Shown here: positions 1-64,000 of the stretch, in pieces
How positions within the stretch are numbered: the stretch's first letter is position 1
Layout of the letters: each line of letters opens with the position of its first letter
Source of the DNA: Alphaproteobacteria bacterium
GTDB taxonomy: Bacteria > Pseudomonadota > Alphaproteobacteria > UBA6615
DNA length: 64,000 bases
Reading direction: 5' to 3'
Assembly: GCA_038131445.1 (NCBI GenBank)
Contig: JAYPPL010000010.1
Span: 42,683 to 106,682 of the forward strand
Notes under the pieces: model-generated
What the model was told of the DNA's origin: nothing
Databases searched by the model: none
Seen by the model: only the letters and a program-made list of their open reading frames with translations
Translations under genes and position numbers: made by a program

Positions 1-897
1 ATCGTGGATCATCTGCCGGTTGGTAAAACGGTACGGCGCGCGGCCCGCGATGGCGTCGGCGAAGCCTTCCATGTTCGCGCGCACCGGGTTGATGTCGGCG
101 ACGGGGACAGTCTTGGGGTCCGTTCCGCGCATGCCGATCACGAACTGGTCGATGCCAGTCAGCCGCGCCCAGCCTTTCGAGCCGAGCACAGTGAGGATCC
201 GGTTCGGCGCGGTCACCATGACGTTCCCGATATAGGCGGTCGGCCCGCTCTCGAAGGTCAGCAGGGCCTGAGCGGAATCCCGCTCGATCACACGGTCGAC
301 GGCCTGCGCGTAGACTTCGCGTACCGGGCCGACGAAGTGCTGGAACAGGTCGAGGAAGTGGCTGCCCATGTGCCACAGGCCGCCGCCTGGCGCCTCCTCG
401 ACACTCTGGCGCCAGCCGGTCACGTCCGCCAGCGTGTCGTGGCTGAGATGGCCTTCCATGTGCATGATCTCGCCGAGTTCTCCGGATTCGATCATTTCCT
501 TAATCTGCGTCTGCGCCGCGCCATAACGCTGGTTATGGCCGAGGCCGAGCTGGATGCCCGCCGCTTCCGCCGCAGCGACGGCGCGTTCGGCCTCGGACTT
601 GCTCAGCGCGAAGGGCTTCTCGGTGAAGACGTGCTTGCCCGCGGCGGCGCCCGCCACGATCTGGTCGGTGTGCAGCGAATGGGGCGTGACTAGGATGACC
701 GCGTCGATCTCCGGGTCGGCGAGGACGTCATTAAAGGAGTCCGCGACCTTCAGTCCGGTTTCCGCGGCGGTCTTCTCCGCGAGGCTACGGTCCAGATCCA
801 CAACTGTGGTGATTGTGACCTTGTCGCTGTGCCCGAGGGTCGAGCGGATGTGCATCTGCCCCCACCAGCCCAGCCCGATAACTGCGGTTCTCAGCAT
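1..897 (-). CDS. Gfo/Idh/MocA family oxidoreductase (partial, C-terminus beyond left edge)
   Basis: Not in ORF track because it runs off the window. The reverse complement from ATG (cat at 895-897) reads open to position 1: MLRTAVIGLGWWGQMHIRS...AAGKHVFTEKPFALS. It has the N-terminal Rossmann GxGxxG-like motif and the EKP motif typical of the family. The 4..693 plus ORF is its antisense shadow. Confidence 0.8.
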   Translation of the reverse strand, partial: MLRTAVIGLGWWGQMHIRSTLGHSDKVTITTVVDLDRSLAEKTAAETGLKVADSFNDVLADPEIDAVILVTPHSLHTDQIVAGAAAGKHVFTEKPFALSKSEAERAVAAAEAAGIQLGLGHNQRYGAAQTQIKEMIESGELGEIMHMEGHLSHDTLADVTGWRQSVEEAPGGGLWHMGSHFLDLFQHFVGPVREVYAQAVDRVIERDSAQALLTFESGPTAYIGNVMVTAPNRILTVLGSKGWARLTGIDQFVIGMRGTDPKTVPVADINPVRANMEGFADAIAGRAPYRFTNRQMIHD

Positions 898-1048
898 CGT
901 TTCCCCCTAAATTCGCGGGTTTCACCTTTAGTGGCGTGTTTCCGCGTTTCCGGCGGACGGGTTGCTCATTCGGCGAGACAAGCGTTCTTGTGATCCGCCA
1001 CCGGTTCTCGTGCGTGATAATTAACATGAGAACTTACGGAGGCAGACC

Positions 1049-2089
1049 ATGAAATTCGGATTGTTCGGCAGCGCGCAAGCTAAACGTGGCGGTCCCGATG
1101 TAGACAGCGCCAAGGGTTACCGAGACTGGCTAGAATACAACACCGAAGCGGAGGCTTTGGGGTTCCACTCCACATTCGCTGTCGAACACCACTTCACGGG
1201 GTTCGGGCAGGTTTCCGCGACAATAAACCTGCTGACCTATCTGGCGGCGCAGACCTCCACCATCCGCCTCGGTACCGCTGTATTGGTTCTGCCCTGGCAT
1301 AATCCAGTGCTACTGGCCGAGCAAACCGCGACCCTCGACCTGCTGTCGGGTGGGCGCTTCGATTTCGGCGTCGGCAAGGGCTACCGCTTCAACGAGTTCA
1401 AGGGTTTCCGCATCCCCATGGAGGAAGCCGGGGGGCGCTTTGAGGAATCGCTCGAGATCATGACCAAGGCTTGGACCGAGGACAAACCCTGGACCTATGA
1501 GGGCAAGTACTGGTCCTTCGAGGACGTGATCGTCGAGCCACCGACGGCCCAGAAGCCGCATCCGCCCCTCTGGATGGGAGCGGGCAGCCCGCAATCCATC
1601 GCGGCGGTAGCCGAGCGGGGCTACAACCTCCTGCTAGACCAGTTCGCGCCAGTCGATGCGATCTACGCGCGCATCGGGACCTTCCGCGACGAGGTGGCTA
1701 ATTTCGGCCGGGCGTTCAATCCCTACGAGGTCGGCGTGGCGCGCGGGCTTTACGTGGCGAAGGATGCCGCCGACCGCGACCAGGCGCTGGAAAAGCGGAT
1801 CTCGGCGCGACGTCGGGTCGATAACCTGGCTCAGCGGCCGGACGGCGGTAACAAGTCCTCGTTAATGGCCTATGACGACACGTTGGAGGCGACATCCGCG
1901 GCGGCGATGTTCGGAACTGTCGATGAGATCGTGGAGAAGATCCAGCGGATGCATGATGCTGGCGTGCGCTATATGCTGTTCTCCGACGGTGGCTCGGGCA
2001 TCGAGGGACTGCGCACCTTCTCGAAGGAGATCATGCCCCACTTCGCAGACGCGGAGGATGACTCGGTGTTTTTACGCGCGGCGGAATAG
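1049..2089 (+). CDS. LLM-class (luciferase-like) flavin-dependent oxidoreductase
   Basis: 346 aa ORF with GGAGG-like RBS. MKFGLFG...FHSTFAVEHHF...LGTAVLVLPWHNPVLLAEQ...LSGGRFDFGVGKGY is typical of the bacterial luciferase-like monooxygenase family. Confidence 0.85.
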   Translation: MKFGLFGSAQAKRGGPDVDSAKGYRDWLEYNTEAEALGFHSTFAVEHHFTGFGQVSATINLLTYLAAQTSTIRLGTAVLVLPWHNPVLLAEQTATLDLLSGGRFDFGVGKGYRFNEFKGFRIPMEEAGGRFEESLEIMTKAWTEDKPWTYEGKYWSFEDVIVEPPTAQKPHPPLWMGAGSPQSIAAVAERGYNLLLDQFAPVDAIYARIGTFRDEVANFGRAFNPYEVGVARGLYVAKDAADRDQALEKRISARRRVDNLAQRPDGGNKSSLMAYDDTLEATSAAAMFGTVDEIVEKIQRMHDAGVRYMLFSDGGSGIEGLRTFSKEIMPHFADAEDDSVFLRAAE

Positions 2090-2168
2090 GGTTGTGGTGC
2101 GCGCGCTTGCGGCCGGCAGGCCGGCGCGATAAGCCTTTCGGCCGTCATTCGCCGGACAGGACGATCCC

Positions 2169-2930
2169 ATGGCCCTCGAGCTCTATCACCACGACGCGTC
2201 CACTTGCTCGCAGAAGGTGCGGATCTGCCTGGCCGAGAAGAGCGTGGAATGGGTGAACCGGCAGGTGGATCTCGGTAGCCAGGAAAACCTGACGCCCGAA
2301 TATCTCGCCATCAACCCTAACGGGGTGGTGCCGGCCTTCGTACATGACGGCACGCCGATCATAGAATCCACGGTGATGTGCGAGTACGTGGACGAGGTCT
2401 GGTCCGACGGGCCGCGTCTGACGCCGGAAGACCCTAAAAAACGCGCGGAAATGCGTGCCTGGCTGCGATACATCGACGAGGTGCCATCCATGGCGGTGCG
2501 GGTGCCGACCTTCCAGGACCTGCTAATCGAGCGCTTCAAGGCGATGAGCGAGGAGGACTACGCAGCCTTCCGCGATTCCAACACGCTGCGCCGCGACTTC
2601 TTTATGCGCCTCAACCGCACCGGCTTCAGCAAGGAAGAGTACGAGAACTCCCTGATGCAGCTCCGCGCGACGGTGGAGCGCATGGAGGCGGAATTGTCAA
2701 AGAACGGCCCGTGGCTGGTCGGTGAGCAGTACACCATTGCGGATATCTGCATGGCGCCGCTCTTCCAGCGCATGGAAGACTTGGGCATGAGCAACATGTG
2801 GGATGACGCGCCGCAGGTTGCTGACTGGTTTGCGCGCATGAAGGCGCGCCCGGCCTATGACGCAGCGTTCTATCCGGGTGCGCGGATGACCGATGTCTTC
2901 CCGCATCTGCGCGAAAAAGCAAAAGCCTGA
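2169..2930 (+). CDS. glutathione S-transferase family protein
   Basis: 253 aa. N-terminal thioredoxin-like GST fold pattern (LYHHDASTCSQKVRICLAEK...INPNGVVPAFVHDGTPIIESTVMCEYVDE). Confidence 0.85.
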   Translation: MALELYHHDASTCSQKVRICLAEKSVEWVNRQVDLGSQENLTPEYLAINPNGVVPAFVHDGTPIIESTVMCEYVDEVWSDGPRLTPEDPKKRAEMRAWLRYIDEVPSMAVRVPTFQDLLIERFKAMSEEDYAAFRDSNTLRRDFFMRLNRTGFSKEEYENSLMQLRATVERMEAELSKNGPWLVGEQYTIADICMAPLFQRMEDLGMSNMWDDAPQVADWFARMKARPAYDAAFYPGARMTDVFPHLREKAKA

Positions 2931-2953
2931 GTTCAAGATATCACGAGGGCCTC

Positions 2954-3826
2954 ATGGCTTCCGAAGACCCACGCGCCGTACTCGATTTCTTCACCGCGCG
3001 CGCGAGAGAGATTCGCACCCCCTGCGGTGACGGAGAGATGGTCTGGCGCGAGTGGGGAGCTGCGGCGCCCGGCACCGTGCCTCTAGTTCTGCTTCATGGC
3101 GGCTCGGGCGCGTGGAACCACTGGGTCCGCAACATACCCGTACTGGAGGACCGGTATCGCGTGGTCGCGGCCGACCTTCCGGGCTGCGGGGATTCCGCCG
3201 ACCCATCGGAGCCCTATGACGCGGACAGCCTCGCTGGCATCGTGTCGGACGGTCTCGATGCCGTCGTGCCAGGCGACGGGCAGTATGACCTTGTGTCGTT
3301 TTCCTTCGGCGGGGTGCTTTCCGGCCTCGTGGCTCGGCGCCAGGGCGCACGGTTGCGCAGCCTGACCATCGTCGGCACGCCAATCCTCGGTCTGATCACG
3401 ACGGGTAAGGCGAACGACCTTGTCGCGATCCCCGCGCATCTTCCACCGGAGGAAGCGGCCCCGCTGTACCGGGGGAACCTTGAAAAGCTCATGGTTCACG
3501 ACCCGGCGGCCATCGATGACCTAGCCATGTGCCTGCACTTGGAAAACATGGCGAAGGTCCGCCTGCGCTCGCGCGGGATCGCGCGCCGCCACCCGGTGGC
3601 TCCCGACCTTGTGGGGAGCGCCTGTGCGCTGAATTTCATCTTCGGGGAGTGCGACCCCACGCTGGCCCCGGACCTCGCCGGGGTCCGGGCGCATGTCGCG
3701 GAAACCCATCCCGATGCGAATTTCCATGTGGTGCCGGGGGCGGGTCACTGGGTACAGTACGAGGCCTCGGAGGCGTTCAACCGGCTCCTGCTGTCCTGGC
3801 TCGAGAGATTCTACGCTGTATCCTGA
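2954..3826 (+). CDS. alpha/beta hydrolase
   Basis: 290 aa. Contains the LVLLHGGSGAWNHW oxyanion region, a VSFSFGG nucleophile-elbow-like motif and a C-terminal GAGHWVQYE His motif. Confidence 0.8.
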   Translation: MASEDPRAVLDFFTARAREIRTPCGDGEMVWREWGAAAPGTVPLVLLHGGSGAWNHWVRNIPVLEDRYRVVAADLPGCGDSADPSEPYDADSLAGIVSDGLDAVVPGDGQYDLVSFSFGGVLSGLVARRQGARLRSLTIVGTPILGLITTGKANDLVAIPAHLPPEEAAPLYRGNLEKLMVHDPAAIDDLAMCLHLENMAKVRLRSRGIARRHPVAPDLVGSACALNFIFGECDPTLAPDLAGVRAHVAETHPDANFHVVPGAGHWVQYEASEAFNRLLLSWLERFYAVS

Positions 3827-3840
3827 CCGGAAGGGTTGAT

Positions 3841-4257
3841 TCAGGATGCATTGGGTTCAGGAAGCTTTGCTTCTTTCGGCTCGGTCGGATACTCGGCCTT
3901 TTTCCAGGCGCCGTAGCCGCCGCGCATATGCGCCACGGGTCCGAGGCCCATCTCATGCACGGCCAGTGCAGCCAGCGCGGAGCGCATGCCGCCTGCGCAA
4001 TAGAAGATGAACTTCTTCCCGGAGCCGAAGACGTCGCGATAGTAAGGGCTGTCGGGATCGACCCAGAATTCCAGCATGCCGCGCGGGGCATGGATCGCGC
4101 CGGGAATTGTGCCGTCGCGCCAGAGTTCGCGGATATCGCGGATATCGACCAGCTCCACATCGTCATTGCCGCGTACGGCCATGACCTCTTCCACGGTCAT
4201 GGTCTCGATGACCTGTTCCGCGTCTGCGCAAAGCTTCTTGATACCCTTGGTGATCAT
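3841..4257 (-). CDS. rhodanese-like sulfurtransferase domain protein
   Basis: Active-site loop FYCAGGMRS (CxxGxR). I prefer the ATG at 4257, preceded by GAGGAGAG, over the longer track start at 4320. Confidence 0.8.
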   Translation of the reverse strand: MITKGIKKLCADAEQVIETMTVEEVMAVRGNDDVELVDIRDIRELWRDGTIPGAIHAPRGMLEFWVDPDSPYYRDVFGSGKKFIFYCAGGMRSALAALAVHEMGLGPVAHMRGGYGAWKKAEYPTEPKEAKLPEPNAS

Positions 4258-4455
4258 GACTCTACTCTCCTCTGGTCGGTAGGACCGGCTTTTTGATGTC
4301 TGGGCGTTGTTTGAGGGCAATTATAATCAAAGAATTTACCGGCGACTCGGATTCAGCGTCGTGATTTGTGATAACTAGGCGCTGATTTTGTCCGCGCCGA
4401 CCGGCGGGACACCCTTACACATTCAATTGCCAGGATCCGACGGAGGCGATGGCTC

Positions 4456-6627
4456 ATGACCGAAATGATTAACGCGGGAAACATTCAGGTCGCCGCACCG
4501 CTCTACAACTTCATCAACAACGAGGCGCTTCCGGGCACCGGGATCGAGCCGGACCGTTTCTGGTCCGCGCTGGACGAGCTGGTGAACACGCTGGGCCCAC
4601 GTAACAGGGCGCTGCTCGCCAAGCGTGACGACCTGCAGGTGAAGCTGGACGCGTGGCATACGGAAAACCGTGACAAGGGGTTCGACCTCACGGCCTACAA
4701 GGCCTTCCTTGAGGAGATCGGATACCTCGTCCCCGAGGGCGGCGACGTACAAGTCGATACGGCCAATGTCGATTCTGAGATCGCGTCCATCGCTGGTCCG
4801 CAGCTCGTGGTGCCGATCACCAACGCGCGCTATGCGCTGAACGCCGCCAATGCGCGCTGGGGCAGCCTCTACGACGCGCTCTACGGCACTGATGTCATCC
4901 CGCAGCATGACGCGCCCGTCTCCGGCTACGACCCGGCGCGCGGCGCCAGGGTGATCGCCTATGCGCGCGATGTGCTGGATGAGGCTGCGCCGCTGGCCGA
5001 GGGCTCCCACGCCAATTCCACGGGCTACACTATTGAGGACGGTAAGCTGGTCGTCTCCGTCGATGGCCTCGCGCCGACCGGTCTGAAAGACCCGTCGCAC
5101 TTCGTCGGTTTCAAGGGCGATGCCGCATCGCCGTCGTCGATCCTGTTGGTCAACAACGGCATCCATGCCGAGATTGTGGTCAACCGCGATCACCCTATCG
5201 GCAAGGACGACCCCGCCGGCGTCGCGGATGTGGTGCTAGAATCGGCTCTGACCACGATCATGGACTTCGAGGACTCGGTCGCAACCGTCGATGCCGAGGA
5301 CAAGGTTGTCGCCTACCGCAACTGGCTCGGCCTGATGAAGGGCGACCTGACTGCTTCCTTCGACAAGGGAGGCAAGACTGTCGCGCGCTCGCTGGAGCCC
5401 GACCGCACCTTCACGGCGGCAGGCGGCGGGGAGATCACTCTGCACGGCCGTTCGCTGATGCTGGTGCGCAATGTCGGCCACTTGATGACTATCGGCATGG
5501 TCCTCGACCAGAACGGCGAGCCGGCCTTCGAGGGGATCATCGACGCGCTGGCCTCCGCGGCGATCGCGATCCACGATCTTAAGGGTAATGGAAAGTACCG
5601 CAACAGCCGCACCGGCTCGGTCTATATCGTGAAGCCGAAGATGCACGGGCCCGAGGAGGTCGCGTTCTCCGACGAGCTGTTCGGCTCGGTCGAGAAGGCG
5701 CTCGGCCTCGACACCAACACGATCAAGATCGGCATCATGGACGAGGAACGCCGCACCACGGTGAACCTCAAGGAATGCATCCGCGCTACCAAAAGCCGGG
5801 TGTTCTTCATCAACACCGGCTTCCTCGACCGCACCGGCGACGAGATGCACACCTCGATGGAAGCGGGCGCGATGATCCGTAAGGGTGACATGAAGGCCGC
5901 CCCGTGGATCCAAGCCTATGAGAACTGGAACGTGGATATCGGGCTGGAATGTGGCCTGCCGGGCCATGCCCAGATCGGCAAGGGCATGTGGGCCATGCCG
6001 GACCGCATGGCCGACATGATGGAGCAGAAGATTGGCCACCCGAATGCCGGTGCAAATACTGCCTGGGTGCCGTCGCCGACGGCAGCCACGCTGCATGCTC
6101 TGCACTATCACAAGGTCGATGTGGCCGCGCGCCAGGCCGATCTGAAATCACGCGGCCGGGCGAATATCGACGATATCCTATCGATCCCGGTGACCGAGCG
6201 TCCGAACTGGCCCGAAGCTGACATCCAGAACGAGCTCGACAATAACGCACAGGGTATCCTGGGTTACGTCGTGCGCTGGGTCGACCAGGGCGTCGGCTGC
6301 TCCAAGGTGCCGGACATCAACGATATTGGCCTGATGGAAGACCGCGCGACCCTGCGTATTTCCAGTCAGCACATGGCCAACTGGCTGCACCACGGCATCG
6401 TCACTGAGGATCAGGTGATGGAGACCATGCAGCGCATGGCCGGCGTGGTGGACAAGCAGAACGAGGGCGATGCGGCCTACCGTCCTATGGCGGGGCACTT
6501 CGACGACTCGGTCGCCTTTCAGGCGGCCTGCGATCTGGTCCTGAAGGGCCTCGAGCAGCCCAGCGGCTACACCGAGCCGATCCTGCATGCTCGACGGATC
6601 GAGGCGAAGGCCAAGTACGGGCAATAG
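4456..6627 (+). CDS. glcB: malate synthase G
   Basis: 723 aa. Length and sequence ([30 protein letters not shown]...) are characteristic of the G-type malate synthase. RBS GGAGG lies upstream. Confidence 0.95.
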
Positions 6628-6654
6628 TCCCGGCGTTGCTGTAAAGCGAATGGG

Positions 6655-6686
6655 AAAGGGCGGAACTCGGTCCGCCCTTTTTCTTT
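6655..6686. terminator. rho-independent terminator after glcB (possibly bidirectional)
   Basis: AAAGGGCGGA-actcgg-TCCGCCCTTT, a perfect 10-bp stem followed by TTCTTT. Located 28 nt after the glcB stop. Confidence 0.6.
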
Positions 6687-7104
6687 AGTCCAGCGTCTTC
6701 AGCCAGAACCGAATCGGCTTGTCGAGTTCCTTCTTCTCGCGCACCTCGAAGAAGCGGCGCTAGAGCCCGCGGCCCCAGTATTCGGGCAGCAGCACCGCCT
6801 CGCCGAAATAGAAGGTGCCCGGCGTGTCGAACTCGGCTTTAAGGGTAGGCGCACGCTGAGCCTTATACTCGTCATCGAGCGGCACCGCCGTGGTTACGCC
6901 TACCACCTAATCACCGTCGAGCACGACGAAGAGTGACGCACGCGGTGAGGCCGTACAGACATCGAGATAGTCTCGCTCGGACTCCATGTCTCCGTCATAA
7001 GGATAGAGCTAGTCTCGGAAAATCGTGCTTCGCAGTCACGCGAAGTCATCGCGCCGCCGGGCAATCTCCGCGCCGATCAGGTGTCCGAAGCGGAGTTCGC
7101 TCAT
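6685..7104 (-). pseudogene. GNAT family N-acetyltransferase reading frame with four in-frame stops
   Basis: A single 140-codon frame, MSELRFGHLIGAEIARRRDDFA*LRSTIFRD*LYPYDG...FVVLDGD*VVGVTTAVPLDDEY...FYFGEAVLLPEYWGRGL*RRFFEVREKKE. Stops are at 7036-7038 (TGA), 7009-7011, 6907-6909 and 6760-6762 (all TAG). There are no frameshifts. The start ATG overlaps the regulator stop (ATGA). Confidence 0.7.
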
Positions 7105-8579
7105 TGCCTCGCAGAGACATAGGCCGAGACTCCGCGGGTGTTCTCGTCGGTCTCCAGTGCATGCGCCACGGGCGGGAAGGCGCGCTGGGCGCAGTCCATG
7201 CGCGGGCAGGTCCGGCACGATACGCCGATAGGAACGATCCGCTCGGGCCGCTCGAGGTTGATGCTGTCCGCATAGACTAGTTCGCCCGCATGGCTCATCT
7301 CGCAGCCCAGCCCGACCGACAGGAAGCTGCGTGGCTCTCCGAAGCCACTGCTGTTCTTCAGCACCGTGCGCGCGATGCAGAAGAAGGTCTGGCCATCGGG
7401 CATCTGGGATATCTGGACTTTAATCGCGCCCGGCTGCAGGAAGGCCGAATAGACGTTCCAGCGCGGGCAAGTGCCGCCATGGCGCGGAATGTGGATGCCA
7501 GAGAGCGAGAACCGCTTGGAGATGTTGCCTGCGATATCGCTGCGCAACAGATGGAAGGGCACGCCGCGCCTTTGGGGGCGCTGCAGGGTCGTCAGGCGGT
7601 GGCACGCCTGTTCGAAGCTAACCCCAAAGCGGCGCTGTAGCAGTTCCACGTCATAGCGGTAGTACCTGGCCGCCTTGTGGAAGGCATCATAGGGCATCAG
7701 CAACGCACCGGCGAAGTAGTTCGCTAGCGCGATACGCGCTAGCCGGCGGGCGTCGTCGTCGGTGAAGTCACCTTCGTCGACCAGCAGGTTGATCTCGCGC
7801 TCGGCTGCCAGCAGGCCGATCTGGTGAGCTGCCTGGAAGTTGCGGCTGTCGGCGCGCAACATCTTCGACAGGTTTAGTACGCCCTTGTCGGGGTCGAACC
7901 GACGCACTGCCTGGTTGTCGTCCTCAGGCAGGTCGCTGACACGCACGTCGAAGGTGTTAGACAGGAAAGTTGCCATGGCGCGGAACGGGTCCTCGCCGGA
8001 CAGCGAGGAGTCATGGTTCACACGCTCGGCGGCCTCTTCCAGTTCCGCGAAGTGGTTGGCACGGGCCTGCAGGAAGTCTGATACCTGTTCACTCGAAAGG
8101 CGATCGCTCAGGATTGCCTCGTCGCCAGCACTCGCCGGACGGGCACTGGTGACGGCGGCGTCCTCGCGCATACTGCGGTAGCGGTCGTAGAGCGCCAGCA
8201 TAGCGCGCGCTAAGGTCGCGTTTGAGGTCACGAGATCCCGCACATCGGTGTTCGTCAGGTCGATATCCCCGAATAGGTCGTCCGCGAAGGCTTCCATCAG
8301 GTCGGCGCTGAGACGGCCTTCGTCGCTTTCGGCGATCTCGCTCAATTCCAGGTCGAACCGCTCGGCCAGCTTTTTGAGCAGGGGGACGGTCAGGTTCCGC
8401 CGGTTGTGCTCGATCAGGTTCAGGTAGCTGGCAGAAATTCCGAGCTCGCCTGCCAGTGCGGCCTGGCTCACGCCCTCCTGTCGGCGCAGGCGCCGGATGC
8501 GTCCGCCCAGCTTGGCCCCTCTCCTTTTGAGACCGTCGTTATTCGTTGAATTTGCGGCGATGGCGTCGAGGCTGGCCAT
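7101..8579 (-). CDS. XRE-family regulator with ImmA/IrrE-like domain (short-chain fatty acyl-CoA regulator ScfR/RamB type)
   Basis: 492 aa. N-terminal HTH (IRRLRRQEGVSQAALAGELGISASYLNLIEHNRR) plus a long C-terminal domain with a Cys-rich end. The position between glcB and an aceA remnant fits glyoxylate-shunt regulators of this family. Confidence 0.85.
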   Translation of the reverse strand: MASLDAIAANSTNNDGLKRRGAKLGGRIRRLRRQEGVSQAALAGELGISASYLNLIEHNRRNLTVPLLKKLAERFDLELSEIAESDEGRLSADLMEAFADDLFGDIDLTNTDVRDLVTSNATLARAMLALYDRYRSMREDAAVTSARPASAGDEAILSDRLSSEQVSDFLQARANHFAELEEAAERVNHDSSLSGEDPFRAMATFLSNTFDVRVSDLPEDDNQAVRRFDPDKGVLNLSKMLRADSRNFQAAHQIGLLAAEREINLLVDEGDFTDDDARRLARIALANYFAGALLMPYDAFHKAARYYRYDVELLQRRFGVSFEQACHRLTTLQRPQRRGVPFHLLRSDIAGNISKRFSLSGIHIPRHGGTCPRWNVYSAFLQPGAIKVQISQMPDGQTFFCIARTVLKNSSGFGEPRSFLSVGLGCEMSHAGELVYADSINLERPERIVPIGVSCRTCPRMDCAQRAFPPVAHALETDENTRGVSAYVSARQ

Positions 8580-8629
8580 GTCGAATCTCCGGTTTTACGC
8601 CTCATTCGCGTTTTCAGGTGCGGAGAAAA

Positions 8630-8649
8630 AATTTACAAAAATTTACAAA
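8630..8649. promoter_or_regulatory. tandem 10-bp direct repeat AATTTACAAA x2 in the divergent regulator/aceA promoter region (candidate operator)
   Basis: Perfect tandem copies at 8630-8639 and 8640-8649. The reverse complement AAAGTTTGTAAA resembles, from memory, the RamB box AAACTTTGCAAA. Confidence 0.3.
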
Positions 8650-8763
8650 CTTTCTCCAATAAACTCAGGAGCTTGTTTCATCACACGGTCAAGTTGTCAA
8701 TATTTTACATTACGGATGATCGGTGGGGTGGCGTGAAATAGAACTTTACCGATGGAGTGACCA

Positions 8764-9150
8764 ATGCCCCACGACATGTCTTCGATTATGCGCGGTGACG
8801 GAAACAACTCGGGCGACAACGAGACCTGGTAGGTCTCGGAATGGGCCCCGGACCGCTGGAAGAACATCCAGCCCGACAGCACCCGCGTCGATGTTGAGCG
8901 CTTGAGCGGTTCGCTGCCGACTAGCCACACGCTGGCCGAGAACTGCGCACGCAAGCTCTGGCAGCTCCTGCAGGATGAGGAGTACGTGCCGACGCTGGGT
9001 GCTTACACCGGTAACCAGGCGGTTCGGCACCTTCGCGCGGGCCTCACGGCAATCGACCTGTCGGGCTGACAGGTGTCGGCGGACGCTAACTCCTCGGGCC
9101 AGTCCTCGACCTCGGCAATGGCCGAATCCACCGAGGGAGCCCAGTTCTAA
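8764..9150 (+). pseudogene. aceA: isocitrate lyase remnant (N-terminal quarter fused to last ~15 codons, two in-frame stops)
   Basis: The frame reads ...ETW*VSEWAPDRWKNIQP...VERLSGSLPTSHTLAENCARKLWQLLQDEEYVPTLGAYTGNQAVRHLRAGLTAIDLSG*QVSADANSSGQSSTSAMAESTEGAQF*. It matches the ICL N-terminus, including the LSGWQVAADAN motif with W replaced by TGA (9067-9069). TAG is at 8830-8832. The end resembles the ICL C-terminus (..TGSTEESQF in E. coli). About 300 internal codons are missing. Confidence 0.75.
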
Positions 9151-9206
9151 GGGAGGAGCTGTGACCCGGAAGGGAAGGCCTGAGCAGGTATGTCGCGGGC
9201 CTTTTT

Positions 9207-10409
9207 CTATTCGCTGTCGCGCCGCGCCGTGTGCACCAGCACCATGCCGACGCCGGCCAGTGCGCCGAGCAGTACCATGCACCATCCCAACGGCACCGCG
9301 TCGGCCGTTGGCAGGTTGCTCAGGGCAAACGAGACGATGGCCCCGGTCCCCAGCTGTGCGAAGCCGAGGAACGATGACGCGGACCCGGCAATCCGCGGAT
9401 CGATGCTGGTCGCGCCCGCAAGGGCGTTGGGGAATATGAAACCGTTGAAGAACCCGAAGACCATGAACGGCAGGACCAGCGCCACAAGGCCGGGGTCCCG
9501 GGCAACAAACAAAAGAGTGAGCGAAGGAGCTGTAATTCCGGCAATGGCGATCCAGAGAATTCGGTCTGTACCCAAGCGCCGGACCAGCCGGCTCGCGACC
9601 CAGGCACCGGCAACGAATTGCGTGGCGATCACCATGAGTGAGAGACTGAATTCGAGCGGCGGATGTCCGAGATTCTCAATGACAAGTGCGGGGCCGACCG
9701 CCAGGTAGCCGAAGTAGCCGGTTGTTCCGAAGGTGAAGGTCAGCGTGTAGCCGACATACAATCGCGACCGGAATAGGCGGGCGTAGCGCGTGAGGATTGT
9801 CGTCCAGCCGGTGACTTGCCCGCCTGTGACCGGTCGTGTTTCGTCCAGCCATATGGCTGCACCCAGCGCCATGCATCCGGCGAGAAGTGTCAGGAAACCA
9901 AAAATCCATCGCCAGCCGAGCAGGGCGTCGATACCTCCCCCGACGATCGGGCCGACTGAGGGTGCAACGGATTGCAGCATGGCGACAAAGGCCATCATGC
10001 GCGCGGCCTCGATCCCCCTATGGGTGTCCTGCACCACCGCCCGCGGCGTGATGAGAGCGGCGCAGCCGCCCGCGCCCTGGATCACGCGCGCGGTGATCAA
10101 AATCTCAATCGAAGGCGCGAGCGCCGCACCAATGCTGGCAAGCGCATAGACTAGGAGCCCGCCATAAAGGACCGGCTTTCGCCCGAAGCGGTCCGATAAA
10201 GGACCCACAATGAGTTGCGAGACAGCAAAGCTCATCAGGAACGCTGATACGACAAGCTGGGCTGCGCCATAAGGTGCGTCGAACGTCGCGGCGATATCCG
10301 GAACCGATTGTACCGGAATGCCGAGCGACAGCGGGCTGATGGCCGCGAGCAGACCGAGGAAAGCAATGGGGGGTATGCGCGGCGGCGTACCGGATTCGAA
10401 AACGGTCAT
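9207..10409 (-). CDS. MFS transporter, Bcr/CflA drug-resistance subfamily
   Basis: Start taken at ATG 10409 (MTVFESGTPPRIPPIAFLGLLAAISPLS...). The GPLSDRFGRKPV motif and 12-TM-like hydrophobic pattern are present. The track start at 10751 overlaps the upstream VOC gene. Confidence 0.85.
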   Translation of the reverse strand: MTVFESGTPPRIPPIAFLGLLAAISPLSLGIPVQSVPDIAATFDAPYGAAQLVVSAFLMSFAVSQLIVGPLSDRFGRKPVLYGGLLVYALASIGAALAPSIEILITARVIQGAGGCAALITPRAVVQDTHRGIEAARMMAFVAMLQSVAPSVGPIVGGGIDALLGWRWIFGFLTLLAGCMALGAAIWLDETRPVTGGQVTGWTTILTRYARLFRSRLYVGYTLTFTFGTTGYFGYLAVGPALVIENLGHPPLEFSLSLMVIATQFVAGAWVASRLVRRLGTDRILWIAIAGITAPSLTLLFVARDPGLVALVLPFMVFGFFNGFIFPNALAGATSIDPRIAGSASSFLGFAQLGTGAIVSFALSNLPTADAVPLGWCMVLLGALAGVGMVLVHTARRDSE

Positions 10410-10416
10410 GTACTGA

Positions 10417-10830
10417 TCAGTCTTCGAGCCAGTCCGAGAAGTATCGCGCGGCATCGCCTCGCAGCTTGTCGGGGTCGGCTTGGAAAAGTTCCAGTAACAC
10501 GCCGTCGGGCGCCGGGCACATGATGTACTTCCATGCGCCGAAATCGCGGATGCCGCTGCGGAAGGCAACCCCCTTTTCACGCAGCCGAGCCTCCAGCGAT
10601 TCCAGATCGTCCGTCCGGATGCCCAAGTGGTGCACCGCGCCGCCGGTATCGCCGCGCGGGGGCTGGTCATAAAGGTGCAGGCGTCCCGAACCGACCCGCA
10701 TGAAGACATTTCGGGCCCCGCCGAAATCGCCGTCAAACGCGACCTCGGCACCCATCATTTCGCACCACCAGGCGATAGTTCCGTCGATATCGGAGCAAAA
10801 CAGGTGAACGTGGTGGACGTGTTCAGACAT
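10417..10830 (-). CDS. VOC (glyoxalase/bleomycin resistance/dioxygenase) family protein
   Basis: 137 aa. HHVHLFCSDIDGTIAWW...HHLGIRTDDLESL...LLELFQ is typical of VOC paired beta-alpha-beta-beta-beta modules. Confidence 0.8.
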   Translation of the reverse strand: MSEHVHHVHLFCSDIDGTIAWWCEMMGAEVAFDGDFGGARNVFMRVGSGRLHLYDQPPRGDTGGAVHHLGIRTDDLESLEARLREKGVAFRSGIRDFGAWKYIMCPAPDGVLLELFQADPDKLRGDAARYFSDWLED

Positions 10831-10898
10831 GTGATTCGTGGCAGGTTATCGGAGCGTATTATCACGGGTGCGCAAACAGGACTTACCGGGGAGCCGTC

Positions 10899-11786
10899 AT
10901 GACCGCAATCGACCCGAATATGCGTTACGAGAAAAAATTCGTCGAGGTGAACGGCCTGCGCATGGCTTGCGTCGATGAAGGCGAGGGCGATCCCATCGTT
11001 TTCGTCCACGGCAACGCCACCTCGTCCTACATGTGGCGCAACATCCTGCCGTATATGGAAGGCCTCGGCCGGCTGGTGGCGCTGGACAACATCGGCCAGG
11101 GCGATTCCGACAAGCTCCCGGACAGCGGGCCCGGCAGCTACATGATCCCAGAACATCAGGAGTACTTTGATGCCGCGCTGGAGGTGCTCGGCGTCAGCGA
11201 AAACGTTACCCTCGTGATGCATGACTGGGGCGGCACGCTGGGCCTGTCCTGGGCGATGCGCCACCCGGACGCGGTAAGGGCCTTCGCTCATTGCGAGATC
11301 GTGGCCGCGAACCACGAAAACTACAGCGACTATCACGATGGACACGGCGAGCGGCTCAAGGCGGCACGGGGCCCCGAGGGCGAGGCGCTGGTGCTAGAAG
11401 ATAATTTCTTCGTCGAGCGTGTTTTTACCGGTGGCGTAATGCGCACAATCGACGCGGAGACCATGGCGGAAATCCGCCGCCCCTTTGCGGCGCCAGGCGA
11501 GGCGCGGCGGCCCACACTGTCCTGGGTGCGCCAGATCCCTATCGAGGGCGAGCCCGTCTTTGTGGCGCAACTGACGGCACAACTATCCCGTTGGGCTGCA
11601 ACCACCGACTGCCCCAAGCTGTTTATCGAGGCCGACCCGGGCCAGATCATTCTGGAGGCCGACCGCAAGGTCTTCGCGACATGGCCGAACCATTCGAAGA
11701 TCACGGTGCGCGGCCTGCACCACCCGCAGGAGGATTCACCGGACGATATTGGTAAGGCGCTTGCCGGCTGGTACGGGGCGCTGTAA
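10899..11786 (+). CDS. haloalkane dehalogenase family alpha/beta hydrolase
   Basis: 295 aa. HGNATSSYMWRNILPY and LVMHDWGGTLG (Asp nucleophile) motifs match DhaA/Renilla-luciferase-type HLD-II enzymes. Confidence 0.85.
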   Translation: MTAIDPNMRYEKKFVEVNGLRMACVDEGEGDPIVFVHGNATSSYMWRNILPYMEGLGRLVALDNIGQGDSDKLPDSGPGSYMIPEHQEYFDAALEVLGVSENVTLVMHDWGGTLGLSWAMRHPDAVRAFAHCEIVAANHENYSDYHDGHGERLKAARGPEGEALVLEDNFFVERVFTGGVMRTIDAETMAEIRRPFAAPGEARRPTLSWVRQIPIEGEPVFVAQLTAQLSRWAATTDCPKLFIEADPGQIILEADRKVFATWPNHSKITVRGLHHPQEDSPDDIGKALAGWYGAL

Positions 11787-11824
11787 TCGAACAGCACAAC
11801 AACACAAACGGGGGAAAGCGCGTC

Positions 11825-12730
11825 ATGGATTACGAAAAGGTCTGGGACGAGGTCGAGTTCTATTCGAACGGCAACAAGACGGCCGCTTACCTCTACCGCC
11901 CGAAGGACTGGAAGCCCGGCGACCCGCCGCGCCCCGGCATCTGCGTGCTTCACGGCTACACCGGCATGAAGGACGTCTATGGCATGGACGTTCCCCAGTG
12001 GCTCTGGGAGAACGGCTACTTCGTCCTATCTCACGACTACCCCGGCTTCGGTGTGTCCGAGGGTGAGCGCGGCCGGCACCGCCCTCTGGAACAGGCCCAG
12101 AGCGTTTATGACGCGGTGACCTATCTGCAGACTGTCGATGGCGTTGATCCCGAGCGTATCGCCTATTACGGCTCCAGTTATGGCGGTGCTCACGCCATTT
12201 GGTGCGCGGCCTTCGATGAGCGCGTGAAGGTCGTCGTCTCCGCCGTGATGGTGGCCGACGGCGAGCGCTGGATGAAATCCGTGCGCCGCCCGCACGAATG
12301 GCAGGAGTTCAAGGCGAAGGTCGAGGAAGCCGAACGCAAGCGCGTCCTGACCGGTGAAAAGACGACGATCCCACTGCCGGAGATCATGCTGACCGACCCG
12401 CACACCCAGATGGTGATCGAGCAGTTCCACGCGAAGAGCGGGCGCTACAACCCGGAATACGATCTGGAAAGCGCCATGGCGAACATGCGCTATAAGCCCG
12501 AATGGGTGGCGCACAGGATCTCGCCGCGGCCGGTGCTGATGGTCTATGCCGAGAACGACAACCTGGTGCCGCCGGACGAGCAGCTTTCGTGTTATGAAGC
12601 GTTGGGCGAGCCAAAGAAGCTGGTGAAGCTTCCGGGAATCCAGCACTACGAATCCTATCAGTTCTGTAACGCTGACGCGCACGCGATCCAGAAGGAAGCG
12701 GCGCTGGCGTGGTACGCCAAGTACCTCTAG
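11825..12730 (+). CDS. alpha/beta hydrolase (dienelactone-hydrolase-like)
   Basis: 301 aa. GSSYGG nucleophile elbow, and the same strand as the dehalogenase, 39 nt downstream. Confidence 0.75.
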   Translation: MDYEKVWDEVEFYSNGNKTAAYLYRPKDWKPGDPPRPGICVLHGYTGMKDVYGMDVPQWLWENGYFVLSHDYPGFGVSEGERGRHRPLEQAQSVYDAVTYLQTVDGVDPERIAYYGSSYGGAHAIWCAAFDERVKVVVSAVMVADGERWMKSVRRPHEWQEFKAKVEEAERKRVLTGEKTTIPLPEIMLTDPHTQMVIEQFHAKSGRYNPEYDLESAMANMRYKPEWVAHRISPRPVLMVYAENDNLVPPDEQLSCYEALGEPKKLVKLPGIQHYESYQFCNADAHAIQKEAALAWYAKYL

Positions 12731-12758
12731 GTCCAACCCCCAGCCAGTCCGAGCGACG

Positions 12759-14810
12759 ATGAAGAACCTCTGGTCCGACCGTGAAGCCCGCGCCTGCGTG
12801 CGTCGATATGCCAAGGATGGCGTTAACCGCGATGTGGCGCTGCGGGTCTATACGACCCGCCTGCTGGGCGGTGATCCTCGGCTTGTTCTGCATGGCGGCG
12901 GCAATTCCTCGGTCAAGACGGTCGTGCGTGACCTAACTGGCGAGGACATTCAGGTCCTATGCGTAAAGGGTAGCGGCTGGGATATGGGCGACATCGAGCC
13001 GCCGGGATTGCCGGCCGTGCGGCTACAGCAGCTCTGCGAACTGGAAGCACTCGACGGGCTCAGCGACGAGGACATGGTCAACGCGCTACGGCGTAACCTG
13101 CTGGATTCGAAGGCGCCGAACCCGTCGGTCGAGACTCTGCTCCACGCCTTCCTACCCCACACGTTCGTGGACCACACCCATTCTACAGCGGTGCTGGCGC
13201 TGACCGACCAGCCTGACGGCGCGAAGCTGTGCCGCGAGGTCTATGGCAAGCGCGTCGCGCTGGTCCCATACATTATGCCCGGTTTCGCGCTGGCTAAGGC
13301 TTGCGCCAAGGTGTGGCGGGAGAACCCGGACATCGAAGGCCTGATCCTTCTCAAGCACGGTATCTTCACCTTCGGAGAGACTGCCAAGGAAGCCTATGGC
13401 CGGATGATCGATCTGGTCACGGTTGCCGAGCGGTATCTGAAATCAGCGCGCAAAGACAAATACCTGGCTCCGGCCGTTGCCGGGAAGGGTCGCCAGCCGC
13501 GCGTTGCGGATATTGCGCCGCATCTGCGTGGCTTGCTCGCGTTCGGTCCGTCGGATGCGCCGACGCGGTTCGTCACCACCTTCCGCACGGATGCGGCCAT
13601 CCGGCGATTCGTGGATGGGGCGGAACTCAGCCGCTACAGTCAGCAGGGGACGGTCACGCCCGATCACGCGATCCGCATCAAGCCGAAACCGGTCATCCTT
13701 CCGCGCCCGGAAGCCGGCAAGCTCGATGCGTTCTTCGAGGGCGCGAAGAAGGCGATTACGCGCTACGAGGATGATTACAGGGACTATTTCGCGCGCAATA
13801 ACGTGAACCAGAAAGACCCCAAAACCCAGCTCGATTTGGTGCCTCGCGTCCTGTTGGTGCCCGGCCTGGGGTTTTTCGCTGTTGGCAACTCAGCCAGGGC
13901 CGCCGATATCGCGGCGGATGTTTATGAGAACAATGTTGAGGTGATAACGGCGGCAGAAGGTATCGGCAAGTTCCGCTCGATTTCCGAGCCCGATACCTTC
14001 GAAATCGAATACTGGTCGCTGGAGCAGGCCAAGCTGGGCAGCGCGAAGGAGGCACCGCTGGCGCGCCAGGTCGCTGTTATTACCGGCGCAGGCGGCGCCA
14101 TCGGGCAGGCTACGGCCCGGGCCTTCCGGGCGGCAGGGGCCGAGGTCGTGCTGCTCGACCTTGATGAAGGTATGATCGCGCCGCTCGCGGACGAACTCGG
14201 CGGTCTGGCCGTGTCGTGCGATGTCACCTCGGACGCTGCCGTCGAGAGCGCATTTGCTGCGGCCGCAGGGCGTTTCGGCGGTGCTGATATTCTTGTCTCG
14301 AATGCCGGTGCGGCGTGGCAGGGCCGGATCGGCGAAGTGGACGACAAGGTCCTGCGCCAGAGTTTCGAGTTGAACTTCTTCGCGCACCAGCGCGTTGCCA
14401 AGGCTGCCGTGGCCATCATGCAGGCGCAGGGCACGGGCGGTTGTCTGCTGTTCAATGCCTCTAAGCAGGCGGTAAACCCCGGCAAGGATTTCGGGCCCTA
14501 CGGCCTGCCTAAGGCAGCGACACTCTTCCTGTCGCGGCAGTACGCACTGGACTATGGCGGGGAAGGCATCCGTTCTAATGCTGTCAACGCGGACCGAATC
14601 CGCTCGGGTCTTCTAACCGACGAGATGGTGGCCTCACGCTCGTCGGCGCGTGGGCTCAGCGAGGCCGACTATATGGCCGGCAATCTGCTGAAGCGCGAGG
14701 TGCGGGCCGAGGATGTGGCCAAGGCTTTTGTTGATCTGGCGATGTCCCATAAAACCACCGCGGCTGTGATGACGGTGGATGGCGGCAATATCGAGGCCGC
14801 GCTGCGCTAG
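12759..14810 (+). CDS. bifunctional class II aldolase / short-chain dehydrogenase
   Basis: 683 aa. N-terminal aldolase-like half, and a C-terminal SDR half with TGAGGAIG and the NASK...YGLPKAA catalytic region. The architecture resembles the rhamnulose-1-P aldolase/SDR fusion family. Confidence 0.85.
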   Translation: MKNLWSDREARACVRRYAKDGVNRDVALRVYTTRLLGGDPRLVLHGGGNSSVKTVVRDLTGEDIQVLCVKGSGWDMGDIEPPGLPAVRLQQLCELEALDGLSDEDMVNALRRNLLDSKAPNPSVETLLHAFLPHTFVDHTHSTAVLALTDQPDGAKLCREVYGKRVALVPYIMPGFALAKACAKVWRENPDIEGLILLKHGIFTFGETAKEAYGRMIDLVTVAERYLKSARKDKYLAPAVAGKGRQPRVADIAPHLRGLLAFGPSDAPTRFVTTFRTDAAIRRFVDGAELSRYSQQGTVTPDHAIRIKPKPVILPRPEAGKLDAFFEGAKKAITRYEDDYRDYFARNNVNQKDPKTQLDLVPRVLLVPGLGFFAVGNSARAADIAADVYENNVEVITAAEGIGKFRSISEPDTFEIEYWSLEQAKLGSAKEAPLARQVAVITGAGGAIGQATARAFRAAGAEVVLLDLDEGMIAPLADELGGLAVSCDVTSDAAVESAFAAAAGRFGGADILVSNAGAAWQGRIGEVDDKVLRQSFELNFFAHQRVAKAAVAIMQAQGTGGCLLFNASKQAVNPGKDFGPYGLPKAATLFLSRQYALDYGGEGIRSNAVNADRIRSGLLTDEMVASRSSARGLSEADYMAGNLLKREVRAEDVAKAFVDLAMSHKTTAAVMTVDGGNIEAALR

Positions 14811-15095
14811 GCGCTCAGGCGGAGAGGTTGCGGGCGGTAGTGCGAAGTTGGCGAGATCGCTGTTGCCAGTCTCCTCGCCCATGGCGGTGACCCCAGCCGT
14901 GGTGAGCGTGTGAAGCGCCGGTGGGACCGGCGACTGAACATTGCATAGACCGTCGGGCCTTTGGGAGATGCCGACAGTGCAACCAAATTTTTGGCACACA
15001 TTCCTCTCACAATGAACCATCCGCTATCCTTCCACAGTAACGGCAGGAGCCGGTTCTGCTACCTTTAGGACCGGTCAAATGCGGGAGTGGAGTAG

Positions 15096-16091
15096 ATGCC
15101 GAGGATTGTGCAGTTTCCGGAGTATGGCGGCCCGGAGGTTCTGGAAGTCGTCGAACGCGACGTGCAGGAGCCGGGGCCTGGTGAGATCCGGGTTCGGACA
15201 GGAGCTATCGGGGTCGGTGTGCCGGATATGCTCATGCGTTCGGGCAACTACGCGTGGATCCCGCCGCTGCCGGTGATACCCGGCAATGAACTGGCGGGCG
15301 TTGTGGATGCGGTCGGCGCAGGTGTCTCGCAGCCCAAGACCGGAACGCGGGTCTATGTGAACGCCCGCGAGCTGTCCCAGCGCGGCGGCTGTTATGCCGA
15401 CGAGATCGTGGTTCCGGCGGCGGCGGCGTTTGTATTGCCAGACACGGTGAGCGATGAACATGCCGTATCGCTCGGAAACTACCAGCTCTCCTGGCTGCTT
15501 CTGAACTATGCCGTAAAACCCGAGCCTGGTGATCGCGCTCTCGTGCATGCAGCCGCCGGCGGTGTCGGCGCGGCTCTGGTTCAGATGGCGAAGGCGAAGG
15601 GGCTGGAGGTGATCGGCATCGCCGGATCGGCGGAAAAGATTGCCTATGTCTCGAACCTCGGTGCGGACCATGTGATCGACCGGAGCGGGGAGGTGATCGT
15701 GGAAAGGGTCGCGGAACTGACCGGTGGTGCCGGCGTCGATGTGATCTACGATTCGGTTAGCGGCCCGATGTTCGGGGAAGCGTTCGACATGCTGGCCCCG
15801 ATGGGGACAACCGTGCTGTTCGGCTATCTCGGCGGTAAACCACCGGCGGAAGCGTTCCCGCCGGTGTTCGAGAAAATGGGGAAGTCGATGGCGATCCGTG
15901 TCTTCTCGATCCATGTTGTGGACGACAAGCCGGATATCCGTCGTCACGCGATGGAGCAGGCTATCGCGGCGATGGCGTCGGGCGATGCCTCGCCCCATGT
16001 CCACACGGTGATGAAACTGGCCGACGCTGCGGACGCGCACCGTTTGCTGGAAACCGGGACCGTGACCGGCAAGGTGGTGCTGGTTCCGTGA
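15096..16091 (+). CDS. zinc-type/MDR NADPH:quinone oxidoreductase
   Basis: 331 aa. GPEVLEVVE...PGPGEIRVR...IPGNELAGVV...AAAGGVGAALVQMAKAKG (zeta-crystallin-like). Confidence 0.85.
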   Translation: MPRIVQFPEYGGPEVLEVVERDVQEPGPGEIRVRTGAIGVGVPDMLMRSGNYAWIPPLPVIPGNELAGVVDAVGAGVSQPKTGTRVYVNARELSQRGGCYADEIVVPAAAAFVLPDTVSDEHAVSLGNYQLSWLLLNYAVKPEPGDRALVHAAAGGVGAALVQMAKAKGLEVIGIAGSAEKIAYVSNLGADHVIDRSGEVIVERVAELTGGAGVDVIYDSVSGPMFGEAFDMLAPMGTTVLFGYLGGKPPAEAFPPVFEKMGKSMAIRVFSIHVVDDKPDIRRHAMEQAIAAMASGDASPHVHTVMKLADAADAHRLLETGTVTGKVVLVP

Positions 16092-16124
16092 CCGGACGAG
16101 CCGGATCTTGTGGGAAGGAATACG

Positions 16125-17111
16125 ATGAGCGACAACTCACTGAACACCGCTCCTGAACGGCGGGTCCGAAGTAACGACCGCCTGCCCGTGCTGGACCTCG
16201 AGGCTTATCTGGCCGGATCGCCCGGCGCGGAAGTGGCGCTCGCGGCGCAACTGCGAGAGGCATGCGCGGACATCGGGTTTTTCTTCGTGACCGGCCACGG
16301 TATCGACCCGGCGCTAGTCGCCGAGTGCTTCGAGCAGTCTCGGCGTTTCTTCGGCCTTCCTTTGGACAGAAAGCTCCAATGCGCCATGAACGAGAGCCAG
16401 TCCGGCTATCAGCCGCTGCGCGCGTCCGTGTACCAGGACAATCTGAGCCGTGAGAACCGCAAGGCCAGCATCAGCGAGGCCTACAAGTATACCTTTGATC
16501 TGGCGACGGACGATCCGGACTTTGGGTCCGGACGGCGCTTTCGGGACCAGCCCAACTGGCCGGAGGGAATGCCGGGTTTCCGGGAGTTCTGTCAGCGTTA
16601 CATCCGCACGTTCGACGATCTGGCGAACACGCTGCTCGCGCCTCTGTCTCTGTCGCTCGACCTGCCGCGAAATTTTTTTACCGGCGCCTTCGACCGTTCG
16701 ACGTCAGCGGTGCGCCTTGCCCACTATCCGCAGGTGCCGTCGGAAGAGCGCGTCGGAAACATGGGGTCGTTCCCGCATCAGGATCTTTCGTTCCTGACGC
16801 TCATCCCGCCGAGCGATGTTCCGGGGCTCGATGTTCTGCTGCCGGGTGGCGAATGGCTGGAGGTGCCGCGTGTCGAGGGCGCGATCCTCGTGAACACGGG
16901 TATTGCACTCGAGCGATGGACCGCGGGCCGTTACCGCGCGACACCGCACCGCGTGCGCGTTCCGGAGGACACGGACCGGTACTCCAACATCTTCTTCTAT
17001 TACCCGAATCTCGAGGCGCGCATCGAAGACCAAACGACCTTCGAGGACATGCACGTCGCCTATTGTGATCGGAATTTCCAGTACGTGAATGCCATCGCGA
17101 GCGCATCCTGA
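16125..17111 (+). CDS. 2-oxoglutarate/Fe(II)-dependent oxygenase (isopenicillin N synthase family)
   Basis: HxD...H facial triad context (FPHQDLSFLTLI ... ATPHRV). ATG 16125 with a GGAAGG RBS is preferred over the track start at 16110. Confidence 0.8.
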   Translation: MSDNSLNTAPERRVRSNDRLPVLDLEAYLAGSPGAEVALAAQLREACADIGFFFVTGHGIDPALVAECFEQSRRFFGLPLDRKLQCAMNESQSGYQPLRASVYQDNLSRENRKASISEAYKYTFDLATDDPDFGSGRRFRDQPNWPEGMPGFREFCQRYIRTFDDLANTLLAPLSLSLDLPRNFFTGAFDRSTSAVRLAHYPQVPSEERVGNMGSFPHQDLSFLTLIPPSDVPGLDVLLPGGEWLEVPRVEGAILVNTGIALERWTAGRYRATPHRVRVPEDTDRYSNIFFYYPNLEARIEDQTTFEDMHVAYCDRNFQYVNAIASAS

Positions 17112-17218
17112 GACAGCGATGCGTGGCTGCTTTGAGCGCCGATAGCGCGGTGCTAGTTTGAGCGCAAGATACGCGGCGGCCAGGGCCCGCACGCGAAAAC
17201 GGGGGAGAGGATAAGCCA

Positions 17219-18886
17219 GTGAGAACCGGTGGTCAGATTTTGGTCGATACCCTGCGCCTGCACGGTGTCGATACGGTGTTCGTCGTTCCCGGCGAGAGCT
17301 TTCTGGGCGCGCTTGACGCGCTTTATGACGCCCGCGACACGATCCGGGTTATCACCTGCCGCCATGAAAGCGGTGCGACCTATGCGGCCGAGGCCTACGG
17401 TAAGCTGACAGGTAAGCCCGGCGTGGCCTTTGTCACGCGCGGTCCCGGCGCCTGCAACGCCTGCATCGGGGTCCACACTGCGCTGCAGGACTCATCCCCG
17501 ATGATCCTGTTCGTCGGCCAGGTGCCTCGTGATTTCAAGGGACGCGAGGCGTTTCAGGAAGTCGATTTCCCGGCCATGTTCGGTCCGCTCGCCAAATGGG
17601 CGACGGAGGTAGACGATCCGGCGCGCATGGCCGAAATCACTGCGCGTGCCTTTGCCACGGCTGCCGGTGGCCGCCCGGGTCCGGTGGTGATCTCCCTGCC
17701 CGAGGACATGCTGGTAGAGCAGGTCGAGGCCGGTGACGTTTCCGTTGCTGCCTATCCGGCGCCGGAAGCTTCGGAAGCCGACCTTGCGCGGGTGCGTGAT
17801 ATGCTGTCTGCGGCCTCGAAGCCGCTGGTGATCTTCGGGGGCGGAAGCTGGAATGCGCAGGCTGTGGCCGACCTGGAAGCCTTCTGCGAGGCGAATGACC
17901 TGCCCGCCGTGGCGTCGTTCCGCACCCAGGATATCTTCAACAACGACCATCCGAATTTCATCGGTGAGCTGGGCTACAACACGAACCCCAAGCTGGCGCA
18001 GCGCGTGAAGGATGCCGACCTGCTGCTGACCATCGGCGCACGGCTCGGTGAGACGGCGACCCAGGCCTACACGCTGGTCAAGGCGCCGAAGCCGGATCAG
18101 ACGCTGATCCACGTTTATCCCGACCATTCTGAACTGGGCCGCGTGTTCCAGGCCGATCTTCCGATTGCCTCGAACCTGGGGGCATTCCTGGCCGGCGCCC
18201 GCCGCCATGTGCAGGTCGATGCGGGCAAGTGGGCCACCTGGCGGGCTGAGGGAAGGGCGGACTTCGACGCCTGGACCGAGCCGACCGACGTTCCAGGGCC
18301 GCTAAACCTCGCCCAGCTCTTCGTGCAGTTGCGCGAGATCCTGCCCGACGATGCCATCATCACGACGGATGCGGGCAACTTCGGCGGCTGGAGCAGCCGC
18401 TTCTACAAGTTCCGCAAGTACCGCACCCTGCTGGGGCCGGCCAACGGCTCTATGGGCTATGGCATGCCCGCCGCGCTAGCGGCCAAGGCGGTGCGCCCGG
18501 ACCTCCCGGTGATCTGCTACGCGGGCGATGGGGGCATCCTGATGACAGGCAATGAACTTGCGACGGCCGTGCAGCATGACCTGCCGATTGTCCTGATGAT
18601 CGCCAACAACGGGATGTTCGGCACGATCCGCATGCATGAGGAGCGTGAGTATCCAGGCCGTGAGATCGCAACAGAACTACGCAATCCCGATTTTGTGGCC
18701 TGGGCGGAAGCCTTCGGCGCCCATGGCGAGTGCGTCACCACGACCGAGGAATTCGCCCCGGCGATGGAGCGCGCGCTGGCGGCGGGACGCCCGGCGGTCA
18801 TCGAGCTCAAGGTCGATCAGGAACTGATCTCGTCGAATTTCACCCTGAGCCAGCTTCGCGAACGAGTGCGGAGGGCGGCCGAGTAG
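17219..18886 (+). CDS. thiamine diphosphate-binding enzyme (acetolactate synthase-like)
   Basis: 555 aa, GTG start. N-terminal Pyr domain (FVVPGESFLGALDAL...RHESGATYAAEAYGKLTG) and a C-terminal GDGG...NN ThDP motif. Confidence 0.85.
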   Translation: MRTGGQILVDTLRLHGVDTVFVVPGESFLGALDALYDARDTIRVITCRHESGATYAAEAYGKLTGKPGVAFVTRGPGACNACIGVHTALQDSSPMILFVGQVPRDFKGREAFQEVDFPAMFGPLAKWATEVDDPARMAEITARAFATAAGGRPGPVVISLPEDMLVEQVEAGDVSVAAYPAPEASEADLARVRDMLSAASKPLVIFGGGSWNAQAVADLEAFCEANDLPAVASFRTQDIFNNDHPNFIGELGYNTNPKLAQRVKDADLLLTIGARLGETATQAYTLVKAPKPDQTLIHVYPDHSELGRVFQADLPIASNLGAFLAGARRHVQVDAGKWATWRAEGRADFDAWTEPTDVPGPLNLAQLFVQLREILPDDAIITTDAGNFGGWSSRFYKFRKYRTLLGPANGSMGYGMPAALAAKAVRPDLPVICYAGDGGILMTGNELATAVQHDLPIVLMIANNGMFGTIRMHEEREYPGREIATELRNPDFVAWAEAFGAHGECVTTTEEFAPAMERALAAGRPAVIELKVDQELISSNFTLSQLRERVRRAAE

Positions 18887-18894
18887 TTCCTCAC

Positions 18895-19467
18895 ATGGTA
18901 TCCGATGGACGGCGTGCGCTGTTCCTGGATCGGGACGGCGTCATCAACATCGACAGCGGCTACATCTGGCGCCCGGAAGATTTCATCTTCAATGACGGTG
19001 TGTTCGATGCCTGCCGCAAGGCCCGGAATCTGGGCTACTTGCTGGTGGTGGTGACCAATCAGGCTGGGATCGGCCGCGGGCTTTTCTCAGAAAAGGACTT
19101 CCGGGCGCTGACCGAGTGGATGATCGGGCGCTTCGCCGAGGAAGCGATCGAAATCGCGCGGGTATATTTCGCTCCGACGCATCCGGAAGAGGGGATCGGC
19201 GTCTATCGCCGGGAATCGCCCGACCGCAAGCCGGGGCCCGGGATGCTGTTCAAGGCCCGGGACGAGTTCGGGATCGACATGAAGGCCTCCGCCATCATTG
19301 GGGACCGCGAAACCGATATCCTAGCCGGAATCAACGGCGGCGTTGGCCGGCGCATCCTGATCGAGGGCGCGGAGCCCGACACCTCGCAAACGCGAGCGGA
19401 TGTGGTGGTGAGCTCGCTCGCCGAGGGCGTAGACTGGTTGGTCCGACAGCGCGGCCGCCCGTCCTAG
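18895..19467 (+). CDS. HAD-IIIA phosphatase, D,D-heptose-1,7-bisphosphate phosphatase (GmhB)-like
   Basis: FLDRDGVIN (DxDG HAD motif I), VVVTNQAGIGRG, KPGPGM and GDRETDILAG. ATG 18895 lies 9 nt after the ThDP gene stop. Confidence 0.8.
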   Translation: MVSDGRRALFLDRDGVINIDSGYIWRPEDFIFNDGVFDACRKARNLGYLLVVVTNQAGIGRGLFSEKDFRALTEWMIGRFAEEAIEIARVYFAPTHPEEGIGVYRRESPDRKPGPGMLFKARDEFGIDMKASAIIGDRETDILAGINGGVGRRILIEGAEPDTSQTRADVVVSSLAEGVDWLVRQRGRPS

Positions 19468-19479
19468 ACTTTCATGTCG

Positions 19480-20355
19480 CTAGCGTTTACCTGCAGCCAC
19501 GCGCTCGGCAACATAGGTCGGGTGCGCGAAGGCGCCCCGGTGCAGGGCCGGATTGTAGTAGCGCGTTGTCAGCCCTGCCTCCGCAAACCGCGCGGTGAGG
19601 GTTGCCTCATCGGTCTGCCGCAATGCGGTGTCGTCCGTTCCCCAGCCGAAGGCCATGAAACCGCCCGCATAGGTTGGTACCGGCGCGATATAAGCGTGGT
19701 TGTCGGCGAAATGGTCGCCCAGCCTTCTGATGGTCGTGGTGAGTTCGTCGCCTTGGACCATCACAACGCCGGACTGGGTGGTTATCACGCCGTCAGGCTT
19801 CAGGCAGGATTTGCAGTCGCCATAGAACTTCGACGAGAATAACACTTCGCCCGGGCCCAAGGGGTCCGTCGAATCGACCACGATCACGTCAAAGCGGCGA
19901 TCTGTCTCTTCCATGAACTTCGCCCCGTCGGCGATCACGAGGTCGGCGCGCGGATCGTCGAAGGCACCGTCCGAGATCGAGGGGAGGAATTCGATGCTGA
20001 GGTCCACGACCGAGCGGTCGATTTCCACCATGGTCACGCGGTCCACCGGGTGGCGCAGCGCTTCGCGCAGCATGCCGCCGTCGCCGCCGCCGATGATGCA
20101 GACATCACGTGCGGACCCGTGCGCCATCATCGGCACATGGGTCAGCATCTCGTGATAGATGTACTCGTCACGCTCGCAGACCTGGATGATGCCGTCGAGC
20201 GCCATCACCCGGCCCCACTGGGCGGTCTGGTAGATCACCAGATCCTGATGTTCGGTCTGCTCGCGGAAGAGGATGTCCTCAACCTTCAATCCGAGCTGGT
20301 AACCGGCGTTCAGGGCCTCGTCGAAGAGGGCCCAGCCGTCGGTCGAACCGGTCAA
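19480..20355 (-). CDS. speE: polyamine aminopropyltransferase (spermidine synthase)
   Basis: QDLVIYQTAQWGRVMALDGIIQ...YHEMLTHVP...VCIIGGGDGGMLRE...VEID. The proposed TTG start overlaps the speD stop (TTGA). Confidence 0.85.
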   Translation of the reverse strand: MTGSTDGWALFDEALNAGYQLGLKVEDILFREQTEHQDLVIYQTAQWGRVMALDGIIQVCERDEYIYHEMLTHVPMMAHGSARDVCIIGGGDGGMLREALRHPVDRVTMVEIDRSVVDLSIEFLPSISDGAFDDPRADLVIADGAKFMEETDRRFDVIVVDSTDPLGPGEVLFSSKFYGDCKSCLKPDGVITTQSGVVMVQGDELTTTIRRLGDHFADNHAYIAPVPTYAGGFMAFGWGTDDTALRQTDEATLTARFAEAGLTTRYYNPALHRGAFAHPTYVAERVAAGKR

Positions 20356-20765
20356 CCGACCAGGCCTCGGCGGGATTCGCTGAGGGTGAGGGCACTGGAG
20401 TTGAACGCGGACTTCAGGACCGGGAGTGCCTTGTGCGGATCGCAAGTGCCGCACATGAAGACGTCCAGTGCCGCGAAGTCACGCTCTGGCCAGGTGTGGA
20501 TCGAGATATGGCTCTCCGCGAGGATTGCCACGCCCGACACGCCGCCCGTGTCCGAGAACTGGTGCAGGTGCACGCTCAGTACGGTCGCGCCGGCTTCCTC
20601 GGCCGCGCGGCGAAGCGCGTCCTCGATATACCCCGGGTCTGTCAGATTACTGGCTTCCCACAGATCGATCAGCAGATGCCGGCCGGCGAACGCCACCCCG
20701 TCTTCCTTGATGAAATAATCGATGAGAGGGACGACATTCGCCCCGGCTGCCGCACCTTCGGACAT
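20352..20765 (-). CDS. speD: S-adenosylmethionine decarboxylase proenzyme (small, SpeH/SpeD type)
   Basis: 137 aa with the self-processing motif AESHISIHTWPE. Confidence 0.85.
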   Translation of the reverse strand: MSEGAAAGANVVPLIDYFIKEDGVAFAGRHLLIDLWEASNLTDPGYIEDALRRAAEEAGATVLSVHLHQFSDTGGVSGVAILAESHISIHTWPERDFAALDVFMCGTCDPHKALPVLKSAFNSSALTLSESRRGLVG

Positions 20766-20829
20766 CTCCGGTCGTACTCCTAATTATTAGGTGGTGAGGT
20801 AATTGAGCGGGGCGTTTTAAGGCAATTTT

Positions 20830-20871
20830 CCCCCAGCGCAACACTTAATGAAGTGCGGGGGCATTTTTTTT
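20830..20871 (+). terminator. orphan terminator-like hairpin plus T8 run, plus-strand orientation
   Basis: CCCCC..CACTT-aatg-AAGTG..GGGGG followed by CATTTTTTTT. No plus-strand gene lies upstream, because both flanking genes are on the minus strand. Confidence 0.4.
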
Positions 20872-21016
20872 AAGAGGAGGGTGGGACGGTGACCGTAGAA
20901 CTCCCGGCCACCGTGCCGGAGGGGAGGCTTGCTTCTGGGGTAAAGGAGCAATGAGGTCAATGAAGGGGGCGATCGCCCGGCGAGATGTGAAGCGCGTCAC
21001 ATCCGGCGAATTTTAT

Positions 21017-22798
21017 TCAAAAAAGATCTTCTGCCAGCGCCATCACGGCGTCGCCGCCCTCGGTGATGGTGTCCAGATACATGCGTGCGCGCGGCAGCAC
21101 ATGGGTGGCGTAGAACTGCGCGGTGATGCGCTTGGCGGCCCGGAATTCCGGGCTTGCGCCGCTCACATCGCCGTCGGCAGCGGCGAGGGCCGAACGCGTC
21201 ATCAGCCAGCCGCCGACCACAGTCCCTGTCAGGTTCAGGAATGCCGCGGCGCCTGCAAATTTCCGGTTGGTGTCGTTGTTCGCGGGGTCGAGCATCCATT
21301 CGGTGGCGGCGCGCAGCACCGCATTGGCCGCTTTCTGGGCGTCAATCATCGTATCGAGTTCGGCGTCGCCCGAGGTTCTGGCGATGGCATCCATTTCTTC
21401 TAGGAGTTCTTCCATCGCTGCGCCGCCATCACGCAGCAGCTTCCGGCCGAGGAGGTCGTTGGCTTGGATGCCGTTGGTGCCTTCGTAGATGGGCGCGATC
21501 CGAGCATCTCGCAGATGCTGGGCTGCGCCGGTCTCCTCGATGAATCCCATACCACCATGTACCTGAAGGCCTATGGAAGCGAGTTCGACGCCAAGGTCCG
21601 TGCACCATGCCTTCACGACCGGGGTCAGCAGGTCGGTGCGCCGCAAATTGTAGCCGCGGATGTCGGCATCGCCGTGGTGGCGCGAGCGGTCGAGTGCAGA
21701 ATTCGTGTAATAGGCTATCGCGCGCATCGCCTCGGTCTGGGCCCGCATCGCCATCAGCATGCGGCGCACATCCGGGTGCTTGATGATGATTGCGGATTCT
21801 CCGCCGCCATCGATCGGTGCGGACTGCACACGTTCGCGGGCATAGGCGACGGCGCGCTGGTAGGCGCGCTCGGCCACGGCCACGCCTTGCAGGCCGACGT
21901 TCAGGCGCGCGTTGTTCATCATAGTGAACATGCAGCGCAAGCCGTCATGTTCGTCGCCGATCAGGTAGCCAACGGCGCCGTCGCCCGCCTCGCCATAGGA
22001 CATGACGCAGGTCGGACTGGCATGGATACCCAACTTGCGCTCCAGCCCGATGGCCTTAAGGTCGTTGCGCGCGCCCAGCGAGCCGTCGGCGTTAACCAGG
22101 AATTTCGGTACCAGAAATAGGCTGATACCTTTCACGCCCGGCGGCGCGTCGGGCAGGCGGGCCAGCACCAGGTGAATGATGTTGTCGGTGAAGTCCTGTT
22201 CGCCATAGGTGATGTAGATCTTGGTGCCGAAGATCCTGTAATGGTCGCCGTCCTGGTCTGCGCGGGTTTTCAGAAGGCTCAGGTCGGTGCCGGCCTGGGG
22301 CTCGGTCAGGTTCATGGTCCCGGTCCATTCGCCGGAAACGAGTTTTTCGAGATAGATCGCCTTCAGTTCGTCCGAGCCATGAGCGATCAGCGATTCAATC
22401 GCACCGATGGTCAGCAACGGGCATAGAGACCAGGATAGGTTCGCCGACTGCCACATCTCCTGTAGCGCTGTGGTGATGGTCCAGGGCAGGCCCATGCCGC
22501 CATGCTTGGGCTCGAACGGCGTGCCGTTCCAGCCGCCTTCCACGAAGGATTGGTAGGCTTCCTTGAAACCGTGCGGGGTTTTGACCGCGCCGTCGGTAAG
22601 GTGTGAGCCCTGCTGGTCGCCCGTCTGGTTTAGCGGGCTCAGGACTTCCCCTGTGAATCGGGCGGACTCGACCAGGATCTGCTCTACAAGGTCCGCTGAG
22701 GCCTCCTCGAAAGCCGGGAACACGCGCAGGCCCTCCATGTCGCAGAGGTTTTCCAGCACGAAACGCATGTCCTGCACGGGTGCTTTGTAGTCGGACAT
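21017..22798 (-). CDS. long-form acyl-CoA dehydrogenase (~590 aa class)
   Basis: 593 aa. MSDYKAPVQDMRFVLE N-terminus, ACAD middle and C-terminal domains (GGMGFIEETGAAQHLRDARIAPIYEGTNGIQ). Confidence 0.85.
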   Translation of the reverse strand: MSDYKAPVQDMRFVLENLCDMEGLRVFPAFEEASADLVEQILVESARFTGEVLSPLNQTGDQQGSHLTDGAVKTPHGFKEAYQSFVEGGWNGTPFEPKHGGMGLPWTITTALQEMWQSANLSWSLCPLLTIGAIESLIAHGSDELKAIYLEKLVSGEWTGTMNLTEPQAGTDLSLLKTRADQDGDHYRIFGTKIYITYGEQDFTDNIIHLVLARLPDAPPGVKGISLFLVPKFLVNADGSLGARNDLKAIGLERKLGIHASPTCVMSYGEAGDGAVGYLIGDEHDGLRCMFTMMNNARLNVGLQGVAVAERAYQRAVAYARERVQSAPIDGGGESAIIIKHPDVRRMLMAMRAQTEAMRAIAYYTNSALDRSRHHGDADIRGYNLRRTDLLTPVVKAWCTDLGVELASIGLQVHGGMGFIEETGAAQHLRDARIAPIYEGTNGIQANDLLGRKLLRDGGAAMEELLEEMDAIARTSGDAELDTMIDAQKAANAVLRAATEWMLDPANNDTNRKFAGAAAFLNLTGTVVGGWLMTRSALAAADGDVSGASPEFRAAKRITAQFYATHVLPRARMYLDTITEGGDAVMALAEDLF

Positions 22799-22964
22799 CG
22801 GGCCAATCCTTGATGGTCGTCCAGCCGTCTTTATAGCGGGACCGAGCCCTTGCCCACAAACGAGTTATCGGTTGCTACATCCCCGCGCCACTGTGCATCT
22901 CCGGAGCAGCTCGGCTGCTGCCGGCACCCAGTTTTCCTAGCTATTCGCGGGGCAACGCGACCGC

Positions 22965-24401
22965 TCAACCCAAAACCTTGCCGGGGTTCATCAGGCCCTT
23001 AGGGTCGATGGTCGCCTTGATGGCGCGCATCACGTCCATTTCGACGCCGGCCTTGAATTCGGCCAATTCGCCGACCTTCAGCTTGCCAATGCCGTGTTCG
23101 GCAGAGAAGCTGCCGCGCATCGAATGGGCGATATCCGCCACCAGTCCGGTGATCTCGTCCCAGCGCGCGAGGAAGTCCTCGCGTTCCGCCTCGACCGGCT
23201 GCTGCAGGTTGTAGTGGACGTTGCCGTCGCCCACATGGCCGAAGGCCATGGGCCGCAGCCCCGGGCAGGCTTCGGTGGTGGCCGCGTTGGCCTGGCGGAT
23301 GAACTCGGGGATCGACGAGATCGGCACTGAGACGTCATTCTTGATACTCGCGCCGTCGAATTTCTGGGCGTGTACCATGGCCTCGCGCAGGAACCACATC
23401 TCGCTGCGCTGCGCGTCCGACTGGGCGATGGCGGCATCGACGATCAGCCCGTCCTCGAATGCGGCCTCAAGGAAGACCTGCATGGCCTCGCCCAGCCCGG
23501 CATCGGCCTCACTGGTCTCGAACTCGATCAGCGCGCACCAGTCATGGGGATCGTTGAGGAAATCCTTCGCACCCTCGATATGCTTCACCGAAATCTCGAT
23601 GGCGATGCGCGGGATCAGCTCGAAGCCCGACACGGTATCCGCGCTGGCTTTCCGGGCGCGGCCCAGCACCTCCAGTACGCATTCCAGGTCGCGCAGGGCG
23701 ACGAAAGCGGTGTGACGCTCCACCGGTTTGGGGAACATCTTCAACACCGCGCCGGTGATGACGCCCAGCGTGCCTTCCGCGCCGATAAACAGGTGTTTCA
23801 GGTCGTACCCGGTGTTGTTCTTACGCAGCCCCGTCAGCCCGTCCCAGATACGTCCGTCCGGCAGAACGACTTCCAGTCCGAGGGTCAGCTCGCGGGTGTT
23901 GCCGTAGCGGATGACGCCGGTGCCGCCGGCATTGGTGGACAGGTTGCCGCCGATCCGGCAGGAGCCTTCGGCCCCCAGCGACAGCGGGAACAGCCGGTCG
24001 TGCTCGTTGGCAACGCGCTGCAGGTCGGCCAGAATGCACCCCGCATCCACGGTCATAGTGAAATTCACGGGATCGACGGCGCGTACCGCATTCATACGCG
24101 ACAGGCTCAGGATCACCTCGCCGGAGGCCACCGCGCCGCCGCAAAGGCCAGTATTCCCGCCCTGGGGCACTACGGCGACGTTCGCCTCGTAGCAGGCTCC
24201 CATGACCCGGGAGACCTCCTGCGTGGACGCAGGCCGCACCACACAGGGCGAGACGCCGCGGAACAGGCCACGTTCCTCGGACAGATAGGGTTCCATATCG
24301 GCCGGATCCGTGATGATCCCCGGCGGGCCGACGATGTCGCGGATCGTCTGGGTAAAGCCTTCGGGTAGAGGAGCGGCGATGTTTTCGGCGGTGGCGCTCA
24401 T
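22965..24401 (-). CDS. FAD-binding oxidoreductase (GlcD / D-2-hydroxyacid dehydrogenase family)
   Basis: 478 aa. FAD_binding_4-like N-terminus (VVPQGGNTGLCGGAV) and a C-terminal SAEHGIGKLK motif. Confidence 0.85.
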   Translation of the reverse strand: MSATAENIAAPLPEGFTQTIRDIVGPPGIITDPADMEPYLSEERGLFRGVSPCVVRPASTQEVSRVMGACYEANVAVVPQGGNTGLCGGAVASGEVILSLSRMNAVRAVDPVNFTMTVDAGCILADLQRVANEHDRLFPLSLGAEGSCRIGGNLSTNAGGTGVIRYGNTRELTLGLEVVLPDGRIWDGLTGLRKNNTGYDLKHLFIGAEGTLGVITGAVLKMFPKPVERHTAFVALRDLECVLEVLGRARKASADTVSGFELIPRIAIEISVKHIEGAKDFLNDPHDWCALIEFETSEADAGLGEAMQVFLEAAFEDGLIVDAAIAQSDAQRSEMWFLREAMVHAQKFDGASIKNDVSVPISSIPEFIRQANAATTEACPGLRPMAFGHVGDGNVHYNLQQPVEAEREDFLARWDEITGLVADIAHSMRGSFSAEHGIGKLKVGELAEFKAGVEMDVMRAIKATIDPKGLMNPGKVLG

Positions 24402-24454
24402 AGCCTCAGATGTAAACCGCCATCATGGTATGCGCAAGGCGCTGGCGAGGCGTG

Positions 24455-25447
24455 TCAGTGGTTCTCGCTGGAACCTGTTCCGGATCCGGCGGCGGCGCGG
24501 CGTAGTCGGTCGTTGATGGCGAGGCCCAGCCCTTCTTCCGGGATCGGGACCACGGCGATGCCCCGGAAAGCCGGATCGTCGAGTTCGCGCAGCGTCGCGA
24601 AGAGGTTTGCGGCCGCCTCGACCAGGTCCCCCGACGGGCTGAGATTGGCGGTTTTCCGAGCGCCGGACGGGGCATTAACGCCGAAGGCGATCAGGGCTTC
24701 ATCATCAGATATATCAATTGTATTGAGGCGGAGCGGCAGGCGAGGCGCGTAGTGCCGGGCAAGTTGCCCGGGTGATCTAGGCGCCTGGCCTTCGGCCGGG
24801 CTGGTCGCGTCCTCCACCTCGCCCAGCGCGTCACGAAGCTGTTCAAGCGTGACCGCGCCATGCCTTAGCAACGCGGGTGCGGGGCCGGACAGGTCCACCA
24901 CGGTCGATTCCAGCCCCACTGCGCAGGGGCCGCCGTCGAGGATCAGGTTTACCCGCGCGCCGAGGGACGCTGCGACATGTTCGGCGCGTGTTGGGCTCAC
25001 CTCACCGGATGCGTTGGCGCTGGGGGCCGCGATCGGCCCGCCAAACCGCACCAGCAGGTCATGGGCCAGCGGATGGGCGGGCACGCGCACTGCCACAGTG
25101 TCTAGCCCGGCGCTGACCAGCAGGGACAGCGCACAATCGGGACGGCGCGGCAGCACGAAGGTTAGCGGGCCCGGCCAGAATTGCGCGGCAAGCGCATCCG
25201 CGCGCGCGTCGAAATTCACATAGTTATGTGCGGCGGCGGCATTGGCCAGGTGGACGATCAGCGGATTGAAGCTGGGCCGGCTCTTGGCCGCGAAGATGCG
25301 CGCGACGGCCTCGTCGTTCCGCGCATCCGCGCCCAGTCCATAGACCGTCTCGGTCGGAAACGCGACGAGATCGCCCGCCGCCAGCTTTTCGGCGGCGCGG
25401 GTAATGTTCTCCTCCGTCGCGGGCAGGATACGGCCGGTCGCGCTCAT
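24455..25447 (-). CDS. L-threonylcarbamoyladenylate synthase (Sua5/TsaC family, long form)
   Basis: The FPTETVYGLGADA motif plus a Sua5 C-terminal domain. The start could be 25447 (MSATGR) or 25465. Confidence 0.85.
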   Translation of the reverse strand: MSATGRILPATEENITRAAEKLAAGDLVAFPTETVYGLGADARNDEAVARIFAAKSRPSFNPLIVHLANAAAAHNYVNFDARADALAAQFWPGPLTFVLPRRPDCALSLLVSAGLDTVAVRVPAHPLAHDLLVRFGGPIAAPSANASGEVSPTRAEHVAASLGARVNLILDGGPCAVGLESTVVDLSGPAPALLRHGAVTLEQLRDALGEVEDATSPAEGQAPRSPGQLARHYAPRLPLRLNTIDISDDEALIAFGVNAPSGARKTANLSPSGDLVEAAANLFATLRELDDPAFRGIAVVPIPEEGLGLAINDRLRRAAAGSGTGSSENH

Positions 25448-25517
25448 GGCCGTTGTATGCCGCAATGAAAGGGAGAGTGCCAGAGAAAGCCCCTCTTCCT
25501 GATGGAGAGGGTTCTCT

Positions 25518-26258
<741 letters not shown>

Positions 26259-26312
26259 CAGCGGGTTCAGATCCGCGATATCGATGGTAATTACTCCGGT
26301 TTCCGGTCGGCG

Positions 26313-28649
26313 CTATTCGGCGGCCATCCGGGGGTGGGCGAGCGCCCAGATCACGTCCGGGGTCGCGGGCATATCGACTTCGGCGATGTGCCCGTCTGCG
26401 GAGAAGGCCTCGACGATCGCGTTGATGATCGAGGCCGGTGCGCCGATGGCCCCGGCTTCGCCCGTGCCTTTGATGCCTAGCGGGTTGGTCTTGCATTTCT
26501 CGTTGCGCATCGAGAAATCGAAGTTCGGCAGGTCGTCGGCGCGCGGCAACCGGTAGTCCATGAAGGAGCCCGACACGAGCTGACCCGAGGCCTCGTCATA
26601 GACCGTATGTTCATGCAGAGCCTGCCCGAGACCCTGCACAATGCCCCCATGTACCTGGCCCTCAATCAACAGCGGGTTGATGACGTCGCCGAAGTCATCG
26701 ACCACCGTGTAGCGAAGGATCTCGAGGTTGCCCGTGCCCGGGTCGATCTCGATCTCGCAGATGTGGCAGCCGTTTGGGAAGGTCGGGGCGTCGGGCTGCT
26801 GGGAGGCTGTGGTGTCGAGGCCCGGCTCCATACCTTCGGGCAGGTTCGCAGGGTCGAGCGCGGCCCTGGCCACCTCGAACAGGCCCATGGAACGGTCGGT
26901 GCCGGCCACGCGGAAGGTGCCGTCGGAGAACTCGATATCGGCCTCCGCTGTCTCCATCATGTGGGCGGAGATGGCCTTGCCCTTTTCGACGATGGCCTCG
27001 GACGCCTTTGAGACAGCGACACCGCCGACGGTGATCGAGCGGGAACCTCCCGTCATGCCCGGCGGAACCACGTCGCTGTCGCCCTGCACCATCACCATAT
27101 TGTCGGTGTCGATGCCCAGCCGGTCGGACATGATCTGCTTGTAGGACGTGTCATGGCCCTGCCCGTTGGACATGGTGCCGATGTAGAAGGTGATGGTCTC
27201 GCTGTCCGGATCAATGCGCACATCGGCGACCTCGGGGTTGCCGCCGCCGCACTTCTCGACATAAGTCGCCATTCCGATACCGCGGACCATGCCGCGCTTT
27301 GCGCTTTCCTTGCGCCGCGCCGGGTAGCCGTTCCAGTCGGCCTTCTTCATGCCCTCTTCCATGATTGCGGTGAAGTTGCCGCTGTCATAGGTGTCGCCGA
27401 GCGACGTGGTGAACGGCAGCTGCTCGGGCTGTATGAAGTTGCGCCGTCGGATCTCGTCGGGCGACAGGCCCAGTTCGCGCGCGCATTTATCGACCAGCCG
27501 CTCGATGCAGTAGATCGCCTCGGGCCGGCCGGCGCCGCGATAGGCATCGGTCGGCACGGTGTTGGTCATCACACCCTTCACGTTCACCCAGGCGGTTGGG
27601 AAGGCGTACAGGCCGTTCAGCATCGTCGTCCCGGCTTCCGTTGGGATGTAGGTCGCGAAGTGGGAGAGATAGGCACCCAGATTGGCGTGGGTGGTGATCC
27701 GCAGGCCTAGGAACTTGCCGTCCTTGTCGCAGGCGACCTCCGCCTTCGTCACATGGTCACGTCCCTGTATGTCGGATAGGAAGGCCTCGCTGCGTTCGGA
27801 GTTCCAGCGCACCGGACGTTTAAGCTTCATGGCTGCCCACAACACCATCGGCTGTTCCGGGTGCGGGAAGATCTTCATACCGAAGCCGCCGCCCACATCT
27901 CCGGTGACGACGCGCAGCTTGTCCTGGTCGATCTTCAGGATGGCGTCGGCGATGGTGTTGCGCAGGCCGATGGTGCCTTGCGAGGAGGTATAGAGCGTCG
28001 CCTTATCGGTATCCGCGTCATAGACGCCGATGGCCGCGCGCGTCTCCATGGAGTTCACCACGACCCGGTTGTTCACCAGCTCTAGCGTGGTGATGTGGTC
28101 CGCCTTCGCGAAGGCTTCCTCGGTCGGTTCCTTGTCGCCCTTGCCCCAGTCGAAGCACAGGTTGTTGGGCATGTGGTCCCAGATCTGGGCCGCGCCGTCC
28201 TGGGCTGAACGGTAGGTGTCGGTCGCGGCGGGCAACTCCTCAATGTTGAGCTGGATCAACTCGGCGGCATCTCGTGCCTGGGCCAGCGTCTCGGCCACGA
28301 CCAGCGCGACGGGTTCGCCCACATGGCGCACCTTGTCTTGAGCCAGCAGGGGGCGGTGGGTTTCGTGGCGGGTTTCGCCGGTTATGCTCTTAACCGGGAA
28401 CATGTTCGGCATGCCGCCCAGACCGTCGGCCTTCACATCCTCGCCAGTCAACACCAGCAGCACGCCCTGGGCGTTCTGTGCGGCGGCGGTATCGACGCCC
28501 TTCAGGATGCCGTGGGCCATCGGGGAACGCAGCACATATGCGTGGGTTTCGCCTTCAAGCTGCACATCGTCGGTGTACTTGCCGCCGCCGGTCAGCAGGC
28601 GGTGATCTTCGATACGTGTGACGGACTGGCCGATGCCGAACTGGCCCAT
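26313..28649 (-). CDS. xanthine dehydrogenase/CoxL-family molybdopterin-binding large subunit (orphan)
   Basis: 778 aa. MGQFGIGQSVTRIEDHRLLTG N-terminus, and an AYRGAGRPEA motif (form-II CoxL-like, not the VAYRCSFR of true CO dehydrogenases). Confidence 0.9.
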   Translation of the reverse strand: MGQFGIGQSVTRIEDHRLLTGGGKYTDDVQLEGETHAYVLRSPMAHGILKGVDTAAAQNAQGVLLVLTGEDVKADGLGGMPNMFPVKSITGETRHETHRPLLAQDKVRHVGEPVALVVAETLAQARDAAELIQLNIEELPAATDTYRSAQDGAAQIWDHMPNNLCFDWGKGDKEPTEEAFAKADHITTLELVNNRVVVNSMETRAAIGVYDADTDKATLYTSSQGTIGLRNTIADAILKIDQDKLRVVTGDVGGGFGMKIFPHPEQPMVLWAAMKLKRPVRWNSERSEAFLSDIQGRDHVTKAEVACDKDGKFLGLRITTHANLGAYLSHFATYIPTEAGTTMLNGLYAFPTAWVNVKGVMTNTVPTDAYRGAGRPEAIYCIERLVDKCARELGLSPDEIRRRNFIQPEQLPFTTSLGDTYDSGNFTAIMEEGMKKADWNGYPARRKESAKRGMVRGIGMATYVEKCGGGNPEVADVRIDPDSETITFYIGTMSNGQGHDTSYKQIMSDRLGIDTDNMVMVQGDSDVVPPGMTGGSRSITVGGVAVSKASEAIVEKGKAISAHMMETAEADIEFSDGTFRVAGTDRSMGLFEVARAALDPANLPEGMEPGLDTTASQQPDAPTFPNGCHICEIEIDPGTGNLEILRYTVVDDFGDVINPLLIEGQVHGGIVQGLGQALHEHTVYDEASGQLVSGSFMDYRLPRADDLPNFDFSMRNEKCKTNPLGIKGTGEAGAIGAPASIINAIVEAFSADGHIAEVDMPATPDVIWALAHPRMAAE

Positions 28650-28776
28650 GGGGACAACCTCTTCGAGACGGAATGCGATTTGCGGAATATGCGCTGATGA
28701 TATGCGACCGGCCCCCGGTAAACCAAGACCCCCAGCTCACATAGGGTTGAATTCCTCTGTTATTTTATTCCCGGAA

Positions 28777-29226
28777 ATGACCAAAGTCGCGGACTTCGTG
28801 AGCGATCTGAAGGGCTTTCCCAGCCGTTACGGGCATGCGCTGGGTGACGGTCGCATCCAGTGCGACCTGTGACCGTATTTCTGCAAGCTACACGAGGGCC
28901 AGCGAGGGTTGTGTTTCGTCCGCGCGCGGACCGACGACCGGGTCGTACTGACCACCTACGGGCGCTCGTCAGGCTTCTGCATCGACCCCATCGAAAAGAA
29001 GCCGCTCAACCATTTCCTGCCGAGCGCGCCGGTCCTCAGCTTCGAGACGGCGGGCTGCAACCTGACCTGCAAGTTCTGTCAGAACTGGGACATCTCCAAG
29101 TCACGCGAGTTCGACCGGCTGGCGGACAAGGCGATGCGCGAAGACATCGCGAAGGTCTCCGCGAAATACAGGAGCCGCTGGGTCGCCTTCACCTTCAACG
29201 ACCCGGGGATATTCCTGGAATACGCG
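28777..29226 (+). pseudogene. AmmeMemoRadiSam-type radical SAM enzyme remnant (in-frame TGA, 3' truncated)
   Basis: MTKVADFVSDLKGFPSRYGHALGDGRIQCDL*PYFCKLHEGQRGLCFVRARTDDRVVLTTYGRSSGFCIDPIEKKPLNHF...SFETAGCNLTCKFCQNWDIS...FTFNDPGIFLEYA. TGA at 28870-28872 sits where the family has Cys. Homology ends near 29226, roughly the first 40% of a normal gene. The right end is approximate. Confidence 0.6.
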
Positions 29227-29441
29227 CCTGACAGGCATTCGTGCACGAATCCGGCCAGCGCATCGGGCTCGGCGGGATACAACGTAACCGCGATGGCGGG
29301 CGGATGGTGTTTGCGGTGGCTTTTGTCATCAAGACGACTTGTCCGAGACTCGGAAAGGCATATATCGGCTGAACTACAACCGAGAGTAGCGTGTGGCGCT
29401 CGCACACGCCAAAAATAGGCAAACCCGGTGAGGAACTCCAG

Positions 29442-29792
29442 ATGCTGACGGTCTATGGGTTGAAGTCATGTGATACGACGCGCAAAACGCTGAAATGGCT
29501 TGAGCGTCGCGAGGCGGCGCACCGCTTCCTGGATGTGCGCGCCGACGGTGTGGACATCGATAAGCTGACCGAGTGGGCAATGGAGGTCGGCTGGGAGACA
29601 CTGCTAAACCGGGGCAGCACCACCTGGCGCGGCCTGGACGAGGTTATCCGCGAGAACGTGACCGAGGACACCGCGCTCCAGTTGATGGTCGAGAACCCGA
29701 CCCTCATCAAGCGCCCGGTGATCGAGACCGATGCGGGCGTGCTGGTAGGCTGGAAGACCGAGCAGCAAAGAACGATGGAAGAACTGCTCTAG
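29442..29792 (+). CDS. ArsC/Spx/MgsR family protein (YffB-like)
   Basis: MLTVYGLKSCDTTRKTLKWL... with the N-terminal Cys, and the LIKRPVI motif. RBS GGTGAGGAA. Confidence 0.8.
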   Translation: MLTVYGLKSCDTTRKTLKWLERREAAHRFLDVRADGVDIDKLTEWAMEVGWETLLNRGSTTWRGLDEVIRENVTEDTALQLMVENPTLIKRPVIETDAGVLVGWKTEQQRTMEELL

Positions 29793-30127
29793 CAACCCCA
29801 TATCTGGTGTTGAAAAGAGCCGCCGGACATAGGGTTCCGGGCGATCTCGTTTCGTTCTGCGCAAATTGCCCGAGTCGTTTTTCGGCTGACCACCACATTT
29901 TGGGGTTTGTAGTACAAAAGGGGCACAAACGCTCTGGCGCGCGCGGTTGAGGACGCGTAACAAACTGGCCTGTTTGAACGATTCGCCCCCGGCGTGTTGA
30001 CTCAAAAACGCCACACCTTACAATGTTCCCTAATTGTTCATGGTGACAGCCTTGCCATATTTGGTATTAACTGTTCGTTACGTCTCCAGATGTTGTGGCT
30101 TTTACGCATTTTCCCATCAGAAATTGC

Positions 30128-30140
30128 CCACAGTTTGTGG
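30128..30140. promoter_or_regulatory. palindrome CCACAgttTGTGG in the nrd leader (possible NrdR-type operator)
   Basis: Perfect 5+5 inverted repeat 36 nt upstream of the nrdA-like ATG. A related CCACATTTTGGGG lies near 29890. This is not a confident match to the NrdR consensus. Confidence 0.2.
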
Positions 30141-30175
30141 AGGACCTGGATGATTGTTTGGGAGGGGGCTTGGTA

Positions 30176-32170
30176 ATGGACGGTTCTGCTGGGATTCAGG
30201 CGGAAAACGCGGTTGTGGAAAAGACGCGCAAAACGCGCGAGACGAACGATTTGGACGTGCTTGAAACACTCGATCTGGAGCCCGTAACGAACGAAACCGA
30301 GGCGACTCGGGATGTGGATAACGATCTCGTCGGGAAGGACGCCGTTACGGCGAACATCTTTCAGACTGAGCGTGTGCGCATCGCGATAGACCCTGCGCGT
30401 GACGCCAACCTGACCGCGTTCGGCCGTGAAACCCTGGAAGACCGCTATCTCCTGAAAGACGAGGCGGGTTCTCCCCAAAAACTATTCGCCCGTGTAGCGT
30501 GTCATTATGCCGACGATTCGGCCCACGCCCAGCGTATCTACGACTACATCTCGAACCTCTGGTTCATGCCGGCTACCCCGGTGCTGTCGAATGGAGGTAC
30601 CAAGCGCGGCCTGCCGATCTCCTGCTTCCTCAACGAAGCTTCCGACTCTCTGGAAGGCATCGTCGATCTGTGGAACGAGAATGTCTGGCTGGCGGCCCGC
30701 GGCGGCGGCATCGGCAGCTACTGGGGCAATCTGCGCTCCATCGGCGAGCAGGTTGGCCACAACGGCAAGACCTCGGGTGTGGTTCCCTTCATCCGGGTGA
30801 TGGATTCGCTGACGCTGGCGATTTCCCAAGGTTCTCTTCGGCGTGGCTCCGCTGCGGTCTATCTGCCAATCGACCACCCGGAGATCGAGGAGTTCATCGA
30901 AATCCGCCGTCCGACCGGCGGTGACCCGAACCGTAAGGCGCAGAACCTGCACCACGGCGTGCTGGTCACCGACGCGTTCATGCGCGCGGTCGAGGCCGAT
31001 GAAGACTGGACGCTGGTCAGCCCGAAGGACCGCTCGCCCATCGCGACGGTCAAGGCGCGCTCGCTCTGGATTCGCCTGCTGACGGCGCGGATCGAGACCG
31101 GCGAGCCCTATATCGTCTATTCCGACACGGTGAACCGGCAGATTCCGGAACATCAGAAGCTCGCCGGCCTGACAGTGAAGACCTCGAATCTGTGTTCCGA
31201 GATCACACTGCCGACCGGCAAGGACCACCTGGACAATGACCGCACCGCGGTGTGCTGTCTGTCCTCGCTCAACGTCGAGAAGTTCCTCGAGTGGAAGGAT
31301 CACCCGACCTTTATCGAGGATGTGATGCGCTTCCTTGACAACGTGCTCTCGGACTTCATCGATACCGCGCCCGACAGTTTCGCCAAGGCCAAGTATTCGG
31401 CCATGCGCGAGCGTTCGGTCGGCCTCGGCATCATGGGCTTCCATTCCTTCCTGCAGGACCAGATGGTGCCGTTTGAGTCCGCGGTCGCGAAAGCCTGGAA
31501 CAAGAAGATGTTCAAGCAGATCCGTGAGCAGGCCGACGCAGCATCCCAGCTGTTGGCCGAGGAGCGTGGTGCGTGCTCCGATGCCGCTGATTACGGCATC
31601 AAGGAACGCTTCTCCAACAAGATGGCGATTGCGCCGACGGCGTCGATCTCGATCATTTGCGGCGGCGCCTCACCGGGCATCGAACCGATCGCGGCGAACA
31701 GCTTCACCCACAAAACCCTGTCGGGCTCGTTCACCGTCCGCTCCAAGGCGCTCAAGAAGCTCTTGGCGGAGAAGGGCAAGGACACCGATGAGACCTGGTC
31801 TTCCATCACCAGCCATGAGGGCTCGGTGCAGCAACTGGATTTCCTGACCCAGGACGAGAAGGACGTGTTCAAGACCGCCTTCGAGATCGACCAGCGCTGG
31901 GTGATCGACCTGGCTGCCGATCGCTCGCCGTTCGTCTGCCAGTCGCAGTCGCTGAACGTCTTCCTGGCGGCGGACGTGCACAAGCGCGACCTGCACCAGA
32001 TCCACTTCCAGGCTTGGAAGAAGGGGGTGAAGAGCCTCTACTACTGCCGCTCGAAGTCGCTGCAGCGCTCCGAAAGCGTGGCCGCGCTGGTGCCGGTGAC
32101 CGCGGATGACGAGGCCGACCGAGCCGCCGCCAGCCGCAACGATTACGAGGAATGCCTCGCCTGTCAGTAG
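30176..32170 (+). CDS. class I ribonucleoside-diphosphate reductase, alpha subunit
   Basis: ATG 30176 with RBS GGGAGGGGG. LWFMPATPVLSNGG, the SNLCSEI catalytic Cys region, and a C-terminal YxxCxxC-like redox tail ending ...YEECLACQ. Confidence 0.9.
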   Translation: MDGSAGIQAENAVVEKTRKTRETNDLDVLETLDLEPVTNETEATRDVDNDLVGKDAVTANIFQTERVRIAIDPARDANLTAFGRETLEDRYLLKDEAGSPQKLFARVACHYADDSAHAQRIYDYISNLWFMPATPVLSNGGTKRGLPISCFLNEASDSLEGIVDLWNENVWLAARGGGIGSYWGNLRSIGEQVGHNGKTSGVVPFIRVMDSLTLAISQGSLRRGSAAVYLPIDHPEIEEFIEIRRPTGGDPNRKAQNLHHGVLVTDAFMRAVEADEDWTLVSPKDRSPIATVKARSLWIRLLTARIETGEPYIVYSDTVNRQIPEHQKLAGLTVKTSNLCSEITLPTGKDHLDNDRTAVCCLSSLNVEKFLEWKDHPTFIEDVMRFLDNVLSDFIDTAPDSFAKAKYSAMRERSVGLGIMGFHSFLQDQMVPFESAVAKAWNKKMFKQIREQADAASQLLAEERGACSDAADYGIKERFSNKMAIAPTASISIICGGASPGIEPIAANSFTHKTLSGSFTVRSKALKKLLAEKGKDTDETWSSITSHEGSVQQLDFLTQDEKDVFKTAFEIDQRWVIDLAADRSPFVCQSQSLNVFLAADVHKRDLHQIHFQAWKKGVKSLYYCRSKSLQRSESVAALVPVTADDEADRAAASRNDYEECLACQ

Positions 32171-32250
32171 GCAATCGAGAAATAAAGTTTTGCGTTCCGC
32201 CCCGGGCCCGTTGGTGCCGGGGCGTCGCATCCGGGGAAGAGGATTGAGTA

Positions 32251-33210
32251 ATGTCACTTCTTGAAGAGCGGGTTCAGTACAAGCCGTTCCACTATCCGTG
32301 GGCCTATGACGCTTGGCTGATGCAGCAGCGCGTCCACTGGCTGCCGGAGGAAGTACCGCTGGCCGACGATGTGAAGGACTGGCACCGAACGCTCAGCGCG
32401 GCGGAGCGTAACCTGCTGACGCACATCTTCCGCTTCTTCACCCAGGCCGATGTGGAAGTGAACAACTGCTACATGAAGCACTATTCGCAGGTGTTCAAAC
32501 CCACCGAGGTGCAGATGATGCTTGCCGCCTTCTCGAACATCGAGACGGTGCACATCTCCGCCTACTCCCATCTGCTCGACACCATCGGGATGCCTGAGAC
32601 CGAGTACTCAGCCTTCCTGAAGTACCAGCAGATGAAGGACAAGTACGACTATATGCAGGAGTTCGGTATCGGTACTAAGGAGGATATCGCCAAGACGCTG
32701 GCCATGTTCGGCGCCTTCACCGAGGGCTTGCAGCTCTTCGCCTCCTTCGCGATCCTGATGAACTTTCCGCGCTTCAATAAGATGAAGGGCATGGGCCAGA
32801 TCGTGACCTGGTCGGTTCGCGACGAGAGCCTGCACACCCAGTCGATCATCAAGCTGTTCCAGACCTTCATCCATGAGAACCCGGAGGTTTGGAATGAGGA
32901 CTTCAAGCGCGACCTCTACGTCGCCTGCGAGACGGTGCTGAATCACGAGGACGCCTTTATCGACCTGGCCTTCGAGCTGGGCGGTATCGAAGGCCTCGAG
33001 GCGCGCGAGGTGAAGCAGTACATCCGCTACATCGCCGACCGCCGCCTGTCGCAGCTCGGCCTTCAGCCGGTTTACCGGATCGAGAAGAATCCGCTACCGT
33101 GGATGGAAGAGATGCTCAACGGCGTGGAGCACGCGAACTTCTTCGAGAACCGCGCGACCGAGTATTCCAAGGCCGCGACCCAGGGAAGCTGGGAAGAAGC
33201 CTTCGACTAG
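32251..33210 (+). CDS. class I ribonucleoside-diphosphate reductase, beta subunit
   Basis: 319 aa. Di-iron ligand motifs (FSNIETVHISAYSH with the radical Tyr present; FTEGLQLFASF; VRDESLH). Confidence 0.9.
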   Translation: MSLLEERVQYKPFHYPWAYDAWLMQQRVHWLPEEVPLADDVKDWHRTLSAAERNLLTHIFRFFTQADVEVNNCYMKHYSQVFKPTEVQMMLAAFSNIETVHISAYSHLLDTIGMPETEYSAFLKYQQMKDKYDYMQEFGIGTKEDIAKTLAMFGAFTEGLQLFASFAILMNFPRFNKMKGMGQIVTWSVRDESLHTQSIIKLFQTFIHENPEVWNEDFKRDLYVACETVLNHEDAFIDLAFELGGIEGLEAREVKQYIRYIADRRLSQLGLQPVYRIEKNPLPWMEEMLNGVEHANFFENRATEYSKAATQGSWEEAFD

Positions 33211-33246
33211 GCCGAGACGACTCCCCCACGTGATAGAACGGTCGGC

Positions 33247-35013
33247 ATGACTACCGACCAGGTCATCATTTTTGCCATTCTGGGCCTGTCGCTCGTTTTC
33301 TTCATTTGGGGGCGCTGGCGTTATGACGTGGTGGCATTCACCGCGCTGATCGCGACGGTCTTCGCCGGGATCGTTCCCGCCGACGCTGCCTTCTCGGGCT
33401 TCGGGCACCCGGCCGTTATCACCGTCGCCGCCGTGCTGGTCATCAGCCGGGCGCTTCAGGTCTCGGGCGTCATCTCGTTGTTCGCCGATGCCGTGGTGCG
33501 TTTCGCCAAGGGACAGTGGACGCATATGGTGGCGCTTTCTGGCGTCGGGGCGCTTCTGTCGGCCTTTATGAACAATGTCGGGGCACTGGCCCTGTTGATG
33601 CCACTGGCGCTGCGGCTGGCCGACAAGCCCTCGGCGGTGCTGATGCCGCTGTCCTTCGCAACCATACTGGGCGGGCTCGTCACCTTAGTCGGCACTCCGC
33701 CGAACATCATCATCGCAAACTACCGCGCCGATTTTACGGGCGAGGCTTTCGCCATGTTTGATTTCGCCTATGTGGGGCTTCCTATCGCGGTGATCGGTAT
33801 GGCGTTCGTGCTGCTGATCGGTTGGCGGCTGATCCCGCCGGGGCGGTCCAGCCGGCGTTCGGCGGAGGAGATGTTCGACCTTGAAAGCTATGTCGTCGAG
33901 GCGCGTGTGAATGAGGGTTCACCTTATGTGGGCGAGACCGTCCACGCACTGGAGGAGCTCGATGAGGAACGTTCCATCGTCGTCGGCCTCGTGCGAAACG
34001 AGACGCGCCGTCTAATGCGCGTCCGCAACGAACGCATTCATGCCGGCGACGTGCTGCTGCTGCGTGTCGAGCCCGCGCATGTGGACGACCTGATGAAAAA
34101 GGCGGGATTGACGCTCACCGGCGCCGAGCGCGCCACGGACGAGAAGGTGCGCTCGGACCAGATCGGCCTGGTAGAAGCTGTCGTCCAGCCGGGTTCGCGG
34201 GTCGAGAGGCGTAGCGCTGCGATGCTCCACCTGCGCCAACATTTTGGCGTGGCGCTACTGGCGCTGGCGCGGGAAGGCATGCCCATCCGGGAGCGGATCG
34301 CCCAGGTGCGTCTACGTGCGGGCGATGTCCTGTTGCTTCAGGGTGAGGAAAGCGAACTGCCCGACGCCGTGGCCGCGATGGGTTGCCTGCCGCTTGCCAC
34401 CCGCAACCTGAACATCGGGCGCGGCGGTAAGGTGCTGATCCCCGTGCTGATCTTTGCCGCCTCCGTGCTGGCGACCGTACTGGGCTTTGCGCCCGTGCAT
34501 GTGTCCTTTGCCGCCGCCGTCGTCGCGCTGATTCTGCTGGAGCGGATCTCGGCGCGGGAATCCTATGAGACCATCGAGTGGCCGGTGATTGTCTTGCTGG
34601 GCGCAATGATCCCGCTGGGCGACGCGCTGCAATCGACCGGCGGTACGCTGCTGATCGCCAACAGCATCGTCGCGCTGGCCGGGGAAATCCCAGCCTGGGT
34701 GATCCTGGGCATCGTGCTGGTTGTGACCATGACCCTGTCGGACCTGATGAACAACGCCGCCACGGCCATTGTTATGGCGCCGATCTCGGTTGCCATCGCC
34801 ACGCAACTGGGGTTGAACGCGGACCCGTTCCTGATGGCGGTCGCCATCGGCGCGTCCTGCGCCTTCCTGACCCCAATCGGGCACCAGAACAACGTGCTGG
34901 TGATGGGGCCGGGCGGCTACAAGTTCGGCGACTACTGGCGCATGGGCCTGCCGCTTGAGATCATCATCGTGGCGGTATCGATCCCGCTGATCCTGCATTT
35001 CTGGCCTTTGTAG
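33247..35013 (+). CDS. SLC13/DASS-type anion permease with central TrkA-C (RCK_C) domains
   Basis: 588 aa. Hydrophobic N- and C-terminal halves flank two soluble repeats (VVEARVNEGSPYVGETV... / LVEAVVQPGSRVERRS...). Confidence 0.85.
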   Translation: MTTDQVIIFAILGLSLVFFIWGRWRYDVVAFTALIATVFAGIVPADAAFSGFGHPAVITVAAVLVISRALQVSGVISLFADAVVRFAKGQWTHMVALSGVGALLSAFMNNVGALALLMPLALRLADKPSAVLMPLSFATILGGLVTLVGTPPNIIIANYRADFTGEAFAMFDFAYVGLPIAVIGMAFVLLIGWRLIPPGRSSRRSAEEMFDLESYVVEARVNEGSPYVGETVHALEELDEERSIVVGLVRNETRRLMRVRNERIHAGDVLLLRVEPAHVDDLMKKAGLTLTGAERATDEKVRSDQIGLVEAVVQPGSRVERRSAAMLHLRQHFGVALLALAREGMPIRERIAQVRLRAGDVLLLQGEESELPDAVAAMGCLPLATRNLNIGRGGKVLIPVLIFAASVLATVLGFAPVHVSFAAAVVALILLERISARESYETIEWPVIVLLGAMIPLGDALQSTGGTLLIANSIVALAGEIPAWVILGIVLVVTMTLSDLMNNAATAIVMAPISVAIATQLGLNADPFLMAVAIGASCAFLTPIGHQNNVLVMGPGGYKFGDYWRMGLPLEIIIVAVSIPLILHFWPL

Positions 35014-35020
35014 GCGCGCC

Positions 35021-35748
35021 ATGTGCGGACGTTTCGGGCTATTCCACACTTGGGAAGACATGCATGCGGCCTATGGCTTGATCAACCAGCCGCTGAAAAT
35101 GATACCGCGCTGGAACATCGCGCCGACCCAGGCGGTGCATGCCGTCATCCGTGCCGCGGCCGGGCCACAGCGCGGCAGGCGCGAGATCATGGGTTTGCAG
35201 TGGGGGCTCATTCCGCCCTGGGCGAAGGACCCGGCCATCGGCGCGAAGATGATCAACGCGCGCGGCGAGACCCTGACCGAGAAACCATCCTTCAAGAATG
35301 CGTTTCGCCGCCGCCGCTGTCTGATCCCTGCCAGCGGGTTCTATGAATGGCAGGCGGTGGGTAGCGGACCGAAACAGCCGGTCTGGATCGCGCGGCCCGA
35401 TGGCGGGCTGATAACTTTCGGCGGGCTTTGGGAAATCTGGCACGGGCCCGACGGCGGCGAACTACACAGCTGCACTATCGTTACTACGGACGCGAACAAG
35501 ACGCTGACGCCCTTCCATCACCGCATGCCGGTGGTGATTGGGCAGGGGGATTTCGATGCGTGGCTCGGAGAGGGGCAGGAATGCCGGGAGGATGTGGCGC
35601 ATGCCGGTGAACTAATTCGCCCCGCGCCAGAGGACACGCTGGCCGTGCGCACCATCGGCCGGGCGGTGAACGATATCCGCAACGACGGCCCTGAATTGCT
35701 GGATAAGGCCACGCCGCTGCCGGTCGGCCCGAAGCAGGGCGAGTTGTT

Positions 35749-35752
<4 letters not shown>
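35021..35752 (+). CDS. SOS response-associated peptidase (SRAP/YedK, abasic-site DNA-protein crosslink)
   Basis: MCGRF N-terminus (Cys2 nucleophile), NIAPTQ, INARGETL and FYEW motifs. Confidence 0.9.
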
Positions 35753-38076
<2,324 letters not shown>

Positions 38077-38125
38077 AAACGAACTCTCCCCGAACGACCT
38101 GGAATTTTTTGCGAGCCGGAATGTA

Positions 38126-38968
38126 TCAGCGGTGCCGTTGCGGTGAAACCGGCGTGCCGCCTGATGTTTGCTCCCGCTTTCGCGGGGCCATCGCTTTCGC
38201 GGCGACGATCACGGCAACCGTGACCGTCACGATCAGGATGGTCGCGAGGGCGTTGATCTCCGGCGTGAGGCCCAGGCGCACGCTCGAGAAGACGACCATG
38301 GGCAGCGTGCTCGATCCCGGACCGGACACGAAGCTCGCGACGACCAGATCGTCGAGGGAGAGTGTGAACGCCAGCAGCCAGCCCGCGATGAGCGACGATG
38401 CAATCAGCGGCAGTGTTATCGTTATAAAGGCGCGGAGCGGGCTTGCGCCTAGGTCAAGGGCAGCCTCCTCAAGGCTGCGGTCCATCTGGGACAGCCGCGC
38501 CTGAACGACCAGGGTCACGTAGGCCGTCGCGAAGGTGATGTGGGCGAGCGTGATGGTGAGCGCGCTGCGCCCGTCCGGCCAGCCCGTGACCTGTTGCAGG
38601 AACACGAAAAGCAGCAGGAACGACAGGCCGGTAATGACCTCCGGCATCACAAGCGGTGCCGTGGTCATGGCGGAAAACAGCAGCCGCCCGCGAAACCGGC
38701 CGAACCTGACCAGCACGATCGCGCAAAAAGTACCGAGAACCACGGCGCTGGTTGCCGACGCGGCAGCGATCTTCACGCTGAGAAATGCTGCGTCCAGAAG
38801 CTGCGCGTTCCGGACGAGCTCGCCATACCATTTGATGGAGAACCCGCCCCATACGGTGACCAGCTGGGATTCGTTAAAGGAATAGACGATCAGCGAGAGG
38901 ATCGGCCCGTAGAGGAACAGATAGCCAGCCGTCAGTGCGGCCACGAGCCATGCCGACAGTCGCGTCAC
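38126..38968 (-). CDS. ABC transporter permease (PotC-like, polyamine)
   Basis: The GTG start at 38968 overlaps the upstream permease stop (GTGA). The EAALDLGASPLRAFITITLPL EAA-loop is present. Confidence 0.85.
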   Translation of the reverse strand: MTRLSAWLVAALTAGYLFLYGPILSLIVYSFNESQLVTVWGGFSIKWYGELVRNAQLLDAAFLSVKIAAASATSAVVLGTFCAIVLVRFGRFRGRLLFSAMTTAPLVMPEVITGLSFLLLFVFLQQVTGWPDGRSALTITLAHITFATAYVTLVVQARLSQMDRSLEEAALDLGASPLRAFITITLPLIASSLIAGWLLAFTLSLDDLVVASFVSGPGSSTLPMVVFSSVRLGLTPEINALATILIVTVTVAVIVAAKAMAPRKREQTSGGTPVSPQRHR

Positions 38969-39859
38969 GGTCGCGTCTCCCCGCGTCGCTGGCGCAGATG
39001 TTCGAGCCAGGCCAGCGGCGCGACGATCAGCAACAGCATCGTGACGGCGAGCGCGGAGGCGAGCGGCCAGTCCCGGTTGCTGAAGAACTCGGTCCATAGC
39101 ACTTTACCGATCATGGCGGTTCGCGAACTGCCGAGGAGTTCGGGGATTACGAACTCGCCTACGGCAGGAATTAACACGAGCAGGAACCCCGCGATCACGC
39201 CCGGTATCGACAAGGGCAGGGTAATCGTCACGAAAGCGCGCAAGGGCCCTGCACCTAGGTCCAATGCCGCCTCGAGCAGGCTGGAATCCTGGCGTTCGAG
39301 CGCGGCGAACAGCGGCAGGATCATGAAGGGCAAGGTAGGAATAGACGATGCCCAGATGGACGGCGAAGGAGGTTTGCAGCAGCTGGATCGGCGCATCGGT
39401 CAGGCCGGTGGCCTGCAGCATATGGTTGATGAGCCCGTCGCTTTTCAGGAGGCCAATCCAGGCATAGACTCGGATCAGGAACGAGGTCCAGAACGGCAGG
39501 ATTACGGTCAGCAGCAGCAGTGCGCGCCAGCGCTGCGGCGAGCGCGCGATGGCGAGCGCTACCGGATAGCCGATCAGCAGGCAGGCAAAGGCCGATGTCG
39601 CGGCGATCCGAAGCGAATTGATGAGTGCTTTGACGTAGAGCGCATCGCCGAGCAGAAATGTATAGTTGTCGAGACGGGCCAGAATTTCGCCGCCCTGCAC
39701 CAGCGGCTCATAGGGTGGCACACCATAGCGCGACTGGCTGAGCGAGATCGCGAATACAATCAGGAACGGTGCCAGGAAGAACACTGACAGCCAGACGAAA
39801 GGGATCACCGTCACCAGCCGCTGGCCTGCCTGCCCGTTCGGCGAACGCTTGCGGTTCAC
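38965..39859 (-). pseudogene. ABC transporter permease (PotB-like) interrupted by a 1-nt frameshift
   Basis: The N-terminal part is in the frame of ORF 39104..39859, up to ...FAVHLGIVYSYL. The remainder is in the frame of ORF 38965..39396 (PFMILPLFAALERQDSSLLEAALDLGAGPLRAF...). The frame switches at about 39328-39336 (TACCTTGCCCTTCATG; one extra nucleotide relative to YL-PFM). Confidence 0.75.
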
Positions 39860-40992
39860 GTGGTCAGCACCACCCCGTCTTCGGGGTGCCAGGTAAGGTG
39901 GATTGTATCGCCCCAGGTGACGGGTGCTTCGCCGGTGTGGCGGCGATTAGCCTGGGCGACCTGTATCCGTGGCCCGCCGGAGACCTGCACATGATAGATC
40001 GACATGTCGCCCAGATAGGCAATGTCCTCGACGACACCTGAGAGGAGGTTGGCTTCGCCGAAGATGGTGTTCCGGTCGGCAGTAGCCCGCAGTTTTTCCG
40101 GGCGTACCATCGCGGTCACCTGATCGCCCTGTTTCACGGGCGTGGCGGCGGACACATGAACAAGTATCCCTGTGTCACTCAACCGGATCTGCGCGATCCC
40201 GTCCGTCTTTGCCATGACTTCTCCGGGGAGAAGGTTGGCCGTGCCGACGAAATCAGCCACGTAGCGCGAGTTCGGGTATTCGTAGATCTGACGCGGCGCG
40301 CCGATCTGTTGAATTCGGCCGGCGCGCATGACGGCGATCCGGTCCGACATGGTCATCGCTTCTTCCTGGTCGTGCGTGACGAGGATGAAGGTGGTGCCGA
40401 TCCGATTCTGGAGATTGACGAGCTCGAACTGGGTGCGCTCGCGCAGCTTGCGGTCGAGGGCACCGAGCGGCTCATCCAACAACAGGATGCGTGGACGCTT
40501 GGCGAGCCCGCGCGCTAGCGCGACGCGTTGGCGTTGTCCGCCGGACAACTGGTCCGGCCTGCGCTCTGCCAGATCCTGCATATCGACCAGCTGGAGCATT
40601 TCGTAGACCCGCTCGTCGCGCTCACCTCGGGCCATGCCTTCTTGCCGCAGTCCGTAGGCGACGTTTTGAGTGACCGTCATGTGTGGAAACAGCGCATAGG
40701 ACTGGAAAACCATGTTCACGGGCCGCTCATAGGGCGGGATATTGGTCATGTCTTGCCCGTCGATAAGGAGCCGCCCGCTGTCGGGCGTTTCCAGCCCCGC
40801 GATCATGCGCAGCAGGGTGGACTTACCGCAGCCCGAGCCACCGAGCAGCGAGAACAGTTCACCCCGCCGCACCGTGAGATCGACGCTATCGACAGCGGTG
40901 ACATTGCCAAACCGCCGGGTCAAGCCTTGCAGGTCCAGAATGTCCCCGGATACTGGAGCCTGCTCTGCGCGCCCTGGATTCGATGAGGTCAT
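39856..40992 (-). CDS. ABC transporter ATP-binding protein (PotA-like)
   Basis: Walker A GGSGCGKST, signature LSGGQRQRVALARGL, Walker B ILLLDEP, and a C-terminal TOBE-like domain. Confidence 0.9.
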   Translation of the reverse strand: MTSSNPGRAEQAPVSGDILDLQGLTRRFGNVTAVDSVDLTVRRGELFSLLGGSGCGKSTLLRMIAGLETPDSGRLLIDGQDMTNIPPYERPVNMVFQSYALFPHMTVTQNVAYGLRQEGMARGERDERVYEMLQLVDMQDLAERRPDQLSGGQRQRVALARGLAKRPRILLLDEPLGALDRKLRERTQFELVNLQNRIGTTFILVTHDQEEAMTMSDRIAVMRAGRIQQIGAPRQIYEYPNSRYVADFVGTANLLPGEVMAKTDGIAQIRLSDTGILVHVSAATPVKQGDQVTAMVRPEKLRATADRNTIFGEANLLSGVVEDIAYLGDMSIYHVQVSGGPRIQVAQANRRHTGEAPVTWGDTIHLTWHPEDGVVLTT

Positions 40993-42089
40993 TGACCCGT
41001 CTTGATCCGCGTCCAGATGCGGTTACGCTGACGTTCGAAGGACGGCGACTTCAGCGGCACCACGAACAGGTGGTCGCGGGTCTCGGTGTTCGGATACACG
41101 ACAGGATCGTCAAGCCGCGCCTGTTCCACAAACGCTTCCGCGCCGTCCACCGCGTTGGCATAGCCGACCGCGTTGGTGATCGGTCCCACGACATCGGGGC
41201 GCATCATGAAGTTTATGAAAGCGTGTGCGTTCCCGGGGTGCTTCGCATCTGCCGGGATAGCCATCACATCGATTACCGCTTGGGCGCCTTCGCGGGGCAG
41301 GAAGACACGAATTTCATTGCCTCTTGCAGCGTCTGTGGCCCGGTCGCGGGCCTGGATCAGGTCGCCGCCATAGCCGTGCGCCAAACAGATCTCGCCGTTG
41401 GCCAGATCATTGATGTAGGACGACGAGTGGAAGTAACGCACGAAGGGCCGGATCTTCTCAATCATCGCTGCGGCACGTTCCAGATCCCCGGTCTTCTCAG
41501 TTGCCGGATTGATGCCGAGATAAGCGTAGGCGGCGGCAAACACCTCATTCGGGTCGTCGAGCAGAGAGATGCCGCAGGATGAGAGCTTTTCCGCCCAGGC
41601 CGGATCGAAGATCACCGCCCAGCTGTCCGTTGGCGCGTCCGGCGCGGCGGCAGCCACCTTGGCGACGTTGTAGCCGACGCCTGTACCCGCGACCATATAG
41701 GGCACGGCATGTTTGTTGTCCGGATCGCCGCCTTCGGCGAGGGAGTTGAGGACCGACGGCATAATGTTCTGCCAGTTCGGTAGAAGGCTGCGATCGAGTT
41801 CCTGGTAGATTCCGGATTTTACCTGGCGCGCCAAGAAAGGAGAAATCGACGGAAATACGACATCGTAGCCCGAGGAGCCAGCCATCAGCTTCGCCTCTAG
41901 AACCTCGTTGGAGTCGTAAACATCGTAATTAACCTGGATGCCGGTCTCGGCTGTGAAGCGTGCCAGAGTGTCTTTCGCGATGTAGTCGGACCAGTTGTAA
42001 ACATTAAGGACTTTTGCCTCGTCTGCCGTCGCCGAACCGGCGGCTGCGGCAAGCATGACGACGAGGAGGGACTGAAGAAAGCTGCGCAT
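40989..42089 (-). CDS. periplasmic polyamine-binding protein (PotD/PotF family)
   Basis: ATG 42089 gives a signal peptide MRSFLQSLLVVMLAAAAGSATA, followed by LNVYNWSDYIAKDTL, typical of PotF/PotD. Confidence 0.85.
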   Translation of the reverse strand: MRSFLQSLLVVMLAAAAGSATADEAKVLNVYNWSDYIAKDTLARFTAETGIQVNYDVYDSNEVLEAKLMAGSSGYDVVFPSISPFLARQVKSGIYQELDRSLLPNWQNIMPSVLNSLAEGGDPDNKHAVPYMVAGTGVGYNVAKVAAAAPDAPTDSWAVIFDPAWAEKLSSCGISLLDDPNEVFAAAYAYLGINPATEKTGDLERAAAMIEKIRPFVRYFHSSSYINDLANGEICLAHGYGGDLIQARDRATDAARGNEIRVFLPREGAQAVIDVMAIPADAKHPGNAHAFINFMMRPDVVGPITNAVGYANAVDGAEAFVEQARLDDPVVYPNTETRDHLFVVPLKSPSFERQRNRIWTRIKTGQ

Positions 42090-42314
42090 TGCACATTTGC
42101 CCCTTGGTAAGCCGCTATCCAGGCCGCGCCATCGCGGCAGGAGGTTCGGGAACCAATTGGGAGATTTCTTCCCGGGTGGCAGGGTTGTCAATATGATCCG
42201 ATGTGTGTGAACGAAATTTTCTGCACTCGACAGACCACGCAAGGATGAGATTAGTGGGTGGCTTCGACCTGCCCTCACACGAATGTGTGATCGGAATGCT
42301 CAGACGCGCTTCGG

Positions 42315-42626
42315 TTGTGCAAATTGGCCGTCATTATGATCACCGGTGTGACGTCTCAGCGAATAAGAGTGGCATTGTCTAAGTTTGCCGCCGGCGCATC
42401 GGGCAGGGTAACCATTGCCTGCGATTGGAGCGGGGGAAAAGGATTGTCCGTGATTAAGGCGCGTGCACGTGTTCTCGTTGAGGCAGACAACGCCGTGAAC
42501 CGGCGTCTGTTCTTCTCCATTCTGGGCGAGGCGCGGAATATCCCCATCCGGTCCAATATCACCGGGTTCGCGGCGGCGGTGAACGGTGCGGCGTTCTATT
42601 TCGTTTTGGATGGCAACGCAGAATAG
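42315..42626 (+). pseudogene. possible response-regulator receiver-domain fragment
   Basis: ARVLVEADNAVNRRLFFSILGEA...AVNGAAFYFVLDGNAE* resembles the first half of a receiver domain (ILVVDDN.vNr..., ...DLVLMD) and stops right after the phospho-Asp position. There is no convincing start or RBS. Confidence 0.3.
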
Positions 42627-42791
42627 GCCCTATTGTTGTATCTGCGAGCATAAATACGCGGCGTTGTTTTTCATCTGCATTGCAGTACTACTTGTCGCGA
42701 AGGTCGCCTTTGCCATTGGTATGCTGTTGCGCGGGCTTTCGTCGGCGCTGCATCGCGCCTGACCGGTTGTTTGTTCGAGGAAGAGACCCGC

Positions 42792-43781
42792 ATGTCTGTG
42801 ACCATTGAGAGCCTCGGCTCAGTTGTGCCTTATGGCCGTTTCACACATCCCGACTTCACCGATGCGGGCGAGAACCGTGCACAAGTGTCCCAGCGCGCCC
42901 TGTCCACCCTGTGGTTCAACACCGGGACCCTGTGCAACATCGAATGTGCCCACTGCTACATTGAATCGAGCCCGCGCAACGATGCCCTGGTCTATCTGAC
43001 CACCGCCGACGTCGAACCCTATCTCGACGAGATCAAGACGGGCGGGCTGCCGACCCGCGAGATCGGTTTCACCGGCGGTGAACCGTTTCTGAACCCCGAT
43101 ATAATTCCGATGGTGGGCATGTGCCTGGCGCGTGGCTATGAGGTATTGATCCTCACCAATGCCATGCAGCCGATGCAACGCCCGACGGTGAAGGAGGGCC
43201 TGCTCAACCTGAAGGCGGCCCATGGCGACCAACTCAAGTTTCGGGTCAGTATCGATCACTTCACCGCCAGTATGCATGACGCCGAGCGCGGCGCGGGCAG
43301 CTTTGTCCGGGCGCTTGAAGGCCTCGACTGGTTGGCGGAAACCGGTTTTGCCATCGCTGCCGCTGGGCGGACCCGGTTTGGGGAGGACGAGGTGACCCTG
43401 CGCGCAGGCTTCCGTGCGCTGTTTTCTGCGCGTGGTTACCCCATCGACGCAGACGACCCGTCGCAACTCGTGCTGTTTCCCGAAATGGACGAGCAGGCGG
43501 ATGTGCCGGAAATAACCACCGCCTGCTGGGGTATCCTCGATGTGTCGCCTGACGCGATGATGTGCGCGGAAAGCCGCATGGTTGTCCGGCGCAAGGGCGC
43601 AGATGCGCCTGTCGTTTTGCCATGTACCCTATTGCCCTTCGACCCAAATTTTGAGATGGGGCGAACCCTAACCGAGGCTGCGACGGTGGATGGTGGTAAT
43701 TTTGAGTGTGGTGCCGTGAAGCTGAACCACCCCCATTGCGCCAAGTTTTGTGTGCTGGGTGGTGGAAACTGCTCCCAGTAA
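42792..43781 (+). CDS. radical SAM protein with Cys-rich C-terminal domain (ArsS/DUF3641-like architecture)
   Basis: The CNIECAHCY CxxxCxxC motif, and a C-terminus HPHCAKFCVLGGGNCSQ. ATG 42792 is preceded by GAGGAAGAG. Confidence 0.8.
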   Translation: MSVTIESLGSVVPYGRFTHPDFTDAGENRAQVSQRALSTLWFNTGTLCNIECAHCYIESSPRNDALVYLTTADVEPYLDEIKTGGLPTREIGFTGGEPFLNPDIIPMVGMCLARGYEVLILTNAMQPMQRPTVKEGLLNLKAAHGDQLKFRVSIDHFTASMHDAERGAGSFVRALEGLDWLAETGFAIAAAGRTRFGEDEVTLRAGFRALFSARGYPIDADDPSQLVLFPEMDEQADVPEITTACWGILDVSPDAMMCAESRMVVRRKGADAPVVLPCTLLPFDPNFEMGRTLTEAATVDGGNFECGAVKLNHPHCAKFCVLGGGNCSQ

Positions 43782-43949
43782 ACGGGGCGTTTTAGTTCAT
43801 CTTTCGGTAAAGCATCCGTAAAAGATTTTACTCGACGAATGATCCGCACAGACGAAAAATCCACCACCGGTGTCTAGCCAGAACACCAATCGGCCGCGTC
43901 CGCGCAGAGGTCAACACTTGGCGGGGCGGTGCCACTTAGAGGAGGAAGA

Positions 43950-44333
43950 ATGTTTTCCCATATCATGATCGGCGCGGATGACGTCGAGGTATCTAAGAAA
44001 TTCTACGATGCGGTTCTCGCGACCGTCGGTGTGTCGGAAGGCACGCTAGACCCCAAGGGCCGTATCTTCTACCGGACCTCTTCGGGTGTTCTCGCCATTT
44101 CCAAGCCTCTCAATGGTGAGCCGGCCTGTGGCGCCAATGGCGGCACGATTGGGTTTACCTGTGATAACCCCGAGATAGCGGATGCTTGGCACGCCGCCGG
44201 CTTGGCAAATGGCGGCACTACTGCCGAGGACCCTCCGGGATGGCGCGAGGGTGCAGCGGGCAAGGTATATTTGGCCTATCTGCGCGATCCCTTCGGCAAT
44301 AAGATCTGCGCGCTGCACCGCCCCAAGACTTAA
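43950..44333 (+). CDS. VOC family protein
   Basis: MFSHIMIGADDVEVSKKFYDAVL...AYLRDPFGNKICALH. RBS GGAGGAAG lies before ATG 43950. Confidence 0.75.
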   Translation: MFSHIMIGADDVEVSKKFYDAVLATVGVSEGTLDPKGRIFYRTSSGVLAISKPLNGEPACGANGGTIGFTCDNPEIADAWHAAGLANGGTTAEDPPGWREGAAGKVYLAYLRDPFGNKICALHRPKT

Positions 44334-44355
44334 GCCACGCCGCGAAAATCTATTT

Positions 44356-44400
44356 GGGGCCGTCGTCGCATGTTCAGGCCGAGACGGCGGCCCCTACATT
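44356..44400 (+). terminator. rho-independent terminator after the VOC gene
   Basis: GGGGCCGTCGTC...GACGGCGGCCCC stem (one mismatch) followed by TACATTTTG. Confidence 0.5.
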
Positions 44401-44544
44401 TTGTAATGAAAGGTGTTTTTCTGGAGGCCTGCATGCCCAGTTTGTTCCGCTTGAGTCGTCTGTTCGCAGCCTAAAGGCGCGATGGTGCATATTCGCCGTT
44501 CTCTAAAAACAAAAAATCAAAAGTTGGCCTCTTGGTAAGTCGTA

Positions 44545-45198
44545 TTATCGTCTTAGTACTTCACAGGCGATACCATCTCCATCGCCATCCAACTTATGAG
44601 GGTCTCCCGGTCTTGCCGCCTCGTAGAACTTTTGAGCCTCTTCATGCGTCCGAAAGTCCTTACAGTCTCGGTCTTCAAAACTGCTTTGGCGTTCATGTTC
44701 TTTTGAAGAGTATCTTTCGCCTCGTCGCCATTGCTCTGGCGCCACAAAACTTCCTGACCAAATGCCAAGTCTTGATTTCTGTGCTTCCATCTCTTCGATA
44801 ACATAGTCGGTCGAGTAGCGCCGATAGGCTATCGCCCAACCGGTAGCAACCATCTCGCGGTTAAGTTCAACTCCGAGCGGTCCCCCTATCGAGCAGACAG
44901 CAATAATCCGGCCGTAACGATCTTTGTCGATCTCTGAGCAATCGACCCAATGGTTTTCAACCAAGGCAGCCAAAGCAGCTGTCGCCTCGAAACCACAACG
45001 CCATTCCTGACTATTGCGCGAACAAACTTGATCTTTCTCAGGTGCGTCAATTCCATGAAGGCGGACAGCGACCGGACCAAAGTTCAGAGAGTCTCCGTCT
45101 ACGACACTTGGTTTGCCACTAATGGCCTCAGCATCTTGAACACCGATAGTGATGAAAATCATTGCAGTCGCGCAAAATATTTTGAAATGGTAATCCAT
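44545..45198 (-). CDS. secreted thermonuclease (SNase family) with C-terminal Excalibur calcium-binding domain
   Basis: N-terminal signal-like segment, VVDGDSLNF...RLHGIDAPE...[10 protein letters not shown]...[10 protein letters not shown], and a C-terminal [14 protein letters not shown]...[10 protein letters not shown] (DxDxDGxxCE). Confidence 0.85.
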
Positions 45199-45277
45199 TG
45201 ATTTTAGAGCCTTATGGACGCTTGGTACTCGGTTCCCTTGCTTTGATCTGGGTGTAAGTATTTGATAGATTTAGAGT

Positions 45278-45662
45278 ATGCTTAAAACAAAATCCATTTT
45301 GATGGTCGGCTGTTGTTTTCTTATCGTTATCGTATCAAGCAGCAGTACAATCTTCTAACGCGAGTACGGATGAGCTTCTCGATGGTATCGTCGCTTTAGA
45401 GGCATGCGACACATCCCAGGAAATGCACGACGAGAAAAAATGTGAGGCATTCCTTGTTGGGGTCACAGCTGCCTTGTCTTGGTTGCAAATTTATCAAAAC
45501 CTTGATCCCACCTACTGTGTACCTGCAACGACCGTCATTCGCATTCCTGGTTATCGAGATATCTTTGTAAAATGGATGAATGAAAACCCTAGTCAACTTC
45601 ACGGGCACTCAGTTGGATTGTTTGTGAAATCTATGGAACAGGCATTCCCCTGTAAGCCATAA
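45278..45662 (+). pseudogene. Rap1a/Tai4-like periplasmic (immunity-type) protein, signal peptide out of frame
   Basis: ORF 45423..45662 has the pattern C.AFL.GV..AL....YC.P.....VKWMNENPSQLH......V.S....FPC that I associate with Rap1a/Tai4 immunity proteins. A signal or lipoprotein-like start (MLKTKSILMVGCCFLIV, ATG 45278) lies in another frame and stops at 45358. The mature frame is open back to 45303 without a start codon. Confidence 0.4.
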
Positions 45663-45972
45663 ATTACGGCGTATTAGTTGGATGCTTGATTAAATGTGTC
45701 TATGAATTTCTCAAGAACCCCTCGGAAAGAGCATCGTCCTGCGCCACCGAAATGCGGTTCGGAGGACCGCTGAGGAGTTCGATAAGACTGAAAAGCCGAT
45801 CCTTGGTCAGATTTGGGTTGCCGCAATAATTCTTGTTATAGCTCGCAACATATTGGCAACTCTACGCTAACCGCAGTATTGGAAACTTGGCCGACTGGTT
45901 GTGGTTCGTAGTCTGGTAACTTAAGACATGGATCGGGAGTTTGCGCGCTACCTTTATGTGATTGAGGCTTTC

Positions 45973-46015
45973 CAAAACAAAAGCCCCCCGGAGGCGATAT
46001 GCCACGGGAGGCTTT
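45973..46015 (-). terminator. rho-independent terminator downstream of the 97-aa gene
   Basis: The minus strand reads AAAGCCTCCCGTGGCATATCGCCTCCGGGGGGCTTTTGTTTTGG, a hairpin followed by a T-rich run. Confidence 0.5.
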
Positions 46016-46125
46016 GAATTGTGATTATTTCAGCACGTGATACCAAGAACTTGGTAGAGAAGTATAAATTTTTGATTCTGGTTGTATTTTAGATTTACCG
46101 TGCCCTAGTTTCAGTCCTGACTTTC

Positions 46126-46419
46126 TTAGGTGTTCTTAACCGCCTTGATACCCTTTTCTCCACGACCACGTGATTTATAAACCGTATATCCCTTCGAGCC
46201 TAAGTTGAGGGCATCAACACCTTCAGCCGAGGAGAGGATTTCCACGATTCTCTCTGCGACCGCATCTACCTTTTCAACCTTCACATTAGCTTTCCGCCAC
46301 TCGTCGAATGCTTTTTGGCCCAACTCATCGCCAATTGATTTCTTTAACGCATTCAATTTACGAATTTCGCCCTTCGACAGATCTGTCACGTCGACACTCC
46401 TTGGTGAAAATTTAAACAA
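46126..46419 (-). CDS. small Lys/Arg-rich hypothetical protein with C-terminal SRGRGEKG motif
   Basis: 97 aa from ATG 46419. An internal GTG at 46389 is preceded by AAGGAG and would give an 87-aa product MTDLSKGEIRKLNALKKSIGDEL.... The gene has its own terminator and an AT-rich repeat-bearing upstream region. Confidence 0.5.
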   Translation of the reverse strand: MFKFSPRSVDVTDLSKGEIRKLNALKKSIGDELGQKAFDEWRKANVKVEKVDAVAERIVEILSSAEGVDALNLGSKGYTVYKSRGRGEKGIKAVKNT

Positions 46420-46510
46420 GAGAAAATTTCATAACACTTAAAAAAAATTTTTCAAAGAAAAATTTCACTAAATAATTTCCAATTGGTGCTAAACGAAAAG
46501 AGAAATTTGA
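46404..46510. repeat. cluster of GAAA(A)ATTTC/A motifs in extremely AT-rich DNA upstream of, and into, the 97-aa gene
   Basis: Copies at 46406-46415, 46422-46430, 46457-46466 and 46502-46510, with a degenerate AATAATTTCC at 46471-46480. Each is a short GAAAT/ATTTC inverted repeat. Confidence 0.3.
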
Positions 46511-47082
46511 ATATTTGGTCTTAATTTTTTTGAGTATCAAATGCGGCGTGCACGGTAAAATGCTCGACTCTCTAACTTAGGGGCATCTAAGAAATACAAC
46601 TCCTAAGGCGCTAAGTGATATTTTTGGTGTTATCTTAGCTTTTTCTCTCGCTGCTGGCGCCATTTCACAAGTCCTTCGGGATACGGGAATCGATATAAGA
46701 TCCGGCCTTCCCAGAGGCTATGTGTACCGACTTTATAAATCGCTGGAAAAGTGTCCGAACGCATTCGGACCGCTCTCGTGCGTGAGGAAAAATATTCATA
46801 GTAGTGGCTGAAATCTAACGCCACCTAACTCGGTGTCCTAGCGCGCGGATTGGGCAGGGGCCTTGGGGACCCGGCAAAGGTATCATCGGCACTATCGAGG
46901 CATATCTGTTCAGTTCGCCGATGCAACAAATCGGGCTGCGTCAGAGACTAAGCCGTTCGGTTGATTACTCTCACCCCCGGCTTTTTACGAACCCCTGATT
47001 ATCTTTTTGTTGAAATCAAAAAAAGCGAGTGAAGACGCACAAACGCGCGATTACAGATATTGATTAAGTTATTGATTTTGAA

Positions 47083-47157
47083 TGGTGGGCGCGGCTGGGA
47101 TTGAACCAGCGACCCCTGCCGTGTGAAGGCAGTGCTCTCCCGCTGAGCTACGCGCCC
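47083..47157 (-). tRNA. tRNA-Val (anticodon CAC)
   Basis: The reverse complement GGGCGCGTAGCTCAGCGGGAGAGCACTGCCTTCACACGGCAGGGGTCGCTGGTTCAATCCCAGCCGCGCCCACCA folds as a cloverleaf. It has a 7-bp acceptor stem, an anticodon stem CTGCC/GGCAG with loop TTCACAC, a T-arm GCTGG-TTCAATC-CCAGC, and an encoded CCA. Confidence 0.9.
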
Positions 47158-47401
47158 GCCCCGTTTCGGAATGCAGTCCTATAGGGCGGGCGCTTCGAGG
47201 GTGTCAAGCTGGTCCGCGCGCGCTGGCAACAGGGCGCTGGTCTCCGGCGAGGCCGAAGACGACTGAAGCGCAGAGTTTTTCGAGCCTGGAGCGCTTTAAC
47301 AATCTGGAACAATTCGTTACTTGGAGCGATTCCGCTCTTTGTGCAATTTTTCACAAATCTTTCAGAAAGAATTCCACTTGTCCCAGCGCTGAATCTCGAC
47401 C

Positions 47402-48742
47402 ATGACCGACACGCCGATCGCCGTAGTGATCCTCGCCGCCGGCAAGGGTACCCGGATGAAATCCGCTTTACCCAAGGTGATGCATGCCGTCGCCGGCCGC
47501 CCGATGATTGCGCATTTGCTCGACACCGTGTTGGAGCTGGCGCCGCAGAGGGTAATCGTGGTGGTCGGCCCGGGCATGGATGTCGTCACCGAGACGGTCG
47601 CGCCGCACCTGACCTGCGTTCAGGAAACACGTGACGGCACCGGCGGCGCGGTCAAGGCCGCAAGCGGCGAACTCGAAGGTTTCACCGGCACCGTCCTGGT
47701 TCTCTATGGCGACACACCGCTGGTACGTGCGGAGACCATGCGCGCTGCGGCTAAGGCCTGTGCGCGAGATGGCGGCGGCGCGGCGGTCTCCGTCCTTGGT
47801 TTCCGGCCTGCTCATTTCCACCAGTACGGCCGCCTGATCACCAATGCTGATGGTGCGCTGGAGGCCATCGTCGAGGCGAAGGATGCCTCGCCGGAAGAGC
47901 TTGCCGTGAACCTGTGCAATTCCGGCGTCATGGCGTTCGACGGCCGGCACCTGCTAGGCCTGCTCGACCGGCTGGATACGAACAACGCCAAGGGCGAGTA
48001 CTACCTGACTGACACGGTCGCGCTGGCGCGCGGCGACGGGCTGTTCGCTACGGTCGTAGAGGGCGACGAGGACGAGCTCCTGGGCGTCAATTCCCGCGCC
48101 GATCTCGCGTTGGCCGAAGCGGTGGTGCAGGGTGAACTGCGAGCGCGGGCGATGGACGGCGGCGCGACGCTGGTCGATCCCGGCACGGTCTGGTTTCACC
48201 ATGACACGACCCTTGGGCAGGACGTGGTGGTCGGCCCCAATGTGGTCTTCGGGCCCGGCGTTACCGTGGCCGACAATGCGGAGATCCGCGCCTTCTGCCA
48301 TCTGGAAGGCGCAACGGTGGAAAGCGGCGCGATCATCGGGCCTTATGCGCGGCTGCGTCCCGGCGCGCTGGTGGGCCGCGCGGCCCATGTCGGCAATTTC
48401 GTCGAGATCAAGAACGCCAGTCTCGGCCCCGGCGCGAAGGCCAACCACCTGACCTATATCGGGGATGCGGATGTCGGCGCGAAGTCCAACATCGGCGCGG
48501 GCACCATTACCTGCAATTATGACGGCTTCGGCAAGTACCGCACGGTAATCGGTGAGGGGTCCTTCATCGGCTCGAACTCGGCGCTGGTCGCGCCGGTCAC
48601 CATCGGCGACGGGGCCATCGTTGCGGCAGGCAGCACGATTTCCCGCGACGTAGAGGCCGACGCGATGTCCATCGGGCGCGCGCCCCAGGACGACAAGCCT
48701 GGCTGGGCAGCGAAGTTCCGCAAGCTGAAGTCGAAGGGTTAG
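47402..48742 (+). CDS. glmU: bifunctional UDP-N-acetylglucosamine diphosphorylase / glucosamine-1-phosphate N-acetyltransferase
   Basis: 446 aa. N-terminal LAAGKGTRMKS, and a C-terminal left-handed beta-helix hexapeptide repeats. Confidence 0.95.
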   Translation: MTDTPIAVVILAAGKGTRMKSALPKVMHAVAGRPMIAHLLDTVLELAPQRVIVVVGPGMDVVTETVAPHLTCVQETRDGTGGAVKAASGELEGFTGTVLVLYGDTPLVRAETMRAAAKACARDGGGAAVSVLGFRPAHFHQYGRLITNADGALEAIVEAKDASPEELAVNLCNSGVMAFDGRHLLGLLDRLDTNNAKGEYYLTDTVALARGDGLFATVVEGDEDELLGVNSRADLALAEAVVQGELRARAMDGGATLVDPGTVWFHHDTTLGQDVVVGPNVVFGPGVTVADNAEIRAFCHLEGATVESGAIIGPYARLRPGALVGRAAHVGNFVEIKNASLGPGAKANHLTYIGDADVGAKSNIGAGTITCNYDGFGKYRTVIGEGSFIGSNSALVAPVTIGDGAIVAAGSTISRDVEADAMSIGRAPQDDKPGWAAKFRKLKSKG

Positions 48743-48745
48743 GTC

Positions 48746-50683
48746 ATGTGCGGTATTATCGGCATTCTGGGCGCGGGCGATGCCGCGCCGCGCCTGCTGG
48801 AAGGGCTCAAGCGGCTGGAATACCGGGGGTACGACTCCGCCGGGATCGCGACCATCGTCAACGGCTCCATCGGTCGCCGCCGGGCAGAGGGCAAGCTGGA
48901 AAACCTCGCGAAGTTGCTCGACGCTGACCCGCTGACGGGTGATGTCGGCATCGGCCACACCCGCTGGGCCACTCACGGCGCGCCGAACGAGCACAACGCG
49001 CACCCCCATGCCACATCGCGAGTGGCCGTGGTGCACAATGGCATCATCGAGAATTTCCAGGAACTGCGCGCTGAACTGGTCGAGGCCGGCCACAACTTCG
49101 AGAGCGACACCGACACGGAAGCCGTTGCGGTCCTGATCAGCCGGGAGCTGGAAGGCGGCGCGTTGCCGCGCGAGGCCGTCGCCGCGACCCTGCCGCGCCT
49201 TCAGGGAGCCTTCGCGCTGGCCATCGTCTTCGCGGGTGAGCACGACCTGATGATCGGTGCGCGCCGCGGCAGCCCGCTGGCAATCGGCTATGGCGAGGGC
49301 GAGATGTTCCTAGGCTCAGACGCGCTGGCGCTGGCGCCGCTGACCAAGCGTATCAGCTATCTAGAAGAGGGCGACTGGACCGTCATCACCCGAGATGGCG
49401 CGGCAGTCTTTGACGAGAACGGCACAGCCGTTACCCGCGCCGTGCGCGAGACAGAACTGTCCGGCGCGCTGATTGGCAAGGGTAATTACGACCACTTCAT
49501 GCAGAAGGAAATCTTCGAGCAGCCCGCGGTGGTCGGTGACACGCTGCAGTCCTTCATCAATGCGACGACGCGCGAGATCAGCCTGCCCGACCTGCCGTTC
49601 GATTTCGCTGATATCCCGCGTTTCACCATCGTTGCCTGCGGTACCGCATGTTACGCAGGCTGGGTCGCGAAATACTGGCTGGAGACGGTGGCGCGCATCC
49701 CGGTCGAGATCGACGTGGCGTCCGAGTTCCGCTACCGCGAGGCGCCGCTGCCGGAGGGTGGCGTGGCGCTGTTCGTCAGCCAGTCGGGCGAAACCGCCGA
49801 CACGCTGGCGGCGCTGCGCCACTGTCGCGCACACAAGCAGCACATCGTCTCGGTCGTGAATGTGGGTGAGAGCTCCATCGCGCGGGAATCCGACGTGGTC
49901 CTGCCGACGCTGGCCGGGCCCGAAATTGGCGTCGCCTCGACCAAGGCGTTCACGACACAGCTCGCCGTGCTCGCCTGCTTTGCCATTGCCGCGGCCAAGG
50001 CGGGCGGGACCATCGATGCGGCGCGCGCGGCGGAACTGGCCGGTGCGCTAACCGAGGTGCCCTCGCGCATGACCGAGGTGCTGAACCATGACGATGCCCT
50101 GCGCGAGATTGCACGCGACGTGGCGAAGGCGCGCGACGTGCTCTATCTCGGGCGCGGCACGGCCTTCCCGCTGGCCATGGAAGGCGCGCTGAAGCTCAAG
50201 GAAATCTCCTACATCCACGCCGAGGGCTATGCCGCCGGCGAGATGAAGCACGGGCCGATCGCGCTCATCGACCAGGAGGTGCCGGTCATCGTGCTGGCGC
50301 CGGGCGACAACCTGTTCGACAAGACCCTGTCGAATGTGGAGGAGGTGATCGCGCGCGGCGGCAAGGTGGTCTTTATGTCCGACCGCGCCGGGCTGAAACG
50401 CCTGTCCGACAAGGCATTCGCGACGGTCGAGATGCCGGATATCGATCCCTTCGTCGCGCCGCTGCTGTATTCGATCCCGATCCAGCTTCTGGCCTATCAC
50501 ACGGCCGTCGCCAAGGGCACGGATGTGGACCTTTTTCTTTCTTTCGCGGATGATAATGGTCAACTCACGCCTATCAGGGCAAGAGAAATTCAACTCGCAG
50601 TTCGATATATTGAAGAACTGGGGGTTCCACCGGGTAACATTTTTGTTTTCGGGCAGAGTAGAGGCGGGTGGAGCACCCTATAA
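48746..50683 (+). CDS. glmS: glutamine--fructose-6-phosphate aminotransferase with non-native C-terminal extension
   Basis: MCGIIGI (Cys2 nucleophile) and two SIS domains. It is canonical up to ...LAYHTAVAKGTDVD (ends 50530). It then continues for 50 unrelated codons in AT-rich DNA, instead of the conserved ~12-residue tail. Confidence 0.9.
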   Translation: MCGIIGILGAGDAAPRLLEGLKRLEYRGYDSAGIATIVNGSIGRRRAEGKLENLAKLLDADPLTGDVGIGHTRWATHGAPNEHNAHPHATSRVAVVHNGIIENFQELRAELVEAGHNFESDTDTEAVAVLISRELEGGALPREAVAATLPRLQGAFALAIVFAGEHDLMIGARRGSPLAIGYGEGEMFLGSDALALAPLTKRISYLEEGDWTVITRDGAAVFDENGTAVTRAVRETELSGALIGKGNYDHFMQKEIFEQPAVVGDTLQSFINATTREISLPDLPFDFADIPRFTIVACGTACYAGWVAKYWLETVARIPVEIDVASEFRYREAPLPEGGVALFVSQSGETADTLAALRHCRAHKQHIVSVVNVGESSIARESDVVLPTLAGPEIGVASTKAFTTQLAVLACFAIAAAKAGGTIDAARAAELAGALTEVPSRMTEVLNHDDALREIARDVAKARDVLYLGRGTAFPLAMEGALKLKEISYIHAEGYAAGEMKHGPIALIDQEVPVIVLAPGDNLFDKTLSNVEEVIARGGKVVFMSDRAGLKRLSDKAFATVEMPDIDPFVAPLLYSIPIQLLAYHTAVAKGTDVDLFLSFADDNGQLTPIRAREIQLAVRYIEELGVPPGNIFVFGQSRGGWSTL

Positions 50684-51766
50684 TACGCAGCAGAGAGAAG
50701 AGCGCCTGAATTAGGGGGGGGTATGTGGTTTTCGCTCCGGCGATCTGTGGTCCTCGACCTTTGCAATGCTGGGATGTTATCAGGAGGCATATAAGTTTGT
50801 TTAAGTCTGCGCAGATTGAGGGCATTTTATATTCACACTCTAAGGATCGCTTTTTTACTCCCAAAGAGCATAGTTTTGCTAAGGAGGTGAAGGGTCTTAC
50901 GTTACGAACGGGATTTTGAGAGGAACTTACTAGCAAGCAAGCGCATGGTGCTTACCCGAAGAAAATGCAGTGGATCTTTTGGTCGGGAGTTGGAAGTCAG
51001 GGATTTTATCGCGGTCTCGAAACGTATCGCCTTAACTTTACGAAACTGAATTTTCTCATGTCACTGAGTGCAACATCTCGCCCGCGAATGCGGAACCGTA
51101 TTGGGAGAGGGAAGTACGGGTTATGGATTTTACTATTAGTTGCGAAAAAATGAGATTTACCTTTAATTTTGGTAATAATATGAATCTCTTTTGAATACAT
51201 GGAGAAAGTTCGAAATCATGATAATCCGTACGATCGCCCTTATCGGCATGTTTTTTATCGTTACCTTTCAGGCGCCATCGTTTGCTAACGAAAAATTCAC
51301 TTTTGAACAAATAATGGAAATGATGGAAGGCGCTGATGTCCGTTATAAACGAACTGGTCATTATAGTAATATTCCCTTTAAATTAGAAAAAAGGGCGAAA
51401 AATGGCGACTTACTCAGATGCAAAACAGGTATCGGGGAACGATTACAAGCGCTGGAGATAATAAAATTCGCCTGGATGGTTTTGGAAGTGGATGGACCAT
51501 AGTGGGGACTTGGGATTTCGAGAAAGAAGGGAATACTTGTAGGATTGACCACACACTTAAAGATTCAACTGGCAGCGAACCCATGGAAATGGTGTGGGTC
51601 TGTAACAAATGAGAATCTGCTCGAAGATGAGTGTCCCCCATAATTCTATAATTTTATTGCATCTAATGGCGCTCAACCTCCCCAAGAGTGTGTCGATGGA
51701 TCGTCTGGGTTAGTAAGTTCCTCTAGATGTTCAAAGTAAAAGATTGGGAGGCTTGGTCTGAAGTTT
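50531..51766. mobile_element. AT-rich inserted segment at the glmS 3' end containing only gene debris
   Basis: The GC drop begins exactly at the break in GlmS homology. The segment contains an alpha/beta-hydrolase fragment (NIFVFGQSRGGWSTL, then frame-broken pieces around a G8 run at 50714-50721) and a frameshifted small secreted-protein gene. No transposase or integrase is present. Confidence 0.5.
51218..51612 (+). pseudogene. small secreted hypothetical protein, frameshifted
   Basis: MIIRTIALIGMFFIVTFQAPSFA signal peptide, with this frame open to 51502. The C-terminal part (YRGTITSAGDNKIRLDGFGSGWTIVGTWDFEKEGNTCRIDH...VCNK) is in the frame of ORF 51418..51612. Confidence 0.35.
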
Positions 51767-52578
51767 TTAGCCCCAAATGATCATAACGGACAGGATAAGG
51801 GCCAGATAGCCGATAAACATCCGGTGGATCAGCACGTCCGGGATGCGGTGGGAAATCTTTACGCCGCCCGGTGAGCCAAAGATCGCGCCAACGGCGAGGC
51901 CCGCGAAGGCCGGGCCGTACAGATACCCGAAGGCAAAGTCCGGCAGGCCCGTCTCGTCAAAGCCGCCATAGATGTAGCCGCCCGCCGAGGCGAGGCCGAC
52001 CATCGCGGCCAGCGCCGAACAGCTCGCGGCCACCATGGGCATGGAATAGCGGTGACGCGAAGATACGGGCCGATCACCATCGCAGGCCCGGGGCCTAGGA
52101 GCGAACCCGTGATCCCCGTCAGCGTGCCGTGGAACCACAGGCCCGGTCCGCGCACGTTGTGGAGGTCGCCGCCGGCAGCCACCGTCTCGTGGCCCTTGTA
52201 GAAAATGCCCCGCAGGATTGCGACGCCGATGAAGCCCATGAAGATGATCTTCAGGACATCGCCGGGAAGGTAGTCACCGAAGATCGAGCCGGCGACGGCG
52301 CCGATCACGATGAACGGCACGAAGCGCAGGGTGACGGGCAGTTGCAGGTCGCCGGTCCGGTAGCGCAGGGCCGCGACATAGGCCGAGGTCGCGGCCATCA
52401 CGCCCAATGCCGTTCCTGCTGAGAGATGCATCACATGCTCGTCGGGCACACCCTGCAGGGGCAGGCCGATGATCAGGGCCGGGGCCATGGTGAAGGCACC
52501 GCCGACGCCGAACAGGCCGGAGACGAACCCGGCCAGCGCGCCGGTCAGGAAATAGATCAGGATGATTTCGTAGAGCAT
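51767..52578 (-). pseudogene. sulfite exporter TauE/SafE family protein, 1-nt frameshift
   Basis: The N-terminal 170 codons are in the frame of ORF 51859..52578 (MLYEIILIYFLTGALAGFVSGLFGVGG...GPGPAMVIGPYLR). The C-terminal part is in the frame of ORF 51767..52138 (RHRYSMPMVAASCSALAAMVGLASAGGYIYGGF...). The frame switches at about 52055-52062. The intact paralog next door aligns across the junction. Confidence 0.7.
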
Positions 52579-52587
52579 CGCGGGCCC

Positions 52588-53409
52588 TCAGCCTGTCCGG
52601 CCGTGCAGCAGCATCACCACCAGCACAATCGCGAGATAGAGCAGGTACAGGCGGCTTTGCAGGTGGTCGTCGAGGATACGCGAAATCTTCAGGCCCAGCG
52701 GCGCACCGGCCAGCCCGCCCACGGCGAGACCGGCGAAGGCCGGCAGGAAGAGGTAGCCAAGGCTGTTCTCCGGCAGCCCGGTCTCGTTGAAGCCGCCGAC
52801 GATATAGGTGACGCCCGCGAACAGGCCCATGGAGGCGGCGAGCGTCGAGGCGGTGGCGATGGTCGTCGCCATGGGGAAGCGCAGACGGCGCAGGAAGGGC
52901 ACGACCAGCACGGCGGGGCCCGGCCCCATCAGTGAGCCGAGGAAGCCGGACAGTGATCCCGAGAGCCAGAATTCCGGGCCGCGTACCCCGGACAGGTCGC
53001 TGCCACTCTGCAGGTCCACAATCCGCCTGGTCAGCAGCCCGCGCACGATGGTCAGCGCGATGAAGAAGATGAAGATCGCCTTCAGGACGTTGCCCGGCAG
53101 CGCGTCGCCGACCGTCGCCCCGACGATCGCGCCCACGGCGACCAGCGGCAGGAATTTCGCGACAAGGGCAAGATTGGTGTCGCCCGCGCGCCAGCGCAGC
53201 ACGGCGGTGAAGCTGGCCGTCACGAAGATGACGGCCTGGGTGGTGCCGATGGTCAAATGCATGCGCTGTTCGCCGCCGATGTCCTGGATGGTCAGCGCGA
53301 TCAGCAGGATGGGCGCCACGGCGAACCCGCCGCCGACGCCGAACATCGCGGCGACGACCCCGGCGAACACGCCCATGGCCAGGTAGATCAGGATGATTTC
53401 AACGGGCAC
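52588..53409 (-). CDS. sulfite exporter TauE/SafE family protein
   Basis: GTG 53409 is preceded by GGAGGAAG. VPVEIILIYLAMGVFAGVVAAMFGVGGGF... The track start at 53724 looks like an over-extension. Confidence 0.8.
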   Translation of the reverse strand: MPVEIILIYLAMGVFAGVVAAMFGVGGGFAVAPILLIALTIQDIGGEQRMHLTIGTTQAVIFVTASFTAVLRWRAGDTNLALVAKFLPLVAVGAIVGATVGDALPGNVLKAIFIFFIALTIVRGLLTRRIVDLQSGSDLSGVRGPEFWLSGSLSGFLGSLMGPGPAVLVVPFLRRLRFPMATTIATASTLAASMGLFAGVTYIVGGFNETGLPENSLGYLFLPAFAGLAVGGLAGAPLGLKISRILDDHLQSRLYLLYLAIVLVVMLLHGRTG

Positions 53410-53597
53410 GCAACTTCCTCCGCTGCGAGCATTAACGATGCGCGGAAGGGAAGGCAATTCGGCCGCCGCAGGGGTGATATGTGCACGATGATGGAGCGGC
53501 CATCCCCCGACGAAGCAAGCACTTGTGACCGTGTGACAGTTGCTTTTGCGGGAGGGCGCGCTAATTAGTCCGGACAAGCTTTGCAGGAAGGTGCCAC

Positions 53598-54974
53598 ATG
53601 GCGGAATACGACTACGACCTGTTTGTGATCGGCGCGGGCTCCGGCGGGGTCCGGGCGTCCCGGTTTTCCGCGGGCTATGGCGCACGTGTGGCGGTTGCCG
53701 AAGACCTGCACATGGGCGGCACATGCGTGAATGTGGGCTGCATTCCGAAAAAGCTCTTCGTCTATGCCTCGCACTTCCATGAGGAGTTCTCCGACGCGGC
53801 GGCCTATGGCTGGACGGTCAAGCCGGAGTCCTACAACTGGCGCACCCTCGTCGAGAACAAGGACAAGGAAATCTCCCGCCTCAACGGCATCTACCGCCGC
53901 CTGCTGGAGAATTCCGGGGTGGAGGTCATCGACGGCCGCGCGACGGTCGTGGATGCGCACACCGTCGGGGTCGAGGGCAAGCACTACACCGCGGAGAACA
54001 TCCTCGTCGCGGCTGGAAGCTGGCCGAACGATCACCGCTTCGAGGGCCACGAGCACATGATTACCTCGAATGAGGCGTTCTATCTCGATGAGCTGCCCAA
54101 GCGTGTTGTGGTCGAAGGCGGCGGGTATATCGCGGTGGAGTTCGCGGGTATCTTCGCGGGCCTTGGTGTCGAGACGACGCTTGTCTATCGCGGCGCGATG
54201 TTTATGCGCGGCTTCGACGAGGACATCCGTCACCACCTCAAGGCCGAGATGGAGAAGAAGGGCATCACCATGCGCTTCAACTCCGTGTTCGACCGGATCG
54301 AGAAGACCGATGACGGCCTGCGCGTCCACCTGACCGACGGGGTGATCCTGGAAGCCGATCAGGTGCTGTCGGCCATCGGCCGCCGCCCGAAGGTGACGGG
54401 CCTGGGCCTGGAAGAGGCAGGCGTGGAACTGAAGGAGAACGGCGCCGTGGTCGTGGACGAGTATTTCCGCACCTCGGTCCCGTCGATCTGGGCCATCGGC
54501 GACATCATCGACCGCTACCAGCTCACGCCGGTCGCGCTGGCCGAGGGTATGGCCGTCGCCAAGACGCTGTTCCGCAACGAGCCGACGACGGTGAACTACG
54601 ACTACATCCCGACCGCCGTGTTCAGCCAGCCGCCGGTCGGCACGGTCGGACTGACGGAAGCCGAGGCGCGCGAGAAGTATGGCGATGTGTCGATCTTCAA
54701 GAGCAGCTTCAAGCCGCTCAAGCACACGCTGACCGGGCGCGACGAGCAGACCTTCATGAAGATGATCGTCGATAAGGCGTCCGACAAGGTTGTGGGCATC
54801 CACATGGTCGGCGCCGATGCGGGCGAGATGATGCAGGGCTTCGGCGTGGCGCTGAAGGCGGGCGCGACGAAGGCGATCTTCGACAGCACCATCGGCATTC
54901 ATCCGACCTCGGCGGAAGAGTTCGTCACCATGCGCGAGCCGGTGCCGGAAGAGACCGCCAAGGCCGCGGAGTAG
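53598..54974 (+). CDS. gor: glutathione-disulfide reductase
   Basis: 458 aa. [11 protein letters not shown], the redox-active [13 protein letters not shown] motif, and a C-terminal HPTSAEE motif. Confidence 0.9.
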
Positions 54975-55121
54975 CCGGGCGGTTTTCTAGGGCCTTGTAT
55001 TTGTGCGATTTTCGCTGGAAATCGCGCCCTGGGACGCCTATAGCCTCCCCCGTTAGCGCGTATGTGACCTGGTCAAGCGAACAAATGGACGGGTTTTGCG
55101 GTTCACCGCGGCCCGAATGAT

Positions 55122-56516
55122 GTGATGTCGAAGAACTGGAAGCCCGATAGCTGGCGCGCCCGCGATATTCTGCAGGTGCCGGAATACAGCAATGCCGGCG
55201 CCCTTGCGGCCGTCGAAGCCGAACTCTCGAAGCAGCCACCGCTGGTGTTCGCCGGCGAGGCGCGTGCGCTGCGTGCGCAGCTCGCCCGCGTGGCCGAGGG
55301 TCAGGCATTTTTGCTGCAGGGCGGCGACTGCGCGGAAAGCTTCGCCGAATTCCATGCCGACAACATCCGCGACACCTTCAAGGTGCTCCTGCAGATGGCG
55401 GTGGTGCTGACCTATGGCGCCGCCTGCCCGGTGGTGAAGGTCGGCCGCATGGCCGGGCAGTTCGCCAAGCCCCGCTCGGCCCCGATGGAAGAGATCGACG
55501 GTGTGTCCCTGCCGAGCTATCGCGGCGACATCATCAACGATATGGCGTTCGAGCCGGCTTCGCGCGAGCCCGATCCCGCGCGCATGCTGCGTGCCTATCA
55601 CCAGGCCGCCTCGACGCTGAACCTGCTGCGCGCCTTCGCCCAGGGCGGCTTCGCGGACCTGACCCGGATTCACCAGTGGAATCTGGACTTCGTGAAGTCA
55701 AGCGCCCAGGGCGCGAAATTCGAGGAACTGGCGACCCGCATCGACGAGACGCTGGCCTTCATGGCCGCCTGCGGCCTGACCAGCGAGAACGTCCCGCAGA
55801 TGCGCGAGACGGATTTCTACACCAGCCATGAGGCGCTGCTGCTGGTCTATGAGCAGGCGCTGACGCGGCAGGATTCGCTGACCGGCAAGTGGTACGACAC
55901 CTCGGCCCACATGCTGTGGATCGGTGACCGCACCCGGCAGCCCGACGGCGCGCATGTGGAGTTCCTGAGCGGGGTCGAGAACCCCATCGGCATCAAGTGC
56001 GGCCCGTCGCTCGACACCGACGACCTGCTGCGCCTGCTCGACACCCTGAACCCGGAGAACGAGGCGGGCCGGATCACCCTGATCTGCCGCATGGGCGCGG
56101 ACAAGGCCGCCGACGGCCTGCCGCCGCTGGTGCGCGCGGTCGAGGGCGCCGGGCGCAAGGTTGTCTGGTCGTGCGACCCGATGCACGGCAACACGATCAA
56201 GGCCTCCACCGGCTACAAGACGCGCGGCTTCGACGCGATCCTGTCGGAGGTGGACACCTTCTTCGCGGTGCACCGTGCTGAAGGCTCGCACGCCGGCGGC
56301 GTCCATTTCGAGATGACCGGCCAGGACGTCACCGAATGCATCGGCGGCGCCCAGGAGATCACCGAGGAACGCCTCGCGGACCGCTATCACACCCATTGCG
56401 ACCCGCGCCTGAACGCCAGCCAGTCCATCGAACTGGCCTTCCAGATCGCCGAGCGGCTGAAAAGCCAGCGTGACGTGATGGCGGCGGAGCTGGCGCAGGC
56501 CGCGTCGGCCGACTGA
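55122..56516 (+). CDS. class II (plant-like) 3-deoxy-7-phosphoheptulonate synthase
   Basis: 464 aa. [12 protein letters not shown]...[11 protein letters not shown] is typical of AroA(II). The start is GTG 55122 or ATG 55125. Confidence 0.9.
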
Positions 56517-56598
56517 CGGCAGCGCGCGGGCCTCGAAAGAGGCTTTGCGAACGGCCCGTCGCGCGCCAGACTGCGACGCGCAATGATCGGGGGTCCTG

Positions 56599-57792
56599 AT
56601 GAGCACGACCGAATCGCCTGAACCGGGCACGACGCGCGAGGCCGCGCCGGCGGAGCCCGCACGCGCCACGGAACTGCGCCCATCGGTGGCGGATATCTCC
56701 CGCTACACCGACACCTATTTCAACAAGACCCGCGATATCGTCGGCAAGTTCGGCGACACCCAGGTCACCTATGCGGTGTTCATGCGCCGCCCGGTGATCT
56801 CGGCCGCCCGCCTCGCGCTGGAATGGCTGGATGGCGTGGCGGCGGCGCGCGGCACCGAATTCAAGGTGGATCTGCGCTTCGACGAAGGACGCTGGGTCGG
56901 CGCGGGTGAGCCGCTGATGTACATCTCCGGCTCGTTCCACGAGCTGGTCGATCTGGAAACGCTGTTCCTGCAGAAGCTCGGCGCGGGCTGTGTGGCGGCC
57001 TACAACGCGGCAGCCATGTGCGTGGACCTGCCGAACGTGGCCTTCATGGCCTTCGATGCGCGCCACTGCACGGGCCCGGACATGGCCGAGCTGATGGCCT
57101 ATGCCGCCTCGGTCGGCTCGGCGCGCGCCAAACGCAAGGTCGGTGCGATCGGGTTTGTCGGCAACGCGACGGATGCGACGGCGCATTATTTCGGCCAGGA
57201 TCGCGGGCTGGGCACCATGCCGCACGCGCTGATCGGCTACGCCGGCACCACGCTGCGTGCGGCCGAGATGTTCCACGAGACCCATCCCGACGAGCCGCTG
57301 ACCGTGCTGGTCGATTATTTCGGGCGCGAGGTGAGCGACTCCCTGGAAGTCTGCCGCCGTTTTCCCGAGATGGTGCGCGAGGGCCAGCTGGCGCTGCGCC
57401 TCGACACGCCGGGCGGCCGCTATATCGAGGGGCTGGACCCGTCCCAGAGCTATGCCGTGCTGGAGCGCCATTCGCCCGATGCCATTCGCGGCTACCGGAC
57501 CGAGGGCGAGCTCCGCCACCTGATTGGCGGCGGCGTGTCCGCTGCGGCGCTCTGGCGCCTGCGCGAGAAGCTCGACCAGGGCGGATTCGAGAAGGCGAAG
57601 ATCGTGGCGTCCTCGGGCTTCGGGCCGGAGAAGTGCAAGGTCATGGCCGCTGCCGACGCGCCCATCGACGCCATCGGCACGGGCTCCTTCCTGCCGGGCG
57701 ACTGGCAGCAGACCTATGCGACGGCGGATATCGTGGAGTACGGCGGCACCAAGCGCGTGAAGGTCGGCCGCGAGTTCCTGCTGCGGAAGTAA
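56599..57792 (+). CDS. nicotinate phosphoribosyltransferase family protein
   Basis: 397 aa. YTDTYFNKTRDIV N-terminus, a GTMPHALIG motif, and the position immediately upstream of nadE. Confidence 0.8.
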   Translation: MSTTESPEPGTTREAAPAEPARATELRPSVADISRYTDTYFNKTRDIVGKFGDTQVTYAVFMRRPVISAARLALEWLDGVAAARGTEFKVDLRFDEGRWVGAGEPLMYISGSFHELVDLETLFLQKLGAGCVAAYNAAAMCVDLPNVAFMAFDARHCTGPDMAELMAYAASVGSARAKRKVGAIGFVGNATDATAHYFGQDRGLGTMPHALIGYAGTTLRAAEMFHETHPDEPLTVLVDYFGREVSDSLEVCRRFPEMVREGQLALRLDTPGGRYIEGLDPSQSYAVLERHSPDAIRGYRTEGELRHLIGGGVSAAALWRLREKLDQGGFEKAKIVASSGFGPEKCKVMAAADAPIDAIGTGSFLPGDWQQTYATADIVEYGGTKRVKVGREFLLRK

Positions 57793-57876
57793 CGCCCGGC
57801 GGCGCGTTGACACCCCGGACGTCCGCCAATACCGTCCGACGCCTGAGTTTTAGCCCCTTTCCGCACGACCAGTGCC

Positions 57877-59564
57877 ATGACCGATTCCCTGAACATCACG
57901 CTCGCCCAGCTCAACCCCGTCGTGGGGATATCGAGGGCAATGTCGCGAAGATCCGCGCGGCCCGGCTGGCGGCATCCGGGCAGGGGGCGGACCTCGTCGT
58001 CTGCACGGAGCTTTGCGTCACCGGCTACCCGCCGGAAGACCTGATCCTGAAGAACGCCTTCGTGCGCGCGGCGATGGCCGCCGTCGAGGAACTGGCGAAG
58101 GAAACCGGTGACGGCGGGCCGGGGCTGATTATCGGCACGCCATGGCTGGACGGGGACGGCAACCGGTTCAACGCCGCCGCCGTGCTCGACGATGGCAAGG
58201 TGCAGACGCTGCGCTACAAGTGGGACCTGCCGAACTACGGCGTGTTCGACGAGAAGCGCGTCTTCCAGCCGGGCGATCTGCCGGGGCCGGTGAACTTCCG
58301 GGGCGTGCGGCTCGGCCTCGCGGTCTGCGAGGACATGTGGACGCCGGATGTGTCCGAAACCCTGATGGAATCGGGGGCCGAGATCCTCGTCTTCCTGAAC
58401 GGCAGCCCGTATGAGCGCGACAAGGTCGATACCCGCATGAACCTGGCCGTCGCGCGGGTGACGGAGACGGACCTGCCGCTGATCTATGTGAACCAGGTGG
58501 GGGGGCAGGACGAGCTGGTCTTCGACGGCGGCTCCTTCGTGCTGAACGCCGACCGGCGCATGGCCGTGGCGGCGACCCAGTTCACCGAAGACCTCAAGGC
58601 CACGACCTGGGCGCGCGGCGATGACGGCTGGGCCTGCACATCCGGCGAGATCGAGCCCTGGATCGAGGGCATGGAGCGCATCTACCAGGCGATGGTGCTG
58701 GGCCTGCGCGACTATGTGAACAAGAACGGCTTCCCCGGTGTCGTCATCGGGCTTTCAGGCGGCATCGATTCCGCGATCACGGCGGTGGTCGCCGTGGATG
58801 CGCTGGGCCGCGACCGGGTGCACTGCGTGATGATGCCGTCTCCCTACACAAGCGGGGATTCGCTGGACGATGCCCGCGAACTCGCCGAGCGGCTGGAGGT
58901 GCGCTACGACAGCGCCAATATCGGCCCGGCCATGGGCGCGTTCGACACGATGCTGACCGAGGTCTTCAACGAGCCCGCCTCGGGCGTGACGGCGGAAAAC
59001 ATCCAGAGCCGGTCGCGCGGCACGCTGCTGATGGCGATTTCCAATGCCACCGGCGCGATGCTGGTCACCACCGGCAACAAGTCGGAAATGTCGGTGGGCT
59101 ACGCCACCATCTATGGCGACATGAACGGCGGCTATTCGGTCATCAAGGACGTGTACAAGACCGATGTGTTCGCGCTGTGCCGCTGGCGGAACGAGAACTT
59201 CCCCGACAACGTGCTGGGCCCGGCGGGCGACGTGATTCCCGATCGGATCATCACCAAGCCGCCGTCGGCCGAGCTGCGCCCCGACCAGAAGGACGAGGAC
59301 TCCCTGCCGCCCTATGAGGTGCTGGACGCGATCCTGCACGGGCTGATCGAGGAAGACCTGGGCGCTGAAGACCTGGAAGCGAAGGGATTTGAGCCGGAGA
59401 CCGTCCAGCGCATCTGGCGGCTGCTGGAACTGTCGGAATACAAGCGCCGCCAGGCCCCGCCGGGGGTGAAGCTGACCAGCCGCGCCTTCGGCCGCGACCG
59501 CCGCTACCCGATCACCAACGCGTTCCGGGGGCAAGGCATAGCTGCTCGGCTGCCAAACCATTGA
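57877..59564 (+). pseudogene. nadE: glutamine-dependent NAD+ synthetase with a -1 frameshift at codon ~17
   Basis: ATG 57877 gives MTDSLNITLAQLNPVVG and then runs out of frame, stopping after ~55 codons. The rest (DIEGNVAKIRAARLAA...CN-hydrolase domain...GLSGGIDSA PP-loop...) is in the frame of the long ORF ending at 59564. The frames join at the GGGG run at 57924-57927, where one more G would restore VVGDIEGN. Confidence 0.8.
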
Positions 59565-59721
59565 ATTGCCTTGGCTTCCCCGTGGCGCTATACACGCGGC
59601 CATGACTGACCGGCTTTCCCGTCGATGTTGCATTGCCTGCGGGCGAATTACCGCCTGACAGCCCCTGTCTGTGCGCGGGTAACCCGCGCGCGAAGTGCAC
59701 TCTTTATTCCGGGACCCCGTG

Positions 59722-61098
59722 ATGACTCTTCATCTCCACAACACATTGACGCGCAGCAAGCAGGCCTTCGAGCCGATCGATCCGGCCAATGTGCGCATGT
59801 ATGTCTGCGGCCCGACCGTCTATGACGATATTCATATCGGCAACGCGCGCCCGCTGGTGGTGTTCGACGTGCTGGCCCGGCTGCTGCGCCAGGAATACGG
59901 CGCGGGGCACGTCACCTATGCCCGCAACATCACCGATGTGGACGACAAGATCATCGACCGGGCGGCGGAGAACGGTGAGACCATCGACACGCTGACACGG
60001 CGCACGACCGAGAATTTCCACGCGGCCACGGCGGCGCTGGGTTGCCTGCCGCCGGATGTGGAGCCGCGCGCGACCGAGCACATCGCCCAGATGATTGCGC
60101 TGATCGAGACCCTGGTCGCCAAAGAACACGCCTATGCGGCCGAAGGCCATGTGCTGTTCCATGTACTCTCGATGCCGGACTACGGGAAGCTGTCGGGCCG
60201 CAACCGCGACGAGATGATCGCGGGCGCGCGGGTCGAGGTCGCACCCTTTAAGCGCGATCCGTCGGACTTCGTGCTGTGGAAGCCCTCGACCGGCGACCAG
60301 CCGGGCTGGGAGTCGCCCTGGGGTTTCGGGCGCCCGGGCTGGCACCTGGAATGCTCGGCCATGAGCGAGCAGCACCTCGGCGCGTCCTTCGACATCCATG
60401 GCGGCGGCGTGGATCTGGTTTTCCCGCACCATGAGAACGAAATCGCCCAGTCCCGCTGCGCCCATCCGGGCGCGTCCTTCGCCAACTACTGGGTGCACAA
60501 CGGCTACCTGATGAGCGAGGGGGAGAAGATGTCCAAGTCGCTGGGCAACTTCTACACTGTCTCCGACCTGCTCAAGGAGTTCCCGGGCGAGGCTCTGCGC
60601 CTGGCCATCCTGAAGACCCATTACCGCCAGCCGCTGGACTTCACCAAGGACGGCGTGCGCGAGGCACGGCAGGAACTGAACCGGTGGTTCCGGGCGCTGG
60701 CACTGGTGAAGGACGGGGCGTCATCGGACGGGGAAATCCCGGACGGCGTGATCGCGGCGCTCGAGGACGATTTGAACACACCGGCCGCGATTGCCGCCGT
60801 GCATGCCGCGGCGGATGCCGTGTTCGCCGCGGACAAGGACGGTGACGCGGAGGCGGCCGAGACCGCCGCCGACCGTCTGAAGGCGGCGGGGCGTCTGCTC
60901 GGTATTCTGCAGGAAAGTCCGGACGTGTGGTTCCAGGGTGGTGGTGACGCGACCATCGATGCGCTGGTGGCCGAGCGCAACGCGGCGCGCGCGGAGAAGA
61001 ACTTCGCCCGGGCCGACGAAATCCGTGACGAGCTGCTGGCACAGGGCATCGTGCTGGAAGACGGCGCGGGCGGCACCACCTGGCGGCGGGAAGGCTGA
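59722..61098 (+). CDS. cysS: cysteine--tRNA ligase
   Basis: [18 protein letters not shown]..., HIGN and KMSKS class I signatures. Confidence 0.95.
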
Positions 61099-61103
61099 CC
61101 GAC

Positions 61104-62702
61104 ATGGCTGAACGCATCTATCTGTTCGACACGACCCTGCGGGACGGCGCGCAGACGCGCGGTGTTGATTTCTCCGTCGATGACAAGCGTGCGATTGCCC
61201 GCGCGCTGGACGATCTGGGCGTGGACTATGTCGAGGGCGGCTGGCCGGGGGCGAACCCGGTGGACGACGCCTTCTTCGAGGCCTCGCCCGGCCTGAAGCG
61301 CGCGCGGTTTACGGCTTTCGGCATGACCCGGCGCCCCGACCATTCGGCGGCCAACGATCCGGGACTCAACGCGATCCTGTCCACGGCGGCGGACACGGTC
61401 TGCATGGTCGGCAAGACCTGGGATTTCCATGTCGATCTGGCGCTGGGCATCCCGCGCGGGGACAACGTCACCATGATCGCCGACAGCATCGCCCATGCGC
61501 TGACCCGCAAGGACGAGGTGCTGTTCGACGCCGAGCATTTCTTCGACGGCTACAAGGCGAACCCGGACTACGCGCTGGCCTGCGCCAAGGCCGCGTATGA
61601 GGCCGGCGCGCGCTGGATCGTGCTGTGCGACACCAATGGCGGCACCATGCCCCATGAAATCCGCCGCATCGTGGCGGAGGTGGCCGAACATATCCCCGGT
61701 GACCGGCTGGGCATCCACACCCATGACGACACCGGCAACGCCGTTGCCAACACGCTGGCAGCGGTGGAGGCGGGCGTGCGCCATGTGCAGGGCACGCTGA
61801 ACGGGCTGGGCGAACGCTGCGGCAACGCGAACACGATCACACTGATCGCCAACCTGATGCTGAAATACGATGGCGCGTACGAAACCGGCGTGGGCGAGGA
61901 GGGGCTGCGCAAGCTGACCCATGTCTCCCGCCTGCTGGACGAGCTGCTGAACCAGGCGCCGGACCGACACGCGGCCTATGTTGGCGAGGGGGCGTTTACC
62001 CATAAGGGCGGACTGCATGTCTCCGCGGTCCAGAAGGATCCGGCGACCTATGAGCATGTGCCGCCGGATGCCGTCGGCAACCAGCGCCATATCGTGGTGT
62101 CGGATCAGGCCGGCCGGTCGAATATCCTGTCGCGCCTGTCGGATGCCGGGATCGACGTGGACAGTTCCGACAAGCGCATCTCGCGGCTGGTCGAGGATGT
62201 GAAGGAACGCGAGTTCGAGGGCTACACCTATGACGGTGCCGAGGCGAGTTTTGAACTTCTGGCGCGGCGTGCGCTGGGCGACCTGCCGCGCTTCTACCGG
62301 ATGGAAAGCTTCCGCTCCGAGGTCGAGCGCCGCTTCAACGCGCGCGGCGAAGTCACGACCATCAGCCAGGCCGTGGTGAAGATGGAGATCGACGGCGAGG
62401 CGACCATGCAGGTGGCCGAGGGCAACGGTCCGGTCAACGCGCTGGACGACGCCATGCGCAAGGCGCTGCTGCCGAAGTACCCGGAGCTGGAGGAAATGCG
62501 GCTGGTGGACTTCAAGGTCCGCATCCTGACGCCGCAGCGCGCGACGGCGGCGGTAACCCGCGTGATGATCGAGTCCACCGACGAGACCGGCCACCGCTGG
62601 GGCACGGTCGGAATCTCTCCGAACATCATCGACGCGGCCTACGAGGCGCTCGACGACGCCATCGTTTACAAACTTCTCCGGTCGAAGACCCTGTCCGATT
62701 GA
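61104..62702 (+). CDS. cimA: citramalate synthase (LeuA/CimA family, long form)
   Basis: 532 aa. LFDTTLRDGAQT, HTHDDTGNAVANTLAAV, and a C-terminal LeuA-dimerisation/regulatory domain. The assignment of CimA versus LeuA2 is by overall pattern only. Confidence 0.8.
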   Translation: MAERIYLFDTTLRDGAQTRGVDFSVDDKRAIARALDDLGVDYVEGGWPGANPVDDAFFEASPGLKRARFTAFGMTRRPDHSAANDPGLNAILSTAADTVCMVGKTWDFHVDLALGIPRGDNVTMIADSIAHALTRKDEVLFDAEHFFDGYKANPDYALACAKAAYEAGARWIVLCDTNGGTMPHEIRRIVAEVAEHIPGDRLGIHTHDDTGNAVANTLAAVEAGVRHVQGTLNGLGERCGNANTITLIANLMLKYDGAYETGVGEEGLRKLTHVSRLLDELLNQAPDRHAAYVGEGAFTHKGGLHVSAVQKDPATYEHVPPDAVGNQRHIVVSDQAGRSNILSRLSDAGIDVDSSDKRISRLVEDVKEREFEGYTYDGAEASFELLARRALGDLPRFYRMESFRSEVERRFNARGEVTTISQAVVKMEIDGEATMQVAEGNGPVNALDDAMRKALLPKYPELEEMRLVDFKVRILTPQRATAAVTRVMIESTDETGHRWGTVGISPNIIDAAYEALDDAIVYKLLRSKTLSD

Positions 62703-62712
62703 GGGCGGCTGT

Positions 62713-62944
62713 TTGAGTCCCAGACATCTTCTATCGGCGGGGTCACGGCCCGGCCTGCGCGCGGTGGCGATCCTGTCCGCCAGCGGCCTGACCCTGTTCG
62801 GGATGGCGGGCGTGTCGCCGGCGCTTCCCGCCATTGCGCGCTTTTGACATCGGGCTGGGACTGATGGCGGCGTTCTTAGCGCTCTGGTTATCGACCGGCT
62901 CGGTGCTGACGGCGCTTGCGGTTTTCCGGAGCGGCCTGGTATGA
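62713..62944 (+). pseudogene. MFS transporter remnant (first TM plus a terminal TM, frame-broken)
   Basis: LSPRHLLSAGSRPGLRAVAILSASGLTLFGMAGVSPALPAIARF*, then in another frame FDIGLGLMAAFLALWLSTGSVLTALAVFRSGLV*. This is far too short for a transporter. Confidence 0.35.
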
Positions 62945-63092
62945 TTTCTGGCGGGTTGCAATTCGTGCCGATCATGAGCGTATCCTGACGGGAGAAACGA
63001 ACTGATGGCGGAACCGACCGACCATGACCGTGGCGATGATGGCGGTGACGGCTTTCTGGCCGAGAGCGACTCCATGACCGGCGGCCCGCTGG

Positions 63093-63869
63093 GTGAATCC
63101 TCCCAACCGCGTGGAGCCCCAGCTCGGTGAGAATATTGGTGCTGTCGCGCGCGCCATGCTGAATTGCGGCCTCGATCGCATGACGCTGGTGAACCCGCGC
63201 GAGGAATGGCCGAACCAGCGTGCCGTGACCATGGCGTCGGGTGCGACGCAGGTGCTCGACAATGCAGTACTGTGCGACAGCGTGGAAGACGCCGTGGCCG
63301 GCCTGACCACGGTCTATGCGACCACGGCGCGCCCGCGCGAGATGTCGGTCCGGGTGGTGACGCCGCGACAGGCGGGCACGGAAATCCGCGAGGCCGAGGC
63401 CCGCTGCGAGACGGTCGGCATCCTGTTCGGGCCGGAGCGCTCGGGCCTGGTCAACGAACATGTCGTGCTGGCGGATACCGTGATCACCGTGCCGCTCAAT
63501 CCAGCTTATTCCTCCCTGAACCTGGCCCAGGCCGTGCTGCTGGTGGCCCATGAGTGGTTCACGGCGGGTGATGAAACCCCGCCTGACCAGATGTCCACGC
63601 CCGGGACGAGGTCAGCGGAAAAGCACGAGCTGATCGCCCTGTTCGAACGGCTCGAGGCCGCATTGGAGGAGGGGGGCTATTTCCGTTCGCCGGACCTGAG
63701 GGACACGGCGACCCGGAACATCCGCGCGATGCTGCAGCGCGCGCGCCTGACCGAGCAGGAAGTGCGGTCTTTCCACGGGATGATCAGCGCGCTCACCCGG
63801 AGCTGGCAGTACACCCAGAATGCCAGGCGCCGCCGCGGGGAGTGGCCGGAGGACGAGACCGCCGACTAG
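63093..63869 (+). CDS. SpoU/TrmH-class RNA 2'-O-methyltransferase (TrmJ/LasT-like)
   Basis: EPQLGENIGAVARAMLNCGL...LVNPR...FGPERSGL...LNLAQAV motifs. GTG start. The usual hydrophobic first beta-strand before EPQ is replaced by PPNRV. Confidence 0.75.
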   Translation: MNPPNRVEPQLGENIGAVARAMLNCGLDRMTLVNPREEWPNQRAVTMASGATQVLDNAVLCDSVEDAVAGLTTVYATTARPREMSVRVVTPRQAGTEIREAEARCETVGILFGPERSGLVNEHVVLADTVITVPLNPAYSSLNLAQAVLLVAHEWFTAGDETPPDQMSTPGTRSAEKHELIALFERLEAALEEGGYFRSPDLRDTATRNIRAMLQRARLTEQEVRSFHGMISALTRSWQYTQNARRRRGEWPEDETAD

Positions 63870-64000
63870 GCCGCGCGCGATCCGCGCAGGCCGAACGTGA
63901 AGTGGACGGCCAGTGTCGCCAGAATTACAAACCCGCCGATCAGGGTCCGGTCGGAGGGGATCTGCGCGATGAACAGCCACGCCCAGAATGGTCCGATCAC
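63866..64000 (-). CDS. DMT (EamA-like) transporter, C-terminal fragment (gene continues beyond right edge)
   Basis: Not in track. The reverse complement of 64000..63866 reads VIGPFWAWLFIAQIPSDRTLIGGFVILATLAVHFTFGLRGSRAA*. It is a hydrophobic EamA-type C-terminus, and its stop overlaps the trmJ-like stop (CTAG). Confidence 0.5.
   Translation of the reverse strand: MIGPFWAWLFIAQIPSDRTLIGGFVILATLAVHFTFGLRGSRAA

Follow-up and report, generated by a model that had tools for sequence, protein, structure and literature searches.

The locus raises the question of why so many genes, normally essential ones among them, appear broken within one stretch of 64,000 nucleotides (the window, meaning the whole of the DNA analysed). 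An earlier note had listed twelve disrupted loci and read them as genome erosion. Against intact orthologues in two genomes of the same genus (G010 and G007) and in five further near-conspecific metagenome contigs, all twelve were found disrupted, each where the note had placed it. The lesions fall into two classes, single-base indels (class A) and real relics (class B), and it is likely that two unrelated processes produced them, with class A mostly assembly consensus errors and class B real gene loss in the lineage.

G010 has 85–91% nucleotide identity to the window and is collinear with positions 1–44450, and G007 is collinear across the full window. The comparison of the same loci in sister genomes, which the note had advised, was run on these two references; their orthologues are intact, and in the same region both carry zero lesions across 34–38 shared genes. 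The near-conspecific contigs, which come from short reads, are 3–9% divergent in sequence from the window, a distance at which comparison with them leaves room for real strain-specific mutations. Lesion density in the window is well above that of the relatives and not above that of the rest of its own genome; the window is typical of that genome and no special cluster.

The window comes from a metagenome-assembled genome of high contiguity, belonging to a marine alphaproteobacterium and probably built from long reads. The assembly (G000) has a completeness of 88.8% in only 10 contigs, and one 118 kb contig contains a complete 16S gene, which together fit an unpolished long-read assembly. GC content is 62% for the genome and 60–63% across all contigs, and AT drift is absent. 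Genomes of the genus measure 2.4–3.9 Mb, with G000 at the small end, and over the collinear 44 kb G010 carries ~19 kb more DNA, pointing to deletion-biased change.

Relics of decayed and deleted genes

For the GNAT acetyltransferase pseudogene (6685..7104, minus strand), comparison with the intact 198-aa G010 orthologue revealed four in-frame stops (TGA at 7038; TAG at 7011, 6909 and 6762, in place of R, W, K and Y in G010) and a 3′ deletion of ~180 bp. The Pfam match has E = 0.0019 for the window copy and 1.3e-5 for the G010 copy, and dN is 0.134, versus 0.02–0.05 in adjoining genes. The isocitrate lyase (aceA) relic (8764..9150, plus strand; Pfam ICL, E = 4.7e-4) carries two stops, TAG at 8830 and TGA at 9067, at positions where relatives have Q/P and W, and an internal deletion of 927–928 bp at ~9090–9102 relative to G010 and G007; its dN/dS is 0.30. 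An intact true ICL gene occurs in 8 of the 11 genus genomes; a search for one elsewhere in G000 found none.

The radical SAM relic (28777..29226, plus strand; Pfam Radical_SAM, E = 1.8e-4; dN/dS 0.22) retains the N-terminal ~150–176 of 373 residues, with a conserved Cys replaced by TGA at 28870, and breaks off at ~29226, where 8.7 kb is deleted relative to G010 and 4.9 kb relative to G007. At the same deletion scar, two blastx segments (66% and 69% identity) on the minus strand at 29208..29425 correspond to ~80 N-terminal residues of a 502-aa G010 ORF, spread over two frames; this possible second stub is uncertain, since it overlaps a conserved plus-strand gene. The receiver-domain stub (42315..42626, plus strand) is what remains of a lost receiver gene and katG segment: ~28 residues match the N-terminus of a 155-aa receiver protein of G010, where the locus spans 3.1 kb and also encodes a 648-aa KatG, versus 0.6 kb in the window. 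katG was found in 3 of 11 genus genomes. For the MFS transporter stub (62713..62944, plus strand), ~45 codons are followed by an in-frame stop, in a locus of 0.4 kb that in G007 is 2.5 kb long with a 406-aa gene. A Pfam search of the receiver and MFS fragments gave no match, and both stub calls rest on synteny.

The stops in these genes stand at six different amino acids (R, W, K, Y, Q and C), TGA replacing R, W or C and TAG replacing W, K, Y or Q/P, so that a changed genetic code or stop recoding was rejected and the standard code inferred in the note is borne out. Every stop-bearing class B gene additionally carries a deletion, and dN in this class is 0.106–0.134, versus 0.017–0.051 in neighbouring genes (2–8 times higher). 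The marks of a true pseudogene (several independent lesions, elevated non-synonymous divergence, an intact orthologue in relatives) were found at the class B loci, in agreement with the claim that sequencing error cannot explain the nonsense and deletion loci. Judged from sequence comparison, the GNAT, aceA and radical SAM genes, the receiver and MFS stubs and the island debris described below are real relics. Deletions of 0.2 to ~9 kb would have removed genes kept by relatives and left the receiver, MFS and radical SAM stubs, and the GNAT gene and aceA, no longer needed, would with selection relaxed have accumulated nonsense mutations as well as internal deletions. The class as a whole appears to represent deletions specific to this lineage, about as frequent as pseudogenes ordinarily are in bacteria.

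Single-base frame breaks in the window and across the genome

Class A in the window comprises breaks in four genes and probably a fifth. The PotB-like ABC permease gene (38968..39859, minus strand; Pfam BPD_transp_1) is split by one inserted base, a C at ~39332 by nucleotide alignment, with residues 1–176 and 176–297 of the G010 orthologue falling in different frames. The TauE/SafE exporter gene (51770..52578, minus strand; Pfam TauE) lacks one base at 52059 (C versus CC) and is whole (271 aa) in both G007 and the five near-conspecific contigs. Two indels were found in nadE, encoding glutamine-dependent NAD synthetase (57877..59564, plus strand): the G run at 57925–57928 is one base short (G4 versus G5), and an extra G stands at 59527 (G5 versus G4). 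An intact, 99%-identical 554-aa NadE protein exists, the gene is intact in the five near-conspecific contigs, and L144 and L145 differ from one another at the nadE site. The small secreted protein gene (51218..51612, plus strand) is broken in a poly-A run, A6 in the window versus A7 in the intact L008 copy. In the Rap1a-like gene (45278–45662, plus strand; PF18602, E = 2.9e-13), the signal peptide is encoded in a different frame, and the break probably belongs to class A. Thus the statement that nadE alone has its indel in a homopolymer was not quite right, given the A-run of the secreted-protein gene and the second G-run of nadE. Indels outside homopolymers, at potB and at several sites elsewhere in the genome, are less typical of nanopore error.

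The values of dN/dS are 0.09–0.16 for tauE, 0.10 for nadE and 0.09 for glmS, similar to intact neighbours and as expected under normal purifying selection, in a set that leaves out the C-terminal half of potB and pncB. The window holds ~5–6 indel events, versus ~2.6 expected at the genome-wide rate, which is ~1 single-base frame break per 21 kb of conserved coding sequence. Among high-identity orthologues, 18 frame-shifting events in 17 of 333 genes were counted for G000, versus ~2 non-mirror events in 350 for G007. After refinement, limited to codon-model starts and locally conserved flanks, genes with lesions numbered 31 of 278 in G000 and 9 of 437 in G007, at least 4 of the latter being mirror images of G000 breaks; by the same method, the G007 frameshift rate is about one tenth of that of G000.

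Frame-broken core genes include hisS, gatA, glnS, carA, carB, guaA, clpB (twice), radA and argJ (GuaA and GlnS identified by reading the sequence), and a search for second copies of these nine genes in G000 found none. hisS is intact in all nine other genus genomes that hold it whole. Identity and conservation are equal upstream and downstream of each break, and lesions fall regardless of essentiality, single-copy indispensable genes included. The excess is specific to G000; its close relatives are nearly free of such breaks. Scattered in this way over the assembly, the single-base indels, including those of potB, tauE, nadE and the secreted-protein gene, would be mostly consensus errors, not mutations of living cells. 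Sequencing error had been allowed for in the note as a possible source of the indels, and their genome-wide incidence, with single-copy indispensable genes among those hit, is in line with this.

The first automated pseudogene calls were inflated by antisense shadow ORFs and by the long N-terminal ORF extensions typical of a 62% GC genome (murC, ddl, ftsA and ftsI, all from the dcw cluster, had wrongly been flagged as multi-stop), and were rejected and replaced. After removal of shadow-ORF artefacts, ~8–12 of 278 assessed loci (a few percent) were truncated or multi-lesion. Since G000 is nevertheless richer in true relics than G007, some real excess of decay exists in G000. Coding density was rejected as a measure of erosion: crude values are 86% (G000) versus 90% (G007), but the stretches of low density coincide with low-GC islands, which the codon model fails to recognise and which confound the comparison.

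The glmS tail and the low-GC islands

The glmS gene (48746..50530, plus strand) keeps codons 1–595 and lacks its 12 final codons together with the stop. Homology to all relatives ends exactly at 50531, and the frame continues through 50 foreign codons up to 50683. The missing conserved C-terminal residues, QPRNLAKSVTVE, occur in all 7 relatives compared, as well as in 4 near-conspecific contigs. The displaced tail was looked for across the assembly and not found, and the check for an intact second glmS proposed in the note showed that G000 has no second copy.

A 1.24 kb low-GC insert (50531..51770) replaces the glmS tail and the glmS–tauE spacer and contains debris and the broken secreted-protein gene. 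The debris (50531–50940) had been labelled a hydrolase; that label found no support, a Pfam search of it up to E = 5 giving no match. The insert is unique in the genome, with correct neighbours on both flanks. In the near-conspecific contigs, the same slot holds a TPP-enzyme gene and an aldehyde dehydrogenase gene, and in L008 it holds a 5.6 kb island. Since both flanks are correct and the cargo of the slot differs in every relative, loss of the glmS tail is, as far as the assembled sequence tells, probably a genuine structural variant, carried by the sequenced genotype at a hot spot for islands. If so, at least one normally essential gene is truly broken, which counts against a view of pure error, and the truncation would imply dependence on external amino sugars.

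A second low-GC island (44334..47157, ~50% GC) ends at tRNA-Val and carries an intact SNase-Excalibur nuclease gene (44545–45198, minus strand; SNase and Excalibur matches) along with the Rap1a-like gene; in near-conspecific contigs, RidA and DUF3108 occupy this slot instead. Ordinary bacterial pseudogene background is ~1–5% of genes, gene-content flux occurs at island hot spots beside glmS and tRNA genes, and islands normally avoid cutting into glmS itself. The class B relics, lying at deletion scars or in islands, and the glmS and tRNA-Val slots, whose cargo differs in every relative, resemble this background. Unlike ordinary islands, the deletion at the glmS slot extends 36 nt into the gene, removing the conserved tail.

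Weighing the explanations

That every lesion is real, in a host-restricted or strongly bottlenecked lineage undergoing early, rapid erosion in which even core genes were frameshifted very recently, is unlikely. Single-copy hisS, gatA together with glnS, carA, carB, guaA and nadE would all be dead, which is incompatible with a living cell, even an endosymbiont; dN/dS is normal, no decay is seen downstream of the breaks, GC stands at 62% without AT drift, and near-conspecific populations are intact. In favour of this reading are the relics and stubs that are commoner in G000 than in G007, the deletion-biased ~19 kb difference from G010, the small genome, the several indels outside homopolymers and the presence of NagA, which could bypass glmS. 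Since an organism with all the listed core genes truly broken would be inviable, consensus error is the better explanation. Erosion in the sense of real relics and relaxed selection thus stands for the class B loci, and erosion including essential genes, which leans on the indel class, does not. In Sodalis glossinidius and Mycobacterium leprae, the core of translation and nucleotide synthesis is kept, pseudogenes amount to tens of percent and AT drift is frequent. G000 is like them in combining nonsense, frameshift and internal-deletion lesions and in being deletion-biased against larger relatives, but differs in its core genes being hit, its true relics amounting to a few percent and its GC of 62%. 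Host-restricted erosion is disfavoured, the ~8–12 of 278 loci falling short of tens of percent of multi-lesion pseudogenes, and the breaks in hisS, gatA, glnS, carAB and guaA being the reverse of an intact core beside decaying accessory genes. If the single-base breaks were real after all, the lineage would be at the earliest stage of collapsing or becoming dependent, perhaps through a new obligate association, with hisS, gatA, carAB, guaA, nadE and glmS rapidly inactivated and a partner's supply or slippage providing rescue, which is highly improbable.

Collapse of divergent haplotypes into a consensus carried by no single cell could in principle account for the indels and the glmS junction. 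The glmS–tauE and tRNA-Val slots vary among very close populations, making mixtures plausible there, and some of the indels fall within short runs that vary between strains (L144 versus L145 at the nadE site). However, a collapsed bubble does not usually leave a correctly flanked 1.24 kb insert found nowhere else in the genome, and one-base indels within highly conserved genes are not readily produced in this way, leaving a strain mixture improbable. It is also quite unlikely that nothing unusual is present and that the window is a chance cluster over a normal pseudogene background, since the relatives are free of lesions in the same 34–38 genes, G007 has about one tenth of the frameshift rate and the excess spans the genome. 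Variable gene content in the genus (katG in 3 of 11 genomes, ICL in 8 of 11) and the few percent of real relics agree with it; of the note's own alternative, an approximately ordinary pseudogene fraction probably holds for the true relics, and a local cluster does not. Under the preferred reading of consensus errors plus real gene loss, the relic frequency would correspond to ordinary background in a lineage at its genus's small end, not runaway erosion, and the few-percent relics and 62% GC fit ordinary gene loss or mild reduction, not host-restricted erosion.

Broken marker genes have been reported to lower completeness in long-read assemblies (Cusco et al. 2021, PMC8103633), and spurious, assembly-made pseudogenes have been documented (Cooley & Wright 2024, PMC11017572). 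G000 matches such cases in its genome-wide single-base indels, its broken conserved and essential genes, its lowered completeness despite high contiguity, and its intact relatives and short-read contigs; it differs in several indels outside homopolymers. Caution is warranted, as ~1 in 20 conserved genes in G000 is split by a single-base indel: a metabolic reconstruction from this assembly would seem to lack NAD, pyrimidine, purine and histidyl-tRNA functions, and the frame breaks also affect the completeness estimate and any lifestyle inference based on pseudogenes. Real gene loss is modest. The glyoxylate-shunt lyase was shed and malate synthase retained, and the lineage also lost a radical SAM system, the receiver gene and katG segment, and transporters. 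Still visible as they are, the relics help date gene loss in a genus of 2.4–3.9 Mb genomes.

Genomes and contigs compared

The assembly under study (G000, a marine alphaproteobacterial MAG) comprises 2.56 Mb in 10 contigs at 62% GC, with 88.8% completeness and 2.3% contamination, and carries a full-length 16S gene within a 118 kb contig, which fits a long-read assembly. The window spans C10:42683-106682; by its GlmS it falls among metagenome-assembled genomes of Rhodospirillaceae and uncultured marine Alphaproteobacteria, and genome sizes in the genus span 2.4–3.9 Mb. Two genomes of the same genus were used as references, G010 (85–91% nucleotide identity, collinear with window positions 1–44450) and G007 (complete, 3.9 Mb, collinear with the entire window), together with a near-conspecific set of five short-read contigs from different samples, at 91–97.5% identity across positions 47209–60899. 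Elsewhere on the contig that holds the window, large low-GC stretches (C10:200000-210000 and C10:500000-530000; 44–47% vs 62% for the genome), in which the codon model made almost no gene calls, are presumably foreign islands.

Relics with stops and deletions

Compared with orthologues in relatives, all 12 loci listed in the earlier note were disrupted as it had described. In the GNAT gene, stops at 7038 (TGA) and at 7011, 6909 and 6762 (TAG) stand for Arg, Trp, Lys and Tyr in G010, and ~180 bp is missing from the 3' end. aceA has TAG at 8830 and TGA at 9067, where relatives encode Gln/Pro and Trp, and lacks 927–928 bp present in both references. The radical SAM gene carries TGA at 28870, at a conserved Cys, and retains ~150–176 of 373 codons, the deletion measuring 8.7 kb against G010 or 4.9 kb against G007. 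The in-frame stops thus stand for six different amino acids, and the earlier exclusion of a changed genetic code holds. Of two further fragments, one matches just the first ~28 residues of a receiver protein of G010, at a locus of 0.6 kb in the window vs 3.1 kb in G010 (receiver gene and katG), and the other is the 5' end (~45 codons) of an MFS gene that encodes 406 aa in G007. Every stop-bearing locus also has a deletion, and both dN (0.106–0.134 vs 0.017–0.051 in neighbours) and dN/dS (0.17–0.30 vs 0.04–0.08) are higher at these loci; they are true pseudogenes. Beside the aceA relic (region 4456–9150), malate synthase G and the adjoining regulator are intact, at 95% and 91% amino acid identity to G010. 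ICL occurs in 8 of 11 genus genomes, being missing also from G001 and G006, and katG in 3 of 11; the katG match of G010 (G010:C3:56595-58730) spans an open frame of 737 aa with a single in-frame TAG, possibly an upstream stop or else a lesion of G010 itself.

The first automated genome-wide pseudogene counts were too high and were rejected, having been inflated by antisense shadow ORFs and long N-terminal ORF extensions (dcw-cluster genes, for example, were wrongly flagged). After correction, truncated or multi-lesion relics numbered roughly 8–12 among 278 assessed loci in G000 and about 1 in G007, and the relic fraction of G000 is inside the ordinary bacterial range. Across the collinear 44 kb, G010 has ~19 kb of extra DNA and is never the smaller, so the G000 lineage has been losing DNA. 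At a 15-bp intergenic point (3826–3841), both references hold ~1–1.4 kb of additional DNA; the G000 lineage has a clean, stub-free deletion there. Gene content varies widely across the genus and the GC of G000 is unchanged; gene loss here appears mild and ordinary, not erosion of the host-associated type.

Single-base indels and their genome-wide frequency

The other lesions are mostly single-base indels. potB has one additional C at ~39332, tauE lacks one C at 52059, the secreted protein gene is broken in a poly-A tract near 51393 (A6, vs A7 in an intact copy on L008, a contig of a relative), and nadE has a G run short by one base (57925–57928). The Rap1a gene, in which Pfam Rap1a was recognised over the mature region (E = 2.9e-13), has its signal peptide in a different frame, with the break near 45300, and probably belongs here. 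A second nadE indel, absent from the earlier list, lies at 59527 (G5 in the window vs G4 in five near-conspecific contigs), changing the last ~12 codons and lengthening the ORF by ~8 codons. The spacer between the NAPRTase gene and nadE is 4 bp in the window (57799–57803), with no remnant, and ~590 bp in the near-conspecific contigs, holding a 177-aa GNAT call on the minus strand (L145:15191-15724). dN/dS was 0.09–0.16 for tauE, 0.10 for nadE and 0.09 for glmS, compared with 0.11 for glmU and 0.12 for potA, and by this measure the single-indel genes behave like intact ones. None of the genes shared with the window's region was disrupted in either reference (34 genes compared in G010 and 38 in G007).

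For a genome-wide count, orthologues were compared bidirectionally between G000 and 880 kb of G007 under a strict filter (≥75% identity, each half ≥30 aa, halves adjacent), giving 18 frame-shifting events in 17 of 333 orthologues of G000, or, relative to conserved CDS, one every 20.8 kb, and 7 in G007, at least 5 of which mirror G000's own breaks. A second count, anchored at codon-model start sites, found lesions in 31 of 278 genes of G000 and 9 of 437 of G007, at least 4 being mirror images. The window, with 5–6 indel events vs ~2.6 expected from the genome-wide rate, is not clearly exceptional within G000, because the filter misses events close to gene ends. Genes broken in G000 include those for RadA, GatA, ArgJ, HisS, ClpB (twice), CarB and CarA, as well as GuaA and GlnS, which were recognised by reading the sequences. 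Breaks were placed at C3:7751 (hisS), C10:292003 (gatA), C3:68157 (carB), C3:70580 (carA), C10:183265 (guaA), C10:358835 (glnS), and C3:13996 and C3:15056 (clpB). For the broken genes named here, no second copy was found in G000, and hisS is unbroken in all other genus genomes that hold it complete. Identity is equal on either side of the breaks, whose positions are evenly distributed along genes.

A cell lacking HisRS, both Gln-tRNA routes, carbamoyl-phosphate synthase, GMP synthase and NAD synthetase is inviable, which makes consensus error the economical reading of the single-base indels, although these comprise both insertions and deletions and several lie outside homopolymers. Consensus error also matches published experience, in that indel-made pseudogenes occur in long-read MAGs and depress completeness estimates (PMC8103633), and many of the pseudogenes in databases are assembly artefacts (PMC11017572). 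The full picture, with errors in one class of loci and true relics in the other, we consider probable, though well short of certain. The earlier proposal of relaxed selection or genome erosion is partly supported: in its essential-gene part, the nadE lesion is most likely an artefact and the glmS truncation (below) is no more than probable, and what remains is ordinary pseudogene decay. Little of this is new, and its practical use is as a quality warning on the G000 assembly.

The glmS–tauE slot

The match of glmS to every relative ends exactly at 50531, 36 nt short of the stop codon, removing QPRNLAKSVTVE from the GlmS C-terminus. There begins a 1.24 kb low-GC insert (50531–51770), unique in G000, with glmS on one side and the exact tauE end on the other; the "hydrolase" identity proposed for 50531–50940 was unsupported. 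Near-conspecific contigs have an intact glmS (607 aa), and in all five the slot holds TPP-enzyme and aldehyde dehydrogenase genes (L145:5700-9026), whereas L008 has a 5.6 kb island (L008:11786-17379) that includes the unbroken counterpart of the secreted protein gene; in L003 and L021 the slot is just 48–125 bp, and in the window it is low-GC debris. Since its cargo differs in every close relative, the slot behaves as an island or integration hot spot, and the window version looks like a decayed island with a deletion reaching 36 nt into glmS.

The truncation of glmS is probably real. The missing tail, which we take to contribute to the isomerase active site, is the basis for predicting that the truncated product should be inactive, and no second glmS was found in the G000 assembly. 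A gene for NagA (N-acetylglucosamine-6-phosphate deacetylase; C10:219194-220171) scores above the curated cut-off, and amino-sugar salvage through it could in principle compensate, making glmS dispensable. A low-GC tRNA-Val island occupies window positions 44334–47157, where near-conspecific contigs encode, upstream of glmU, RidA together with a DUF3108 protein (L145:803-2397); one of these contigs, L146, has a phage-type integrase there (L146:10-978).

Follow-up and report, generated by a model that had tools for sequence, protein, structure and literature searches.

A glmS gene lacking its conserved 3′ tail at a hotspot of large-serine-recombinase islands in an alphaproteobacterium

Several described systems bring mobile or foreign DNA to the 3′ end of a gene or into its interior. 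Tn7, directed by TnsD to attTn7, inserts ≈23 to 25 bp downstream of the glmS stop codon and leaves glmS intact. Large-serine-recombinase (LSR) elements interrupt genes in Bacillus subtilis, with skin residing in sigK and SPβ in spsM, and both excise precisely so that the gene is restored. Homology-facilitated illegitimate recombination is described for Acinetobacter, Pseudomonas stutzeri, and pneumococcus, and occurs upon uptake of foreign DNA. On the side of function, Escherichia coli glmS mutants require GlcN or GlcNAc. Genomic islands of the type covered by the Islander/TIGER concept split the gene that they target, restore it, and displace a fragment of it (PMC4383910). In GlmS itself, the catalytic residues are Glu488, His504, and Lys603, the C-tail helps to form both the active site and the ammonia channel, and in the yeast enzyme a deletion of the last four residues disrupts the coupling of the domains (PMC3224219).

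We analyzed the locus of glmS, a gene for cell-wall precursor synthesis, within a 64-kb stretch of DNA from a marine alphaproteobacterium (the whole stretch being termed the window; features in Table 1). The initial annotation of this DNA held that the glmS ORF is canonical through codon 595 and then runs, from a shift to AT-rich DNA, through 50 unrelated codons of a hydrolase fragment, and that an event within the last ≈36 nt of the gene, rather than downstream of it, had removed the conserved tail with its catalytic Lys; all of this holds, with the break falling in the last 36 to 39 nt. The N terminus reads MCGIIG, Cys1 of the Ntn glutaminase is present, Pfam recognizes GATase_6 and GATase_7 as well as two SIS stretches, and the glmS equivalog model TIGR01135 aligns from position 1 with 751 bits and stops at profile position 595 of 607; in the close relative P0133, profile positions 1 to 607 are all matched. 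None of 136 universally invariant GlmS sites is changed in the window relative to 74 relatives, and only two of 324 clade-invariant sites are. The ORF lacks the C-terminal tail DQPRNLAKSVTVE, which carries the Lys603 equivalent, and the residues found in its place (LFLSF...GGWSTL) are unrelated to GlmS, include no lysine, and end at a TAA (50681–50683) that is a window-specific change, the corresponding codon being TAT (Tyr) in the related contigs L081 to L083. GC content drops from 0.66 to 0.48, 0.39, and 0.52 over positions 50501 to 52000 and then returns to 0.67. That the join added 50 codons in frame is accidental. An Rfam scan of the whole window at gathering thresholds yields a tRNA-Val only. 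A self-splicing intron or other RNA element that restores the frame was considered and rejected, with no group I, group II, or other Rfam match in 50531 to 51766; joining the body to the downstream tail remnant would also fail to yield the conserved tail.

Table 1. Positions and strands of the features of the glmS–TauE locus within the window
Feature	Position	Strand	Remarks
glmU, intact	47402..48742	+	446 aa; directly upstream of glmS, same orientation
glmS ORF	48746..50683	+	645 aa; codon 595 (..GTDVD) ends at 50530
glmS body, codons 1–595	48746..50530	+	Ntn glutaminase domain and two SIS domains; intact, conserved
Left junction (GAC/C)	50530..50532	+	glmS homology stops, hydrolase homology starts
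Read-through extension of the glmS ORF	50531..50683	+	50 codons and TAA; from the ORF list
α/β-hydrolase pseudogene	50531..51053	+	5′-truncated, ≈100 N-terminal codons missing; protein homologs P0001–P0004
AT-rich spacer	51054..51217		No assigned homology
Small secreted-protein gene	51218..51612	+	Frameshifted near 51385–51410; split into ORFs 51191..51502 and 51418..51612
Spacer before tail remnant	51613..51667		Marginal 20/21 match to L014:5833–5854 only
glmS 3′ tail remnant	51668..51697	+	Codons 596/597 to about 606; stop codon lost
LSR remnant	51694..51731	+	38 nt of the C-terminal region (..RWIDWVGKFHEM..); match to L008
Spacer and new TAA	51732..51769		TAA at 51767–51769, minus strand, replaces the last TauE codon; right edge of patch
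TauE/SafE-family gene	51767..52578	−	Pfam TauE; 1 nt deleted between 52057 and 52058, causing a frameshift

Alignment with orthologs confirms the truncation point, and the relatives end in QPRNLAKSVTVE. This native tail is kept in more than 100 relatives, including same-cluster ones at 95 to 98% nucleotide identity; it directly precedes the stop codon in all 22 nearest genome relatives, ends GlmS in the 74 relatives of a separate comparison, and is intact in 24 of 24 metagenome contigs that have the same 24 nt upstream of the break. In the 90% protein cluster, the full-length members among the matches listed are all 607 aa long and have the tail, and the chimeric GlmS end finds no match among 5.8 billion proteins. 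The extended C-terminus is shared by no relative, so the loss proposed by the initial annotation stands. The nearest relatives comprise the sister contigs L098 and L099 (93–97% nucleotide identity to the window) and contigs L113 and L114 (95% over window positions 38726–50529). In all of them glmS is intact, and downstream of it come genes for a TPP enzyme and an aldehyde dehydrogenase and then TauE, likewise intact and 271 aa long. Relative to L098, L099, and L113, 3371 nt are replaced in the window by 1239 nt of low-GC DNA; lost with them are the glmS tail, both of these enzyme genes, and the final codon of TauE. The earlier proposal that an element or recombination event landed in glmS is thus right as to the break inside the gene, but not as to a simple insertion. 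Neither of the two lost genes is found elsewhere in the 64-kb window. Two metagenome-assembled contigs of the same species cluster (P0134 and P0136/L115) end inside glmS.

An error of assembly or binning that joined the glmS of one strain to the island DNA of another, with the organism's own gene really intact, would fit a strain-variable hotspot, the two contig ends inside glmS, and the confinement of the allele to this dataset among those searched. Only 1 to 2 nt are shared at the left junction, however, so a k-mer graph could not have joined the two sides there. The flanks on both sides of a coherent patch keep their native order and orientation, the neighboring sequence is of good quality, with few and mostly intergenic indels relative to two independent sister contigs, and misjoining cannot produce a decayed remnant next to a piece of recombinase. 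We regard an artifact as quite unlikely.

As for genes, the patch itself has two pseudogenes and short remnants only. In a blastn comparison with L099, homology ends at 50531, and alignment with the hydrolase contigs L081 to L083 leaves a microhomology of only 1 to 2 nt at the left junction. Positions 50533 to 51053 share 84% nucleotide identity with L081 and L082 and 73% with L083, whose protein matches the pseudogene by tblastn with E = 2e-20. The metagenome proteins P0002 to P0004 read ..GELTPIRAREI..GQSRGGWSTLY.. and have ≈100 more N-terminal residues; the GQSRGG motif (of the G-x-S-x-G form of a nucleophile elbow) is conserved among them, and the window gene is truncated, with a nonsense codon at 50681 to 50683, a frame change at a G8 run (50714–50721), and a TGA at 50917 to 50919. 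By homology to P0002 to P0004 the extension reads as a hydrolase fragment; Pfam gives no match for the 50-aa piece or for the halves of the L083 protein, and the homolog in L108 reaches Hydrolase_4 with 24.9 bits, under the 27-bit family cutoff. The left edge of the patch is an illegitimate junction in the middle of a hydrolase gene and no element end. Neither the relatives' loci compared nor the plasmid collection contains a significant match to the AT-rich spacer that follows. At the nucleotide level, the small secreted-protein gene shares 89% identity with an intact 152-aa gene in a glmS-adjacent island (L008:13720–14178), 92% with L109 to L112, and 86% with L108, and its intact homologs P0005 to P0012 are 130 to 132 aa long. 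Farther right, the recombinase remnant matches L008:14591–14627 at 33 of 37 nt (score 54 versus a shuffle maximum of 26), and the L008 recombinase ORF aligns to residues 398 to 543 of the complete L010 recombinase (E = 9e-43). Homology to all relatives restarts at 51770/51771, and the relatives have one extra TauE codon before the stop.

In this clade the glmS–TauE locus is a hotspot of LSR islands and not of Tn7. Among relatives, the insert between the two genes may be absent or may exceed 6 kb. A full LSR with Resolvase, Recombinase, and Zn_ribbon_recom domains is present in L010. The att core, which overlaps the glmS stop codon, consists of the last 12 to 16 nt of the gene followed by TTTCCAACG and is repeated at attL and attR of L010, at the tandem units of L008, and in L083. 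The cargo of the patch is common to these islands, the small secreted-protein gene occurring in the L008 island and the hydrolase family in L083, where it comes after the att core and a recombinase fragment. The likeness to Tn7 lies in the glmS 3′ end as a landmark for mobile DNA and in the low-GC foreign DNA at that flank; here, in contrast, the break falls within the ORF, at codon 596, neither Tns genes nor Tn7 ends occur, and the elements that occupy the locus in relatives are serine-recombinase islands. The Tn7 connection drawn in the initial annotation thus finds no support.

Site-specific integration inside glmS, by a Tn7-like or a recombinase-borne element of which the patch is the eroded rest and the tail remnant the displaced target fragment, has in its favor the classic Tn7 landmark, the LSR islands at this locus in relatives, and the displaced fragment that island biology predicts (PMC4383910). 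Indeed, as in Islander/TIGER islands, the foreign DNA has at its far end a 3′ fragment of the target gene, oriented like the gene itself, and the tandem islands of L008 and L010 are flanked by glmS-end repeats. However, the window holds no Tns genes, no recombinase genes (tblastn of the L010 recombinase finds nothing beyond the 38-nt internal remnant), and no att core at up to three mismatches; the crossover in relatives lies at or after the glmS stop, and its core does not reach codons 597 to 605, which the remnant spans; the left edge falls within a hydrolase gene that is continuous in L081 to L083; and glmS, the target, has not been regenerated. The remnant sits between illegitimate junctions and looks older than the lesion. 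Such integration is very improbable. The skin and SPβ elements offer a parallel in recombinase family and in the interruption of a host gene, but the window has only 38 nt of recombinase, and body and remnant rejoined would not give the canonical tail.

The remnant is central to the history of the locus. It reads (M)ALNLPKSVS(MD) against the native QPRNLAKSVTVE. With a 30-nt tail core and up to seven mismatches allowed, every match in 1.2 Mb of relatives is a true glmS tail, and the window has a single match, at 51672 to 51701; a 19-nt core at up to two mismatches matches the window at 51674 to 51692 only, and 0 of 100 shuffles. The NLPKSVSMD stretch is thus genuinely homologous to the glmS tail and no chance match, which bears out one half of the earlier suggestion of a displaced, decayed tail. 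The other half, that it marks the original junction, probably does not hold, because the remnant is fused at its right to the interior of the recombinase gene, through an imperfect microhomology (ACG-TGGA), rather than to native downstream DNA, and because it is too diverged for the private branch of this lineage. Relative to the tails of L099 and L113 it has mismatches at 5 of 28 positions, four of them nonsynonymous and on residues that do not vary among more than 100 GlmS proteins. The window-specific branch is short, at ≈0.03 to 0.05 neutral changes per site as estimated from dS and noncoding divergence, because L113 and L114, in which the locus is intact, share derived states with the window; at most ≈1.3 changes are expected in the remnant on that branch (Poisson P ≈ 0.01). 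By this estimate, the remnant is too diverged to be the freshly displaced tail of this lineage, and it probably came in with the foreign patch.

The glmS body tells of no comparable decay. Its dN/dS is 0.04 to 0.05 relative to L098 and L113 (dS 0.278 and dN 0.0106 versus L098). Since the split from L098 the window branch has gained 7 nonsynonymous and 27 synonymous changes and the sister branch 3 and 14, and since the split from L113 the window branch has gained 2 and 17 and the L113 branch 7 and 40; these changes were polarized by parsimony on few sequences, and recombination among close lineages could distort the branch lengths. No relaxed selection is seen in the body, and the lesion is for this reason taken to be recent. 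It is most likely a recent, strain-level, enzyme-disabling lesion rather than a new kind of GlmS. Of the two outcomes that the initial annotation had left side by side, a crippled gene and a tolerated chimeric tail, the data thus mostly favor a recently crippled gene, with tolerance left at lower weight.

That tolerance keeps any weight is due to the breakpoints. The body ends at position 1 of codon 596, and the remnant starts between position 3 of codon 596 and position 2 of codon 597 on the same strand, so that the two are complementary to within 1 to 4 nt. This is exactly what plain insertion predicts; under import and replacement it is a coincidence, with an estimated chance of 0.001 to 0.05, and remains a puzzle. 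For this reason we retain, as unlikely, an ancient simple insertion of a 1.1-kb fragment at codon 596, after which the lineage's own tail decayed neutrally while purifying selection maintained a tail-less GlmS, made of the 595-codon body and the foreign extension, that worked or was useful otherwise. It needs the fewest rearrangement events, it accommodates a body under strong purifying selection beside a remnant with four nonsynonymous changes at invariant residues, and the remnant's divergence (≈0.18 per site) equals the branch length of the window relative to L098. Yet L113 and L114 share derived states with the window at 95% identity and have an intact locus, and the branch that is left is too short for 5 changes in 28 nt. 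Native downstream DNA does not adjoin the remnant, the tail with its catalytic lysine is universally conserved while the new extension has none, and catalytic-site residues needed only for the synthase reaction are all conserved, a paradox if the reaction was lost. The allele also occurs in no other genome or metagenome among the proteins, contigs, and cluster members listed. Were an ancient insertion true, a free-living bacterium would make GlcN-6-P without the Lys603 C-tail, or the GlmS body would serve another selected function; given the conflict between breakpoint complementarity and remnant age, a GlmS that works independently of its tail keeps a low probability, and it would come as a surprise.

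The complementary breakpoints would equally suit a recent insertion in situ, in which a break in codon 596 took up a piece of DNA, the remnant is the gene's own tail, and the TPP-enzyme and aldehyde dehydrogenase genes were lost separately. The right side of the patch, a patchwork of 28- to 60-nt pieces, recalls template switching or end-joining repair, and microhomologies occur at the body–hydrolase and tail–recombinase joins. The five differences in the remnant must then be a statistical fluke or the product of mutagenic junction repair, but known rates of repair-associated mutagenesis are far below 18% divergence over 28 nt, no mismatch cluster lies beside the left junction on the glmS side, and at least three independent rearrangements would have to fall on a very short branch. 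We consider this course improbable, slightly more so than the ancient insertion.

The explanation that accounts best for these observations, and which we hold to be somewhat better than an even bet, is a recent, lineage-specific lesion at an island hotspot, in which a native segment was replaced by an imported patch of decayed island DNA. In this clade of marine Rhodospirillaceae-like alphaproteobacteria, LSR islands integrate at the glmS stop codon, and the interval up to TauE, which is convergent with glmS, is where they pile up and decay. In the lineage of the window, 3.37 kb of native DNA has given way to a 1.24-kb patch of already-decayed island DNA, which would have been imported, presumably in a single step, from such an "island graveyard" between glmS and TauE of a more distant relative. 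One homologous crossover would have occurred inside the TauE 3′ end, and an illegitimate join on 1 to 2 nt of microhomology would have linked glmS codon 595/596 to the middle of the hydrolase pseudogene. The donor arrangement was not found in any of the collections searched. Overall, this pattern would correspond to homology-facilitated illegitimate recombination, which it resembles in its one-sided homologous anchor (here the TauE 3′ end with the diverged tract 51771–51970), in the microhomology join at the other end, and in the replacement of the recipient DNA between them by foreign DNA; it differs in being deduced here from sequence only and in that this organism is not known to be naturally transformable.

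The TauE gene is consistent with such a crossover. Its 3′ 200 nt (51771–51970) are 12% diverged from the sister versus ≈3% farther in, with 24 mismatches there and 20 in the next 600 nt, and 21 of 25 window variants in the tract are also present in other relatives; because the changes polarize to both branches, this divergence supports a donor tract only indirectly. The 1-nt deletion in TauE is seen against four relatives and against L098 and L099, and the frame-repaired protein is identical to the sister protein over ≈220 aa.

By analogy with the E. coli and yeast enzymes, in which the tail with Lys603 closes over the sugar site and the ammonia channel, the tail-less GlmS most likely lacks GlcN-6-P synthase activity, and the strain would therefore either depend on amino-sugar salvage or carry a transient deleterious allele; if the enzyme is inactive, the phenotype of E. 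coli glmS mutants would be expected here as well. As a case of genome flux the lesion is ordinary: at a hotspot of mobile elements, illegitimate recombination has cut short a gene of an essential pathway. If it is real and fixed, the strain is an expected marine amino-sugar auxotroph and a case of dependency evolution. It also carries a caution for annotation, in that a long glmS ORF that scores above the family threshold may lack the catalytic tail and still be called functional. Furthermore, LSR islands with an att core over the glmS stop codon in marine alphaproteobacteria use the landmark of Tn7 with a different recombinase. Finally, the glmU gene upstream shares 95 to 98% nucleotide identity with its orthologs in L113 and L115, which have NTP_transferase and Hexapep domains.

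The window glmS reading frame, which encodes a glutaminase domain and two SIS domains (Pfam), is recognizable as GlmS through ..AYHTAVAKGTDVD (codon 595, last nucleotide 50530) and then runs on for 50 foreign codons (LFLSFADDNG...GQSRGGWSTL) to a TAA stop at 50681-50683. The window protein fits the NCBI glmS equivalog model TIGR01135 over profile positions 1-595 of 607, versus 1-607 for a close relative, and GC content falls from 0.66 to 0.48, 0.39, and 0.52 across 50501-52000 before returning to 0.67; this bears out the initial annotation, which had described a GlmS canonical to codon 595, a missing tail, and AT-rich DNA at the break. The canonical tail, QPRNLAKSVTVE and stop, is kept in all 22 nearest genome loci, in 24/24 metagenome contigs bearing the 24 nt upstream of the break, and in every full-length protein among those listed for the window's own 90% cluster; 74 loci keep it, with variation from the commonest ending limited to two residues directly before PRNLAKSVTVE. 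Because every relative examined carries the canonical tail, the truncation is real and unique to the window sequence. The chimeric tail has no match among 5.8 billion proteins, the exact window GlmS, GlmU, and 458-aa neighbor have no record in public collections, and there is no second glmS within the window. An ENA metagenome GlmS (P0096, 744 aa) harbors an internal tandem duplication of ~137 residues in the first SIS domain region and keeps the canonical tail.

Comparison with close relatives reveals what was lost. L098 and L099 match the window at 93% of nucleotides within glmS and at 95-97% in the flanking DNA, and L113 and L114 are 95% identical over 38726-50529, a span that takes in the tRNA-Val island. 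In L098, L099, and L113, an intact glmS tail is followed by genes for a TPP enzyme (553 aa) and an aldehyde dehydrogenase (476 aa), with an intact 271-aa TauE beyond the latter in L098 and L099. Homology to relatives restarts at 51770/51771, the penultimate codon of the convergent TauE/SafE gene, such that 1239 nt in the window replace 3371 nt of the relatives' type. This is a replacement and not a simple insertion into glmS; neither lost enzyme gene is relocated anywhere within the window. An assembly artefact at the junctions is unlikely, since the junctions share no k-mer (microhomology at the left one is only 1-2 nt, and a k-mer chimera is rejected), the flanks are collinear, and the neighboring sequence is clean, with one coding frameshift (in TauE) in ~8 kb versus two sister contigs, which also argues against a generally indel-ridden assembly. 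Two NCBI MAG contigs of the same 90% GlmS cluster, L115 (GCA_038114605.1, JAYNRC010000309.1; 98.2% identical to the window) and that encoding P0134, break off within glmS, at codons 269 and 254, respectively, which may point to strain heterogeneity or to problems in assembling glmS in natural populations.

Features of the glmS-TauE region, the tRNA-Val island, and islands of related loci (window numbering unless a locus is named)
Feature	Coordinates	Strand	Remarks
glmS chimeric ORF	48746..50683		645 aa
Hydrolase pseudogene	50531-51053		
Small secreted-protein gene	51218-51612		frameshifted in window; intact in L008, L108, L109-L112 and proteins P0005-P0012
glmS-tail remnant	51668-51697		sole tail-like place in window
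Recombinase remnant	51694-51731		33/37 nt match to interior of large serine recombinase C-terminal fragment of L008
TauE/SafE-family gene	51767-52578	-	1-nt deletion at 52057/52058
Second low-GC island	44480-47080		GC 0.40-0.49; adjoins tRNA-Val(CAC), opposite side of glmU-glmS
Secreted SNase/Excalibur nuclease	44545-45198	-	in tRNA-Val island, with small ORFs
tRNA-Val(CAC)	47083-47157	-	
L010 island	11826-17912		6-kb element: IS transposase, cargo genes, full recombinase
L008 islands	11813-14902		two tandem 1357-nt units, each opening with last 12 nt of glmS
L083 island	370-745		same core, then recombinase-domain ORF and hydrolase gene

The foreign codons derive from a hydrolase gene, as the GQSRGG motif had initially suggested. 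The stretch ..GELTPIRAREI..GQSRGGWSTLY.. is common to metagenome proteins P0002-P0004, which have ~100 further residues upstream, and contigs L081 and L082 (84% identity) and L083 (73%) match 50533-51053. In these three contigs the gene is uninterrupted across the site joined to glmS in the window, and thus the window copy is 5'-truncated at the junction. A nonsense codon private to this copy supplies the stop of the "glmS" ORF, and the frame also changes at a G-run. The hydrolase halves lie in different frames in all four copies (73-84% nucleotide identity), switching at the same run, G8 at 50714-50721 in the window (region 50660-50730) and a homologous G5 in L081, L082, and L083; this may reflect frameshifting that is conserved, and perhaps programmed, or else a long-standing pseudogene common to all four that retains an appearance of constraint. 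The hydrolase and small secreted-protein genes also occur as a pair in a tyrosine-integrase island beside guaA in L108 (GCA_038146925.1; 9357-10399 and 13464-16446), and the module therefore moves between islands of different recombinases and targets. No significant source was found for the spacers at 51054-51229, 51606-51667, and 51731-51769, the patch has no match to plasmids, and Rfam returns only tRNA-Val, so an insert-borne intron, or any other RNA element there, is rejected. A perfect 14-nt inverted repeat, AGAGGAACTTACTA / TAGTAAGTTCCTCT, links the hydrolase pseudogene end (50919-50932) and the recombinase remnant (51711-51724), where we estimate ~0.005 such pairs by chance in 1.7 kb.

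The interval between glmS and TauE is a hotspot in related genomes. The glmS stop codon and the shared TauE 3' end are a mere 9 nt apart in L004 and L021, and inserts in other relatives range from ~85 nt to >6 kb and belong to serine-recombinase islands. The complete L010 recombinase harbors Resolvase, Recombinase, and Zn-ribbon domains, its residues 398-543 align with the L008 recombinase fragment, and repeats of ..ACCGTGGAGTA(G/A)-TTTCCAACG lie on both sides of its element. These islands have an att core in which the final 12-16 nt of glmS are joined to TTTCCAACG, and they build up in tandem at the glmS stop codon in marine Rhodospirillaceae-like MAGs; islands of this family also lie just past the glmS stop in L005, L007, L009, L015, and L019, and a 70-146-aa ORF with only a "Recombinase" domain is always found 3' of the core on the + strand. 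The window lacks both the att core and a recombinase gene. The initial annotation had pointed to the glmS 3' end as the recognition region of Tn7-type elements; the islands that accumulate at the glmS stop are serine-recombinase islands, and a Tn7-like element is rejected as the window has no Tn7 genes, ends, or core. What emerges is a confirmed, well-delimited glmS lesion at a recombinase-island hotspot, of an event type already known; the original description was right, its interpretation only in part.

The tail-like remnant near the right edge had been read as a possible displaced, decayed copy of the native tail. The homology is unique (no false positives in 1.2 Mb of relatives; a match in 0/100 shuffles), but 5/28 remnant positions disagree with the tails of L099 and L113, four of them non-synonymously and at never-varying residues. 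The remnant is not the islands' att core, since the cores of L008, L010, and L083 take in no more than the final 12-16 nt of glmS and the remnant spans codons 597-605 without the core, nor part of the recombinase gene, since L008 recombinase homology begins sharply at 51694. A recombinase fragment, not native downstream DNA, directly follows it (junction sequence CAACCTCCCCAAGAGTGTGTCGATGGATCGTCTGGG).

Branch lengths bear on the age of the remnant. Versus L098, glmS gives dS 0.278 and dN 0.0106, with 7/27 non-synonymous/synonymous changes on the window branch and 3/14 on the sister branch; versus L113, dS is 0.153, with only 2/17 on the window-specific branch and 7/40 on the L113 branch. The glmS body has changed at 0/136 universally invariant and 2/324 clade-invariant sites, within the relatives' range; these counts give no sign of relaxation, and by our arithmetic neutral drift of the body amounts to ≤~0.005 substitutions per site. 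Window-specific neutral divergence is ~0.03-0.05 per site, from synonymous counts versus L113 and noncoding DNA (2-11% divergent from L113). Because ≤~1.3 changes are expected in the remnant on this branch versus five seen (Poisson P ~0.01), it is too old to be the genome's own tail displaced after the split from intact-locus relatives.

Two origins were weighed. The patch and remnant were probably imported as already decayed island DNA from the glmS-TauE interval of a more distant relative, with a homologous anchor in the TauE 3' end on the right, an illegitimate join at glmS on the left, and deletion of the recipient DNA between both ends. Window and L099 diverge by 12% over 51771-51970 and ~3% beyond, variability among outgroups rises only slightly in this stretch, and 21/25 of its window variants occur in other relatives; the stretch resembles a homologous tract derived from a donor. 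The glmS side of the left junction shows neither donor tract nor mutation cluster, and break-proximal hypermutation is rejected on this ground and because the TauE-side variants are mostly common to other relatives. Homology-facilitated illegitimate recombination, which probably produced the patch, has this signature: a homologous anchor at one end, an illegitimate join at the other, and loss of the recipient DNA in between. The other origin, in which the remnant is the genome's own tail and a tail-less GlmS is under selection, we consider unlikely. It draws on the complementary breakpoints (codon 596 position 1 is the last of the body, and the remnant starts at codon 596 position 3 to 597 position 2, same strand), which plain insertion predicts and import does not, and on a pristine body versus a decayed tail, if the remnant is native; branch lengths and enzymology both speak against it. 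Insertion and import each leave a single misfit, at about the 1% level.

The bacterial isomerase-domain catalytic residues are Glu488, His504, and Lys603, the C-tail contributes to the active site and ammonia channel, and in the yeast enzyme, domain coupling is disrupted by loss of the last four residues (PMC3224219); human GFAT2 tolerates a short C-terminal tag, with the tail present in that case (PMC7948480). Given this literature and an extension devoid of lysine, the 645-aa product is predicted to be inactive as a synthase. If so, the strain would either rely on amino-sugar salvage or harbor a deleterious allele that is short-lived.

L098, L099, and four further relatives lack the TauE deletion, and restoring the missing base yields ~220 residues identical to the sister protein; an intact TauE paralog lies at 52588 to ~53400 (-). 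Finally, the second low-GC island, at tRNA-Val, is common to L113 and L114 at ~95% identity and is thus older than the glmS lesion. No direct repeat of the tRNA-Val 3' end was found bounding it, and its ORF at 46126-46419 (-) has a homolog within the L010 glmS island (18802-19176).
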